DNA from: Carpediemonas membranifera BICM
Lineage: Eukaryota > Protista > Fornicata
Assembly (NCBI GenBank): GCA_019828565.1
Contig: JAHDYR010000004.1
Coordinates: 310,001 to 374,000, forward strand
Direction of reading: 5' to 3'
DNA length: 64,000 bases
Shown here: positions 1-64,000 of the stretch, piece by piece
How the letters are laid out: each line of letters begins with the position of its first letter
Position numbering within the stretch: the stretch's first letter is position 1
Made by a program: the position numbers and the translations under genes
The notes under the pieces: generated by a model
What the model was told of the DNA's origin: nothing
The model's input: the letters and a program-made list of their open reading frames with translations, nothing else
Databases searched by the model: none

Positions 1-1158
1 ACCACCCTCCCGAAGCGTCGCAGCAGACGCCCGCATCCGAATTCCAGCCTCCTCATCAGATGATGCGAACGAGTCGACCGTCACGTCCGAGGGATAGTCG
101 TATCGCGTGCCCTCCTTCTTTCTCGGTGCGACGGGCGGTAGCTGGTAGTGTGACCGCACCTGCTGCAGCCCGTCCCTGCTCCGCGCCAGCTCCCCCGCCA
201 GCGCCGTCCGGTCGTCATCGGCGACGGGTATCGGTTGGTGCAGGTTAGCGCGGTCGAAGAGGGAGATGACGGTCTCGTCGGCCGAGGGCGGACTGACCCC
301 GTCAGCTGGCGGGATTAGGGCCCTGCCTGCCCGGCGACGCTGCTCTATCAGCTGGCGGTCGTACCGCTTGGAGGCGACGACGGTGGCTATGAGGGCGCTA
401 TACAGCCCCAGAAGCAGCGCCGCGTCCGCCATGAAGTAAGCGTGACCCCGAATGACTTTCTTCTTCTTCGCTGCCATGTCTCTGGTCCTAAAGCTCAGCA
501 GCAGATAGTGTCGGGGCAGCAGCGGCTGGTGCTCTACGACGCCGGCCCCAGACCAGGCTCTGTCGCGGACGTAGTCGAGAGAGTGGCGGGAGGCCGTGCG
601 GTGGATGGGAAAGGCCTGCTGCTTCTCGAGGGATCGTCGGCGGTGGTACCGAGCAGCGATGGACTTGCTCACACTCTCGAGCTCCTCCATCTTGCTTGCC
701 CTGCTGTTGAAGGGGAGGTGCGTCGTCAAGGCGCTGTGCCGTATGCGAGAGGGCTTGATGCTCACAGTGTACTTGAAGTGACCTTGACCGGAGCATGACG
801 CTAGATCCTCTGCAATCACGTAGCTGTCATCGTCTGCGGGCTCGAACTGGAGCACGTAGTGGAGCAAACTGAGCGTTCCCCTGATTTTCTTCATGCCGAG
901 ACAGTAGAAGCAGGGAATTTGAACAATGGCCGTTGTTTGAGTTTCTACTATAGTTTCCAGCGTGCTTCCCGATGTTTGGGCGCCATGCATTTCTTGGTAA
1001 GTCTGGCACGCTGTGTTTGTCGGTCGTTGATGGTCAAAGTTCGCATCGGATCTTTTGAGTGAATCGGGCCGGGTCCGTCTGGCTCCCCTCTCTGCCCAGC
1101 CCGACCCCTTTCTACAAAGAGCAAGAGTCAAGGCGGGTCTTGGTGTGATTCTCTCCAT
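1..1158 (-). CDS. Hypothetical protein, 3'-partial (runs off the window edge); weak resemblance to the N-terminal region of OXR1/TLDc-family proteins
   Basis: Hand translation gives a stop-free frame from ATG 1158 to base 1 (MERITP...IPCFYCLGMKKIRGTLSLLHYVLQFEPADDSYV...). It is absent from the ORF track because it has no stop in the window. The family call is tentative. Confidence 0.55.
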   Translation of the reverse strand, partial: MERITPRPALTLALCRKGSGWAERGARRTRPDSLKRSDANFDHQRPTNTACQTYQEMHGAQTSGSTLETIVETQTTAIVQIPCFYCLGMKKIRGTLSLLHYVLQFEPADDDSYVIAEDLASCSGQGHFKYTVSIKPSRIRHSALTTHLPFNSRASKMEELESVSKSIAARYHRRRSLEKQQAFPIHRTASRHSLDYVRDRAWSGAGVVEHQPLLPRHYLLLSFRTRDMAAKKKKVIRGHAYFMADAALLLGLYSALIATVVASKRYDRQLIEQRRRAGRALIPPADGVSPPSADETVISLFDRANLHQPIPVADDDRTALAGELARSRDGLQQVRSHYQLPPVAPRKKEGTRYDYPSDVTVDSFASSDEEAGIRMRASAATLREGG

Positions 1159-1234
1159 GCACCCTTAACCCACAAAGTGACGCGCCCAACAACAGCACCC
1201 ACCGTATCGAACCACTAAGCCCCACACCATTTAC

Positions 1235-2199
1235 TCAGATATGCCTCGGCTTGCCCACCCAGACATCCTCCTCCTTCGGCTTCTCGGGGCGCCTGGCCTC
1301 CTCCGTCTTCGGAGCCGCACTTCTACCACCCACAACGCCGCCGTTGATAGTCCTTGCCTTGCCCGAGAACCAGGCGTCCTCGTCGTCCTTGCGCTGGGCC
1401 GTGCCACCGTTGATGAGGTGCACTCCCCTGATTTTGCTGCTACTGCTACCATTGCCGTTACCGTTACCAATCTTGGCGGCAGGCTTCTTCCCGAACGATA
1501 TGGTATGCGTCGCGGTGCCGCTGCTTGCTCCCGAGGCGGCTGGGGTGATGACGGGCTCGGGCGTCGGCTCAACATACCCTACTGGGGCGGCAAAGTCCAC
1601 AGAGAGGTCGGTGTCGATGATGCAGCCTGCGTTGATGTCGTCGACGCCGGCCTTGAGCTCCAGGATGCGGAGGTCGTAGCTCTTGTTGTTGTAGTGGATG
1701 CGGATGATCTCGTTCTTAGTGAGACACGAGAACTTCACCAAGTGGTACTCTAGCACCGCTCTATGGTCTGTGATGTCCAGGAACGACGTGTCTTGGGCCT
1801 GAAGCTTGGCGAACGTCGCCTTGCGGAGGCTCACATACCGCAACTTCACCAGATCCATCGACCGGAGCCCGAGGTTGTCCATGAGCCAATATGGCATGAT
1901 ACAGGCCCCTTCCTGCGCACTGAACTCGAGGACTCCGACATGTGTGGTGGCATGGGTGAGGACGTTGGACACTTCGAAGATGAAGGGGAAGTCGTAGTTC
2001 TTGTCTGCTATGTGAGAAGGTCGTGTGTGGACGTACTAAGCTCGTGCAGGACGGACATTGGGAGAAAGAGCTTCCCCTGCTCGTCAAGCTCGTTTCTTGG
2101 GCTCGGCGGCTGGTAGTTCTCACCGTATACTTCTGTGAAGTTCAGAGCGTTGTATGTTTTGTTCAAAGCACCTTGGGATCCAAACCACGATCTTAGCAT
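1235..2199 (-). CDS. UFD1: Ubiquitin fusion degradation protein UFD1; 2 exons, 29-nt intron at 2008-2036
   Basis: Motifs GKLFLP, THVGVLEFSA, MPYWLM, FAKLQ, DHRAVLE and DLSVDFAAPVGY. Removing GTACGT...CTCACATAG joins the two ORFs in frame (LHELTDKNYDFPFIFEV). Confidence 0.93.
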
Positions 2200-2596
2200 T
2201 GCTCTCTATTATGTACGTGGCTCAGGCCGTTGTGACCGACTCGAACGACTCGACGCCTTCGTCAGCATGACATCATCATGCTGTAATGTCTGCTAGCTGT
2301 CATGCTGGGATCAGTGGTGCACTCTTGCGAGCGTTGGGCGTCGGGTTGACTCAGGATGCCATGATGACAAGGTCAGTCGTGGTCAGGGCGATCGGGTTGT
2401 AGTACAGATAATAGCTCCTATCAGCTATGAATGATTGGCCTGCGGGATCAGTACCACCCAGCAGGTCCTTAGCCGATCATGCTCATCATTGTGACTCCAG
2501 ACTGACCCCGCCTCCGCCTGTCCTATCATGCGGTGATCAGGCGTGGGTGCCAGACAGCCTCCAGCCCTGGTAGGAGCGAGCTCAGTGCATCATTTG

Positions 2597-3328
2597 ATGA
2601 GCATGCAAGAATCGTGTTCATCAATGACGGAAGGACAACGCCGTCAGACCGAGAACTCGACAAATATCACCAATAATGCCAAAATGATGTTAGAAACCGA
2701 GGAGTTTAACTGCCTGGACCAGCTGGCGCAGAAATACTTACAGACCATGCGTGTTCCGCTCAACGAGAGCAGTGTTCTCTCTGAGCTCGCGGATATGTGC
2801 AGTGTACTAGATATTACACATCCTACTGAGGCTGAAATGATCAATGCTATCGCCGGCATGGAGTTGGACGAGATGACTCTCCGTCGGGACATCGCCCGCC
2901 TGGAATCAGAGCTTAACGCCACGAACAAGGCCGCTGAGCAGATGAATGCACTCCATACCACGCTCTCCGAGGTCGTCATTCCGCCAGACGCCGAGATCGA
3001 GACCATGGCCGCCCAGGCGGGGGAGGCGCTCGATGCCGTCAAGTCCTACGCGGACGTCTCGTGGAAGCAGGTCGAAAAACTGTCAGAGCAGCTTAAGGAG
3101 GCCGGGTTTGTCCCTGGACTGAAGCACGAGAGCGTTGTGGGGCTGTCAAAGGAGCAGGAGGACCTCAGGACGAAGCTAGCATCCTTCCAGCGTCAGCTAG
3201 GAGTGTACGGCGCCCTACCAGCCAACCTGGATGCGGCCAGCAGTGTGATTGGGCGATCATTCACGGAGCTGGAGCAGCTCAGGGCCGAGGTCCAGGACAT
3301 GATGTTCGACGACGCCCTAGGCATGTGA
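2597..3328 (+). CDS. Coiled-coil protein, HAUS1 (augmin subunit 1)-like
   Basis: The C-terminus LGVYGALPANLDAASSVIGRSFTELEQL resembles the HAUS1 Y..LPP...A...IE....EL pattern. Start codon is uncertain. Confidence 0.6.
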   Translation: MSMQESCSSMTEGQRRQTENSTNITNNAKMMLETEEFNCLDQLAQKYLQTMRVPLNESSVLSELADMCSVLDITHPTEAEMINAIAGMELDEMTLRRDIARLESELNATNKAAEQMNALHTTLSEVVIPPDAEIETMAAQAGEALDAVKSYADVSWKQVEKLSEQLKEAGFVPGLKHESVVGLSKEQEDLRTKLASFQRQLGVYGALPANLDAASSVIGRSFTELEQLRAEVQDMMFDDALGM

Positions 3329-3551
3329 GGGGGTTATGAGAGGATACGTACACTGTATGTATATGGTAAAGGCGACCTGCCCTGACGGCTGGTTGGAGGT
3401 GATGGAAGATGGATGTCGGAAGACGGTGAACATTCGGATGTATATATAAGCTGAATCGCCATAAAACACACACTCGGATGTCAGAAGGCCGCCCCCAGCC
3501 CCAATCATTCCCTCGCCCTCCCTCCCCTTCGACTCTCGGCAGTCGGCAAGA

Positions 3552-4814
3552 ATGAACGCCACGCCCATTACGCTGGACCTCGACGACGAGCTGCCCGTTG
3601 CAAAGATGGACATGTCCGTACGAAGGGTGGATTCAACACCAGTGCTTCCTTTGAACAGTCTCATGGTCACACCCGGCTCCAAGGCGGAAATCATCCTGGA
3701 ACGGGAGCTTGCGAAGCTCGAAGAGATCGAAAGACAGTACAAAGCTCTTAAGCTAGAGCATGAAGAGCTGGAAGCAGATCATCAGACCGTCTGCGAGCAT
3801 AACGAGGCCATGGATACCACCATCGCCCGCCAAACGGCCGAGATCTCGGACCTACTCGTACACCGGTCCTCCACAGTCAGCAAGCAGACCCAGTCTCTCC
3901 GTACCAAGGTCCAGCAGGCAGCAGCAGACTTCAAGTCCTTCCGCGACTCAACTGCAGCCTCCCTCGCCCAGCTCCAGCAACAGTTCATGGCCGCCATGCT
4001 CGCCACAGTAGCCCTCATCCCCCCCAGTGCTGCTTCCACTGCCCGCATACTCTGTGTCCTGACTGGGAGTGACGGTGCCCCTGCCCTTACGGTCGACCCG
4101 GCCTCGGTCGCCCTTGGCAAGGGTGGGCTCAGGGTTGTGGCGTCTGCTGAGGCAAGGGGGAGGCTACAGGAGGTCAAATACGGACCATATGATGAAGTGA
4201 TTATCTCAGAATCTCTAGATATGACTCCGACAGTCGCTTCTGTTCTTCCTGCGATGACGCACGGTCGACCCGCCACCGTCGTCCTTGTCGGCACAAGTGT
4301 CGGTGCCCTGAAGCAGTCCGCTGTGAACGCCATCCATGTTGCGGGAGAGATTCTTCCGACCATCCGTAAGAATCTTTTCGTCGTCCGGTCCTGTTTCATT
4401 GCCGACGGGGGGTATCGAGAGACCATTGAGCGGCCGGCCTCGCGGATGGACTCCATATGCCAAGCCATCCCCGAACACGCGACACATGCCCTCTTCCAGC
4501 TCGGGACTGTCGCAGACTCTGCCCGACCCGCCGACCCGAGCCAGACACCGCTCCTCTCTATCCTCCTGCTCACCCCGGGCCCCTTCACCGCCAAGCTCTC
4601 AGCGGACACGTCGTCTTCTCTGGCCCGGGTGGTGCGGTCGTTGGCCCACGGGAGGCCGGCCGCTGGGCTGTGTGACACGGAGTTCAGTAGAAGGCTGGAC
4701 GGGTGCGTTGACGGCAGTGTTATGGCGCTGGTGCTTGTTGGCGACCGGTGTGGTGCGGGGGTCGAGGCGACATGTCGCGTGCTTGAGTTCGGTCAAGCCC
4801 TGACGTTCGCCTGA
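3552..4814 (+). CDS. Coiled-coil protein with a degenerate C-terminal kinesin motor-homology domain (kinesin-14 layout, no P-loop)
   Basis: ARILCV, YDEV, SLARVVRSLA, DTEFSRRLDGCVDGSVMALVLV and TCRVLEFG follow the order of kinesin motor elements. GxxGSGKT, SSRSH and DLAGSE are absent. Confidence 0.6.
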   Translation: MNATPITLDLDDELPVAKMDMSVRRVDSTPVLPLNSLMVTPGSKAEIILERELAKLEEIERQYKALKLEHEELEADHQTVCEHNEAMDTTIARQTAEISDLLVHRSSTVSKQTQSLRTKVQQAAADFKSFRDSTAASLAQLQQQFMAAMLATVALIPPSAASTARILCVLTGSDGAPALTVDPASVALGKGGLRVVASAEARGRLQEVKYGPYDEVIISESLDMTPTVASVLPAMTHGRPATVVLVGTSVGALKQSAVNAIHVAGEILPTIRKNLFVVRSCFIADGGYRETIERPASRMDSICQAIPEHATHALFQLGTVADSARPADPSQTPLLSILLLTPGPFTAKLSADTSSSLARVVRSLAHGRPAAGLCDTEFSRRLDGCVDGSVMALVLVGDRCGAGVEATCRVLEFGQALTFA

Positions 4815-5242
4815 TGCCTTGAGGGCTGTATTATAGTGTATTGTTAGTAAAGATGACATGGTTAGTGGGATGAGCGGCGAGGAAATGGTAGATCCCGTTA
4901 TCCAGTACAGGATCTCCAAGTGGGTCTGGTCGGCGGAGAAGTCTCGCCTTTGGTATTCAGCGGTCACCTGACACGGCCCGATGCGCGGAATACACTTCAT
5001 CGGTGTCTATTGCACCTGGACCGAGCTGGCGTGGGTCCATGGAGAACACACATGCTTGAACGGCCGGCTGCCCGCCACGAAGACCAGGTGAACAGGTCAA
5101 TGTTCGCGCTGATCGTATGTCCTCCAGATGTGGGATCCATACCCATGGAAGGCGATTTCCGAAGTGGTTCATTTACATGAGATACATTGGTCATGTATCG
5201 CAACGAGAAACAATTTTCCTCAAACACGAGACGTAGCAGAAG

Positions 5243-5497
5243 ATGAGTATTTCTGTTACTGAGAAGGAAGCTCTTGAATGCAGGAAGAGAATCGAAGCCC
5301 TCTTCTCCGAGATCAAGGGCGGAAACATGAGGGAGAAGATCGACAAGTCCAACTGCAAGGAGAAAGAGAAGATGGTGGAAGCGTGGAAGTTCGTATGTGA
5401 CCTGGTTCACACCCCCGACACTGTCCAGGGCAAGCTTGCACAGGTCCGGGAGTACGCGGCATGGCTGAAGCACATGAGGAAGTTCAAGGCGGTGTAA
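5243..5497 (+). CDS. Small hypothetical protein (84 aa)
   Basis: ATG-started ORF with codon usage like neighbouring genes and AATAAA about 25 nt after the stop. No recognisable domain. Confidence 0.45.
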   Translation: MSISVTEKEALECRKRIEALFSEIKGGNMREKIDKSNCKEKEKMVEAWKFVCDLVHTPDTVQGKLAQVREYAAWLKHMRKFKAV

Positions 5498-5770
5498 CTG
5501 GTACACAGCCGCGGCGTGATGAATAAATCTCTCTCAGTTGACCATGGGCGTGACATCCACGCACACATGACCGACCTGGCGTTGCGTGGACTACTACACC
5601 CGCGGGTCAGTGGGTTTCATTCATACTCTCGGGAGAGACTCGGACCGACGAACGGGCGAATTAGGAGCCTGTTTACGGGTCTGGGAGTAGCTTGGTCATC
5701 TGCGGTTGATAAAAAGTGCCGGAAACGGGCTGTTTGAGATCGGTGCACTTTATGCCAGATTGGCGAAGAA

Positions 5771-6385
5771 ATGGCCAAGAAGGTGATAGAGATCGTTGCT
5801 CCCAAGGATTCAGTCCTCGTTCCTCGTATATTCAACGCAATGGCGAAATTGACGAAGACTGAGATCCAGCTCGTCGGCCCTGACGTCGTGAACACCGAGA
5901 ACACTGCCATGGGCATCACTGACACTCCTCTGGTTAAGATCGGGAGCCAGTACTACTCTGGCTTGCTAGTATCACTCCGTACACTCTGCTCCGCCTCCAA
6001 GAACCACCCGATCGCCATCAAGGACAACGCCATCCAAGCCAACGTCGACGAGTGGATCACATTCATCGTCACATCCGTCTGCCCCAAGCTCTTCTGCGAG
6101 CACGACGACAGCGCTGTCGTTGAGGCGCTCGAGTTCATGAACGAGCAGCTTGCGCCAGTGTCCTTCCTCGCCAAGCTCGCGTCCGCGGCAGATGTCCTCA
6201 TGTACGTGCTCCTGCAGGACTACATGCGCCAGCACATGGCCGAGGTCATCTCCGCCCAGCCCCATGTGGTCCGCTGGTTCCAGTGCGTGCAGGGCTTCCT
6301 CCTCGCCGATGTCATTGCTAAGAGGCAGGTCGAGGGCCTGACCGAGGTTCAGATCACGGGTCTGCCTGAGACCGCCATGCCCTAG
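5771..6385 (+). CDS. GST C-terminal-fold protein (AIMP3/Arc1/eEF1B-gamma-like)
   Basis: ANVDEWI, LEFMNEQLAPVSFLA..SAADV and PHVVRWF are typical of the GST_C domain of translation and synthetase cofactors. Confidence 0.72.
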   Translation: MAKKVIEIVAPKDSVLVPRIFNAMAKLTKTEIQLVGPDVVNTENTAMGITDTPLVKIGSQYYSGLLVSLRTLCSASKNHPIAIKDNAIQANVDEWITFIVTSVCPKLFCEHDDSAVVEALEFMNEQLAPVSFLAKLASAADVLMYVLLQDYMRQHMAEVISAQPHVVRWFQCVQGFLLADVIAKRQVEGLTEVQITGLPETAMP

Positions 6386-6749
6386 ACGTGGGTTGGCGTA
6401 CTTTTACTGTAAATCCGCGGTTTACGGTTTGCCGGATCGGTGCTGATTCTAGCCAGCGAATCAGAACCTGGATGATTGATCGCATAGCTCCACCATATTT
6501 AGTGCTATTATGACGATATACATCTCCATTATCCGACTTTGCACCTGATCTCGGCCCGATCAGATCACAGGAGAAGTCGTATCAGGAGGCCGGGAAAGGC
6601 CTGAACGGAGTCCCACCAGGTGGTCAACGGTCGCCTGGGGTAATAAGGTGGATCATGCTGATCGTGGCAATCAAATCCGGGGCTGATACGGGTTGATTCT
6701 GTGACAAAATCGACTCGGCAAGTTCCAGCAACGAAGACAAAACGCGAAG

Positions 6750-8369
6750 ATGAACGGTTATCAGCTTATCCGCAACCAATTCAAGAACAAGGGCACTGCC
6801 TTCACACAAGAGGAGCGTGAGGCCCATGGCCTCGTCGGTCTTATTCCTCCTTGCGTTGAAACTATTGAGCAGCAGGTTGCCCGCTGCGAGGCTCAGTGGA
6901 AGGAGCTGAACACTGTCATGGACAAGTTCATCTATCTCTACCACCTCCAGCAGGCCAACGAGACTCTTTACTTCAAGTTCCTTCTCACCCACATTGAAGA
7001 GACTCTCCCCATCGTCTACACCCCCACCGTCGGCGCTGCGTGCGTCCAGTACTCTGATATCTGGCGCTCCTGGCCCAAGGGCATGTACCTGAACGCTAGC
7101 ATGGCTGGCAGCATCCGTAAGATCCTGGACAACTGGTATAACGAGGTCGACATCATCGTCGTCACGGACGGAACCAGAATCCTCGGCCTCGGTGACATTG
7201 GCATCAACGGCCACGGCATCCCCGTCGGCAAGCTTGCCCTCTACACTGTCGGCGCCGGCTTCGACCCCTCCCGCGTTCTCCCCATCACCCTCGACCTCGG
7301 GACGAACAACGACCCCCTCTCCCCCTTCTACATGGGCTCCAGGGACGGCCACCCCGACGAGGACAAGTACGTCGCCTACATCGACGAGTTTGTCGCCGCC
7401 GTCAAGGACAAGTGGCCCTCCAGCGTCCTCCAGTTCGAGGACTTCTCGAAGGTCCACGCGTTCGAGCTCCTCGAGCGCTACCGCTACGAGAGCCGCACCT
7501 TCAACGACGACATCCAGGGCACTGGCTGCATCGCCGCCGCGACGTTCGTCAACGCCTGCCGTGCGAGCAACACCACCCCCCGCGACCACCGCTTCATCTT
7601 CCTCGGCGCCGGTGCTGGCGGCGTAGGTGTGGCTGAGGCTCTTGCCCATCTCCTGGTCGGCCCCGACTACACGATCGAGCAGGCCCGCAAGCACTTCTAC
7701 CTCGTCGACTCCCGCGGCCTCGTGACGACCGCCGACGAGGCCAACCTGGCTGCTAACGAGCACAAGCGGCCCTATGCCCGCGACGACGTGCCTGCCGGCA
7801 CCCCCGTCCGCACACTCATGGACGTTGTGAAGTACGCCAAGCCCACTGCACTCATGGGCCTCTCCACCATCCCCGGCTCCTTCACCAAGGAGATCATCGG
7901 GGAGGCCTGCAAGAACACCGAGCGCCCTATCATCTTCGCCCTCTCGAACCCCACGTCCAAGTGCGAGATCCTGGCCCAGCAGTGCAGCGACTACTCCCAC
8001 GGCAAGGCGGTGTACGCCTCAGGCTCCCCCATGCCCGACGTCGACTTCGAGGGCAGGATGATCCCCCAGTACCAGTGCAACAACATGTACGTCTTCCCCG
8101 GCATCGGCCACGGCGCCATGCTCGCCCAGGCTAAGATCATCACCGAGGAGATGATCTCGGCCGCCGCGACGGCCTGCGCCAAGTACGTCCCCGACGAGGA
8201 GGTCGTCAAGGGCGTTCTCCTGCCCCGTCTCACGGACATCCGCGATATTTCCGCCCACGTCGCCGCCGCCGTCATGGAGGTCGCCTTCGAGCAGGGTCAC
8301 GCCATGGTCGAGCGCCCCGCCGACCTCGTCCAGTACGCCCGTGACCACCAGTGGAAGGTCCAGTACTAG
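6750..8369 (+). CDS. Malic enzyme (NAD(P)-dependent malate dehydrogenase, decarboxylating)
   Basis: Motifs NKGTAFT, PIVYTPTVG, VTDGTRILGLGDIG, QFEDF, FNDDIQGTG, GAGAGG, PIIFALSNPT and NNMYVFPG. Confidence 0.97.
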   Translation: MNGYQLIRNQFKNKGTAFTQEEREAHGLVGLIPPCVETIEQQVARCEAQWKELNTVMDKFIYLYHLQQANETLYFKFLLTHIEETLPIVYTPTVGAACVQYSDIWRSWPKGMYLNASMAGSIRKILDNWYNEVDIIVVTDGTRILGLGDIGINGHGIPVGKLALYTVGAGFDPSRVLPITLDLGTNNDPLSPFYMGSRDGHPDEDKYVAYIDEFVAAVKDKWPSSVLQFEDFSKVHAFELLERYRYESRTFNDDIQGTGCIAAATFVNACRASNTTPRDHRFIFLGAGAGGVGVAEALAHLLVGPDYTIEQARKHFYLVDSRGLVTTADEANLAANEHKRPYARDDVPAGTPVRTLMDVVKYAKPTALMGLSTIPGSFTKEIIGEACKNTERPIIFALSNPTSKCEILAQQCSDYSHGKAVYASGSPMPDVDFEGRMIPQYQCNNMYVFPGIGHGAMLAQAKIITEEMISAAATACAKYVPDEEVVKGVLLPRLTDIRDISAHVAAAVMEVAFEQGHAMVERPADLVQYARDHQWKVQY

Positions 8370-8926
8370 GCAGTTTATTAAACCGGAGTAGTTTAGGTCA
8401 GGTTGGTGTGAGACTGATCCAAGTGTCAGCCTGGGAATGGGATAAGTACTAATGTCTTCTGGTCGTTGCTGGAAAGAATACTCAGAACTCAACATGTGAG
8501 CAACACTCCCTTGCGGCGACCAAAGTATTTGGCGACCCAGTCACAGTATCGTGTGCGGATCGGCTTGAGTCAAGTGGAGTCGTCAGAGCTCAACCTGACC
8601 GGACCGGGATTGCAGACTTGAACCCTGATCAAACAACCCAGCAAAGAAGCCTCGGCCTACTCTCACCACAATCACCACAATGATCACCACAATGCGACGC
8701 GTGACAAAGGAATGCTATGGCGAACCATAATTATTGCCAAGAAGAAGAAGAAATTTAGTAGGTTCCATACTGGGTAAAGGGTTCGGGTTCACTCATTTTC
8801 CTAGTGTCCGAGTTGTCCTTCTATCCGCTCGCCTTGGGCAGTACACTCCTTTCAGTCAGCGAAGTGTAGCCCTTGGCAGGATATTGCATTCCCCCGTGGG
8901 CCCATCCCGGATCACACCAGGGCCTT

Positions 8927-9015
8927 TGTAGCTGAGGGTTTTGTCAGGTTTGACTCGCAAGAGTTTAGTGGAGATTTTAAGGATAAACGTTCCCAACAAC
9001 AGAGGCCGTATTACA
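8927..9015 (+). repeat. 5' LTR (89 bp)
   Basis: Exact direct repeat of 13246-13334 with TGTA/TACA inverted ends. Confidence 0.95.
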
Positions 9016-9024
9016 TTGAATTCA

Positions 9025-10395
9025 ATGGAAAGGGACGAACAAGAACAACCGACGGTCAAGGACCTACTGGCTGTTATTCAGAACCAACAAGAAGCCATAG
9101 CGAAGCTCCTGCTCGCCAACGAGGCGGCAAAGGGACCAATGACGGTAGAGACGAGCCTCCAGGAGGCCCCACTGTTGAAGGACTTGAAGAGGAAGAGCGT
9201 AACTACGTTCCTAACCAAGTTTAAGGCCTACCAGGCGGCTGGAGGCCAGCGAGGCCTGGCTCCCCTGGTGTACGCAGTGCGCCAGGAGCTAACCAGCAGG
9301 TTCGTCGCAATGGACGGTGACAAGGACGAGGAGGTGCGCAAGGCGCTCCTCAAGCTAGTGGCACATGAGGACGCAGCAGCCGTTTTGGCTGAACTGAGCG
9401 GGATCTCAGCGAAGCGCGGAGATCACCTCGAGGATCACGTGGCCGCAGTCAGCTCCAGGATGAGGGAGATACTCTCGGTGGTCCAGGACGAGGTCCGACC
9501 GCGCGAAAAGGACCTTATCAAGACATTTCGCAAGCTCATGGCATGCGACGCTCTGCAAGACGATATGCGCAGGATGGACCTCTCTACGCTGGACGAGGCC
9601 GTCACAGAGGCCGCAAAGTGGGCCCATGAGGCGGATGCAGCGGTCGCAAGGGCCCTGCGGACCGGGCTCGTGCAACGCGTCGCAACTCGTCAGAAGTCGG
9701 ACACGGGTCGAGGCGACTCCAGCAGCCGCCCGCAGCCGGCAGTCGAGGAAGGAGCCAAGGAGGTGACGGTCCGCTGCTTCGCGTGTGGTCAGAAGGGCCA
9801 CAAGACGCACGGTTGCGTGACGAAGGACCAAGACCTGAAAGCAGGCTGGTACCGAGAGTATGACACCAAGACCGGCAAGTATGGACGCCTCAGACGAGGC
9901 AACCCCCCGCAGGGTCATCCGCGTCACCTCAAGGAGGCCAAGGAGGCGGAGGGCTCTAAACAGGATTTATGGGGCGGAACGCTCGAGTTTGTGGCAAAGC
10001 CGACCAAGACGGGCGTCCGTTTCAGAGTCGGACTCGACACGAGAGCCAACGTCGCTCTAGCCAGCCCCGCGTGGCTCGCAGAGCGCGTACACGCCGGATG
10101 GACGGAGGCCGAGGTAGACATCGGCCCGATACACGGGGTGGGCGGTCAAGTAGAGGCCGTAGCTGCAGCAGAGGGCTGGGTGCGGACGCGGAAGAGATCA
10201 GGAGTGGGCCTGTCCGTGACGGTGCCGGTCAAGATATACGCAGTCCCCGGGATGAAGAACGTGTTGATCCCATTTGGGACAATACGCGCGCTGGGCCTGA
10301 GCCCGACCGACCAGGAGAGGCCCAGGATGACCTGGCGGCCCAGGAGGTCGACGACCTCATACGGGCCGAGGAGGCCACGGCGTGGAGCGACCTGA
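9025..10395 (+). CDS. gag: Gag plus aspartic protease of the Gypsy element
   Basis: Zinc knuckle CFACGQKGHKTHGC; protease motif GLDTRANVA (DTG altered to DTR); the frame shifts to pol near 10315. Confidence 0.85.
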   Translation: MERDEQEQPTVKDLLAVIQNQQEAIAKLLLANEAAKGPMTVETSLQEAPLLKDLKRKSVTTFLTKFKAYQAAGGQRGLAPLVYAVRQELTSRFVAMDGDKDEEVRKALLKLVAHEDAAAVLAELSGISAKRGDHLEDHVAAVSSRMREILSVVQDEVRPREKDLIKTFRKLMACDALQDDMRRMDLSTLDEAVTEAAKWAHEADAAVARALRTGLVQRVATRQKSDTGRGDSSSRPQPAVEEGAKEVTVRCFACGQKGHKTHGCVTKDQDLKAGWYREYDTKTGKYGRLRRGNPPQGHPRHLKEAKEAEGSKQDLWGGTLEFVAKPTKTGVRFRVGLDTRANVALASPAWLAERVHAGWTEAEVDIGPIHGVGGQVEAVAAAEGWVRTRKRSGVGLSVTVPVKIYAVPGMKNVLIPFGTIRALGLSPTDQERPRMTWRPRRSTTSYGPRRPRRGAT

Positions 10396-13250
10396 GAGAA
10401 CGATCGGCACCGGACGTCGCCGCACTCTTAGATCGGTTCACCGGGGTATTTGCCCCGCTAGACGAGACGCCGGCGAGGCTGCCGGCATACCCCGTCACCC
10501 TCATCGATGAGAAGGCAGTGAGGCAGCCGGTGCGCCAGCTGGCACCTGCGCTCGAGGAGGTGGCCAACAAACAGGTCGAGGAGTGGCTGAGGGCCGGTGT
10601 GATACGTCGGTCAAAGTCGAGCTTCGCGTCGCCGATCGTGCTGGTACGCAAGAAAGACCGGTCGTGGAGGCTGTGCGTGGATTACCGTAGGCTTAACGAA
10701 GTCACGCGGACACTTGCAGCGCCGGTGCGCGACGTACAGAGAGTGCTAATGGAGCTGGGCGGGGCGACCTGCTTCGCATCGCTCGACCTCAGGTCAGGTT
10801 ACAACCAGGTGCTGGTCGTGGAAGAGGACCGGCACAAGACGGCGTTCGTCACGCCAGGAGGTCTGTACGAGTTCAACAGACTGCCCTTTGGGCTCAAGAA
10901 CGCGCCTTCATTTTTCCAGCAGGCCATGGAGTCTGTCTTTGAAGGAATATCAGGAGTCATCATATATATGGACGACGTTCTGGTCATGGGAAGGTCACGC
11001 GAGGAGTTGATGGCACGGCTAGAGGCAGTGCTGAAGCGGTGTGCAGAGTACAACCTCAGGCTGAACGCGGCGAAGTGCGACTTCGCCCGGGACTCAGTCG
11101 AGTTTCTCGGCCACATCGTGGACAAGGACGGCATCAGACTCGGTGATGACAGGGTGCAGGCCATCATGGACATGCCGCGCCCGACGACTAGGAAGGAGAT
11201 GCGCCGCTTCATCGGGATGGTGGGATGGTTCCGACGGTTCTGTCCGAAGCTGGGGGAGCATCTGGCACCGCTGAATGACACACTGACGCAGGCGAAGGTG
11301 ACATGGTCGCCCGAGCTTGAGGAAGCGTTCGTGAACGTGCAGCGCGGGGTCAAAGCCCACATCAAGCTCAACCACATCGACTATAACGAGGACCTGATCC
11401 TCCGGACTGACGCATCGGACGTCGGGCTCGGGGGTATGCTATGCAACCGGACTCAGGACGGTCAAGAGGCCGTCGTCGCGGTGTACAGTCGTGCGTTCCA
11501 CGGGGCGGAGAAGCGGTGGACCACCGGTGAGAAGGAGGCATTCGCCATCGTCGAGTGTATCCGGAAGTGGCGTATGTATCTGCAGGGATACACGTTCACC
11601 ATCGAGACGGACCATAAGAATCTCACGTACATGGAGCAGAAGACAGCGTCGGCCAAGGTGCTGCGCTGGAGACTGGCATTGCAGGAGTTCGACTTCCACG
11701 TGATTCACCTCCCGGGTGAGTCGAACGTGGTCGCAGACACGCTGTCAAGGAACCTCCCAGAGGCGAAGGCGGCAGCGACGAGGCCGAGGAGGCACACGCG
11801 CAGACCCAACAGGCTTGGAGACGACGACTTCGTGCAGATTGCGGATAGCGAGGAGGACACCAGCGCGGAGGAAGAGGACGATGACCCGGACGAGGCCGAC
11901 GACCCCGAGGAGAGGGCCGACTTCACGCAGGACGCCGCGGAGGCGCGAGACCGGGAGAGGCAGCTCGCTACAGGCGAGATGACCGAGGAGCGCAAGAGCG
12001 AGGCGGTGACCAGGGCGCACAAGGGCATGGCACAGCATCTGGGACGGTACAGCACGTATAGGGCGCTGAAGGAGAAGGGCTACGTGTGGCGCGGCATGTG
12101 GGAGGACGTGAAGTCGTTCGTGGACCACTGCTCATGCCAGAAGCTCGCATCGGTGGATCAACTGCAACTGAGGATGGGGACTCACATGGTGGAGACTCCG
12201 TTCCAGAAAGTCGCGATCGATACGCTGAAGATCACCCCAGAGGCCGAAAGCGGCGCTCAGTATGTAGTCACGGTAATTGACGTATTCACGAGATACGTCG
12301 AGATCTACCCCTCGGTGGACAAGTCAGCCGCGTCCGCGGCCGACGCCATAACGCGCTGGATCGGAAACCATGGGCCGATGACGACCCTGCACTCTGACAA
12401 CGGGCGTGAGTTCATCAACGAGACGATCGCAGCTCTGGTCGCGAGGTTCGGGACGGGACAGTCGAAGACGTTCCCCTACCATCCACCGTCGAACGGTGGG
12501 TGCGAGCGAGCGAACAGACGGATACTGCAGAGACTTCGGGCGATGGTCCTGGAGTGGGGCGAGGCTGAGCAGTGGGACAAGTTCATCCCCCTCGTTCAGC
12601 GGCAGCTCAACACGGAGTACTCCGAGGCGACGGGGACGACGGCGGCACGGCTGGTGTACGGCCTGATGGGGCCGGAGCCACACGCGGGACTCCCACGCCG
12701 AGAGCCGACCACGGCGATCGAGGTCCGGGATCAGGACCTAGGCGATGAGCAGGAGGAGTATTTGAGACGAGCACGCGACGACGCGGTTCTGGTGCAACGC
12801 GAGACCCTGAGGAGAAGGGGCGCACACCAGGCGGACAGGACCAGCCCACGCGTCGAGATCGGGGACTGGGTGCTGGTCTTGCCAGGTGTACGGGCGGCTA
12901 AGCTGCTGCCAACATGGGAAGGACCGTATGAGGTCGTACAGGTGCATGACTATGGAGTCACGGCGCGTAGACCGGATGAGGACATAACGACGCGCGTCCA
13001 CTTCGACCGTGTGCGCAAATTTGACGCTACCGGTTGGACGCGCGAGCAACTGATGACGATGAACGGACGAGACATGATGGAGATCCTGGTGTCGCGCATT
13101 AAGGACACGCACGTGACAGACAATGGTGAGCAGGAGTTCCTAGTCGAATGGGCCGATGGCAGCGAGGACTGGCAGCCCTATGTGGTTGTTGCGAAGCTCA
13201 AGGCGCTCGATGACTACTTAGCGAGTCATGCCATGGAGAGCGGGATGTAG
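9969..13250 (+). CDS. pol: Pol (RT, RNase H, integrase, chromodomain); true coding part begins near 10315
   Basis: RLCVDYRRLN, LDLRSGY, YMDD, TDASD, EKEAFA, TDHKNL, HHCC-like motif, DDE (AIDT/SDNG/CERAN), GPY, chromodomain EFLVEWADGSEDWQP. The stop lies inside the 3' LTR. Confidence 0.95.
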   Translation: MGRNARVCGKADQDGRPFQSRTRHESQRRSSQPRVARRARTRRMDGGRGRHRPDTRGGRSSRGRSCSRGLGADAEEIRSGPVRDGAGQDIRSPRDEERVDPIWDNTRAGPEPDRPGEAQDDLAAQEVDDLIRAEEATAWSDLRERSAPDVAALLDRFTGVFAPLDETPARLPAYPVTLIDEKAVRQPVRQLAPALEEVANKQVEEWLRAGVIRRSKSSFASPIVLVRKKDRSWRLCVDYRRLNEVTRTLAAPVRDVQRVLMELGGATCFASLDLRSGYNQVLVVEEDRHKTAFVTPGGLYEFNRLPFGLKNAPSFFQQAMESVFEGISGVIIYMDDVLVMGRSREELMARLEAVLKRCAEYNLRLNAAKCDFARDSVEFLGHIVDKDGIRLGDDRVQAIMDMPRPTTRKEMRRFIGMVGWFRRFCPKLGEHLAPLNDTLTQAKVTWSPELEEAFVNVQRGVKAHIKLNHIDYNEDLILRTDASDVGLGGMLCNRTQDGQEAVVAVYSRAFHGAEKRWTTGEKEAFAIVECIRKWRMYLQGYTFTIETDHKNLTYMEQKTASAKVLRWRLALQEFDFHVIHLPGESNVVADTLSRNLPEAKAAATRPRRHTRRPNRLGDDDFVQIADSEEDTSAEEEDDDPDEADDPEERADFTQDAAEARDRERQLATGEMTEERKSEAVTRAHKGMAQHLGRYSTYRALKEKGYVWRGMWEDVKSFVDHCSCQKLASVDQLQLRMGTHMVETPFQKVAIDTLKITPEAESGAQYVVTVIDVFTRYVEIYPSVDKSAASAADAITRWIGNHGPMTTLHSDNGREFINETIAALVARFGTGQSKTFPYHPPSNGGCERANRRILQRLRAMVLEWGEAEQWDKFIPLVQRQLNTEYSEATGTTAARLVYGLMGPEPHAGLPRREPTTAIEVRDQDLGDEQEEYLRRARDDAVLVQRETLRRRGAHQADRTSPRVEIGDWVLVLPGVRAAKLLPTWEGPYEVVQVHDYGVTARRPDEDITTRVHFDRVRKFDATGWTREQLMTMNGRDMMEILVSRIKDTHVTDNGEQEFLVEWADGSEDWQPYVVVAKLKALDDYLASHAMESGM

Positions 13251-13334
13251 CTGAGGGTTTTGTCAGGTTTGACTCGCAAGAGTTTAGTGGAGATTTTAAG
13301 GATAAACGTTCCCAACAACAGAGGCCGTATTACA
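13246..13334 (+). repeat. 3' LTR (89 bp)
   Basis: Exact direct repeat of 8927-9015. Confidence 0.95.
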
Positions 13335-13407
13335 CCTTCGCCCCCTCCGTGCGTTCCCGCTTTCGCCCACCCTCGCTCAGGATGTGCTCGCACCCAATCA
13401 AGCATGA

Positions 13408-13519
13408 CGCCGACATCCGCCTGCCGTCCGACGACTCGCCCCTCTACCTCGCCGACCTGGCGTGGGTCGTCATCCACATCCTCGCCACAGGCCTGCCCCG
13501 CTCCTTTGAGATGAGGCTG
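13408..13519 (+). pseudogene. Isolated 112-bp duplicate of an internal segment (15474-15585) of the WD40-kinase gene
   Basis: About 5 mismatches in 112 nt; encodes ADIRLPSDDSPLYLADLA.VVIHILATGLPRSFEMRL. Confidence 0.85.
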
Positions 13520-13847
13520 ACTCTCCCACGCGCGACGACTTTATCCCATCACCCTTCTTAAACATAGACTATTGACCAGTTGGGCACGCAGTTCACGAGT
13601 GTCCTTAAATGGGCCTGAACCTACGCGTCTGTCATCAAGTAATTCAGCTAGGATCCTACCCGGTCTCAGCACCGTCAGTTGGCCGCATCCCCCTCCGGTA
13701 GGGTTCACAGTAAAGGTCTCGGCCAGTCGCATTTAACCATATAACACGAGTTAAGGAGGAGACATAAAATGATAATATCAAAGCATTGGAGCAGTTTTGG
13801 GACTATTGGACGAAAACAAACCAACGCGAGACCCACATACCCGCCAG

Positions 13848-14192
13848 ATGATAGACTACGAGCAGCACTGCAATGAATGCTCATGTACTGGATTTGAACA
13901 GCATCGTTTTAAGAAGGGTGGTTTCTGCCGCGCCTGTCTCCATTTCCATCCCATAATTGGCGGCACACGCTCACCTGTAGCCCCAGTGAAGAAACCCAAA
14001 GCTGTGCGCATGCTTAATAAGCCCGCGTTTATGAAGCCTACACCTCTTGCTGCCGCTCCCGTGCCTTTTCGTGCCGCCACTACAAGGACGGAGATCGAAC
14101 CTGCCGAGCAGTCACTGAAGAAGCGCATCGCGAAGCAATGGTGCGTCCTCCCCGAGAATCTCACGCAGCAGCGAGTGCAGAGCAGTCGATGA
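13848..14192 (+). CDS. Cys/His zinc-finger-like ORF, probably the frameshifted N-terminus of the downstream WD40-kinase gene
   Basis: CNECSC...FCRACLHFH motif. The downstream frame is open from 14119 (SECRAVDDMIRD), so one indel would fuse the two ORFs. Confidence 0.55.
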   Translation: MIDYEQHCNECSCTGFEQHRFKKGGFCRACLHFHPIIGGTRSPVAPVKKPKAVRMLNKPAFMKPTPLAAAPVPFRAATTRTEIEPAEQSLKKRIAKQWCVLPENLTQQRVQSSR

Positions 14193-14193
14193 C

Positions 14194-16880
14194 ATGATCA
14201 GAGACGCCACGACGCGCGTTATCACCCCAGAGGACAAGCTCCACATCAATCCCATCGGATCCTCGCCCCTCACCGTCGCAGACCTCAGCCGCGTCCTCAA
14301 TCTCTTCTCGGTGGTGCCCGCAGCATTCAGCATGAGGCTGACTGAGCCCGACCTCACTGTCACGATGAAGAATGGCAAGCTGGCCGCCGACAAGCCCGAC
14401 AGCGCCGTCGACGACCTGCTCGCTGCCTGGCATGCGAGGATGGCTGAGTGCATCCAGACGATGAAGGGTCACACCAACTGGGTGCTCAGCGTCGCCTTCC
14501 TCCCTGACGGCACCATGGTCACTGGGTCATGGGATGGGACGACCAAGCTGTGGGACAAGCGCGGCGTGTGCAAGGAGTCGATGGAACATGGTGGGAAGGT
14601 TCGGTGCATCGCCGTCTCCCCGGACGGGTCAACCATCGCATCGAGCGGTGATAACCGCAAGATCAAGCTGTGGAGCAAGCGCGGCAGACTCGTCAAGACG
14701 CTCGAGGGGCACACCAATAATGTGAACAGCCTCGCCTTCTCCCGAGACGGCAAGACGCTGGTGTCCGGATCATTTGACAAGACAGTCAGGTCGTGGGACG
14801 TCGCCACCGGCGAGTACAGGACGATGAAAGGGCACTCAAATTGGGTGCTCTCCGTCGCCATCTCCCCCGACAGAAAGACCATCGTCTCTGAATCACTTGG
14901 TGATACAATCAGGGTGTGGGACGCTGAGTCGGGCAGACTCGAGCAGACTCTGGAGGGCCACAAGAATTGTGTCATCACCGTCGCCATCTCCCCGGACGGC
15001 AAGTCCATCGTCTCTGGGTCTGATGAGATGATCAAGGTGTGGGACGCTGAGTCGGGCAGACTCGAGCAGACTCTGGAGGGCCACACGAATTCTGTCACCA
15101 CCGTCGCCATCTCCCCGGACGGCGCTCTGCTGGCCTCTGGGTCATGGGACAAGACCACCAGACTCTGGGACACCAGGACCTGGGAGTGCGTCGCCGTCCT
15201 CAGGGGGCACGCGAGCTTTGTCAACAGCGTCGCCTTCTCGCCCGACGGCAGGACCCTCGCCTCTGGTTCTGATGACAACACCGTCAAGCTCTGGAGCATC
15301 GGCAGCGGCGAGTGCTTCGAGACGCTCAGGGGTCATGACCATTGGGTCCGCTGCGTCGTCTTCTCCCCAGACGGGTCGACCCTGCTCTCTGGCTCTGACG
15401 ACAAGACCGCTAAGCAGTGGCATATCAAGCACTCGCCAGAGATCGAGGAGGTCTGCGCCCAACCCACGCTCGGCGCCGACATCCGCCTGCCGTCCGACGA
15501 CTCGCCCCTCTACCTCGCCGACCTGGCGCGGGTCGTCATACACATCCTCGCCACGGGCCTGCCCCGCTCCTTCGAGATGCGGCTGGCCCACCCCCATCGT
15601 TGCCGAGTCTCCATGGACAGAAGAAAGTTCCTCCACGCCGAGAAAGCAGACGATGAAGTCACCAAAGTATTGGAGATTTTCAACGCCATCCGTTGCGAAG
15701 CACGGCCCAGAGCGGTGACACTCAGCGGCAAGCTCAAGGCTCACCCACTCTTGGCATGCGACACCGTCCCCGTGCAGGTCACACCGTGTCTAACAGCGCT
15801 CACCGGCCGACTCGGTCAGGCCCGCCGTTCCCCTGATACAAGGATGGCAGAGTATCAAGCTGTCATCGCCCAGGCTCGTGACGCGGTCAGGACTCTGGAG
15901 GGGAGGGCCGGGCAGTATTCCGATGCTCAGGCCCTTGTCAAGCGAGTGAAGGAGTATGAGACGCGGAAGAGCCTGCCCTCTGTCGAGGTGATGGCCGACG
16001 TACTTAAGGCAGCCGACGAGGAGACCCTTTCATTAGGAGCAGAGATCAAAGCCGGGTACGCTGTACTCCGCGACTTCCTCCAGCCCCACAGACAAGAGCA
16101 CTGGCAATATGCATGCAAGGTTGCAATGAGCGAAGACAACTCGAAGACCCTCCGTGAGCTCCACGGTTTCCTTGCTACGGCAGAGGACCATGTAGTCGCC
16201 TTTACTGAGGCCGCTGACATCATGAGAGAGTTCCGCAGGGTCGGGGATGCACAACACCTGCAGAGAAAAATTGCCGACCTCGAAGACGATATCCGCTACC
16301 TTATGCGCCACCGTAAGCACGCTCAGATCGCCGAGACAGAGCAGGAACTGGCTGATGCGAGGGCGAGATTCGCCCGCATGCAGGTCATCATCGCTCGGTG
16401 CACGCCAAAGCTTGTGCGACTCTGCCCCGAGCTGCGTGGCATAACAGATCCCCCCGCCAGCCTATTCGCCGAGCTGCGCAAGATGGGGCTGGCCCACCTC
16501 ATGGACCTCCCCGAGATGCGTGCTGATCTTTCGCTGTCCGACTTCACCGTCGAGTCGACCATCAGCGAGAACAGAGCCCAGTGCCAGATCGTGACCCGCG
16601 ATGGCCAGACCTTCTTTGCAAAGACCTTCAAGCTCGACAATGAACACCAGCGCAAGCTCTGTGACCGCGAGGCGGGCATCCTGTCGCGCATGGCGCACAG
16701 CCCCGCCGTGCCCAGGCTGCACTTCGTCCTCGTCAACCTCGCTGAGCAGACCTGCACGATCGTCATGGAGCGCCTCGAGAGACCACTGCGCGACGCCCCA
16801 GCCGACTCGCCCGACAGCCTGCGCAGACTGCTCCACGGCCTGCTCACCGCGATCCACGACTTGCACAGCGCGGGCATCTG

Positions 16881-16913
<33 letters not shown>

Positions 16914-18816
16914 GCGCGAGGGCCACCCCGTGTTCGTCGACTTCGAGACGGCCTCGAACATGGACGCCGTGAACATGACTGCAACCGGAGTCAACATGGG
17001 CACGCTCGCCTTCAGCGCGCCCGAGGAGATCGCTGCCCGCACGGCCGGGAAGAAGCTTAAGCATCGCGAGCACCAGGCCGCCGATGTCTACCATGCGGGC
17101 CTGACGATGCTCGGGGCCATGGCGCCGGACTACCCCGCCTTCTGCCAGATGTTGCTCAGCTTGATCACTAGCGACCTGGCAGCCGCATCGACCGTCAACG
17201 AAGATAGCCTCTGCACCGCCCTGCTCGCTACTGTCGCCGTCCCCGACGCCCTGTGCGAGGTGCTCTCCGGCATGCTCGCCACCCACCCCGAGGCCCGCTG
17301 GTCCGTCCGCCGCGCCCTGGCCGACGGCCTCTTCGCCGCCTCTGCCAACGAGCTGGACCCCGAGGTCGACCTCAACGCGGCGAGCAACCGTTTCTCAACA
17401 GCCCACGCCTTTGTCGACGCCATCGACCGCGCCCGGCTGCAGATGTTCCGCGAGGACCCTCTTGACCTCGCCCTCGACGACAACCTCAGCAACACTCTGA
17501 CTAACATCGGTGCATGCGAGGAGGACCTTCTAGCGGTACCCGCGACACTGTCTGGCAAGGAGTCCGCGAAGGCCCTGCCCGACCTGGTCGTCGAGCTGCC
17601 GCGCGTGACTGTCCGCCAGACCATAGGCGCCATGAGATTCTCCGTGCCGATCTTCCGCGAGGGCACGCTGGTCTTCATGCCTGACGCCCTCGACTATCCC
17701 ATCGACGACCTGCGCCCCGTCCTGCTGGGGCTCGGCCGCGTGCTGCAGCTCATGCTGCTCGATGGGATCCGTCTTCCGGCCGACATGGTCAGCAACGCTT
17801 GGCTCGTCGCGCTCGCTGGTGGCCGCATCGACTTAGCTGCGCTGATGCCGCTCGTCGACCGGGCGCTGCAGAGGTCTATTGCGGAGGCTGCGGTCGTGTG
17901 CCCGCTCGATGGCTTCGAGGGCGACCGCAAGGCCTACCGGAGCGATGTGCTGAGCCGCTTCACCGACAGGATGCAGCTCATCCGCAGCGGAATGACCGCG
18001 AGGACGGAGTTCAGCGAGATGATTGCCGCGCTGACGGCCGCCCAGCTGCGGGCCCTGCTCGTGCGCCCCAACCCGCTCACGGTCGACGCCGTCATGGCAG
18101 TGCTGCGTTTCCCCGCGGACAGCCAGGGTGTGCAGGACGCCCTCCGCGCCGTGCTCGAGGACGACGAGACACGCCGCCGCTTCGCCTTCCACCTGTTCGG
18201 CGGCCAGCTCCCCCAGCCCGGCTCTGTCGGCGTGACCCTCCACGAACACCACCGCGTGTACGCCGACTGTGCGGGCGGCGTGCAGCTGCCTCGTCTGGAG
18301 GACGCCGGCGAGATGCGCCAGGCGGTGCTCGACTCGGCTCCTGCCACAGCCGGTACGGCCGCAGACTTCTACGTCATCCCGCGGCGCCAGCAGGCATACT
18401 CGCGCGCCGAGATCAGGACGCTCGTCGAGCAGAACGACATCCTGCAGACGTGCCCTCTGGTCACGCTCGGCAGAGGCGCCGCTGTGGACGTCCCCGTCAT
18501 CCGCCGCTGCCCCACATGCGGCGAGCTGACCTCGCGGGAGGGCGACCTAAACAGCTGCAAGATGTCGACGTGCCCGTGCGGCCAGGACTTCTGCCACAAG
18601 TGCCTGCTCCGCGTGGCCAACCATGAAGAGCACATGGCCCACTACGGCGGCCAGTGCGAGATGGCGCCGCGCCAGACAGTCGACCTGCCCGAGGGCGTCA
18701 CGAGGGAGCTCACCGTCACGTGCCCCTGGTGCCATCGGTCGGCCACGGTCAGCGCGAACCGGAGGCAGGTCACGTGTAGCGAGTGCGGCCGAAGCATTAA
18801 TGCGAGAGCAGTATAA
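14194..18816 (+). CDS. Multidomain protein: WD40 propeller, coiled coil, protein kinase, degenerate HECT, RBR-type RING2/IBR, zinc ribbon
   Basis: About 8 GH...WD repeats (14450-15420); HRDLKPEN, DFE, APE; HECT-like LGRVLQLMLLDG, RRRFAFHLFG, YADCAGGVQLP; CPTCG..SCKMSTCPCGQDFCHKCL; CPWC...CSEC. Confidence 0.85.
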
Positions 18817-19053
18817 AGTAGTTTATTTATCCCGGCCACGTCCAACTCAACGAGCTCCCTCTCGACCAGGGGTGGGTAGACTGTCAGCAAACTAAAGATG
18901 CTGGAGAATTGTAACAGCGACACCCCTCTGTCGTCATTCTTTCACGGTCCAAGGAAACCCGAAGCAGGTGAGGCGCAGAAAGTGCAGAATGACAGTCGCC
19001 CGTGGTCAAATATAAACATATAGATTTCACAACCCATAAAAACGAACGACACT

Positions 19054-20686
19054 TTAATGAAGGACCACCACCTGCCCGTCCGCCCCCGCACTGGCCACGT
19101 GCCCGCCGCTCGGGCTGACCCTGACCGTGTGTATGGCGTCGCCCCAGTTGACCCGGTGCGCGCTGGTGTCTGACGTGCACGCCCACGTCTCAGTGCTCCA
19201 AGCCCTGATGCTCTGGGCGTGGCTGGCTGTGACAAGGCTGAGGCCGTCGGGTGTGAAGTCGAGGGAGGACAGTGGCCCGTCGTGGGGCTTGAACGACTGG
19301 GTAATCGTCTCCTTGTCGAGGTCCACGATAAGCACGCTGTCGGGGATGCCCACGGCGATGATCTTCCGCGTCGGGTGGATTGCGATAGACACCACAGGAC
19401 CGCCGGTCTGGATGTTGAGGTTCCCGGGGATGCCGTCGAGGCCCCACTCCATCACAGAGTCCCGCGTGCCGAGGTACAAGCGGTTGGTCAGAGGCGACAC
19501 CGCACCCACGGTAAACTCCCCGCGGCACTCGGCGAGGGGAAGGGGGTTGGAGGTCACTAGATCCGCGCTGTCCCAGATCTTAGCCGACCCGTCTGCAGAG
19601 ACGGTGATGACCGACTTCTTGTGCGCCATGATGGACCAGATCGCGTCCGTGTGGCACTCGTTCGATCCCAGGGCGCGGCGTGACCATTCCTTGTGGGGGG
19701 AGAAGGGCGTGAGGGGAGGGGCGAGGGACCACGCCTTGAGGCAGCCTAGGCGATCGGCAGAGTAGAGCGTGGTGCCGACTACGCAGGTGGAGAGGATACC
19801 GAACTCGTGGCCCCTGAGCGTGAGGATCGGGTCCGTCTCGCCCGAGGTCTTCGCGGCCGGCCATACCCTCAGCGTGCAGTCCAGACCGCCGGAAACGACC
19901 ATGGCAGAGTCGGGGGTCCATGATACGGACATGGCGTCGCGGTAGTGGGCACGGATGATCTTGTACATCGTCCAGCTCTTCGAAGCAACCGGTCTCATCT
20001 TGTCCTCCATCGCTGCGGCCGCAATCGAGCCGAGTGAACCGATCTCGTCAGCCAGGCCGGCAGAGGGCTTGGTTGGGGCGGGCTGGGGTGCGGGGGGCAC
20101 GGCGCTGTGGCGGGGTCTGGAAGGGGCGGTCAGGTTCTTGCGGCCGGGACCCTCCATGCGGCGGCGCATGGCGGGGGGCAGGTCGAAGTGCGCAAGCTTG
20201 TCTTCGGCCTCACCGGGTGCCTCTTCGAGGACGGGCTCGGGCTGAGGGGCCTCGTACTCGGGCTCGGGCTCAGCCACGGGGAGCTCGGGGCGGGCGAGGG
20301 CCTGGTCGCCGTCCATGTCGCGGAGGTACTGGCGCAGAGCAGTACGGGACCGGCCGAGGCGCTCCATGATGTTGTGCATCATGGCGGAGGCGTCTGGGGG
20401 CGGGACGGCGGTGTTCTTCACGGGGGAGTCGGTGGAACTGGCCTCGAGCATCTTGATACGCATGATGAGGGTCTCCTTCTGGCTATCTTGGAACTCAAGC
20501 TGGCGCTGAAGGGTCATTATCTCCGTCTGTGTGAGTTTTCGTGAAGAATTTGACAAACCATGAGACGCTGTTTCTCAGCATCCCATTGCGCGCGCTCCCG
20601 TTCGAATCGGGCCCATTGCTGTGTGAGAATAAGGAATTTGCGCGTCGTACCTCTTGAAGGAAGTCCAAGGCCTCTGGAAAGTTCAT
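19054..20686 (-). CDS. STRN: Striatin-family WD40 protein; 3 exons, 32-nt introns at 20619-20650 and 20527-20558
   Basis: The spliced N-terminus MNFPEALDFLQEQWARFERERAQWDAEKQRLMTEI...LIMRIKMLE matches the striatin domain. C-terminal WD40 repeats (HTDAIWS, ASAGADG). Confidence 0.9.
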
Positions 20687-20831
20687 TGTCGTTTTCTGTC
20701 TTGTGGGTAAAGTGCGCCAAGACAAAAACTGGGATCCTGGGTTTCTCAGAGCTGGGCTGGGGCTCTTCTGTCACTACCAGTGTTGTTAGACTGGTCATCG
20801 GCGTCAAAACCTTTTCTGACAATTCAGCCAA

Positions 20832-21186
20832 ATGGCGGTAAAACATCGTTTGTTCGACATACGCAGGTATTAACGCAGAAGCCGATCTTATCTTATGCCG
20901 CAAACTTGCTGGAATGCATGTCGGGAGAGTCTGTGCGAACTGCCAGGGACGATGCCCGCTGTGCGACTCATTTGTGCACCAGGACGAGCCTGTATTGATA
21001 TGCGAGGACTGCTACCAGTCAGGATACAAGGACAAGTGCATAGTATGCGGCTCTCGTGCGACTGATGACGCTCACTACTGCAAGGAATGCGTCCGACATG
21101 GCAAGGACCGCGATGGCTGCCCCGTGGTCATCAACATCGGCGGGGCGCGTATGGACTCCTTCTTCCAGCGCATGATGACCAAGTAG
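20832..21186 (+). CDS. PHF5A: PHF5A/Rds3 U2 snRNP (SF3b) protein; 31-nt intron at 20848-20878
   Basis: Spliced MAVKHQADLILCRKLAG...CQGRCPLCDS...ICEDC...DAHYCKEC...DRDGCP. Confidence 0.95.
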
Positions 21187-21225
21187 ACACTATACACTCC
21201 CAACCATGCGCTCTGCAACGCTTTA

Positions 21226-22416
21226 TCACTTGTTTATGAGCCTGATGCTTCGCATGTATCGATGCGGACAGTGCTCCCAGTACATTAATGGTATGTACAC
21301 ATGTAAATGAGTCAGGTCCGCGGCCTCCACCTCAACCATGCGCCCTAGTTGCCGTGTTCCGGGGAATATGGTAAAGTCCAGCAGGGCGGGGGCTGGCTTC
21401 AGTAAAATGATCCGGCCACCGATCAGCAGCGGCTTATCCATCGTCTCTCTCACTGCCTTGACCCTGAACCGCCGGCCCCTCTTGACGTGGGTCTTGTTGG
21501 GGAAACAGACGAGGTTGGCGGCCGAGGCCCGGCTGACGTAGTCGCCACGGTTGACAACAACCGTGGAGAACTCGGCGAACCGGTCGAGCAGCTCCCTGGT
21601 GATGAATGGTGGGGAGCCAATGGTGAAATGTGACACTCTGTCAGCGCAGTCAGGCCTGTGGTCGCGGTACATGTCGGCCAGGATAGCACAGCATGACCCA
21701 CCCATCGAATGCCCGATGAACTCGATCTTGTAGTCTGGATACATGTCCACAGCCTCGTCTATTGAATCTACGATCCGATCCCAGACCCACTGTGACGAGA
21801 TCAAGAACCCCTGGTGGATGAAGCCCTCCTTATACTGCACGGGCGAGGCGAGCAAGTCTGTGGTGAGATCTGAGAGAGAGATGGAGCCCCGCACAGTGAC
21901 TAGGACAGACTCGTCGGAGTGGTGGATGGCGGTGATGTAGGCAGGTTTGAACGGGCTGGCAATGTATAGCTCGTCGAGTATGTCCGCCGGGTCCACCCCG
22001 GAGAGGCGGCAGAAGGTCGTGCGGTTGGAGCGGCGGTAGGCCTCGGAGGACTTGCGGTAGTGGGCGACGGCGTCTATGATGCGGAGAAAGCCCCGTGGAC
22101 CAGGGAGGAGTCTGTTCGGCGTGTACGTGCCTTCCGCAATCAGCGTGGGGTAGGTCGCGGCGGCCAGCCGAGCGCACCGCTCAATGTGGCGAAAATGCAC
22201 AGTCTCCTCGTCGGTATCCACAATGGGCTGTGTCTTTGCATTGTATGGCGTTCTGCCGTGGGGCAATCGGATCGTTGGTGCAACCTGGGAGAGCGCTACA
22301 TTCTTCACACCTCGAATCAGATCAAGTGGGGATGTGAGATGAACAAGGGCGATACCAAGCCCAACAGTAGTAACATATGCTGCAGTTTTGGGAATAAGAT
22401 GGTCTTGCTGGTTCAT
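21226..22416 (-). CDS. Class 3 lipase (DAG-lipase-like)
   Basis: VRGSISLSDLTTD, IHQGF, nucleophile elbow GHSMGG, DYVSR. Confidence 0.88.
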   Translation of the reverse strand: MNQQDHLIPKTAAYVTTVGLGIALVHLTSPLDLIRGVKNVALSQVAPTIRLPHGRTPYNAKTQPIVDTDEETVHFRHIERCARLAAATYPTLIAEGTYTPNRLLPGPRGFLRIIDAVAHYRKSSEAYRRSNRTTFCRLSGVDPADILDELYIASPFKPAYITAIHHSDESVLVTVRGSISLSDLTTDLLASPVQYKEGFIHQGFLISSQWVWDRIVDSIDEAVDMYPDYKIEFIGHSMGGSCCAILADMYRDHRPDCADRVSHFTIGSPPFITRELLDRFAEFSTVVVNRGDYVSRASAANLVCFPNKTHVKRGRRFRVKAVRETMDKPLLIGGRIILLKPAPALLDFTIFPGTRQLGRMVEVEAADLTHLHVYIPLMYWEHCPHRYMRSIRLINK

Positions 22417-22885
22417 TGCGCCAATTGGACGCGATTATGTGATTGGTGCCCAAGATTTTCAATCTCATTCCACGAGGTGTCGCGCTCGCTAGGACCCCGA
22501 ACTGAGTCACCTCACCGCCTAGTGGCCACCGGACACAAAAACTTGCTTCATTTCTTCATTCCGGGGACATGGTCGCCCAGATTATCGAAACGCACTTTAA
22601 GGTCGTCACTCGAAAACGGGAGATGCGACGTTCCAGGCCAATCTGTACGCGTATGGGGCATCCCCTGCCAATCGGGGGAGGCAATTGGACTTTTGAAATT
22701 CTGAAAGAAAATTGCTCTTTTCAATTGGCTGAGCCGCGGAAATTGAATTTTTACTTGAGCAGCAATAAGGACGCTTAGGTAGCGATCGGGGCATGACTAG
22801 AAGGGGTCTGTGAGTACCATGGGGGCCTCGTAATAATGTTAAAACCATTTTTACCAGGCTATGGTTTTCTTCATTGAAGAGAGTA

Positions 22886-23632
22886 ATGGGCTCCCGGATC
22901 CGTGGCCAGAGGAAGGGTTCTTCCACCGTTTTCTTAGCGCGTACTCACCACCGCAAGGGCCGTGCCGCTCTCCGCGCTCTCGATGCCCGCGAGCGTAACG
23001 GCTTCGTCCGTGGTGTCGTCAGCACGATTCTTCACGATCCCGGTCGCGGTGCCCCCCTTGCCCGTGTGACTTTCCGCCACTCTCACAGATGCGCCAAGGT
23101 TCAGGAGACTTTCGTCGCCCCCGAGGGCCTTGTTGAGGGTCAGTCTGTCTACTGCGGCCCCAAGGCCACTCTTACCATCGGTAACGTCCTTCCCATCGGC
23201 AAGATGCCCGAAGGTACCATCGTCTCCATGGTTGAGGATAAGGCTGGTGACCGCGGCGCCCTCGCTCGCACCTCCGGCGCTGCCGCTGTCGTCATTGGCC
23301 ACAACGCCGATGAGGGCCGCACCCGTGTCCGCCTCCCCTCCGGCCAGAAGAAGCTTCTTCCCTCCATGTGCCGTGGTATGGTCGGTATCGTTGCTGGCGG
23401 TGGCCGTTCCGATAAGCCTATCATGAAGGCTGGTACTGCCTACCACAAGGCCAAGGCAAAGCGTAACAACTGGCCTCGCGTCCGTGCTGTTGCCATGAAC
23501 CCCGTTGACCATCCCTTCGGTGGTGGTAACCACCAGCATATCGGTCACCCTTCGACCATCTCCCGTGGTGCCGTCCCCGGCCAGAAGGTTGGTCTTATCG
23601 CTGCCCGCCGCACTGGTTTCGGCCGTCGTTAA
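22886..23632 (+). CDS. RPL8: 60S ribosomal protein uL2 (L8), copy 1
   Basis: [53 protein letters not shown]. Confidence 0.97.
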
Positions 23633-24005
23633 ACTTCGGTGTTCTATTGTCTCTGGGAGAATTTTGAGCGGAATGGGGAGGCTTCGAGAGCATGTGTGTC
23701 ATGATACAATTGCACTTTAAGGTCGTCACTCGAAAACGGGAGATGCGACGTTCCAGGCCAATCTGTACGCGTATGGGGCATCCCCTGCCAATCGGGGGAG
23801 GCAATTGGACTTTTGAAATTCTGAAAGAAAATTGCTCTTTTCAATTGGCTGAGCCGCGGAAATTGAATTTTTACTTGAGCAGCAATAAGGACGCTTAGGT
23901 AGCGATCGGGGCATGACTAGAAGGGGTCTGTGAGTACCATGGGGGCCTCGTAATAATGTTAAAACCATTTTTACCAGGCTATGGTTTTCTTCATTGAAGA
24001 GAGTA

Positions 24006-24752
24006 ATGGGCTCCCGGATCCGTGGCCAGAGGAAGGGTTCTTCCACCGTTTTCTTAGCGCGTACTCACCACCGCAAGGGCCGTGCCGCTCTCCGCGCTCT
24101 CGATGCCCGCGAGCGTAACGGCTTCGTCCGTGGTGTCGTCAGCACGATTCTTCACGATCCCGGTCGCGGTGCCCCCCTTGCCCGTGTGACTTTCCGCCAC
24201 TCTCACAGATGCGCCAAGGTTCAGGAGACTTTCGTCGCCCCCGAGGGCCTTGTTGAGGGTCAGTCTGTATACTGCGGCCCCAAGGCCACTCTTACCATCG
24301 GTAACGTCCTTCCCATCGGCAAGATGCCCGAAGGTACCATCGTCTCCATGGTTGAGGATAAGGCTGGTGACCGCGGCGCCCTCGCTCGCACCTCCGGCGC
24401 TGCCGCTGTCGTCATTGGCCACAACGCCGATGAGGGCCGCACCCGTGTCCGCCTCCCCTCCGGCCAGAAGAAGCTTCTTCCCTCCATGTGCCGTGGTATG
24501 GTCGGTATCGTTGCTGGCGGTGGCCGTTCCGATAAGCCTATCATGAAGGCTGGTACTGCCTACCACAAGGCCAAGGCAAAGCGTAACAACTGGCCTCGCG
24601 TCCGTGCTGTTGCCATGAACCCCGTTGACCATCCCTTCGGTGGTGGTAACCACCAGCATATCGGTCACCCTTCGACCATCTCCCGTGGTGCCGTCCCCGG
24701 CCAGAAGGTTGGTCTTATCGCTGCCCGCCGCACTGGTTTCGGCCGTCGTTAA
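24006..24752 (+). CDS. RPL8: 60S ribosomal protein uL2 (L8), copy 2
   Basis: Protein identical to copy 1. Confidence 0.95.
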
Positions 24753-25125
24753 ACTTCGGTGTTCTATTGTCTCTGGGAGAATTTTGAGCGGAATGGGGAG
24801 GCTTCGAGAGCATGTGTGTCATGATACAATTGCACTTTAAGGTCGTCACTCGAAAACGGGAGATGCGACGTTCCAGGCCAATCTGTACGCGTATGGGGCA
24901 TCCCCTGCCAATCGGGGGAGGCAATTGGACTTTTGAAATTCTGAAAGAAAATTGCTCTTTTCAATTGGCTGAGCCGCGGAAATTGAATTTTTACTTGAGC
25001 AGCAATAAGGACGCTTAGGTAGCGATCGGGGCATGACTAGAAGGGGTCTGTGAGTACCATGGGGGCCTCGTAATAATGTTAAAACCATTTTTACCAGGCT
25101 ATGGTTTTCTTCATTGAAGAGAGTA

Positions 25126-25872
25126 ATGGGCTCCCGGATCCGTGGCCAGAGGAAGGGTTCTTCCACCGTTTTCTTAGCGCGTACTCACCACCGCAAGGGC
25201 CGTGCCGCTCTCCGCGCTCTCGATGCCCGCGAGCGTAACGGCTTCGTCCGTGGTGTCGTCAGCACGATTCTTCACGATCCCGGTCGCGGTGCCCCCCTTG
25301 CCCGTGTGACTTTCCGCCACTCTCACAGATGCGCCAAGGTTCAGGAGACTTTCGTCGCCCCCGAGGGCCTTGTTGAGGGTCAGTCTGTATACTGCGGCCC
25401 CAAGGCCACTCTTACCATCGGTAACGTCCTTCCCATCGGCAAGATGCCCGAAGGTACCATCGTCTCCATGGTTGAGGATAAGGCTGGTGACCGCGGCGCC
25501 CTCGCTCGCACCTCCGGCGCTGCCGCTGTCGTCATTGGCCACAACGCCGATGAGGGCCGCACCCGTGTCCGCCTCCCCTCCGGCCAGAAGAAGCTTCTTC
25601 CCTCCATGTGCCGTGGTATGGTCGGTATCGTTGCTGGCGGTGGCCGTTCCGATAAGCCTATCATGAAGGCTGGTACTGCCTACCACAAGGCCAAGGCAAA
25701 GCGTAACAACTGGCCTCGCGTCCGTGCTGTTGCCATGAACCCCGTTGACCATCCCTTCGGTGGTGGTAACCACCAGCATATCGGTCACCCTTCGACCATC
25801 TCCCGTGGTGCCGTCCCCGGCCAGAAGGTTGGTCTTATCGCTGCCCGCCGCACTGGTTTCGGCCGCCGCTAA
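25126..25872 (+). CDS. RPL8: 60S ribosomal protein uL2 (L8), copy 3
   Basis: Identical protein; the last two codons and the 3' flank differ. Confidence 0.95.
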
Positions 25873-26222
25873 TTACCTTCACCAATTTTGTAAATGGCCT
25901 ATTTTTCGACCATGCTCGTCAGAATCTGCTGCTCATGTTAATGCTCGTCCCCCAAAATCTACGCATTCGCAAATATGCTCTAAGCAGTATCTTGTGAACA
26001 GGTTGCGCCGTCTTATACGCTTGCCTGACCCTTCCGAAGCTCAAGAAGTTTGACCTAAAACTTTAACATACACTCGTTGGTAACACATAAGCCAGACCGC
26101 GCCCCGCGCGGCATGGGGTCAAACCGTTGCCCGGTTGGACTTCCGCGTCCGCGGCGTCCGCCTGGCTGCGACCTAAAAGTGCGTTTTTTAGCCATCTGAC
26201 GAATTCTTCAAAGTGGGCGAAC

Positions 26223-28451
26223 ATGAGCGCTGTAGACGCTGAATATGCCCGTTACTATGAGATGATTGACAGTTTGGTCAATGAGCTTCAGGAGTATTCG
26301 TCACATGATCCTGAGTTTAATCTAGCGGCGATTCGGATGCTCACGCCCTATGGCTCATCTGCAGGGAGCAACGAACACGCCATTCAAGTACTTTTTACGA
26401 TTCTATTAGACCTGCAGCACACATATGCCCACAACGAAGCGCTCCAGGCAATCCTGGCCATTGGCGGTGTATCTGGGCTGGGCATCCTCGTTCGGGAGGT
26501 TCTGAGCAACAGACAGGGTGGATTCGACCTCTATACAGGCCCGAGCATGCGTCCTGCGGCTGATTACCTTGCCTGGCAGCGGACAGTGCTCACAGCCCTG
26601 GCCAACCACCCGGTCATCGTCAGCCTCGTCCTCATCCCAGCCCTAGTGTCGTCAGTAACAGATGCAGCGGTGCCAGATCACATCAAGCGGGCTATATTCT
26701 GTGCGATTCCGCTCTTTGGCGACGAATCGGCGGCCGAGTACTCCGATACGATTGCTCTGTGTCTCGAGACGGAGAACGTCATGAGGAAGGAAGTTATGCT
26801 CGCTCTCAGGGCGCAGGGTGATGCCGCAGAGCGTATCCTGATCGCCCTTGCCCTCGACAGTAGCAACCCTCCGATCCAGAAGCTCGCGATCCTCGGGCTG
26901 GGGGCCCCACCACTCGGGTTGTCTTCCAAGACCAAGGCCGTCGACATAGAGCTCAAGCAGAACCCTATTCCTGGGCCATCCGTCGTTGTCGGGTTCAGGG
27001 AGCCCGAAGAGGGGCAGGAGCAGGCGGTGCTGGAGCTGCATGAGAGTACGCTCTTGTGTCTGCTTAAAACTGCGCTTGAGAAACGTACTTTCCCACCAGA
27101 CGCCTTTGAGGTCGAACGTGACGTCCCACTTGCCGACGATGATGATGACTTGGAGACACGTATGGCGCGGCTGATCGCCCAGCAAGCTAAGAAGTCGCCC
27201 GACAACATGGAGCGGTTTGACCGGGACCGCTCCGCTCTGGACTTCCAGTACTCCGATGGCTCCCCCTCTATCGCGGCAGGGTCGCCGCACGCCTCTGAGG
27301 AGCAGGGAGCGGACGACGACACCGGGCCCCTGCTCATGGCGAAGACGGTGTCCCCCGCTGCCGTCGACTGCCTGACAACACTGCTCACACAGCGCAGGGT
27401 CTCTGCAGACGTCCTGATGGCAGTGTGCGCGTCTTGCGGCGCTATTGGTATGCCCGAGGGCGCTGCCTTTGCCGCCCCCCTCGAGGCCCTGCTCGGGCCC
27501 AAGGTCAGGATGGCCGACCCCGGCCTTAGGGCAGCAGTCACCCAGACCCTGGCCAACTTCGCCCCCCTGGTCACTGAGCGAGGCATCTTACAGCTCATCA
27601 AACAACTCGATGACTCAAGCTGGGCGGTGCGGTACCAGAGTGCACTCGCCCTCGCTGCGGTCGGGAGCCGGGCGGACAGGGCCGTGACCAAGCTGAGGGG
27701 GCTGCTGGAACGGTCTCGGTCCAACAGAGCAGACATTGCCGCGTGTTTGGCAAATATGGGGGAGGCGGGGGAGGTCACGCTGCTTGAATTACTCAACCAC
27801 TCTCGTCCCGACCTCAGGTCGATTGCCGCCAGGGGTTTGGCACATATGAACGTCTACCGGCCCACACTTGAGCGGATCTCGATGCTCCTTGCCGAGGCCC
27901 TAGGGAAGGAGGGCCAGGCCACTGTCCGCTGTGCTCTTTTAGACTCACTCAACACGCTGTCCTCGCGGTCGTTTGAGCAGGTGACGTTCTTACAGACACA
28001 GACTCTGGTGGAGATTCTCCGGAAACACCTTAATGACAGGGTTCCGGATGTCCGGAAACACGCGGCCCACCTCCTCGCCCACAACGGCGTCATCGGCCAG
28101 TCCGCCCTCCGACACGCACTCAATCAGGCACGCAGCTCCGCGGTGATCATCGCATGCATCGGCGGACTTGCGGAGAGCGGGGCGCGGTGCCTCTTCGCCC
28201 TCCTCCTCGTTTTCCAGAACAATCAGGACCAGGGCGTGCAGGGCGCCGTCGTCAGGGCCCTAGTCCATTTCGGGGCCGACCGTATTCTGGACCACTTGTA
28301 CAAGCTGGACCATTCGTCTCGGCAGAACAATATCCGCACTTTAAGGCAGGTGCAGGCTAGCCCGTTCCCTTCGGTCAGCTCGGACAGGTTCCAGTCTTTG
28401 CTGGCAGACGTGTTTGAGGCGCTAGAGGAGGACGGTTTGGATGTTAGGTGA
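26223..28451 (+). CDS. HEAT/ARM-repeat protein
   Basis: Repeated L.D....VR..AA.AL units (LDDSSWAVRYQSALAL, LNHSRPDLRSIAARGL, LNDRVPDVRKHAA). Confidence 0.8.
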   Translation: MSAVDAEYARYYEMIDSLVNELQEYSSHDPEFNLAAIRMLTPYGSSAGSNEHAIQVLFTILLDLQHTYAHNEALQAILAIGGVSGLGILVREVLSNRQGGFDLYTGPSMRPAADYLAWQRTVLTALANHPVIVSLVLIPALVSSVTDAAVPDHIKRAIFCAIPLFGDESAAEYSDTIALCLETENVMRKEVMLALRAQGDAAERILIALALDSSNPPIQKLAILGLGAPPLGLSSKTKAVDIELKQNPIPGPSVVVGFREPEEGQEQAVLELHESTLLCLLKTALEKRTFPPDAFEVERDVPLADDDDDLETRMARLIAQQAKKSPDNMERFDRDRSALDFQYSDGSPSIAAGSPHASEEQGADDDTGPLLMAKTVSPAAVDCLTTLLTQRRVSADVLMAVCASCGAIGMPEGAAFAAPLEALLGPKVRMADPGLRAAVTQTLANFAPLVTERGILQLIKQLDDSSWAVRYQSALALAAVGSRADRAVTKLRGLLERSRSNRADIAACLANMGEAGEVTLLELLNHSRPDLRSIAARGLAHMNVYRPTLERISMLLAEALGKEGQATVRCALLDSLNTLSSRSFEQVTFLQTQTLVEILRKHLNDRVPDVRKHAAHLLAHNGVIGQSALRHALNQARSSAVIIACIGGLAESGARCLFALLLVFQNNQDQGVQGAVVRALVHFGADRILDHLYKLDHSSRQNNIRTLRQVQASPFPSVSSDRFQSLLADVFEALEEDGLDVR

Positions 28452-28618
28452 GGTGCCGCTGTATACTAAACGATCGTGCGGGAGCTGTTAGCAGGCTAGG
28501 CGAGGGCTAGGTTGGAGTGGAGGGACTGGATGGGACATTAGTCCGGTGGTACATGATACGACCCAAATCGTAGTCATCAATCGATTTGACAAAAGTGCCG
28601 AAGAAACCACCGCCACGA

Positions 28619-29278
28619 ATGGTGTTGAGCTTTCTAATTGAGCACAAGAACTTCGAGCTTGGTCTTGCGATTGGCATTAGCATCGGTGCGATCGTTGTAT
28701 ACATCATTAACATCCTGGGCCTCTTCTTTAAGGTTAGAATCTCCAAGCACTCCTTCTGTGAGGCTGCTCTGATTGGAATGGACGTAATGGGACCATATTC
28801 AAAGGTACACAAACCTATGAAGGAAATACGCGACCGGATTCTTTGCGACGAAGGTCTCCTTGACCTCCGCCTAAGGGATCGTGTTGGGAGCTCCTTTGGC
28901 CAGTACTTCGACGACCCAAAGAGCACCCCCAAGGACAAGTGCCGCGCCTTTGTCGGCGTGATGCTCGAGGCCCCAGATGACACGGACATTGACCGCATCC
29001 GTGAGTGCGGGTATATCGTCAAAATGACCAGCGGCGGTAGGTTCCCCGCCATCGCCATGCCTAGCCGCTCGGTACCCGGGCTGATGATCGGCTTATTCCG
29101 GGGATACCGGCTCCTCCAGCGGCTCGAGCGGACAGACCCGAGCGCTATTTCCAACTTCTACAGCGGGAACTCTTCACTCGAGATTTATGATAATGAGAAC
29201 CAGGTGTGGTATTTGACCGGAAACACGATTGAGCAGAGTCCGAAGAGCGACGAGAGCGATGAGGAGAGCATGCAGTGA
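28619..29278 (+). CDS. TEX264-like protein (N-terminal TM helix plus GyrI-like domain)
   Basis: Hydrophobic helix LAIGISIGAIVVYIINILGLF; MGPYSK and GQYFDDPKSTPKDKCRAFVG resemble the TEX264 GyrI-like domain. Confidence 0.7.
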   Translation: MVLSFLIEHKNFELGLAIGISIGAIVVYIINILGLFFKVRISKHSFCEAALIGMDVMGPYSKVHKPMKEIRDRILCDEGLLDLRLRDRVGSSFGQYFDDPKSTPKDKCRAFVGVMLEAPDDTDIDRIRECGYIVKMTSGGRFPAIAMPSRSVPGLMIGLFRGYRLLQRLERTDPSAISNFYSGNSSLEIYDNENQVWYLTGNTIEQSPKSDESDEESMQ

Positions 29279-29586
29279 GCCACGCCAGTAAATGTACATC
29301 CCGACTGCTTTCTAAAGTTATTGGTGGCTATAGCGGTCAAGCTGCTGTGAAAAATGAATAAAAATGATCCCTATGTTTCAGAAGAATGAAACGCGAACAT
29401 GGTTGGTCAGAACATGGTGGGGTGTCAAGTGCAGATTAGGGTGGCTCAAGAAATATTGACGCGAGTCGAGACTACCATCTATGGCGCACCTAACGGCGCG
29501 CACGGCTCCCTTGTCTGCCCGGATCTCGGTGATTTTTGGCCGAGATCGGAGTCGGCTGTTGAGTCGCAGAAGACGAAGTGATCTGT

Positions 29587-32500
29587 ATGCCCCCAGAAGC
29601 GCAATCAGAGGCTTCTGGCCTCAGTCTAGCAGAATCACAGCCACAAACTGCTTTCCAGCGGGCAGTTGCGTTCCTTCAGAAGAATAATCCCGATGCTTCG
29701 AGTGCAAGGTGGGTTGTTGCCATCATGAAAGGCATACACAAGAAACTGGGTGAATTCCCTCATGGCGTTGCCAAGGATGAGATCTCTCTGATGCTCAACT
29801 TCCTGATTTCGTTGTGCCATAACGAATTTTCTTCCCCACTGACTATCGATGCGCTCCATCTGCTCAAGAACTTCATAGACACCGATAAGACTGTCCGCCA
29901 AGCTCTTGTCCCTTCCAGGGCTCTCTTCGGGCCCACTGGGATGAACCTCGAGGAGCACTTCGAGGCCGTAGACCCCCAAATCAAGCACAGCGCAATCCAG
30001 CTCGCAATCGTATGCCTCCAGCGCCTCCCGGGTATCAACCCGTGGATGGTGGCCGACTCCGACCACGCCATGCTCAGCCTGCTCATCGCTGAGCGGGTCT
30101 CTGACTCCAAAACGACTCCCCAGTCCATTGAGCACCGCCTCAACTGCCTCGAGGCCCAAACCACGTCCCAGGGCGGCGAGCTGCAGCGGGATGTGTCCCG
30201 CATGGAGCCAGTGGAGGATAAGATCACGAACATGACCCAGGAGATCGCTGAGCTCAAGCAGACGGTGCGGACACTCACCCAGGCCCTTCGGATCAGCGAG
30301 GGCACCGTCAAGGCACACGGCACGGAGATCAGGACGCTCGAGATGGCCGTGCAGTCCCACACTGGCACGATCAAGCGCCTGTCGACCCGCCCCACCGCCC
30401 CCGAGAAGCCCACCGCTACCAACGAGGATGCTGGGCTGAAGGAGCGCGTGGACGCCATTGCGGTGGAGCTTGAGGGCATGGGTGTCAATATCCAGCAAGC
30501 GATCCAGGGGGTCGACACCCTCGACACTCGCATTGCAGATAACTACGCCGAGATGAAGGAGCTCACGACCAAGACGGCCCGGACGGAAGACGTCGACAAG
30601 AAGGTCGAGGAGGTCAAGATTCTCGTCAGAAACCTCGACAACCGGCTTAAGGATGTCGCCAAGGCCACCCGCAACGCCATGAAGGGGCAGACCGGCGCCA
30701 CCCCGCTCCCTGCCCTCCTCAGCGCCCACGACGGCCCCGCTAACCTTTCTGGGGCCGACGAGGACGACCTCGCGGCCCGTATGACTGCAGTTGAGTCGGG
30801 TGTGACCCAGCTGATGACTGCGAACAAGACCACCCTGCAAACGGCCGAGGAGGTTCAGAAGGAGTTCGTCCTCTTCCAGTCGAGCACGCTGTCCACCATT
30901 GACTATCTCAAGGAGAACACCAGAGCCCAGGGCGACCTCCTCCAGCGTCTGCGGATGAAGCCCAGTGGGGGTACTGGTGGAGACGGTAAGGCAAGCAGGG
31001 CCCATGCCGCGGAGATCGCCGCGATCAAGGCTGAGCTGGGTACAATGCACCAGGACCACCAGGCACTGAGAGATGCCATCACCGCAACCCAGCAGACCGC
31101 ACGGGTCGCCGCACTAGAGGCCGAGGGCGCCGCCAAGGAGCACGCCAAGCGCCGCAACCTTCAGGACATCGAGCTGAGGCGCCTGCGGTCCACCACCGAG
31201 ACGAACACGGGCACCGTGATGACACTTGAGTCGAAGCTGTCGCTGTTCGAGCACAGGCTCGGGGAAATGGGGACCGCGCTCGAGGCCGCCGCAGAGAGGG
31301 GCAACCGGGCTCTGGCCGAGTGCACCGCCGTCTCCTCCACTGCCACGAAGAACGAGCTCGCGGTACGGTCCCTGGGCGCCGCATCCCGGCACGCCACTGA
31401 CCGCATCACCGCGCTCGGGGTCCGTCAGTCCGAGACGGACGCGGTCGTCACGGGCCTGCAGTCGACAGTCCAGTCAGTTGTCACAGACTTCGAGCAGACC
31501 GCCCGCGAGCTCCGTTCGGCCGACAGCGCCACGAAGGAGCAGCTGGGGGCCGCGACGGACCGCATGGCCGACCTCAGGTCCAACGTCGCCGTGCTCACCG
31601 GCAGGGCCGAGCAGGGGGAGTCCCGGCTGGCCTCTGCTGAGGACGGTATGCGGGCTATACGCGAGACGGTCGACTCGACCGTGACCCAGCACGGCCAGGC
31701 CATCCAGGCCAACGGCGCCACACTGACCCGACTTGAGCGGCGGGTCGACTCCACCGATCACGCCGTCCAGGGTCTCCAGAGCGACATGGCGGACATATCC
31801 ACCTCCACGACAACCCAGGCGAACACGGTGAAGTCCATGAACGCGCGTCTAGGGTCCCAGAGCTCGGACGTCGAGGCCCTGCTCTCCACGACCCAGCGGT
31901 TCACAGACGACATGTCTCGGCTCAGGAGTACTGTTGCCGTCCACGACCGGATGATCTCTGACCGCGGGTCGGCCGGTGACGATGGCCAGGAGACCCGCAT
32001 CACCCAACTCGAGCGGGCGGTCGACACGCTTCACGAGTCAGTCCGGGGTGTCGAGAAGACCGTGCAGCAGGAGTCTCTCAACAGCTCGATGGCTAGGGCC
32101 AGGCCTGCCGAGGACGCGGCCGACGAGCTGTTCAACCTCACCCGGGGTCTCCCCTCGAAGGCGGACATCACAGAGCTGCGGACAAAGCTTGAACGTCTGA
32201 CCGACAGAGTTCATACGACGGAGTCTGGCGCCAAGGACGTCGACAAGACACTCACGAGCCACGCCAGCTCTATCGCTGTGACCAGGAGCATGGTGACAGG
32301 TCTCGCCCGTGCTATTGCAGAGGCGACCGACGCCGACAACCGCGACATCGACGTCGAGTACCTCATGGATGGCGACTACGACACCAGCGCCAGCCCAGTC
32401 GACATCGTGCGGTCGGCCACCGTCGCCGTGGCCCACATGGCGACTGTGCTGAACGTCACGAACAAGCGGGTCGACTCCCTCGCCGGGGACGTCCACGACC

Positions 32501-33756
32501 AGGCTGTCGCCGTGACCGCCGTATCAGATTCATTGGTGCAGGCCAGGGCTGAGCTCGGATGTCTTGCCGACGTCTCCCGCACCCACACCGCTGAGCTGAC
32601 CACCCTCAAGGACGCTTCCCGTCGCCAGGGCCATACGGTGGCACAGGCGGTCAACTACCAGCAGACGAAGCAGGTTCAGCTCGCCGAGACCGCCCAGCAG
32701 AACATCGCCAAGCTATCTCATAGTGACGTCACCCTGGCCCAGAAGACGGAGATCCTGCGGTGGACCTTGGGGAAGCTCCAGTTCCTCCCGGTCGAGACGT
32801 ACTCAGCCATCGTGATCCAGGCCGCGGAGATCGTCAGAATCAACGCCCAGTTCTTCCAAAGCCACCCCCAACCCGCCCAGGAACTACAGGCTGTCGTTTA
32901 TGCATTCCTCGGCGTTGTTCTCCAGCAGGCCGACCCTTCCATCGAGGTCGTGGTCGCCATTGTCAGCTCCATGGCCATTCTTGAACTCCCCACCGACCTT
33001 GTCCACTGCGCCCACGCCGACCTGGTCATCGAGAAGCTTGTGGACTACGCCCTCGGCACCATCCCCCACAGGGAACTCCAGCTCGCAGCCATCCAAGGCC
33101 TGACCTCCGCCTCGAGAGATATGCCTGCTCTGAACAAGATTGCGGCCCATCCGCAGCTCACGGAGCATCTGGTCGACACGATAGCTCGGCCCATGGACGG
33201 GTCCGCTGAGACCCTCCTCGCCAGCCTTAAACTGCTCAGAGTCATGGCGAAGCTGCCGTCTGCCGCTGCAACCGTGACGCGCCCCCACATCATTCCTAGG
33301 ATGGTGAGTCTCCTTGACATGCCTGACCCTGCAGTGGTGGAGGGCACGCTGCTCCTCATCAAGGCGGTGTCGCAGCACGGCGACAGACCTGGCGAGGCAA
33401 TCATGCGCCTGGACGGCATCAGCAAGATGGTCCTTCTCATGAATGACCCGCAGAAGTCCGTCTCGAATGCTGCCACCGTCGCTCTCAGATCTCTCGCCGC
33501 CTCGTCCATCACGATGCAGAAGCACCTCGCACAGCAGGGTGTGCTGGATCAGCTGAACCTCCGTTACCCCGTGTTCGGCCGCACCCCGGGTCAGGCGAAC
33601 CCCTCTGCCCCGCCCACGCCCCGCACACTGTCCACGCCGTACCAGTTCTCACGGCGGGTCGGGTCGTCGGTCTCGATTGCACCGCCGCCCGCCACAGCGC
33701 AGGCGAGGGTACGGCCTACTTCGACTCCACTAACTGTGGGAGGAAGGCACGATTGA
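29587..33756 (+). CDS. Long coiled-coil protein with C-terminal ARM-like repeats
   Basis: 1390-aa ORF with an extended heptad pattern and ARM-like helices (IIPRMVSLLD, GISKMVLLMN...NAATVALRSLA). Confidence 0.8.
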   Translation: MPPEAQSEASGLSLAESQPQTAFQRAVAFLQKNNPDASSARWVVAIMKGIHKKLGEFPHGVAKDEISLMLNFLISLCHNEFSSPLTIDALHLLKNFIDTDKTVRQALVPSRALFGPTGMNLEEHFEAVDPQIKHSAIQLAIVCLQRLPGINPWMVADSDHAMLSLLIAERVSDSKTTPQSIEHRLNCLEAQTTSQGGELQRDVSRMEPVEDKITNMTQEIAELKQTVRTLTQALRISEGTVKAHGTEIRTLEMAVQSHTGTIKRLSTRPTAPEKPTATNEDAGLKERVDAIAVELEGMGVNIQQAIQGVDTLDTRIADNYAEMKELTTKTARTEDVDKKVEEVKILVRNLDNRLKDVAKATRNAMKGQTGATPLPALLSAHDGPANLSGADEDDLAARMTAVESGVTQLMTANKTTLQTAEEVQKEFVLFQSSTLSTIDYLKENTRAQGDLLQRLRMKPSGGTGGDGKASRAHAAEIAAIKAELGTMHQDHQALRDAITATQQTARVAALEAEGAAKEHAKRRNLQDIELRRLRSTTETNTGTVMTLESKLSLFEHRLGEMGTALEAAAERGNRALAECTAVSSTATKNELAVRSLGAASRHATDRITALGVRQSETDAVVTGLQSTVQSVVTDFEQTARELRSADSATKEQLGAATDRMADLRSNVAVLTGRAEQGESRLASAEDGMRAIRETVDSTVTQHGQAIQANGATLTRLERRVDSTDHAVQGLQSDMADISTSTTTQANTVKSMNARLGSQSSDVEALLSTTQRFTDDMSRLRSTVAVHDRMISDRGSAGDDGQETRITQLERAVDTLHESVRGVEKTVQQESLNSSMARARPAEDAADELFNLTRGLPSKADITELRTKLERLTDRVHTTESGAKDVDKTLTSHASSIAVTRSMVTGLARAIAEATDADNRDIDVEYLMDGDYDTSASPVDIVRSATVAVAHMATVLNVTNKRVDSLAGDVHDQAVAVTAVSDSLVQARAELGCLADVSRTHTAELTTLKDASRRQGHTVAQAVNYQQTKQVQLAETAQQNIAKLSHSDVTLAQKTEILRWTLGKLQFLPVETYSAIVIQAAEIVRINAQFFQSHPQPAQELQAVVYAFLGVVLQQADPSIEVVVAIVSSMAILELPTDLVHCAHADLVIEKLVDYALGTIPHRELQLAAIQGLTSASRDMPALNKIAAHPQLTEHLVDTIARPMDGSAETLLASLKLLRVMAKLPSAAATVTRPHIIPRMVSLLDMPDPAVVEGTLLLIKAVSQHGDRPGEAIMRLDGISKMVLLMNDPQKSVSNAATVALRSLAASSITMQKHLAQQGVLDQLNLRYPVFGRTPGQANPSAPPTPRTLSTPYQFSRRVGSSVSIAPPPATAQARVRPTSTPLTVGGRHD

Positions 33757-34321
33757 ATGTAATAATAAAATAACAACTGGTGTATTAATACCGTGTATGG
33801 TTTAATGAAAGCAACGAACTTCCGCAGTTTAGGGTCACACTGGTATGCCTTGCTCGCCTTTGTAGAATCGACGCCTTGCTTCCGTGCTCGCGACGCTGGT
33901 TCTTGCCTGGGTCGTCCAAGTCTGCGAGGAGCTTCGGGAGCATACGGTGTCTTTGGACGCGGCAGTTCGGGCCGCGAGGACAATATGGGGTCTTCGCCTC
34001 TGAGAGAACGGCTGTCATTCTTATACATAAAGGACCCACGATCCGCCTTGGCGCTCAGATGCGCGCTACTGCTCTAGGTGAACGCCAACCGAGCACTGAC
34101 TACAGGCAGCTCGTGTCACCTCGGCGTGACGGCCGTAATATTTACACAGCTCAAAATATATGATACGATCCTGATCCGGTCCCGGCAGGTCGTGTAATCA
34201 AATCAGGATGGCCAGTTCGAATGGCCGACGAGACTTCGGACGCGGTGACCCGTCATCATCTGATTAAACAGAATTCTCCTTCCCTGTACGTGGACATCAC
34301 AGTGATTAATCACTCCCCAAG

Positions 34322-34867
34322 ATGAAATTCCACATACAATCTCTGGTGGACCTAAGCTCCGCGTCAAAGGAGTACCACCGAGAGCTTCCCCACGTCCGTT
34401 ACCCGACATCCTTCTCCAGATGCTTGTCTGTCAAGACCACCGATTTCTTGCGGGCAAACTGGCGTCCGACCACGGACTACGCTACCTACGAGGACCTAGA
34501 AGCCACCATCTGCCCCGATGCGATCATTCGCACGGCAGTGAAGTCAAAATCCTCTGCCACCCGAGCCCAGTTCCCCGACGAGGAACCATCTCCACCCATC
34601 GACCGGACGTTCGCCTGAGGTTTGACAACCCCGGCTATCCCTCCTCCGAGCCGCCCCAAGCCTCAGAAGCCTCAGACCATGGCGACACATGGGACGATTA
34701 CGAGGACATCCGTACGTACCTCGCCGACGAGGCAGACCGCGTGGTTTCGGCTTGCGCGGTCACTTTCCTCCCGTCACTCGACATCGGCGCCCGCCTGAAG
34801 TCGATCACCGTCGACACTGCCGCACTTTTCGGCAAAGCACCGCTCCACCGCACAACATGCCAAGCCC
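34322..34867 (+). pseudogene. Frameshifted coding remnant of unknown origin, fused in frame to the truncated CRE copy
   Basis: Two overlapping ORFs (34322-34618 and 34420 onward) with coding-like composition; switches abruptly to CRE sequence at 34868. Confidence 0.35.
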
Positions 34868-35449
34868 AAGTCAGGCCCGACGAGGGCGGTGTGAAACCCG
34901 TCATTGACATCGTCTGCTCGGACTACGTCTCCGACGCGCGGGCTGATAAGGTGAAGCAGTATCAGCACTTCAACGTTGATATGGTGCCTGCTGTTGTCAG
35001 TTCGAGCGGCCGTTGCGCGCCCTGGAAGGCTGGCGGTGTGCCCTGGCCAGAGAGGCTGGTCGAGATGAAGCTGCTGGACAACGCGGCCAAGGATCGTCTC
35101 GTGGACCGGGTTTTCGTTGCCAATTGGAAGTGGCAGTGCAGAGCCATCGTGGATTGGCTGACACAAGCCCAAGCTGCTCGCGAACGCGCGGCTGCTGCTG
35201 GGCAGGACATTGTGAGTGAGTAAGAACGGGAATACCACAACATTTCGCTGTTTTGATCTCACTTTGGTTACTTTCGTTGTCTTTTTGCGGAGAAGTAGCT
35301 CCTTTCAAGGAGTTTTGGTACGTTTTGTGCGAGTGGATGCGTGAAATTGCGCAAAATCGAGCCTTGGTGCTCAGATGCGCGCTGCTGCTCAAAGTGAACG
35401 CAAATCGTGTTCCTTTACGCCGTTTAACGCAGTAAGCCGCGAGAGCGCC
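34868..35449 (+). mobile_element. 5'-truncated copy of the CRE-like non-LTR retrotransposon (RLE C-terminus plus 3' UTR)
   Basis: Essentially identical to 42176-42756. Confidence 0.92.
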
Positions 35450-35472
35450 ATCGACGACCGAGTCGGAGTCAA
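35450..35472 (+). repeat. Target fragment T-left (23 bp), a copy of the tRNA-Arg downstream flank 53763-53785; also at 42757-42779
   Basis: ATCGACGACCGAGTCGGAGTCAA is exact in three places. Confidence 0.95.
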
Positions 35473-35837
35473 GAGCAGCACTCGACCAGGGCACCCGGGG
35501 TGCTGAGGGTCGGAGGGTCCCGCGGGGAGCGCGGGCCGGAGACTATTGATCGTTGGATTGATTCGACCAGATGTGCAGGATATGGCAGAATTCGAAAGAT
35601 GCCCGAAGAAGACACGGGCACGCCCAAGGCAGAGGGTCCCGAACGACGGACCTGCCTCGTCTCGCGAGGAACGCGGGAAACGAAAGAAGACGCTGAATAT
35701 TTACGCGGAGAGACAGGAAATCCGAGTAAATATTATTCCCCCCCATTTGGATATGAGTTAGGATGCGAGCACCACTCGAGCCCATTGGCACCCGGGGTGC
35801 TGAGACGCCCGAGAGGGCGCACGGAAACGTGCAGTTT

Positions 35838-36410
35838 ATGGCATCAGAATTTCGAATGCCCGAAGGCACATCGGGCACGTCCGCAGAACCTCCTGTATCC
35901 CAGGAAGAGTTCCGAAAGTTTACCAACAACGTAACTGCCACATTGGAGTTCATGAAAACGAAGATGGAGAACATCGAGGAAAGATCCATCCAGAGGGAGG
36001 TAGAACAAGAAGAGTACGAGCTAGAAACCGATGAGCAAGCAACCCAGGGAACCTTCCAAGGCTTTCCGTCCTTCTTGTTCGATTTGGAGCTCCCCAAGAG
36101 GTACGGGCCCCGCGACGAAGCCAAGTTCCTACGCGAGATCATGCGTCTCCTGACGACCGCGGACCCGCACTCACTCGACGTGAACGATCTACTGCTCCGT
36201 CTCCTGAGCCGGTTCAAGGTCCTTCTCCTCAAGGACGACTACGACGACAACGTCTGTGACTACGCCACTGCAGCCCTGCGAGCCACGCCCCCGAAGTCTG
36301 AGATGGAGATCGAGACGATCCTCGCTAAGGCCAAGACTAAGGGCAAGCGTAAGCGTCGGAATTTTCAGGAGCAGGGCTCCAGCAGCGTCGGCCGCCGGGC
36401 CCGCTCCTAA
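35838..36410 (+). CDS. PAT-A gag-like ORF1 (copy 1)
   Basis: LFDLELPKRYGPRDEAKF is homologous to PAT-B LFLEMPKRFGLEDEARF; basic C-terminus. Confidence 0.75.
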   Translation: MASEFRMPEGTSGTSAEPPVSQEEFRKFTNNVTATLEFMKTKMENIEERSIQREVEQEEYELETDEQATQGTFQGFPSFLFDLELPKRYGPRDEAKFLREIMRLLTTADPHSLDVNDLLLRLLSRFKVLLLKDDYDDNVCDYATAALRATPPKSEMEIETILAKAKTKGKRKRRNFQEQGSSSVGRRARS

Positions 36411-36439
36411 TATTCCCATCAACCCGTTCGCGATGGCGG

Positions 36440-38341
36440 GTGTGGGAACAATTCAGGGTAGCTCCAGCAGTAGTAGCGCGGGTACGAGACGGAATCCCCG
36501 TCGAGATCACAGCGCCTCCACCACCGGCAGCCCCACAGAGGACCATCGACCCGAGGATACTTCCGAAGCTCGAATCAATGACACAACAAGGAATCATCGA
36601 GCCGACGCCCCTCAGTCAGCTCAAGCACAGCGCCCCGCTGTTTGCTGTCCCCAAGGGGGAAGACATAAGAGTGATCCACGACCTGAGGCGGCTGAACACG
36701 GTCACACGCGAACGCCGCTCCTTCCGTCTGTTCGGCATACGTCGTGCCATCAACACACTCTCCAGCCAGGCCTGGATGGCCAAGATAGACCTAAGATCCG
36801 GCTACTCACAGCTGGCCATCAGAGACTCGGACAAACCGCTCCTGGGCATCGCTCTGCCCGACGGTCGGGCGTTCCAATACCGCACGCTAGGCTTCGGTTG
36901 GACCGCCGCGCCTTATTTCTTCCAGTCCGCTATGGTCCAGGTAGCAAAGGTCATCGCCCTCCGCCACAAGGTAATCGTCAACGTCTACCTCGACGACTTC
37001 TTACTGTCAGCCGACAGCAGAGACCACCTCAGCAAGGAAATACCCAAGATCATCAAGACGATGGAGGCACTGGGCCTCATCCCGTCGCTGGAGAAGTGCA
37101 TCTTAACACCGTGCCAGTGCATAGAATTCCTTGGCCTGCTCCTGAACACCACGTCCAACACCATCCGTCTCCCCCGCCGACAAGGCCAAGAGGTACGCAG
37201 AGGCCCTATCAGAAGCACTCGTCAAGAAGCGCATCCGCGCGAAAGACTGGGCGAAGATCGTAGGCAAGCTCTCCTTCTTCGCCACCTCTGCAAGACGGGC
37301 TACCCTGAAGCTCCGCACGCTCCCCTCTGCCACGGAGAACTGGGTCGACATCCACCCCTACACAGCAGACCTCAAGGAGTGGCTGCAGCTCCTGGCCGTC
37401 CGACCAACCCGCTCCTTCGCCGAGTTGAAGAACCTATGGTCTCAGGACCAGCAACTAGAGCTGATTATTTCCACAGATGCGTCGGGCACAGGCTGGGGAG
37501 CCCAGTGGACCAACACGTCCGCGAACTCCCACGGTTCTTTCAAGGGCGCACTGGCGGAACAATCTATCAACGTGAAGGAGCTCGCCGCAGTCCTCTTTGG
37601 CTCACGCATCATACCAGCACAGGACTCAGAGCGCAATCTCACGGTCTTCTCAGACAACAGCTCGTGCGTCGCCTGGATCAACAAGGAGGGCAGCTCAAAG
37701 GCCCCCCGATGGCGCTACAGACACTCAGGATACTCTACAAGGAGATGGAACGCAAGAAGCTCCTCATACACGCTCGACACACCCCAGGCCACCTCAATCT
37801 CGCCGCAGACCGACTGTCACGCGGGTTGTCCACCCCACCCCACGTGCTGGAGACAATTCTCGAGACTTGGGGCCCCGTCGACGTGGACGCTACAGCACAC
37901 CCAGACCGCACTCTACGCCTCCCAGGGTTTACCATCGAACACTGGCCGGACGGCCTGTTCAGGAACTGGCGCGGACACCGCGTTTATGCCGCGCCACACC
38001 CGTCCCCGATGACCTTGGGACGGACATGGCAGACCCTCCTACCGATCTTAACGACCCCGACTACATCCCCTCCGAACTCGTGGACCTCAGCATGCTTCCT
38101 CGTCGTGCCAGACATTACGAGCCCCGAACTCCAACAACTCAAGGCGCACGCGACATGCAAGATTCCCTTCTCAGTACCGAAAGACGACTTCGCATCAGAG
38201 GACCAACAACTCCTAGACCGTCTCTCCAGGCCAAACGGGACCATCCGCTTCATAGCTCTCGCCTTCAGGACACGTTCTCCAGAATCCTGCAGCACCCAAT
38301 ACTGTCTCACATGCGCCGAGACGAGTCCAAGCGCTCAGTAG
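36440..38341 (+). CDS. PAT-A RT, RNase H and degenerate methyltransferase-like domain (two compensating frameshifts)
   Basis: RVIHDLRRLN, KIDLRSGY, GFGW, YLDD, EFLG. The RNase H motifs STDASG..WGA, INVKEL and SDN lie in another frame (ORF 37425-38012) between C-runs at 37171 and 37702; then HTPG..NLAADRLSR. Confidence 0.9.
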   Translation: MWEQFRVAPAVVARVRDGIPVEITAPPPPAAPQRTIDPRILPKLESMTQQGIIEPTPLSQLKHSAPLFAVPKGEDIRVIHDLRRLNTVTRERRSFRLFGIRRAINTLSSQAWMAKIDLRSGYSQLAIRDSDKPLLGIALPDGRAFQYRTLGFGWTAAPYFFQSAMVQVAKVIALRHKVIVNVYLDDFLLSADSRDHLSKEIPKIIKTMEALGLIPSLEKCILTPCQCIEFLGLLLNTTSNTIRLPRRQGQEVRRGPIRSTRQEAHPRERLGEDRRQALLLRHLCKTGYPEAPHAPLCHGELGRHPPLHSRPQGVAAAPGRPTNPLLRRVEEPMVSGPATRADYFHRCVGHRLGSPVDQHVRELPRFFQGRTGGTIYQREGARRSPLWLTHHTSTGLRAQSHGLLRQQLVRRLDQQGGQLKGPPMALQTLRILYKEMERKKLLIHARHTPGHLNLAADRLSRGLSTPPHVLETILETWGPVDVDATAHPDRTLRLPGFTIEHWPDGLFRNWRGHRVYAAPHPSPMTLGRTWQTLLPILTTPTTSPPNSWTSACFLVVPDITSPELQQLKAHATCKIPFSVPKDDFASEDQQLLDRLSRPNGTIRFIALAFRTRSPESCSTQYCLTCAETSPSAQ

Positions 38342-39178
38342 CCGGATGGATTACAGCATTCATCCTTGAGTACCGCGACCCACACGAGGACGACACCGAT
38401 GAGTACCGAGCCTTCCTGGAGGACGAGGCCGAGTATAATGCACCAGCCACGGTCGATCGAAAGGGATACTGGATCGAGAAGGCCGCCCCACTCTTTTCCG
38501 ACTGGACCCCCAGCACCTACTGTCCACAAATCAGAAGAGGCATAGCAGACAACGCCAACACCACCGGCATGACAGGCGGGTCAGCCCCAGTCACAAGGGG
38601 AGGACATGATCAGGGCCATCAAGTCCAGGAACAGCGACATCGCGACGTACCAAGCGACACTATTCGCCGCGATTGCTTACCTGACCGTGAGCCGCGGAGC
38701 TGAAATCTTCAACCTGACGAGCGCTGACATCGTGTTCAAGACAAACGGGGACGCCCAGCTGCTCCTTGGTCGCACAAAGACGCTTGCAAAGGTCACTAAG
38801 TCACTACCCAACACCCTACTAGGCCCATTCAACCCAGCGCTGGCCCTGAAGAGATGGGTACGAGGCTTGAACCTTCCACCGGACGCCTGCATCTGGCGCG
38901 CGATCACATCCTCATCGAAGGTCAGCCGTAAGACCCCGTGCACAATGCGACGTATGCGAGAGGAGCTACGCACAGTCTTCCACGACAACAGGATTGGCCT
39001 ACACAGCTTCCGCAAGGGAGCGGCTTCCGAACTGGCACTAGCAGGCACACCGATAGAGACCTTACTCCAACTCGGAACCTGGGCTAACGGCAACTCTCTC
39101 CGGCCTTACATCGGGGAGGCTATCCGCAACCACCCTCGTCAAACCCGACAAACTGCAACCTTACCTTACCTTACCTAG
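37597..39178 (+). CDS. PAT-A tyrosine recombinase (copy 1, 1-nt frameshift in G-run near 38597)
   Basis: SRGAE, RTKT, HSFRKG, GTW, RPY. Confidence 0.9.
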
Positions 39179-39193
39179 CTAGGATACTCTAGC

Positions 39194-39231
39194 CGACCGC
39201 AAAGAGTGATATAAAAATTCGAGCGATGCAG
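39194..39231 (+). repeat. Target fragment T-right (37 bp): tRNA 3' flank, terminator and last 12 nt of tRNA-Arg (antisense); also at 46498-46534, original at 53786-53822
   Basis: CGACCGCAAAGAGTGATATAAAATTCGAGCGATGCAG; this copy has one extra A. Confidence 0.95.
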
Positions 39232-42200
39232 CATCAGAGAATGTCGGTAGATCACCGACGATCACAAGAAGGAGGTGGGAGAATCATCTTCACAAGGTCT
39301 CCTGATGTGCCTGGTGGTACATTAGGGATCCAGGAGGAGCTTCTCCACGTTATCTCCGAAATCCGCAAAAATTTCGCACAATACGTCCCTGATGAGGTCG
39401 TGAACGACTTCAACAGTAATCAGGAACTTATTTGACGCTTTGCAGAACGAAGCAAACGTTAGAACTTGGCTTGGAGACGGGAAGTCCCGTAAGAACAAAC
39501 GTCTGACTCTCGCAAAACTGCGGGAGATCCTCGACAGAATTCGTGCAGTTGCCGTGGCATACGAGGGTCGCAATGCGCCCAACGTCACGAAGTCTCGCAT
39601 GACAATGATCGATACAGCGCCTGCTCATGCAGCCGAAGTCGTGAGGACTGTCGCCCGGATCGCTGGTGCGCCTGTTGGGTCAACCGACACCGCCCGCGCC
39701 CTCAGCCCTTCACCCCAGACTCAGTCTGCCCCCGTCCCCCGCCCGCCGATTCCGAGCCAACCGCCGGCTCCGAGTCAGACCCCTCAACGCCCAGCAAGCC
39801 AGGCAAGCGAGGGCCCGTCCAGCGTTACACTCGACGCGTCCCAGACGCCAGAGTTCAATCAGCGCAGAGCGACGGCCCCCGTCCGCCCAGACTGTTTCCT
39901 CGACCCAGCGAAGGCCCTCTTCCTGGGTAAGCTCGCCCACCCAAGCGCCGTCGCGCCGGGTTCGCGGAGGGCTTGATCAGCCGCCTGAAGGCAATCGCCG
40001 ACGCCGAAGGCACGGACGCCAAACTTGCTGCCGCCGCGAGACTGTGCTCGTACGCGCAGACCTTGTACGCACCCCCGAAGGTCTCGGCTCGCAGGCCGAG
40101 AGCCAACCGCACAAGGCGCGCGTGGAACTTGGCCATACGTGGCTTCATCTCCAAGGCAGTGACAACGATCACGGGGTCGGAGACGACCCTCACGCCTGAC
40201 GAGATCAATCAGTCTCTGAAGGAGAAGCTGTCTTCTCCGACAGGGCTTGTGCCGAACATATCCCTCCCCGACGTGCCGGCGAACCCGCTCAGTGCCATCA
40301 CGGTCTCGCGCAAGCAGATCAAGGCCGCACTCATGAGCCTTTCGCCGGAATCCGCCCCTGGACCGTCGGGCCTGTCAGCGCTACACCTGCGCATTGCCGC
40401 GAGCGTGAGGCGTGGAGACCTCGTAGCCGCCTTGGAGCCTGTCTTGCAGGACATCCTGGACGGTGAGGAGTACACGTCGATCTTCGCACACGCGATCCTG
40501 GTGCCGGTGCCGAAGGATTGCGGTGGGGTCCGCCCTGTCGCAATAGGCGAGGTGCTGCGCCGGCTGGCGGCTAAGGTCGCCGCAACAGTCGTCTTCCCAA
40601 GGCTTGTCGTCGAGGATGAGTTGATGGGGGACCAATTCGGGCTTGGCGAATCAGCCGGCCTGGAGCGGCTGGCGACGGCCACGCTGAACGAGTACATGAA
40701 CGGGAGCACCATCGTGACGTTGGACATGTCCAACGCGTATGGCACGATGTCCCGAGATTATCTCGTGAAGGTGGTCGAGGCATATATTCCCGTACTCGGC
40801 CCCTACCTCCGCCGAATGTACGCCAGCGGCTTGCTGCTGACGACGACTGGCGAGGTGTGGGCCTCGGAGGAGGGCATCCACCAGGGTGATGCTCTCTCCC
40901 CACTCCTCTTCTCGCTGGGCATGTTCCCTCTGCTGACGCAGTTGCGCGGGGAATTCCCGGACTTCACTGTTCGCGGATACCAGGATGACGTTTCGGCGTC
41001 CATCCCGAGCCCCCTGCAAGACTACGAGACGGGCCGGAAGGCGAATTCATTCGTCTCTCGGTCGGAGCAGCTCTTTGCGAGTGTTGGGATGCCGTTGAAC
41101 CGGTCCAAGTGTGCGGTCGCTCATCGCGAGTCGCGGGACGACAACAACGCTTCGGACCAGGTGACGCGGGCGCAGTCTTTCAAGCTGGTGGGTATCCCCA
41201 TCTCCGTCTCCTCAGCCTTCCACGTTGAGTGCTGTACCAAGATCCTGAAGAAGGTGAAGGCCGTGCTCGACGCCGCCAAGGAGTTCTGCCGGGAGATCGG
41301 GTCGAAGGCCACGGCGGTGGCTCTGACGATTGTCAGGGTGTCTGCGCTCACCATCCCCATACATTTCTACCGCAACGTTCTCCCCACGATCAAGTCTACC
41401 ACAGGCCAGGGCAATTTGCTGGGCAAGACGGCCGTCTTTGAACGGCAGTGTATTGCCCCAGCCGTCTTGGACATCCTGCAAGACAAGATCACCGATGCGG
41501 AAGAGATGAAGAAGTTCTGCCGGCGGCTAGGGCTGCCGGTGCATGCGGGCGGTCTCGGCTTGCCGATGCCGCTCGATGTCTGGGCTCCCGCCTACCTGGG
41601 GGCCTCCCGGCATCTGCTGGAGTTTGGCCTCAGCCGGCCCGACCTGGATAAGGTCCTCGCGCTGGGCGCCAACGTGAAGGATTGGCCCAAGGATGAGGCA
41701 GCGCTGAAGGCGGTCGGCAAGGACAAGCCGCAGCACGAGTTGGTGTGCCTGTTGAAGGAACATAATTTCAACACCAACCCTGCGGTGAAGGACAGCGTCG
41801 TCGCGCCCAACATCATCAGCGCTATGCTCAAGTCCGACCCAGTCTCTGTCACGAGGCAGTCGAACCGCCACGAGGTCGACCGGGCCATGATCGCCGACCA
41901 CCTGGGCCGGCCCGCCTTTAGCGACGCGGCTGGAGTGTGCCCGATCTGCTCTGAGAAGCACAGTCGTACTGTGGCTATGAAGGGCTGGTCGCACGCGGTG
42001 GTGTGCCCGTGCCTACGCGGTGACGCAAAGGTGCAGCGGCATGACGCCATCCGGGACGAAGTGATCAGGACCCTCAAGGAGGAGGGCGTGGCAGCCAGGC
42101 CTGAGAGGTGGCTGACGCCGAAGTCTGCAGAGGCGAAGCATCCTTTGCGGCCGTACAGAGTGCGCATGGACGTCGAAGTCAGGCCCGACGAGGGCGGTGT

Positions 42201-42756
42201 GAAACCCGTCATTGACATCGTCTGCTCGGACTACGTCTCCGACGCGCGGGCTGATAAGGTGAAGCAGTATCAGCACTTCAACGTTGATATGGTGCCTGCT
42301 GTTGTCAGTTCGAGCGGCCGTTGCGCGCCCTGGAAGGCTGGCGGTGTGCCCTGGCCAGAGAGGCTGGTCGAGATGAAGCTGCTGGACAACGCGGCCAAGG
42401 ATCGTCTCGTGGACCGGGTTTTCGTTGCCAATTGGAAGTGGCAGTGCAGAGCCATCGTGGATTGGCTGACACAAGCCCAAGCTGCTCGCGAACGCGCGGC
42501 TGCTGCTGGGCAGGACATTGTGAGTGAGTAAGAACGGGAATACCACAACATTTCGCTGTTTTGATCTCACTTTGGTTACTTTCGTTGTCTTTTGCGGAGA
42601 AGTAGCTCCTTTCAAGGAGTTTTGGTACGTTTTGTGCGAGTGGATGCGTGAAATTGCGCAAAATCGAGCCTTGGTGCTCAGATGCGCGCTGCTGCTCAAA
42701 GTGAACGCAAATCGTGTTCCTTTACGCCGTTTAACGCAGTAAGCCGCGAGAGCGCC
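39232..42756 (+). mobile_element. CRE-clade-like non-LTR retrotransposon (RT plus restriction-like endonuclease), copy 1
   Basis: Single reconstructed ORF of about 1095 aa, about 225-nt 3' UTR, no poly(A); flanked by tRNA-derived target sequence. Confidence 0.92.
39241..42531 (+). CDS. CRE-like ORF: RT, CCHC knuckle, RLE (frameshifts near 39430 and 39940)
   Basis: SAPGPSG, VRPVAIGEVLRRL, QFGLG, LDMSNAY, GIHQGDALSPLLF, YQDD, LNRSKC, GGLG, CPIC...HAVVC, RHD, RMD, DIV, K..Y. Confidence 0.9.
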
Positions 42757-43142
42757 ATCGACGACCGAGTCGGAGTCAAGAGCAGCACTCGACCAGGGCA
42801 CCCGGGGTGCTGAGGGTCGGAGGGTCCCGCGGGGAGCGCGGGCCGGAGACTATTGATCGTTGGATTGATTCGACCAGATGTGCAGGATATGGCAGAATTC
42901 GAAAGATGCCCGAAGAAGACACGGGCACGCCCAAGGCAGAGGGTCCCGAACGACGGACCTGCCTCGTCTCGCGAGGAACGCGGGAAACGAAAGAAGACGC
43001 TGAATATTTACGCGGAGAGACAGGAAATCCGAGTAAATATTATTCCCCCATTTGGATATGAGTTAGGATGCGAGCACCACTCGAGCCCATTGGCACCCGG
43101 GGTGCTGAGACGCCCGAGAGGGCGCACGGAAACGTGCAGTTT

Positions 43143-43715
43143 ATGGCATCAGAATTTCGAATGCCCGAAGGCACATCGGGCACGTCCGCAGAACCTCCTG
43201 TATCCCAGGAAGAGTTCCGAAAGTTTACCAACAACGTAACTGCCACATTGGAGTTCATGAAAACGAAGATGGAGAACATCGAGGAAAGATCCATCCAGAG
43301 GGAGGTAGAACAAGAAGAGTACGAGCTAGAAACCGATGAGCAAGCAACCCAGGGAACCTTCCAAGGCTTTCCGTCCTTCTTGTTCGATTTGGAGCTCCCC
43401 AAGAGGTACGGGCCCCGCGACGAAGCCAAGTTCCTACGCGAGATCATGCGTCTCCTGACGACCGCGGACCCGCACTCACTCGACGTGAACGATCTACTGC
43501 TCCGTCTCCTGAGCCGGTTCAAGGTCCTTCTCCTCAAGGACGACTACGACGACAACGTCTGTGACTACGCCACTGCAGCCCTGCGAGCCACGCCCCCGAA
43601 GTCTGAGATGGAGATCGAGACGATCCTCGCTAAGGCCAAGACTAAGGGCAAGCGTAAGCGTCGGAATTTTCAGGAGCAGGGCTCCAGCAGCGTCGGCCGC
43701 CGGGCCCGCTCCTAA
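43143..43715 (+). CDS. PAT-A gag-like ORF1 (copy 2)
   Basis: Identical to copy 1. Confidence 0.75.
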   Translation: MASEFRMPEGTSGTSAEPPVSQEEFRKFTNNVTATLEFMKTKMENIEERSIQREVEQEEYELETDEQATQGTFQGFPSFLFDLELPKRYGPRDEAKFLREIMRLLTTADPHSLDVNDLLLRLLSRFKVLLLKDDYDDNVCDYATAALRATPPKSEMEIETILAKAKTKGKRKRRNFQEQGSSSVGRRARS

Positions 43716-43744
43716 TATTCCCATCAACCCGTTCGCGATGGCGG

Positions 43745-45646
43745 GTGTGGGAACAATTCAGGGTAGCTCCAGCAGTAGTAGCGCGGGTACGAGACGGAAT
43801 CCCCGTCGAGATCACAGCGCCTCCACCACCGGCAGCCCCACAGAGGACCATCGACCCGAGGATACTTCCGAAGCTCGAATCAATGACACAACAAGGAATC
43901 ATCGAGCCGACGCCCCTCAGTCAGCTCAAGCACAGCGCCCCGCTGTTTGCTGTCCCCAAGGGGGAAGACATAAGAGTGATCCACGACCTGAGGCGGCTGA
44001 ACACGGTCACACGCGAACGCCGCTCCTTCCGTCTGTTCGGCATACGTCGTGCCATCAACACACTCTCCAGCCAGGCCTGGATGGCCAAGATAGACCTAAG
44101 ATCCGGCTACTCACAGCTGGCCATCAGAGACTCGGACAAACCGCTCCTGGGCATCGCTCTGCCCGACGGTCGGGCGTTCCAATACCGCACGCTAGGCTTC
44201 GGTTGGACCGCCGCGCCTTATTTCTTCCAGTCCGCTATGGTCCAGGTAGCAAAGGTCATCGCCCTCCGCCACAAGGTAATCGTCAACGTCTACCTCGACG
44301 ACTTCTTACTGTCAGCCGACAGCAGAGACCACCTCAGCAAGGAAATACCCAAGATCATCAAGACGATGGAGGCACTGGGCCTCATCCCGTCGCTGGAGAA
44401 GTGCATCTTAACACCGTGCCAGTGCATAGAATTCCTTGGCCTGCTCCTGAACACCACGTCCAACACCATCCGTCTCCCCCGCCGACAAGGCCAAGAGGTA
44501 CGCAGAGGCCCTATCAGAAGCACTCGTCAAGAAGCGCATCCGCGCGAAAGACTGGGCGAAGATCGTAGGCAAGCTCTCCTTCTTCGCCACCTCTGCAAGA
44601 CGGGCTACCCTGAAGCTCCGCACGCTCCCCTCTGCCACGGAGAACTGGGTCGACATCCACCCCTACACAGCAGACCTCAAGGAGTGGCTGCAGCTCCTGG
44701 CCGTCCGACCAACCCGCTCCTTCGCCGAGTTGAAGAACCTATGGTCTCAGGACCAGCAACTAGAGCTGATTATTTCCACAGATGCGTCGGGCACAGGCTG
44801 GGGAGCCCAGTGGACCAACACGTCCGCGAACTCCCACGGTTCTTTCAAGGGCGCACTGGCGGAACAATCTATCAACGTGAAGGAGCTCGCCGCAGTCCTC
44901 TTTGGCTCACGCATCATACCAGCACAGGACTCAGAGCGCAATCTCACGGTCTTCTCAGACAACAGCTCGTGCGTCGCCTGGATCAACAAGGAGGGCAGCT
45001 CAAAGGCCCCCCGATGGCGCTACAGACACTCAGGATACTCTACAAGGAGATGGAACGCAAGAAGCTCCTCATACACGCTCGACACACCCCAGGCCACCTC
45101 AATCTCGCCGCAGACCGACTGTCACGCGGGTTGTCCACCCCACCCCACGTGCTGGAGACAATTCTCGAGACTTGGGGCCCCGTCGACGTGGACGCTACAG
45201 CACACCCAGACCGCACTCTACGCCTCCCAGGGTTTACCATCGAACACTGGCCGGACGGCCTGTTCAGGAACTGGCGCGGACACCGCGTTTATGCCGCGCC
45301 ACACCCGTCCCCGATGACCTTGGGACGGACATGGCAGACCCTCCTACCGATCTTAACGACCCCGACTACATCCCCTCCGAACTCGTGGACCTCAGCATGC
45401 TTCCTCGTCGTGCCAGACATTACGAGCCCCGAACTCCAACAACTCAAGGCGCACGCGACATGCAAGATTCCCTTCTCAGTACCGAAAGACGACTTCGCAT
45501 CAGAGGACCAACAACTCCTAGACCGTCTCTCCAGGCCAAACGGGACCATCCGCTTCATAGCTCTCGCCTTCAGGACACGTTCTCCAGAATCCTGCAGCAC
45601 CCAATACTGTCTCACATGCGCCGAGACGAGTCCAAGCGCTCAGTAG
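43745..45646 (+). CDS. PAT-A RT-RNase H-MT-like (copy 2, same two frameshifts)
   Basis: Identical to copy 1. Confidence 0.9.
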   Translation: MWEQFRVAPAVVARVRDGIPVEITAPPPPAAPQRTIDPRILPKLESMTQQGIIEPTPLSQLKHSAPLFAVPKGEDIRVIHDLRRLNTVTRERRSFRLFGIRRAINTLSSQAWMAKIDLRSGYSQLAIRDSDKPLLGIALPDGRAFQYRTLGFGWTAAPYFFQSAMVQVAKVIALRHKVIVNVYLDDFLLSADSRDHLSKEIPKIIKTMEALGLIPSLEKCILTPCQCIEFLGLLLNTTSNTIRLPRRQGQEVRRGPIRSTRQEAHPRERLGEDRRQALLLRHLCKTGYPEAPHAPLCHGELGRHPPLHSRPQGVAAAPGRPTNPLLRRVEEPMVSGPATRADYFHRCVGHRLGSPVDQHVRELPRFFQGRTGGTIYQREGARRSPLWLTHHTSTGLRAQSHGLLRQQLVRRLDQQGGQLKGPPMALQTLRILYKEMERKKLLIHARHTPGHLNLAADRLSRGLSTPPHVLETILETWGPVDVDATAHPDRTLRLPGFTIEHWPDGLFRNWRGHRVYAAPHPSPMTLGRTWQTLLPILTTPTTSPPNSWTSACFLVVPDITSPELQQLKAHATCKIPFSVPKDDFASEDQQLLDRLSRPNGTIRFIALAFRTRSPESCSTQYCLTCAETSPSAQ

Positions 45647-46482
45647 CCGGATGGATTACAGCATTCATCCTTGAGTACCGCGACCCACACGAGGACGACA
45701 CCGATGAGTACCGAGCCTTCCTGGAGGACGAGGCCGAGTATAATGCACCAGCCACGGTCGATCGAAAGGGATACTGGATCGAGAAGGCCGCCCCACTCTT
45801 TTCCGACTGGACCCCCAGCACCTACTGTCCACAAATCAGAAGAGGCATAGCAGACAACGCCAACACCACCGGCATGACAGGCGGGTCAGCCCCAGTCACA
45901 AGGGAGGACATGATCAGGGCCATCAAGTCCAGGAACAGCGACATCGCGACGTACCAAGCGACACTATTCGCCGCGATTGCTTACCTGACCGTGAGCCGCG
46001 GAGCTGAAATCTTCAACCTGACGAGCGCTGACATCGTGTTCAAGACAAACGGGGACGCCCAGCTGCTCCTTGGTCGCACAAAGACGCTTGCAAAGGTCAC
46101 TAAGTCACTACCCAACACCCTACTAGGCCCATTCAACCCAGCGCTGGCCCTGAAGAGATGGGTACGAGGCTTGAACCTTCCACCGGACGCCTGCATCTGG
46201 CGCGCGATCACATCCTCATCGAAGGTCAGCCGTAAGACCCCGTGCACAATGCGACGTATGCGAGAGGAGCTACGCACAGTCTTCCACGACAACAGGATTG
46301 GCCTACACAGCTTCCGCAAGGGAGCGGCTTCCGAACTGGCACTAGCAGGCACACCGATAGAGACCTTACTCCAACTCGGAACCTGGGCTAACGGCAACTC
46401 TCTCCGGCCTTACATCGGGGAGGCTATCCGCAACCACCCTCGTCAAACCCGACAAACTGCAACCTTACCTTACCTTACCTAG
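44902..46482 (+). CDS. PAT-A tyrosine recombinase (copy 2, uninterrupted YR domain)
   Basis: Catalytic residues R, K, HxxR, W and Y present; overlaps pol. Confidence 0.92.
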   Translation: MAHASYQHRTQSAISRSSQTTARASPGSTRRAAQRPPDGATDTQDTLQGDGTQEAPHTRSTHPRPPQSRRRPTVTRVVHPTPRAGDNSRDLGPRRRGRYSTPRPHSTPPRVYHRTLAGRPVQELARTPRLCRATPVPDDLGTDMADPPTDLNDPDYIPSELVDLSMLPRRARHYEPRTPTTQGARDMQDSLLSTERRLRIRGPTTPRPSLQAKRDHPLHSSRLQDTFSRILQHPILSHMRRDESKRSVAGWITAFILEYRDPHEDDTDEYRAFLEDEAEYNAPATVDRKGYWIEKAAPLFSDWTPSTYCPQIRRGIADNANTTGMTGGSAPVTREDMIRAIKSRNSDIATYQATLFAAIAYLTVSRGAEIFNLTSADIVFKTNGDAQLLLGRTKTLAKVTKSLPNTLLGPFNPALALKRWVRGLNLPPDACIWRAITSSSKVSRKTPCTMRRMREELRTVFHDNRIGLHSFRKGAASELALAGTPIETLLQLGTWANGNSLRPYIGEAIRNHPRQTRQTATLPYLT

Positions 46483-46534
46483 CTAGGATACTCTAGCCGA
46501 CCGCAAAGAGTGATATAAAATTCGAGCGATGCAG

Positions 46535-49500
46535 CATCAGAGAATGTCGGTAGATCACCGACGATCACAAGAAGGAGGTGGGAGAATCATCTTCACAAGG
46601 TCTCCTGATGTGCCTGGTGGTACATTAGGGATCCAGGAGGAGCTTCTCCACGTTATCTCCGAAATCCGCAAAAATTTCGCACAATACGTCCCTGATGAGG
46701 TCGTGAACGACTTCAACAGTAATCAGGAACTATTTGACGCTTTGCAGAACGAAGCAAACGTTAGAACTTGGCTTGGAGACGGGAAGTCCCGTAAGAACAA
46801 ACGTCTGACTCTCGCAAAACTGCGGGAGATCCTCGACAGAATTCGTGCAGTTGCCGTGGCATACGAGGGTCGCAATGCGCCCAACGTCACGAAGTCTCGC
46901 ATGACAATGATCGATACAGCGCCTGCTCATGCAGCCGAAGTCGTGAGGACTGTCGCCCGGATCGCTGGTGCGCCTGTTGGGTCAACCGACACCGCCCGCG
47001 CCCTCAGCCCTTCACCCCAGACTCAGTCTGCCCCCGTCCCCCGCCCGCCGATTCCGGAGCCAACCGCCGGCTCCGAGTCAGACCCCTCAACGCCCAGCAA
47101 GCCAGGCAAGCGAGGGCCCGTCCAGCGTTACACTCGACGCGTCCCAGACGCCAGAGTTCAATCAGCGCAGAGCGACGGCCCCCGTCCGCCCAGACTGTTT
47201 CCTCGACCCAGCGAAGGCCCTCTTCCTGGGTAAGCTCGCCCACCCAAGCGCCGTCGCGCCGGGTTCGCGGAGGGCTTGATCAGCCGCCTGAAGGCAATCG
47301 CCGACGCCGAAGGCACGGACGCCAAACTTGCTGCCGCCGCGAGACTGTGCTCGTACGCGCAGACCTTGTACGCACCCCCCGAAGGTCTCGGCTCGCAGGC
47401 CGAGAGCCAACCGCACAAGGCGCGCGTGGAACTTGGCCATACGTGGCTTCATCTCCAAGGCAGTGACAACGATCACGGGGTCGGAGACGACCCTCACGCC
47501 TGACGAGATCAATCAGTCTCTGAAGGAGAAGCTGTCTTCTCCGACAGGGCTTGTGCCGAACATCTCCCTCCCCCGACGTGCCGGCGAACCCGCTCAGTGC
47601 CATCACGGTCTCGCGCAAGCAGATCAAGGCCGCACTCATGAGCCTTTCGCCGGAATCCGCCCCTGGACCGTCGGGCCTGTCAGCGCTACACCTGCGCATT
47701 GCCGCGAGCGTGAGGCGTGGAGACCTCGTAGCCGCCTTGGAGCCTGTCTTGCAGGACATCCTGGACGGTGAGGAGTACACGTCGATCTTCGCACACGCGA
47801 TCCTGGTGCCGGTGCCGAAGGATTGCGGTGGGGTCCGCCCTGTCGCAATAGGCGAGGTGCTGCGCCGGCTGGCGGCTAAGGTCGCCGCAACAGTCGTCTT
47901 CCCAAGGCTTGTCGTCGAGGATGAGTTGATGGGGGACCAATTCGGGCTTGGCGAATCAGCCGGCCTGGAGCGGCTGGCGACGGCCACGCTGAACGAGTAC
48001 ATGAACGGGAGCACCATCGTGACGTTGGACATGTCCAACGCGTATGGCACGATGTCCCGAGATTATCTCGTGAAGGTGGTCGAGGCATATATTCCCGTAC
48101 TCGGCCCCTACCTCCGCCGAATGTACGCCAGCGGCTTGCTGCTGACGACGACTGGCGAGGTGTGGGCCTCGGAGGAGGGCATCCACCAGGGTGATGCTCT
48201 CTCCCCACTCCTCTTCTCGCTGGGCATGTTCCCTCTGCTGACGCAGTTGCGCGGGGAATTCCCGGACTTCACTGTTCGCGGATACCAGGATGACGTTTCG
48301 GCGTCCATCCCGAGCCCCCTGCAAGACTACGAGACGGGCCGGAAGGCGAATTCATTCGTCTCTCGGTCGGAGCAGCTCTTTGCGAGTGTTGGGATGCCGT
48401 TGAACCGGTCCAAGTGTGCGGTCGCTCATCGCGAGTCGCGGGACGACAACAACGCTTCGGACCAGGTGACGCGGGCGCAGTCTTTCAAGCTGGTGGGTAT
48501 CCCCATCTCCGTCTCCTCAGCCTTCCACGTTGAGTGCTGTACCAAGATCCTGAAGAAGGTGAAGGCCGTGCTCGACGCCGCCAAGGAGTTCTGCCGGGAG
48601 ATCGGGTCGAAGGCCACGGCGGTGGCTCTGACGATTGTCAGGGTGTCTGCGCTCACCATCCCCATACATTTCTACCGCAACGTTCTCCCCACGATCAAGT
48701 CTACCACAGGCCAGGGCAATTTGCTGGGCAAGACGGCCGTCTTTGAACGGCAGTGTATTGCCCCAGCCGTCTTGGACATCCTGCAAGACAAGATCACCGA
48801 TGCGGAAGAGATGAAGAAGTTCTGCCGGCGGCTAGGGCTGCCGGTGCATGCGGGCGGTCTCGGCTTGCCGATGCCGCTCGATGTCTGGGCTCCCGCCTAC
48901 CTGGGGGCCTCCCGGCATCTGCTGGAGTTTGGCCTCAGCCGGCCCGACCTGGATAAGGTCCTCGCGCTGGGCGCCAACGTGAAGGATTGGCCCAAGGATG
49001 AGGCAGCGCTGAAGGCGGTCGGCAAGGACAAGCCGCAGCACGAGTTGGTGTGCCTGTTGAAGGAACATAATTTCAACACCAACCCTGCGGTGAAGGACAG
49101 CGTCGTCGCGCCCAACATCATCAGCGCTATGCTCAAGTCCGACCCAGTCTCTGTCACGAGGCAGTCGAACCGCCACGAGGTCGACCGGGCCATGATCGCC
49201 GACCACCTGGGCCGGCCCGCCTTTAGCGACGCGGCTGGAGTGTGCCCGATCTGCTCTGAGAAGCACAGTCGTACTGTGGCTATGAAGGGCTGGTCGCACG
49301 CGGTGGTGTGCCCGTGCCTACGCGGTGACGCAAAGGTGCAGCGGCATGACGCCATCCGGGACGAAGTGATCAGGACCCTCAAGGAGGAGGGCGTGGCAGC
49401 CAGGCCTGAGAGGTGGCTGACGCCGAAGTCTGCAGAGGCGAAGCATCCTTTGCGGCCGTACAGAGTGCGCATGGACGTCGAAGTCAGGCCCGACGAGGGC

Positions 49501-50061
49501 GGTGTGAAACCCGTCATTGACATCGTCTGCTCGGACTACGTCTCCGACGCGCGGGCTGATAAGGTGAAGCAGTATCAGCACTTCAACGTTGATATGGTGC
49601 CTGCTGTTGTCAGTTCGAGCGGCCGTTGCGCGCCCTGGAAGGCTGGCGGTGTGCCCTGGCCAGAGAGGCTGGTCGAGATGAAGCTGCTGGACAACGCGGC
49701 CAAGGATCGTCTCGTGGACCGGGTTTTCGTTGCCAATTGGAAGTGGCAGTGCAGAGCCATCGTGGATTGGCTGACACAAGCCCAAGCTGCTCGCGAACGC
49801 GCGGCTGCTGCTGGGCAGGACATTGTGAGTGAGTAAGAACGGGAATGCCACAACATTTCGCTGTTTTGATCTCACTTTGGTTACTTTCGTTGTCTTTTGC
49901 GGAGAAGTAGCTCCTTTCAAGGAGTTTTGGTACGTTTTGTGCGAGTGGATGCGTGAAATTGCGCAAAATCGAGCCTTGGTGCTCAGATGCGCGCTGCTGC
50001 TGAAAGTGAACGCAAACCGTGTTCCTTTACGCCGTTTAACGCAGTAAGCCGCGAGAGCGCC
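46535..50061 (+). mobile_element. CRE-like non-LTR retrotransposon, copy 2
   Basis: Near-identical to copy 1 apart from small indels and 3 SNPs in the 3' UTR (49847, 50002, 50017). Confidence 0.92.
46544..49836 (+). CDS. CRE-like RT-RLE ORF, copy 2 (several 5' frameshifts; 47551-49836 open)
   Basis: Same motifs as copy 1. Confidence 0.88.
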
Positions 50062-50142
50062 TCCTGTCACAGGACCATCACTGGCACCTGCGCGCGCCGA
50101 TCAATGTGCACTTTAGGTCACACTTCGAAACGCATCGGCAGG

Positions 50143-50625
50143 ATGTCTGATAACGAAGACCTGCCGCCGCAAGACAGTCCCGATGAGCTTAACAAGCGTA
50201 TCGAGAAGCTGGAGCGCTTGGTTAAGATACAATCGGAAGCAATTTTGGAGCAGCAAGCAGAAGCAGCTCGCCGTCCACTGTTCCTGGAGATGCCAAAGAG
50301 GTTCGGCCTCGAAGATGAGGCCAGATTCGTATACAAGACCATGAATAGGATCGAGAACGGCGCAAAGATGAAGGAGATCGGGAACATTCTCTTTGCAAGA
50401 ATCCAGTACCTTCTAATCAAGGACGTGTACACTGACGCTACTGCAGAGCGGTTCGAGAACTATTGCAAGGCGAAGGGCGTGCCTGATCGCGACGAGGTCC
50501 TGGAACTGGCGGCCCGCGCCAAGTCTAAGGGCGATAAGCGCGACGCTAATTTTCGCCGCGGTGGCCGCGCTCAGGACCGAGGTCGCACTCAGACAGGATC
50601 CTCCGGCAAGAGAGCCCACACCTAA
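50143..50625 (+). CDS. PAT-B gag-like ORF1
   Basis: ATG immediately after repeat A1; homologous to PAT-A ORF1. Confidence 0.78.
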   Translation: MSDNEDLPPQDSPDELNKRIEKLERLVKIQSEAILEQQAEAARRPLFLEMPKRFGLEDEARFVYKTMNRIENGAKMKEIGNILFARIQYLLIKDVYTDATAERFENYCKAKGVPDRDEVLELAARAKSKGDKRDANFRRGGRAQDRGRTQTGSSGKRAHT

Positions 50626-50635
50626 CCCTCTTTCC

Positions 50636-53311
50636 ATGCATGAACGCGGCGTGGAGGGAGTGGCAGAGGTTGGGAGCATCACAACGGGTGATCAACTGGT
50701 TACGATACGGGGTCGAGATCCGTCTGAGAAGTCAACCACCAGCACCAAGGCAACAGCCGACAGTCGACCCATTCATTGTCCAGCAGATTCCTTCCTTGAT
50801 AGAGACAGGCGTCATAGAGCAAGTGAATCCCTCTTCCCTGCGACACACCGCCTCGCTGTTTACTGTGCCGAAGGGCGAGTCGAAGAGGATCATTCACAAC
50901 CTCACGATACTGAACGACTGCTCGGCAGAGCGCTCATCCTTCCGGCTCTACGGTCTGCGCAGAGCTCTCTCCCTTCTCCAGAGGGGCGACTGGATGGTCA
51001 AGTTCGACCTCAAGTCCGGGTACCATCAAGTACCAGTACGGAAGGAGGACCGCAAGCTGCTAGGAGTCTATCTTCCAGACGGACGAGCGTTTCAGTACAG
51101 AGTGCTAGGCTTCGGCTGGCGCGCATCGCCGTTCGTGTTTCAGACGATCACCAACCAACTCGCCAAGATACTAGCCCTTCGGACGGGTCTTACCATCGTT
51201 GTCTACCTCGACGACTTCCTCTTATTTCACCGCGACCGAGAAATCCTGAGGAGGGCGGTGCCGCGCATCAGGCGGACTCTAGCCGACCTCTGTGTCCTCA
51301 CCTCAGAGGAGAAGTCAGAATGGGCACCGACTCAGTCATTGGTCTATCTGGGGCTCGTGATAGACTCCGCGAGTTTTACAATACGCCTCCCGGCGGACAA
51401 GGCCAAACGTTACTCCTCTCACATTCATCAGGCTCTGGCAGGCAAGACCATCGATCAGGAGACTTGGGCCAAGATCCTCGGGAGACTGACTTACTTCGCT
51501 ACAACCGCCCACGGGGCTTTCCTCCGGCTGAGACACCTTCAACAGGACCCACTCTCCAAGGAGCTACTGCAAGAGTGGCTGCTACTGCTAAGAGAGCGCC
51601 CAGTCCGAGACATCAGAGAACTTCAGTCGCTTTGGGGCGCTCACCCCTCCTTAGACCTCGTCGTATCGACAGACGCATCTGGAGTCAAGTGGGGAGCAGC
51701 CGTGCACGGCGAGTATGGGACCTCAGCCTCGGGCACGTTCACTCCAGAACTAAGAGCAGAATCTATCAACGTGAAGGAGCTCGCGGGAATCCTACAGGGC
51801 ATCCGTCTGATCGGCAGACAGAGTTCCCAACGCGAGCTATCGATCTTCTCAGACAACACATCAGCTCTGGCCTGGCTCAACAAGGCGGGGTCTACGAAGG
51901 CTCCACCTCAGGCCCTGCACATTCTAGCCCAGATCCAGAAGGAGGCGGAGGACCGGAACCTGACACTCCGTGGACTACACACTCCGGGCATCATCAACCT
52001 GGCAGCAGATCGGCTGTCCAGAGGCTTCTCACGACTCCCTTCCTCTCTGGAGTCCAGCATGGAATCTGTCCTCGCGGAGTGGGGTCCAGTCCAGACAGTC
52101 TCAGCGGACGTAGACGTAAGGCTTGGATGTCGCGTCCTCTGGGCCCCCAATTCGTCTATGGCAGCCATAGTCCAGAAGATAGCGACAGCGAGAGTTCAGA
52201 CTCAGACTGGACACCCGAGGTCTTGGACCTCAGCAGTCTTTCTCCTCTACCCAGAGGTTCAAGCGCCGGAGATGAGACTCCTCAAGAGTTGGACGTCCTG
52301 GAAACTCCGTCTCTCCGTCCCGGCTTCGAGCTCAGATCTGGCCCACCTACTTCACCTACAGGACAGAGGACGCCTACGGTTCAATGTGATGGCGTTCAGG
52401 ACGTTTTCCACAGAGTCCTCAGGTCGGACAGAGTGATTCACCTTAATCACGCGTCTGCTCGGACGGTGGCCGGCTGGGTGGCCAGGTTCGAAGGCTCTCG
52501 CGATCGCAGCCTGTCGGATCGAGACCAGCTTGTAGCCTTCCTCAAGGACGAAGGCTCCTTCTGCGGGCCATCGAACGTGGCGAGGAAGGGCTACTGGATT
52601 GTTCAGCTACAGGAGTTCCTCAAAGACTGGCATCCGCCCGCCAACTCCAAGTACATCGTTAAGCAGGCGGCTAAGGGCGCCAGCACGGCGGGAACTACCG
52701 GCGGCTCGCGCGCCATCACCAAGGCTGAGATGATCGAGGCACTGGGGCGCCGGAGTGACGACTTTGAGTCATATCAGGCATGTCTCTTTGGGGCAGTCGC
52801 CTATCTGACGGTGTCCAGAGGCATCGAGATACTCTCCCTATGCCCGGCCGACCTGGAGCTACTCAAGAACGGCGACATTCTCCTACACATTCAGCGGACC
52901 AAGACCATCCTAACGGGAGTTAAGAAGCGCGTACCATACGTATGGCTATCAGCCGCCTTCAACCCGGCCTTGGCACTTAGACGCTGGGTCGAGGGCACAC
53001 ACTACCTGGCTGATGACACCCCCATCTGGCGAGTCATAGTCAACGGGCGCCTGAGCAGAGACAAACCGCTCACAGCCGCACACCTCCGACGAGTCGTGAA
53101 GGCGTTGCTCGGTCCACGGACGGGTCTCCACAGCTTCCGTAAGGGGGCAGCGTCGGAGATGGCTCTATCAGGAGTCCCGCTGGAGGTGATCCTCTCAATG
53201 GGCACATGGAAGGACGTCACCTCCCTCCGCAGCTATGTCGCTGACGCCATCAGAACAAACGAGGACCTCACCAGGAGGATGAACCTCAGCCTTCTCGGGC
53301 CCCACTTTTAA
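50636..53311 (+). CDS. PAT-B tyrosine recombinase ORF overlapping the whole pol ORF
   Basis: C-terminal SRGIE, RTKT, HSFRKG, GTW, RSY; the frame is stop-free from 50561. Confidence 0.92.
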   Translation: MHERGVEGVAEVGSITTGDQLVTIRGRDPSEKSTTSTKATADSRPIHCPADSFLDRDRRHRASESLFPATHRLAVYCAEGRVEEDHSQPHDTERLLGRALILPALRSAQSSLPSPEGRLDGQVRPQVRVPSSTSTEGGPQAARSLSSRRTSVSVQSARLRLARIAVRVSDDHQPTRQDTSPSDGSYHRCLPRRLPLISPRPRNPEEGGAAHQADSSRPLCPHLRGEVRMGTDSVIGLSGARDRLREFYNTPPGGQGQTLLLSHSSGSGRQDHRSGDLGQDPRETDLLRYNRPRGFPPAETPSTGPTLQGATARVAATAKRAPSPRHQRTSVALGRSPLLRPRRIDRRIWSQVGSSRARRVWDLSLGHVHSRTKSRIYQREGARGNPTGHPSDRQTEFPTRAIDLLRQHISSGLAQQGGVYEGSTSGPAHSSPDPEGGGGPEPDTPWTTHSGHHQPGSRSAVQRLLTTPFLSGVQHGICPRGVGSSPDSLSGRRRKAWMSRPLGPQFVYGSHSPEDSDSESSDSDWTPEVLDLSSLSPLPRGSSAGDETPQELDVLETPSLRPGFELRSGPPTSPTGQRTPTVQCDGVQDVFHRVLRSDRVIHLNHASARTVAGWVARFEGSRDRSLSDRDQLVAFLKDEGSFCGPSNVARKGYWIVQLQEFLKDWHPPANSKYIVKQAAKGASTAGTTGGSRAITKAEMIEALGRRSDDFESYQACLFGAVAYLTVSRGIEILSLCPADLELLKNGDILLHIQRTKTILTGVKKRVPYVWLSAAFNPALALRRWVEGTHYLADDTPIWRVIVNGRLSRDKPLTAAHLRRVVKALLGPRTGLHSFRKGAASEMALSGVPLEVILSMGTWKDVTSLRSYVADAIRTNEDLTRRMNLSLLGPHF
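50640..52436 (+). CDS. PAT-B RT-RNase H
   Basis: KFDLKSGYHQ, GFGW, YLDD, YLG, STDASG, INVKEL, SDN, NLAADRLSR. Confidence 0.95.
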   Translation: MNAAWREWQRLGASQRVINWLRYGVEIRLRSQPPAPRQQPTVDPFIVQQIPSLIETGVIEQVNPSSLRHTASLFTVPKGESKRIIHNLTILNDCSAERSSFRLYGLRRALSLLQRGDWMVKFDLKSGYHQVPVRKEDRKLLGVYLPDGRAFQYRVLGFGWRASPFVFQTITNQLAKILALRTGLTIVVYLDDFLLFHRDREILRRAVPRIRRTLADLCVLTSEEKSEWAPTQSLVYLGLVIDSASFTIRLPADKAKRYSSHIHQALAGKTIDQETWAKILGRLTYFATTAHGAFLRLRHLQQDPLSKELLQEWLLLLRERPVRDIRELQSLWGAHPSLDLVVSTDASGVKWGAAVHGEYGTSASGTFTPELRAESINVKELAGILQGIRLIGRQSSQRELSIFSDNTSALAWLNKAGSTKAPPQALHILAQIQKEAEDRNLTLRGLHTPGIINLAADRLSRGFSRLPSSLESSMESVLAEWGPVQTVSADVDVRLGCRVLWAPNSSMAAIVQKIATARVQTQTGHPRSWTSAVFLLYPEVQAPEMRLLKSWTSWKLRLSVPASSSDLAHLLHLQDRGRLRFNVMAFRTFSTESSGRTE

Positions 53312-53804
53312 CCACCCCCTCCATTAAACATCCGCGTTCGAGGGGAACGGCCGAGGCGAGACGGACTCGCCGGCCTGGATTCATCATTAATTCTTAACTC
53401 TGGTCGAGGCGAGATAGACTCGCCGGCCCAAAGCTTTAGTCCCACAGGGACGTCTTGCGGGATTGTCCCATTTTGGTTGGATTTAAGAGGAGGGCTCTCT
53501 GTTATAGAGCCACACTTTGTGGATCCTGTCACAGGACCATCACTGGCACCTGCGCGCGCCGATCAATGTGCACTTTAGGTCACACTTCGAAACGCATCGG
53601 CAGGTGTCGGAGCCGTTAGGACCTGACCGGACCGCGAGACGAGGATTTACCCGGGTCTGTCATAAGAGCTCGGGGAAGCCACCCGAAGTAAATACTCGCC
53701 CCCCCCCCATTTTGGTTGGATTTAAGAGGAGGGCTCTCTGTTATAGAGCCACACTTTGTGGAATCGACGACCGAGTCGGAGTCAACGACCGCAAAGAGTG
53801 ATAT

Positions 53805-53808
53805 AAAA
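53805..53808 (-). terminator. Pol III terminator (TTTT) of tRNA-Arg
   Basis: T4 run 2 nt downstream of the tRNA discriminator base. Confidence 0.6.
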
Positions 53809-53810
53809 TT

Positions 53811-53884
53811 CGAGCGATGCAGGACTCGAACCTGCAACCACCTGATCCGTAGTCAGGTACTCTATCCAATTGAGCCAACCGCCC
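53811..53884 (-). tRNA. trnR-ACG: tRNA-Arg(ACG)
   Basis: GGGCGGTTGGCTCAATTGGATAGAGTACCTGACTACGGATCAGGTGGTTGCAGGTTCGAGTCCTGCATCGCTCG folds as a cloverleaf; anticodon arm CCTGA-CTACGGA-TCAGG, T-arm GCAGG-TTCGAGT-CCTGC. Confidence 0.97.
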
Positions 53885-54090
53885 GGCATATCATCGATAT
53901 GTAAGCTATCACGCCTCGGGCGTGGCTCACGCCCTGACACTGCTGGGTCAGGGTGTGTCAGAACAGGATTCCGGAGACACGAGAAAGATGGACAAAATAT
54001 TTAGAAAATCTCGAAAGATATGATTGTGGATACGGTCTTGATCCGTCCCGATCGCGAGCAGATCGTATCCCTCCAGCAGAAACCGTGAGG

Positions 54091-54630
54091 ATGGCCGAAG
54101 GCGACGCGGATAACGCTGATCCGCCGCCTGTCACCATGGAGAGCCTTGCTGAGCTCATACAACAGCAGCAGAACGTCATTACGGCACTCCGTTCGGAGGT
54201 TTCATCGGTTAAGGACAGTACACGGGACCCGAGACGCCCGTCTCGGATAGGAGCCGTTGCTAAGGAGTACGACCACCTCCGCGAGACACTTGCCGACATC
54301 AGAGGTATCCTCAACAACCCGGAGATGACGCGCGTCAACCAGATCGAAGCCGCGATCGAGGCGGTCTTCGAGCGCAGACTCGAGTTCCTACGGCTATATG
54401 ACAGCCACTCCGACACCGCTGCGCGCTACTTCATGGCTATTTCGAGAGAAGAACGAGACGCGCAACGCTTCGTAGTGCTGGCCGCCAAGGCGGCCAAGGC
54501 CACCCCACCGCCTCCTCGACCCAAGCGGTTCCAGAGAGGCTTCGGCGGCTTCAGCCGCAACTCTCCCCGCTTCAACAACAACAACCGTCGTGCCCCGGCA
54601 ACCGACCTCGGACCGGGGCGGGCCCAGTAG
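54091..54630 (+). CDS. PAT-C gag-like ORF1
   Basis: First ORF of the element; coiled-coil N-terminus and R/G/N-rich C-terminus. Confidence 0.72.
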   Translation: MAEGDADNADPPPVTMESLAELIQQQQNVITALRSEVSSVKDSTRDPRRPSRIGAVAKEYDHLRETLADIRGILNNPEMTRVNQIEAAIEAVFERRLEFLRLYDSHSDTAARYFMAISREERDAQRFVVLAAKAAKATPPPPRPKRFQRGFGGFSRNSPRFNNNNRRAPATDLGPGRAQ

Positions 54631-54659
54631 AGGCCAGAGAAGGGTTAAGCCTGAACCCG

Positions 54660-57600
54660 ATGACTATAAAAGGCTCGATATACTTCGAAGAGTTTTATTG
54701 CAATGGAAAGAGAAGAAGCACAAGAAGATCAGCAAGACACCTCCACCCAGTGTATACAGGGGCTGACGGGCTCGATGAGCCGTCGGTGGATGAGGTGGCA
54801 GGCCCTCGGGGCCAGCAGGGAGGTGGTGCAGCTGTTACGAGAGGGAGTGAAGGTCACCCCGGCAGCACCGGCGCTCAATGCGCACCTCCAGAAGGAGACA
54901 GACACGATGAAGGCTCTACTAGAGGAGCTACTGCAACAGAAAGCAATAGAGAAGGGCGAGGCGACGACAATATGCCCCCTGTTCACATTAGAGAAGAAGA
55001 TCGCAGGCAGCTACCGTCTGATACACGACCTGAGACCGGTCAATGCATACCAAGAGGACCTAACATTCAGGCTGAAGGGCCTAGCAGAGATACAGCATGG
55101 AGTTCCGAGAAACTCGTGGGGAATAACATTGGATATGAAGTCCGGGTACTACCAGCTCCTAGTGGAGGAGAACTCACGACAGGAACTCGGATTCTCGTTC
55201 GAGGGAGAACAATACAGATGGAGAGGACTCCCTTTCGGCCTCTCAACGGCGCCACGGCAGTTTCAGTCGGTTACGTCACAGATGGCGAAGATCCTGCGCT
55301 CACTTCTCGAAGGACTGATAATATACGTGTATCTGGACGATCTGCTCATAATCAGTCGCTCGAGAGAGTCGTTGAACGCCCAGGTCCCACGGATCTTAGA
55401 GATCTTGGACTCACTTGGAGTCGTCCTATCGAGAGAGAAGTGCCACTTGACCCCGTCCCAGAGGGTAACTTACTTGGGCGTGATAGTCGACTTGCGCGAG
55501 ATGACGATGTCGCTGCCAGAGGAGAAGAGGGCTCAATACAGCAGACTCATAGCCAACCTGCAACTCAAGAGACACACAAAGCGGGACCTTCAGACCCTTC
55601 ACGGAAAGCTCCTCTTCTGCCGGTTCGCACTGGGGACGCGGGCACTTGTCCGGCTCAGAGAGCTGCAGGTCAGGATCGCTGGCTGCGACGACCGAGTGCG
55701 GTACCCAAAGTCCAGCCTGCCCCAGGACCTACGAACGGATCTGCGGTGGTGGGCCAGACAGCTATCATCCGATCCGGCATGGTACTTCGGCCCAAGAGGC
55801 CAGGTACTTCGTATGGAGACCGACGCGTCGGACTATGCGTTCGGTGCGACGCTGTTTGTCGAAGACACGTCCCTCAACATCCAGGGCAGGTTCTCAGAGG
55901 CACAATGCTCCAAGAGCATCAACGCGAAGGAGCTATGGGCAATGGAGGAAGGCCTGCGGAGATGGACGAGCGACATTCAGGAGAGGGACCTACTCATAGC
56001 CGGGGACAACACATCAGCGCTTTCATGGGTCCTGAAGTCAAGCACCAGAGCTCCCCGACACATCAGAAGGACGATTGTGGAGCTTCACGACTACTTGTTC
56101 GAGATTGGCTGCAGGATAAGAACCAAGCACATTCCAGGGAGATACAACACGACTGCCGACGGGCTGTCCAGGTACCGGAAGCTGGACTGGAACTCACCCG
56201 CGGCGATGCTCCAGAGCGCGCTGGAACGATGGGGGTCAGTAGACCGATCACTCTTCTGCGCGGAGAGATTCCTGCCGGAGGACCACGACTTCCAGACGGA
56301 CGCATTTACATGCAATTGGTCAGAGATGAGGTCATTGGCGGTCCCACCAGTCAGCCTACTGGACAATGTCATCGCCAGGGCGGAGGAGATCGCCACGTCA
56401 GACGAGACGCACCCCGCACTGCAGCAGAGAGGCCTATTAGTCATCGCACCACAACGCAGGACGAACTCCAATGCCAGACTGGCAGCCATAGCACAGGACT
56501 GGTTCGAGGCAGCGTTCCCGATCAGCTGGTGGGCCCACACGGAGATAGAGAGCCTCTTCACAGGCAAGCAGAGAGCGACGTTCATAGCCTACTGGATCCC
56601 GATCGCCACAGAGACCTCGTCCTCACAGCCGGGGGAGTCCTGCAACAGAGAGCGAGAGAACGTATCGCCGGCGGAAGACAGGAGGAGCACAGGTGGCGAA
56701 GAAGCCCCAGAGAGTTCGAGACAGGCCTCAGAGATCAGATACTCGGAGCAGCACTCATCAGGGATCGGGAGCGGAGCACCCGAGAGCGCATAGCCGTGGA
56801 GACGGCAAAGTACATCAGTTTTGCAGAACGTATGATGGAGGAAGAGGAGGAAGCTGGAGAGAACAGAGACACGGTAGGAGCAAGGGCAGCAACAGCCGTT
56901 TTCCTGGGCGAGATGGCACAACGCATTAGGGACGCAGACTGGAGAGCAGAAGTCGAAGAGATCGCACAGATGGCACCTGACGACGACTATCTCCTACACT
57001 ACATGATACAAGAGATCCCATTCATTGCCAAGGACACATTCCTCGTCAAGGAAGCAAATATCAGGACCATGGTCTGGAGAGCTCACCCATCCACAGGGCT
57101 CTGATACGCGCGTGTGCAAGAATGGCCGGCAAATACGAGCTGACTGTGGGTCGTAAGACCGGAAAGGCATACCCGGTGACAGTCGAGCAGCTGAAGAGAG
57201 CAGCAGCCGCGGCGCGCAAGACCAAGTCACCGGCGCTCACGCAGGCAGTAGCCTTCGGACTGACGTGCTTCTCCACCGTCAGCAGATCAGGGGAGATAAT
57301 GAGCTTACTCACGACCGACGTTCGGCGGGTGAGAGAGGGCTACGAGATCACTATTCGAAGATCCAAGACCAGGGATGAGCCCATGGTGAAGCTGATCCCA
57401 CTACTAGCAGCAGGAGGCTTAAGCCCAGCCAGGTGGCTGAGAGCACACCTCAACGACATCCAGACGGAAGGACCCCTGTGGAGATCCATACAGCACACCG
57501 AGAGCCTGCTGAGAGACAACTGCCTTCCACTGACAGCAACAAGGTGGCGCAGATGGGAGATGATCATGGACGTCAACGAGGTCTTCAAGGCAACAGGACA

Positions 57601-57757
57601 CAGCTTCAGACGTGGAGCCGTCGTCCACATGATCGATGAAGGGCGTTCCCCATTGGTTATTCAGGCACTAGGAGGCTGGAAGTCGATCGATTCGGTGAAT
57701 AGATACTGTGAAGAGGCCATTCGAATCTCACAGCATGCTCTACAGAGAAGAACATAG
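54660..57757 (+). CDS. PAT-C tyrosine recombinase ORF (overlaps pol; 1-nt frameshift near 57090; catalytic part 57122-57757)
   Basis: SRSGE, RSKT, HSFRRG, GGW, RY. Confidence 0.85.
54703..56793 (+). CDS. PAT-C RT, RNase H and methyltransferase-like domain
   Basis: RLIHDLRPVN, LDMKSGY, LPFGLSTAP, YLDD, ETDAS, INAKEL, GDN, HIPG..NTTADGLSR; WGSVDRSLF...DAF..NW...AVPP. Confidence 0.95.
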   Translation: MEREEAQEDQQDTSTQCIQGLTGSMSRRWMRWQALGASREVVQLLREGVKVTPAAPALNAHLQKETDTMKALLEELLQQKAIEKGEATTICPLFTLEKKIAGSYRLIHDLRPVNAYQEDLTFRLKGLAEIQHGVPRNSWGITLDMKSGYYQLLVEENSRQELGFSFEGEQYRWRGLPFGLSTAPRQFQSVTSQMAKILRSLLEGLIIYVYLDDLLIISRSRESLNAQVPRILEILDSLGVVLSREKCHLTPSQRVTYLGVIVDLREMTMSLPEEKRAQYSRLIANLQLKRHTKRDLQTLHGKLLFCRFALGTRALVRLRELQVRIAGCDDRVRYPKSSLPQDLRTDLRWWARQLSSDPAWYFGPRGQVLRMETDASDYAFGATLFVEDTSLNIQGRFSEAQCSKSINAKELWAMEEGLRRWTSDIQERDLLIAGDNTSALSWVLKSSTRAPRHIRRTIVELHDYLFEIGCRIRTKHIPGRYNTTADGLSRYRKLDWNSPAAMLQSALERWGSVDRSLFCAERFLPEDHDFQTDAFTCNWSEMRSLAVPPVSLLDNVIARAEEIATSDETHPALQQRGLLVIAPQRRTNSNARLAAIAQDWFEAAFPISWWAHTEIESLFTGKQRATFIAYWIPIATETSSSQPGESCNRERENVSPAEDRRSTGGEEAPESSRQASEIRYSEQHSSGIGSGAPESA

Positions 57758-58823
57758 AAATATAGGACATAAGAGAGCATTGTAGCGATAAAGGGAGATG
57801 AAACGGAACGAGGGGAGAAGAAACAGGCAAGAGCTAGAGAAATGGATGTTTCTCGGATTCGGAACAGGAATTACATATGCCACGTATAACCGGCACAGAA
57901 GGTCATAAGTGCAGTAGAGGAAGGCCCAGGGTACCATCGCAAGGTTAGATGGCGGGATGCATCAATTTGGAATAGTCGATTATCGTCGACCAAATGGTCG
58001 TGTATGTCATCGATATGTAAGCTATCACGCCTCGGGCGTGGCACACCCTGACACTGCTGGGTCAGGGTGTGTCAGAACAAGATTCCGGGGACACGAGAAA
58101 GATGGTCAAAATATTTAGAAAATCTCGAAAGATATGATTGTGGATACGGTCTTGATCCGTCTCGATCGCGAGCAGATCGTATCCCTCCAGCAGAAACCGT
58201 GAGGATGGCTGAAGGCGACGCGGATGACGGGCCAAGGCCACCAAACGGAGATAAATTTGATCTAATCAATTTGGAATAGTCGATTATCGTCGACCAAATG
58301 GTCGTTAAAGGTTTAGATCTCTCATTTTATATGCAGCAATGACGATTTGAAATGATGGTCTGACAAGCTAACGCCTGGAATGACAAACCCGAATAGAGCG
58401 GGAGTGAATAATCGTGCCGACTGACGGGTCTTGGGTGCGGCATTCTGTAAGTAAGTTACCTCCCAGCCTGGAGCCAAGGAACACTCCTTATCACAACGCC
58501 TGTCCCCGCATGTCACGTCGTCAGCCCACACTCACTGGTTGGACGGTGTTCACTCCGGAGGGTGACTCAGACAGGGTGTTAGGACACCGATATATTGTAG
58601 TCAATATTAATATCTACAAATATCCCCGTGAGGGTCCTAACCTCGTTTTACTTGTAAACCTATCTCTTCCAAGACTACAGTACTAGTACTTTCCCGATGG
58701 ATAGAGACGGGAAGAACCAAGCACCGCTACTCAAGGAAGCTACTTTTGTCATAAGGCATCCACGTCCGCAGTTTATGTAAATGTTCCAATCTCTTCGCCC
58801 CGGCACAGTGATCACTTTCCGAA

Positions 58824-59954
58824 ATGAATAATTGGATTCCGCCATCACTATCGGACTTCTCTAGAGAGTCCGTTCGCGCGTTCAAACGCGCCCTCACGTT
58901 CGCGCAGAAGCATGCTCCTACCACAACCGTCATAACGGCTTACGAGTGCCTCACCGAGGATCAAGTCAGTCATGTCCGATTTGTCCGCAACGTCGACGTC
59001 GAAGCACTCAACGACGCAGAACTTCTCGCCGAAATCACCGCTCTTTCTTTCCCGAGAACCCTTGAGAAAACCATCCAAGAAATCCGGGCCCTCACGCAGG
59101 ACCGAACCAAGTCCACGATCGAGGCCGTATCTCGTCTCATGGCTGAGACCGAGGAGCTGCGCTCCCACGCCCATGCCCTTCTCAACGCCGAGCTCGGCGC
59201 CAAGCCAGAGCCCGAGCCCGCCGAGGTGGATGAAGACGAGGCCGCCCTCAGCAAGGTCATCACCCAGAAGCCAGACAGCACGCCGAGTGAGCAGGACACC
59301 CCGAGAAAAGCCAGCCCCACCCGCGGACTCGATAAGATCATCGCCAAAGCTTTTATCGCCGCCCTTCGCCCGGTCTCACTTGCCAACCGTATTCAGCAAA
59401 AGTGGGACCTCTCTGGCGCCCGGGACATCGATAGCTTATTTGTGCACACGCGCGAGCTCATACTGCACGCCATTGACGCCCGTGAAGTCCTCGGAAGCGT
59501 GATTCAAGACATATCCATCACATCCTCCAGCACGAGCTCCATCACGAGCTCCAGCACTGGCCCGAAACATAGCCAGAACGCCAACACCAGATCCCGCCGC
59601 GAGCGCCGGCGCCCTCCTCCATACGCGTGCTCCTGTGGAGGCATGCACTGGAAGGCTGATTGCCCGCACCGCGGCAGCACGCCCGGACAGCCCCAGGCTA
59701 CCAAAGGCCACCCCGCCGCGGCCCGCGACGCCAGACCGGCACCTCAGCCGCAACGCCAGCCCCAAGCGGCCAACAAACCGGCTCAGCCACAGCCGGCACC
59801 AGCTGCTCAGAAGCAGCAGCAACAGTCATCCCAGCAGCCACAGCCTCGCCCCCGACGAGAGACGCGCTGGGAACATGGTGCTCCGGGACAGATCCAAGCT
59901 GATCAACTCTCGTCCAGGAGTCCACGAAGTCGAAGTCGCACACAATGCTTGTGA
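58824..59954 (+). CDS. gag: Gag of Gypsy-2
   Basis: Zinc knuckle CSCGGMHWKADC; probable 1-nt indel in the C-run near 59850 linking it to pol. Confidence 0.8.
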   Translation: MNNWIPPSLSDFSRESVRAFKRALTFAQKHAPTTTVITAYECLTEDQVSHVRFVRNVDVEALNDAELLAEITALSFPRTLEKTIQEIRALTQDRTKSTIEAVSRLMAETEELRSHAHALLNAELGAKPEPEPAEVDEDEAALSKVITQKPDSTPSEQDTPRKASPTRGLDKIIAKAFIAALRPVSLANRIQQKWDLSGARDIDSLFVHTRELILHAIDAREVLGSVIQDISITSSSTSSITSSSTGPKHSQNANTRSRRERRRPPPYACSCGGMHWKADCPHRGSTPGQPQATKGHPAAARDARPAPQPQRQPQAANKPAQPQPAPAAQKQQQQSSQQPQPRPRRETRWEHGAPGQIQADQLSSRSPRSRSRTQCL

Positions 59955-62900
59955 TGATGCCTTTATCGAAGAAGTTGCCGCTTCAACTGCATTCTCAGTT
60001 AAGGGAGCTGTGAATGACCAAGAACAGGTGATATTGATCGATAGCGGCTCCGCAATCACGATCATCTCCACAACCTCCGTTAAGACGCTCCAACTCGTCA
60101 CACATGAGCTTGAAAAGCCATTTACTGTTCAGTCCGTTACCAATGAGCCCATCCTCATCACTCACTACGTCCAAGCGCGGATCACGTTGCCCAGCACATC
60201 TGGAAACGTCATCGTCGATCTCATCCTCTACATCATGACACGCGCCACTGAACGTGTGCTCATTGGATGCGACGTGCTTCGCGCGCTCGGTTATCTCTCC
60301 GAGAGTGGCCTCCACATCCCACTTCTTCCGGATTCACGCCCGGAGGACGCCACCGATGGCCTCCCACTCCACAAGTACCTCGACGCCCCCGTCGAGGCCG
60401 TCTCCTCAAGCGAGTTTCACACCGACGCGTGTGAGATACACGAGCTCTCCACCAAGGCCCAGACCGACGAGCTACATTCGATCCTCCGTCGGTTCGATCA
60501 CCTATTCGACCCCGTCATAAGCAAACAGCCGTGCTCGTTTGCCCCTATGCGCATCCCGCTTTACGACAACGCCCCTCCGATCCGTCTTCGCCCGCGCAAC
60601 CTACACCCGAAGAAGCTGGAGTGGCTGTTGCCATACGTCGAGCGCCTGCGCCAGGACGAGATCACACAGCCCTCTGAGGGGCCTTACGCAAGCCCCATCG
60701 TCCTGGTCGCAAAGGGCGACGCCTACCGTCTCTGTATCGACTACGGCCGCCTCAACTCTTGGACAGTACCCGACCGGCACCCGATCCCCAACATGCGAGA
60801 ACTCCTCAACCTCGCGTCGGGCTGCACACGCTTTGCGACGCTAGACCTGACGTCGGGCTACTGGCAGGTGGCCATGCACCCAGACGACGTGCCTAAGACG
60901 GCCTTCACCGCCCCGGGCGTCTACGAGGAATTCCTCAGGATGCCGTTCGGCCTTTGCAACGCGCCTTCTCACTTCCAGCGGGAGATCGAAGGCATGCTCG
61001 CCCCACTGTTGTACAAGGGCGCCAACCCCTACATCGACGACATATTCATCTACGCCCGTGACGATGACTCCTTCCTACGCATTCTCCGCGACCTGCTCAC
61101 ACGCGCGGACGCTGCAGGCGTTCAGTTCAGCGCCAAGAAGGGAGTCTTCGGCACCACCAGCGCCAAGATTGTCGGCTTTACGGTCGACCAGGCCGGAGTA
61201 CACGTCGACCCAGCCAGGACCCAAGCCCTACGTGATCTACCTGCACCCACCAACGTCCACGAGCTTCGCGTAGTCCTCGGACAGTTCCAGTACCTCGCAT
61301 CATTCGTTCCCCATACACGACACGAGTACATGAGACCTCTCAACGATCTTCTGCAAAAGGACCGTCTGTGGGAATGGACAGCGGAGCACGACGCCGCTTT
61401 CGACGGCCTGAAGACCCTGTTCACTGACGATCTCTTTATCGCACATCCGGACGCCGACGCCGACTGGACGCTCGAGACAGACGCTAGCAACATCGGAGCA
61501 GGCGGCGTACTATGGCAGACAAAGGACGACAAGACACAGGTCCTCGCCTACTTCTCTCACACATTCACGTCAACCCAGTCGCGCTGGGCCACGTGTGAGC
61601 AGGAGCTATTTGCCATTGTCTTTTGCCTTACACACCCGACCCTGTCACCCCTCCTACGCCTGAAGAGGTTCCTCCTACGGACCGACCACCGTAATCTTAT
61701 TTACATGATCGCCAAGTCATCCGAGAACGACAAGATCAACCGGTGGAGACTGACATTAGCAGACTACAAGTTCGATGTCGAGCACGTTCCCGGCCTACAG
61801 AACGCAGTCGCAGACGCGCTGAGCCGCTGCGGTCACTCGACCTCGCCCACTGTCGCAGCCATCACGACTGACTCCCGCTACCATGACACACTCATCAAAC
61901 ACCAGACAGACGACTCTACCGTCTCCAAGCTGACCGTAGACAGCGACGGTCTTCGCCGCAAGGACGGCCTCGTCGTCATCCCTACTTCAACCGTGTGCAG
62001 ACCCCTCCGAAAGGAGCTGATACAGATCGCCCACAGAGGACACCACGGCGCCAAGGCTACCATCGAACGCCTGAGAGCAGACGGCTATACCTGGACAGGC
62101 TGCACAGCAGATGTCGAGGAGTTCATCGCCTCATGTGACGAGTGCCAGAAAGCTCGCCTACGCAACTTCGCCGAGGCAGAGCTCCGCACAACAGCAGTGT
62201 ACAAACCGTTCCACACTGTCGCAGTGGATACTATTGGTCCAATCCCGGCAGACGCAGTCGGCTCCAGATACATCACAGTTATGGTCGATATGTTTACTCG
62301 CTACACTGAGTTGGCCGCGACGGACGAGAACACAGCTGATGCAGCGTCAGAGGCCCTCTGGCGCCAGGTGATTACCCGTCATGGGACTCCCCTGTTCATC
62401 AAGTCCGACAACGGGCCTGAGTTCACCGGCAACGTCGTCAAGGCCCTGCTCGAAAGCGCGGACATCACCCAGCAATTCACCCTCCCCTACCACCCTCAGT
62501 CGAATGGGCTGGTAGAGCGTCGTAACGCGGAGGTCATGAAGCATCTTCGCTGTTTGATCCTCCAATTCGACAAGTTCTCCCGTTGGAGCGACCTCCTTCC
62601 GGTAGTTCAGCTGCTGCTGAACACAACCACCTGCAGCGCCACTGGGGTCACACCCCACGCCATGCTGTATGGAGACCAACTCGACCCCAGCTCCACAGTC
62701 GCTAGAATCCTCCGACCGAGCGACAATGACTCGCCCCTTGCCTCAGCCTCAGCCTACATCACTTTACTTCGAGCCCACCTCTCCAAGTTGACCTCTAGGG
62801 CGGCCGAGAAGCAGCGCGAGACTGTAGACAAGCGCCTCGCCAAGGCCAACGCCGACCGCCAGCCGACTAGCTTCAAGGAAGGCGACCTCGTCCTGCTCAA

Positions 62901-62990
62901 CCGGACGAAGACCCCAAAGCTGCATGGCTTCGCCGGCCCGTTCAAGATTCTCGCCATCAAGGACAACAACACCCTTCAGCTGGTCGACCT
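58824..62990 (+). mobile_element. Second Ty3/Gypsy LTR retrotransposon, 3'-truncated or interrupted; LTR limits not determinable
   Basis: gag-PR-RT-RH-IN order; retroelement-like sequence ends shortly after the GPF motif; no 3' LTR in the window. Confidence 0.88.
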
Positions 62991-63273
62991 TTTCGAGAGC
63001 GCCCAGTTAAAATGTCCGGTATGGAAAGTTGGAATCACCAACCGGAACAAAGCCAAGCGCCGAGGAATGATAGCCATTGGCGATTCTTTCGAGGTTTATA
63101 GAGCTCAAAACAGAGCGGCGGTGACCTATAGCGCGGAATGCCACATTTTGGTCAATTCAGCATCGGGAGTTCTCCTGCTCGGGGAATACCAGCAGGAACA
63201 GCATAACTCTTTACCACTTCTACCCATAGGGCGCACGAGGCCTCTCTCTAGCCTCCTCGATGAGATCGCCTGA
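59635..63273 (+). CDS. pol: Pol of Gypsy-2 (the last ~95 codons are probably read-through into unrelated DNA)
   Basis: LIDSGS, RLCIDYGRLN, LDLTSGYWQ, YIDD, ETDAS, EQELFA, TDH, HHCC, DTIGP/SDNG/VERRN, GPF. Confidence 0.93.
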   Translation: MEACTGRLIARTAAARPDSPRLPKATPPRPATPDRHLSRNASPKRPTNRLSHSRHQLLRSSSNSHPSSHSLAPDERRAGNMVLRDRSKLINSRPGVHEVEVAHNACDDAFIEEVAASTAFSVKGAVNDQEQVILIDSGSAITIISTTSVKTLQLVTHELEKPFTVQSVTNEPILITHYVQARITLPSTSGNVIVDLILYIMTRATERVLIGCDVLRALGYLSESGLHIPLLPDSRPEDATDGLPLHKYLDAPVEAVSSSEFHTDACEIHELSTKAQTDELHSILRRFDHLFDPVISKQPCSFAPMRIPLYDNAPPIRLRPRNLHPKKLEWLLPYVERLRQDEITQPSEGPYASPIVLVAKGDAYRLCIDYGRLNSWTVPDRHPIPNMRELLNLASGCTRFATLDLTSGYWQVAMHPDDVPKTAFTAPGVYEEFLRMPFGLCNAPSHFQREIEGMLAPLLYKGANPYIDDIFIYARDDDSFLRILRDLLTRADAAGVQFSAKKGVFGTTSAKIVGFTVDQAGVHVDPARTQALRDLPAPTNVHELRVVLGQFQYLASFVPHTRHEYMRPLNDLLQKDRLWEWTAEHDAAFDGLKTLFTDDLFIAHPDADADWTLETDASNIGAGGVLWQTKDDKTQVLAYFSHTFTSTQSRWATCEQELFAIVFCLTHPTLSPLLRLKRFLLRTDHRNLIYMIAKSSENDKINRWRLTLADYKFDVEHVPGLQNAVADALSRCGHSTSPTVAAITTDSRYHDTLIKHQTDDSTVSKLTVDSDGLRRKDGLVVIPTSTVCRPLRKELIQIAHRGHHGAKATIERLRADGYTWTGCTADVEEFIASCDECQKARLRNFAEAELRTTAVYKPFHTVAVDTIGPIPADAVGSRYITVMVDMFTRYTELAATDENTADAASEALWRQVITRHGTPLFIKSDNGPEFTGNVVKALLESADITQQFTLPYHPQSNGLVERRNAEVMKHLRCLILQFDKFSRWSDLLPVVQLLLNTTTCSATGVTPHAMLYGDQLDPSSTVARILRPSDNDSPLASASAYITLLRAHLSKLTSRAAEKQRETVDKRLAKANADRQPTSFKEGDLVLLNRTKTPKLHGFAGPFKILAIKDNNTLQLVDLFESAQLKCPVWKVGITNRNKAKRRGMIAIGDSFEVYRAQNRAAVTYSAECHILVNSASGVLLLGEYQQEQHNSLPLLPIGRTRPLSSLLDEIA

Positions 63274-63805
63274 GACCAAGTCAAACGGAAGCGAAACGGG
63301 CCGGTGGCAGAAAACTGGAAGATGCGAGCGCCGGAGGCACGAGCCGTCGCCCTGAAACCACCCTGCCTGCCTTGTATAACCCGCTAGCGGACGGGCGCTG
63401 TGCTTGGGTTGGTTCTCTGTGCTCCCTAAAGTGCACCCTCTGGGGCAACGAAACCCGTATGGGCATGGAGCCCCCGGTGAGCGGTCTGATGGGATATTAC
63501 CATCCAAAAGACCAAGGGAAGCTTACCGCCCGGACGTTCCTCAACCCACAGGGCAAAGAACGTCCAGAGGAGCCCCCAGCAACATGCCAAGGGCCCTCAC
63601 CACTGCAACCAAGCCGAAACCAAGGTATGAACTCATGAATTTAGTAGGAATGACGCGCAACTGGAGGGAAACCCAAATGGCGCCCTGTGGCCGCGCTCCC
63701 CGCTGGGAGAAGGGGAGAATGCCGGGGCCCAGCAACCCGAGTGGTAGGCAGATACCGCAAGGAACAGCAGCAACATGGTCTCAACCCCCATTCAACCCTG
63801 GGTGT

Positions 63806-64000
63806 TTACTGAGGAGTCCCGGCGCCCAGGAACTCCACTGAGGGGCTTCCGTCGGCAAGGAAATGGGAAACCGAAGGGACATACTGCCTAAGGGCCCGCT
63901 CAAGAGCGCCCCTGCTGCTGCGATACATAACCATCTGGGACTGAGAAGTGCGCTGGAATGCCAAAATGGCCTGTAGGTTCTCGACAGGCTGATCCTCGTC
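63806..64000 (-). CDS. Possible 3' end of a gene entering from the right edge
   Basis: 65-codon open frame DEDQPVENLQAILAFQ...GAGTPQ* running from the window edge; no motif. Confidence 0.3.
   Translation of the reverse strand, partial: DEDQPVENLQAILAFQRTSQSQMVMYRSSRGALERALRQYVPSVSHFLADGSPSVEFLGAGTPQ

Follow-up and report, generated by a model that had tools for sequence, protein, structure and literature searches.

In the genome of the protist Carpediemonas membranifera, tyrosine-recombinase retrotransposons and a separate RLE-type LINE insert right beside tRNA genes without breaking them, either at fixed junctions or within short ranges of distance. The analysed window was a 64,000-nucleotide stretch of contig JAHDYR010000004.1 (assembly GCA_019828565.1), in which four element families surround one intact tRNA-Arg(ACG) gene. 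This locus is one of six tRNA-Arg(ACG) genes of the organism, all of which serve as landing pads for these two unrelated kinds of retrotransposon, although two of the loci, both on C5, are an inverted duplicate of each other, so that there are fewer than six independent loci. The first-pass annotation had proposed that a single tRNA gene was the shared landing site of four families from two orders; the observation held at every junction, and the interpretation was supported by the genome-wide distribution of the elements. LINEs of the RLE type specific for tRNA genes are already known, while tRNA targeting by tyrosine-recombinase retrotransposons was absent from the literature we could search.

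Structure of the tRNA-Arg(ACG) locus

ARAGORN found one tRNA in the window, tRNA-Arg(ACG) at positions 53810-53885 on the minus strand, which scored 60.6 bits against Rfam family RF00005, above the cut-off. It is followed directly by a TTTT terminator within a 47-bp trailer (53763-53809, minus strand). This trailer is shared by all six tRNA-Arg(ACG) loci: in five it is complete or nearly so (one with a single changed base), while at C1 only its proximal 33 bp is contiguous with the gene, the rest being displaced by an insert. The gene is flanked on its 5' side by the element PAT-C, which starts at 53886-53888, 0-2 nt from the tRNA 5' end, and on the other side by PAT-B, which ends at 53762, 47 nt behind the tRNA 3' end. 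Further out lies an array of the LINE, here called CRE-like, and a chimeric PAT-A, separated by pieces of the same 123-bp target. All four families are on the plus strand, antisense to the tRNA.

Self-comparison of the window and a short-word search with the flank showed that target bases 53763-53785 recur at 35450-35472 (23/23 identical) and 42757-42779, while bases 53786-53822, comprising the trailer and the last 12-13 nt of the tRNA, recur at 46498-46534 (37/37 identical) and, with one extra A, at 39194-39231. Joining the pieces rebuilt 53763-53822 with no base gained or lost. PAT-A lies between target positions 53785 and 53786, 24 nt behind the tRNA 3' end. However, its two copies sit in dead spacers that hold only the last 12-13 nt of the tRNA and not beside the live gene, which corrects the first-pass annotation. 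The CRE-like 3' end abuts 53763-equivalent bases twice and the PAT-B 5' end once, while its 5' end abuts 53822-equivalent bases, 12-13 nt inside the tRNA.

Composition of the elements

The CRE-like LINE is represented by a 5'-truncated copy (34868-35449, plus strand), comprising the last 582 bp and matching positions 2945-3525 of the full copy, and by two full copies at 39232-42756 (ORF 39973-42531) and 46535-50061, both on the plus strand and 99.77% identical, about the same as between copies at different loci. Its reverse transcriptase was recognized by the RVT_1 profile (54.8 bits), and the best matches among solved structures were R2 proteins (E about 2e-6). Sequence searches with the C-terminal domain alone found nothing, but C, C, H, C, RH(D/N), D, D and K are invariant in six RLE families of this genome, and the predicted structure (pLDDT 76-91 over the domain) best matched the RLE domains of R2Tg (Z 10.4, rmsd 2.5, 148 aligned) and R2Bm (Z 10.3). 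An RLE-type LINE is confirmed with fold-level support, while the name "CRE-like" is a label and does not imply placement in the CRE clade. By eye, the first 100 residues of the ORF carry no Cys/His motif, and the region 39232-39972 has stop codons in the frame tried.

PAT-A, PAT-B, and PAT-C are tyrosine-recombinase (DIRS-order) retrotransposons with split direct repeats, of PAT/Ngaro-like layout; the name PAT is used only as a label. PAT-B (50062-53762, plus strand) carries an 86-bp A repeat (A1 50062-50147, A2 53524-53608), a 57-bp B repeat (B1 53467-53523, B2 53706-53762), and a pol ORF at 50561-53311 whose product is 100% identical to the C. membranifera protein J8273_0207. PAT-C (53886-58305, plus strand) contains a 228-bp A repeat (A1 53888-54115, A2 58004-58229), a short B repeat before A2 and at the 3' end, ORF1 (53953-54630), pol (54660-57104), and a YR ORF (57122-57757); its ends were defined by comparing genome copies. 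Phage_integrase was detected in PAT-B at 28.2 bits and in PAT-C at 41.8 bits against a cut-off of 27.1, and no integrase family was hit at E up to 5. The PAT-A reverse transcriptase, in ORF 36440-38341, was recognized by RVT_1 at 72 bits. The pol ORFs of PAT-B and PAT-C were not reached by Pfam alone, but aligned to the PAT-A reverse transcriptase by tblastn at 32-34% identity (E-values from 1e-36 to 1e-99). One PAT-A copy elsewhere (L031) carries a region homologous to the PAT-C YR ORF, and PAT-A has a B-A-B arrangement at its 3' end. An exhaustive search found close relatives only in C. membranifera.

The PAT-A copies of the window (35473-39193 and 42780-46497, plus strand) differ by 0 substitutions and 2 indels. 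Both are chimeras: only positions 295-3686 match the other PAT-A copies in the genome, while the first 294 bp and the last roughly 19 bp come from a family about 70% identical. The last roughly 15 nt equal the 3' terminus seen beside tRNA-Asn in L008. This form occurs only in these two copies.

Distribution of the elements beside tRNA genes

Of the 12 copies of the CRE-like element, 11 lie in the six tRNA-Arg(ACG) loci, and every such gene has one. The 3' and 5' junctions are identical at C1, C24, C26, and the window, including a 5'-truncated copy. The element is not a general tRNA targeter but a sequence-specific element of tRNA-Arg(ACG) loci. Its 3' junction is 47-48 bp behind the tRNA and its 5' junction 12-13 nt inside the tRNA 3' end, so a 60-bp stretch is duplicated and the gene stays whole.

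On the contrary, the tyrosine-recombinase elements are found beside tRNA genes of many species. The 3' ends of PAT-B lie 9-74 bp behind at least 21 tRNA genes: at 20 genome sites the 3' end is followed by an antisense tRNA T-loop motif, while the reversed-pattern control gave 0, and one more site has a 74-bp gap. Of 14 sequenced PAT-B 3' ends, 9 abut nine different tRNA species, 3 abut another PAT-B, and 1 sits behind a tRNA-Thr LINE. For PAT-A, 11 of 29 terminal-motif sites lie 15-45 bp behind a tRNA, corresponding to at least 11 tRNA genes. The offsets of PAT-A and PAT-B are ranges and not fixed numbers. The 5' ends of PAT-C lie 0-2 nt from tRNA position +1 at six or seven tRNA genes; 5 exact copies plus 1 variant abut Arg, Phe, Ile, Lys, Ser, and Leu genes. 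Chance probabilities were 3e-45, 3e-30, and 3e-20. Every blastn hit within 400 bp of a tRNA was antisense, although by coordinates one PAT-B copy (C8:27916) lies behind a tRNA in the same orientation.

The four families noted initially are an undercount. In a sample of 44 tRNA genes, 21 have such an element docked upstream and 27 downstream, from at least ten families; the genome tRNA list is incomplete, with 63 of 497 candidates scored. Two modes of docking were observed. One group (PAT-C and the families we designated C2, E, and F) places its 5' end 0-4 nt upstream of tRNA position +1, while another (PAT-A, PAT-B, and the families designated A2, D, D2, and G) places its 3' end 9-75 bp behind the tRNA 3' end. 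Families E and F were assigned to tyrosine-recombinase elements only from reverse transcriptase similarity.

These counts refute a one-off pile-up in a gene-poor spot, although the window is dense in transposons and nesting does occur: the same families sit at the same offsets and in the same orientation beside dozens of other tRNA genes (chance probabilities of 1e-20 to 1e-45). Random insertion followed by survival of only those copies next to tRNA genes is very unlikely. The genome is small and tRNA flanks are plausible neutral space, but selection cannot produce the 0-2 nt offset of PAT-C, a strict antisense orientation, or the same nucleotide junctions for the LINE, and the copies, being 98-100% identical, are too young for much purging. 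It is likewise very unlikely that the tRNA genes travel with the elements by transduction or segmental duplication. The two tRNA-Arg loci on C5 share PAT-C and its distal flank, the tRNA Val/Phe pairs in L051 and L054 share flanks, and all tRNA-Arg(ACG) trailers are essentially identical, but near-identical copies of one family abut many different tRNA species with unrelated outer flanks.

Integration mode and comparison with known systems

Targeting of tRNA genes by these elements is well supported, while its mechanism is inferred. The target rebuilds exactly around PAT-A, as does the CRE/flank junction around PAT-B, showing blunt integration without target duplication. Because the flanks share no sequence, the recombinase complex probably reads the position of the Pol III gene and then recombines a circular copy into whatever DNA lies there. 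It may read that position through TFIIIB/TFIIIC or through the conserved internal promoter boxes. Repeated hits would push older copies outward into head-to-tail stacks. Direct binding to the A box or B box, rather than to Pol III transcription factors, remains a tentative alternative: the 0-4 nt upstream offset is a fixed distance from the A box in every tRNA, tyrosine recombinases are DNA-binding enzymes, and no docking at other RNA genes was seen in 20 loci, though those loci held none. The variation of downstream offsets from 9 to 75 bp from a fixed B box fits a looser tether better, but nothing here separates the two. Since the tRNAs stay intact, "safe harbour" targeting, as the first-pass annotation termed it, is a reasonable reading, although only at the level of sequence.

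For the LINE, we infer that each new copy gives the gene a clean trailer, which tyrosine-recombinase elements then hit again; this would produce the alternating array in the window. It is also possible, although less favoured, that the 60-bp repeat is an ordinary target-site duplication from two nicks 60 bp apart and that the 7.3-kb tandem unit arose by unequal crossing-over. Both junctions are fixed, the spacer is exactly 60 bp in C26, long duplications may also accompany trypanosomatid CRE/SLACS elements, and the chimeric PAT-A exists only as these two copies. However, tyrosine-recombinase elements sit in dead LINE-LINE spacers at the window (twice), C26, C47, C24, and C1, while elsewhere they need a live tRNA and show no sequence preference; under tRNA targeting, their presence in such spacers needs an extra assumption. 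At C24 the two copies flanking one LINE differ, and the two LINE copies of the array differ as much as copies at different loci, whereas the PAT-A copies have no substitution. These points fit better if the LINE enters at the nick inside the tRNA and brings its own copy of the 60 bp, pushing older inserts away.

Among known systems, the Ty3/gypsy LTR retrotransposon Ty3 of Saccharomyces cerevisiae integrates within a few nucleotides of the start of Pol III transcription upstream of tRNA genes and leaves the gene intact (PMC5006619), similar to the docking of PAT-C, C2, E, and F 0-4 nt upstream of tRNA +1. Ty3, however, uses a DDE integrase and makes a target duplication, while the elements described here carry a tyrosine recombinase, make no duplication, and have one strict orientation, apart from the PAT-B copy mentioned above. 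Dictyostelium TRE5, TRE3, and DGLT-A show position- and orientation-specific integration upstream or downstream of any tRNA gene in a compact genome, which evolved several times (PMC5006619), and the positions of PAT-A and PAT-B behind tRNA genes resemble TRE3 behaviour. Those are APE-type LINEs and a gypsy element; the same review lists no tyrosine-recombinase element as tRNA-targeted, and Dictyostelium DIRS-1 goes into other DIRS-1 copies instead.

The RLE-type LINEs NeSL-1_TV (tRNA-Pro), LIN15_SM (tRNA-Arg), and LIN25_SM (tRNA-Glu), placed near the NeSL clade, have strict specificity for one tRNA gene family, and one is from another metamonad, Trichomonas (PMC4640811). In the element found here the tRNA stays whole through a 60-bp duplication that includes its last 12-13 nt. 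CRE1, CRE2, SLACS, and CZAR of trypanosomatids are RLE LINEs that always insert at the same position of a multicopy small-RNA gene, but this is the spliced-leader gene and not a tRNA (PMC12278014).

DIRS-1, TATE, and VIPER have the same enzyme set (reverse transcriptase plus tyrosine recombinase) and terminal repeat logic as the PAT elements, and some prefer their own copies or telomeric regions as targets (PMC5006619, PMC12278014), but none is reported at tRNA genes or at nucleotide-scale offsets from a host gene. Tyrosine integrases of phages and integrative elements of bacteria and archaea also use a tRNA gene as a landing site and keep the gene functional. They recombine a specific att sequence inside one tRNA gene, while in C. 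membranifera many tRNA species are used, the crossover is outside the gene, and the flanks share no sequence.

Structure of the tRNA-Arg(ACG) locus and nature of the elements

ARAGORN identified one tRNA in the window, tRNA-Arg(ACG), at 53810-53885 on the minus strand, and Rfam scored it at 60.6 bits. Self-comparison of the sequence revealed an element with split direct repeats at 50062-53762 and an element with a 228-bp repeat at 53888-58305, and a short-word search with the tRNA flank found pieces of this flank inside the array. All junctions were read directly. On the plus strand, a truncated CRE-like copy is followed by target bases 53763-53785, the first PAT-A copy (35473-39193), target bases 53786-53822, a CRE-like copy, the same two target pieces around the second PAT-A copy (42780-46497), another CRE-like copy, PAT-B, the intact target 53763-53885 with the tRNA, and finally PAT-C. 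Removal of the elements rebuilds the target with no base gained or lost, which confirms this observation of the first-pass annotation.

An RVT_1 domain was found in PAT-A, while PAT-B and PAT-C have Phage_integrase domains above the Pfam cut-off. Their polyproteins align to one another over the reverse transcriptase (RT) and recombinase regions, and PAT-B, PAT-C, and the genome copies of PAT-A have the A1...B1-A2-B2 repeat layout of PAT/Ngaro-type elements; PAT is used here only as a label. Some PAT-B copies, at C24:37367-40828 and C24:151692-155153 (contig C24) and at a further locus, L022, end exactly at repeat B1 (position 3462) and lack the A2-spacer-B2 tail, which is the length expected of a single opened circle. 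Solo A-spacer-B units also occur, for example, next to tRNA-Gly at locus L020. The PAT-A of the window is a chimera, since only positions 295-3686 match the other PAT-A copies, while its first 294 bp and its last bases belong to a sister family about 70% identical, and a short CCTTA-type repeat lies before the 3' end. This form exists only as the two copies of the window.

The PAT-B polyprotein (50561-53311) is 100% identical to the NCBI protein J8273_0207 of Carpediemonas membranifera. In the search for relatives elsewhere, a metagenome scan found none, a word-based protein search returned only the species' own protein, and an exhaustive search among 1.8 billion representative proteins yielded only 97 weak hits at E up to 0.001. 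Those looked up were almost all from C. membranifera itself, so this is a very isolated retroelement lineage. The one relative from Aduncisulcus paluster has no tRNA on its 13-kb contig, although a single contig says little. Only one public sequencing run contained a small share of the stretch, with one 353-bp contig lying on the PAT-B recombinase region.

The CRE-like ORF (39973-42531) has an RVT_1 domain, and its best relatives among solved structures are R2 proteins. Its C-terminus carries CCHC, RH(D/N), D, D, and K residues that are invariant across six LINE families of this genome. Sequence searches of this domain against solved structures, alone or as a profile, gave nothing, but a structural model of this part (pLDDT 76-91) matched the RLE domains of R2Tg (Z 10.4) and R2Bm (Z 10.3) best among 48,161 chains. 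Therefore, it is an RLE-type LINE, the name CRE-like being used without assignment to the CRE clade.

Distribution of the elements at tRNA genes of the genome

The genome contained 12 near-identical copies of the CRE-like LINE (all 33 candidates were scored) and six tRNA-Arg(ACG) genes sharing the trailer, which was complete or nearly so at five of them, while on contig C1 the gene keeps only the proximal 33 bp, the rest being displaced by an insert. Every one of the six genes has the LINE behind it, tail to tail, and 11 of the 12 copies lie in these loci. The only copy outside a tRNA-Arg locus (C47:47939-51216) lacks its last 250 bp and has no recognizable target pieces nearby. On contigs C24 and C26 and at 395 kb of C5, the contig carrying the window, the 3' end of the LINE is 48 bp from the tRNA, while on C1, C47, and in the window a later tyrosine-recombinase insert separates the two. 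The 5' junction is always at the base equivalent to 53822, even for a 5'-truncated copy, and tandem copies on C26 are separated by exactly 60 bp. The second locus on C5 (394440-395192, 20 kb beyond the end of the window) lies in inverted orientation and carries a solo PAT-C unit and the same distal flank, indicating an inverted segmental duplication. Besides the tRNA-Arg LINE, tRNA-Thr-specific LINEs were seen at four tRNA-Thr genes. Two further RLE LINE families sit upstream of tRNA-Ala AGC (loci L009, L020, and L049) and tRNA-Glu CTC (loci L044 and L050) genes in the same orientation as the tRNA; their ORF ends a constant 214-216 bp from the gene, and the flank next to the tRNA is identical between loci. 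So at least four tRNA-species-specific LINE families exist here (Arg, Thr, Ala, and Glu).

The list of tRNA genes was partial; sequence-level checks covered about 29% of the genome, and the remaining copies were judged by coordinates and pattern searches. At 20 sites, the 3' end of PAT-B is followed, 20-81 nt later, by the antisense T-loop motif of a tRNA, while the reversed-pattern control gave none, and one more site has a 74-bp gap. The gaps range from 9 to 74 bp, and the tRNAs are of many species. Of 14 sequenced PAT-B 3' ends, nine abut nine different tRNA species, three abut the 5' end of another PAT-B, one lies behind a tRNA-Thr-specific LINE, and one abuts another element. The true 3' terminal motif of PAT-A occurs 29 times (twice per full copy), and 11 of these sites lie 15-45 bp behind a tRNA. 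For PAT-A and PAT-B, a fixed-offset model is rejected in favor of windows of 15-45 bp and 9-74 bp. The 5' terminal 25-mer of PAT-C occurs 30 times, counting the internal repeat. Five exact copies and one variant abut the 5' end of Arg, Phe, Ile, Lys, Ser, and Leu genes with 0-2 nt between tRNA +1 and the element. A seventh (locus L010, C63:895402) abuts a 14-nt fragment that looks like the start of a tRNA-Ala gene, which then breaks off into unrelated sequence, so this tRNA was destroyed by another event. The remaining sampled PAT-C 5' ends follow the 3' ends of other elements, as expected if later arrivals push older copies outward. With a generous 500 tRNA genes assumed, the chance probabilities are 3e-45, 3e-30, and 3e-20.

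Among the 44 tRNA genes examined at the sequence level, 21 have the 5' terminus of one of four families (PAT-C and the families designated C2, E, and F) 0-4 nt upstream, 21 have the 3' terminus of one of six tyrosine-recombinase families 9-74 bp downstream, and 6 (Arg and Thr) have an RLE LINE downstream. Every blastn hit of the four window families within 400 bp of a tRNA is antisense to it, and protein-level hits show the same, except where two tRNAs face each other. By coordinates, the only exception seen to the antisense rule is a PAT-B copy on contig C8 (27811-30155), whose 5' end lies 32 bp behind a tRNA in the same orientation.

Tyrosine-recombinase elements in the spacers between LINE copies

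Tyrosine-recombinase elements were also found in LINE-LINE spacers that hold only 12-13 nt of the tRNA, namely in the window (twice) and on C26, C47, C24, and C1. If the 60 bp were an ordinary target duplication, these elements would have hit dead DNA as often as live genes. In addition, the two 60-bp copies flanking one LINE on C24 differ, and all six trailers are essentially identical. The two LINEs of the window array differ at 4 positions, as much as copies at different loci, while the two PAT-A copies have no substitution, and a single block duplication of the 7.3-kb unit is therefore weakly disfavored. We thus favor, although it is only about as likely as not, that the LINE enters at the nick inside the tRNA and brings its own copy of the 60 bp, which would renew the trailer and displace older inserts.

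Integration next to tRNA genes and comparison with known systems

Integration of the tyrosine-recombinase elements is blunt and, apart from the C8 copy, their orientation is fixed, while the flanks next to the element ends share no motif. PAT-B lands alike in native trailer, in the last bases of a resident PAT-A, or at a LINE/flank junction. The target is thus inferred to be a position relative to the Pol III gene rather than a sequence. This position could be recognized through tethering to TFIIIB/TFIIIC or by direct reading of the A or B box. Rfam found no other Pol III genes beside element ends in 20 tRNA-free loci, and both possibilities are compatible with the data.

A tentative broader reading is that a whole radiation of tyrosine-recombinase retrotransposons in a free-living metamonad has evolved Pol III-gene docking with two lineage-specific modes, at tRNA +1 and behind the terminator, carried out by a recombinase that needs no shared target sequence. 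Alongside it, and equally tentatively, an RLE LINE entering inside the tRNA-Arg gene would rebuild the 3' end and trailer of the gene from sequence it carries itself and repeatedly reset the landing pad for the recombinase elements, a rare case of two transposon classes shaping each other's target. A eukaryotic recombinase that places several kilobases of DNA at a fixed distance and orientation from a small, portable DNA landmark, without needing a target sequence, is also of practical interest for site-directed integration.

Full-text searches for tyrosine-recombinase retrotransposons at tRNA genes found nothing, and the C. membranifera genome paper mentions neither tRNA genes nor transposons (PMC8516963). 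tRNA-specific RLE LINEs are already known (PMC4640811). Targeting of tRNA genes is the textbook case of transposons finding safe sites in compact genomes and is so far known for DDE-integrase LTR elements and endonuclease LINEs. The review of tRNA-targeting retrotransposons lists LTR and LINE elements and describes DIRS-1 as self-targeting, not tRNA-targeted (PMC5006619). Demonstration of such targeting for tyrosine-recombinase retrotransposons, whose integration has never been worked out biochemically, would add an independent enzymatic route to the same solution and give this poorly understood order a defined, predictable integration site. In their inferred mode of targeting, the upstream group behaves like Ty3 and the downstream group like Dictyostelium TRE3 (PMC5006619).
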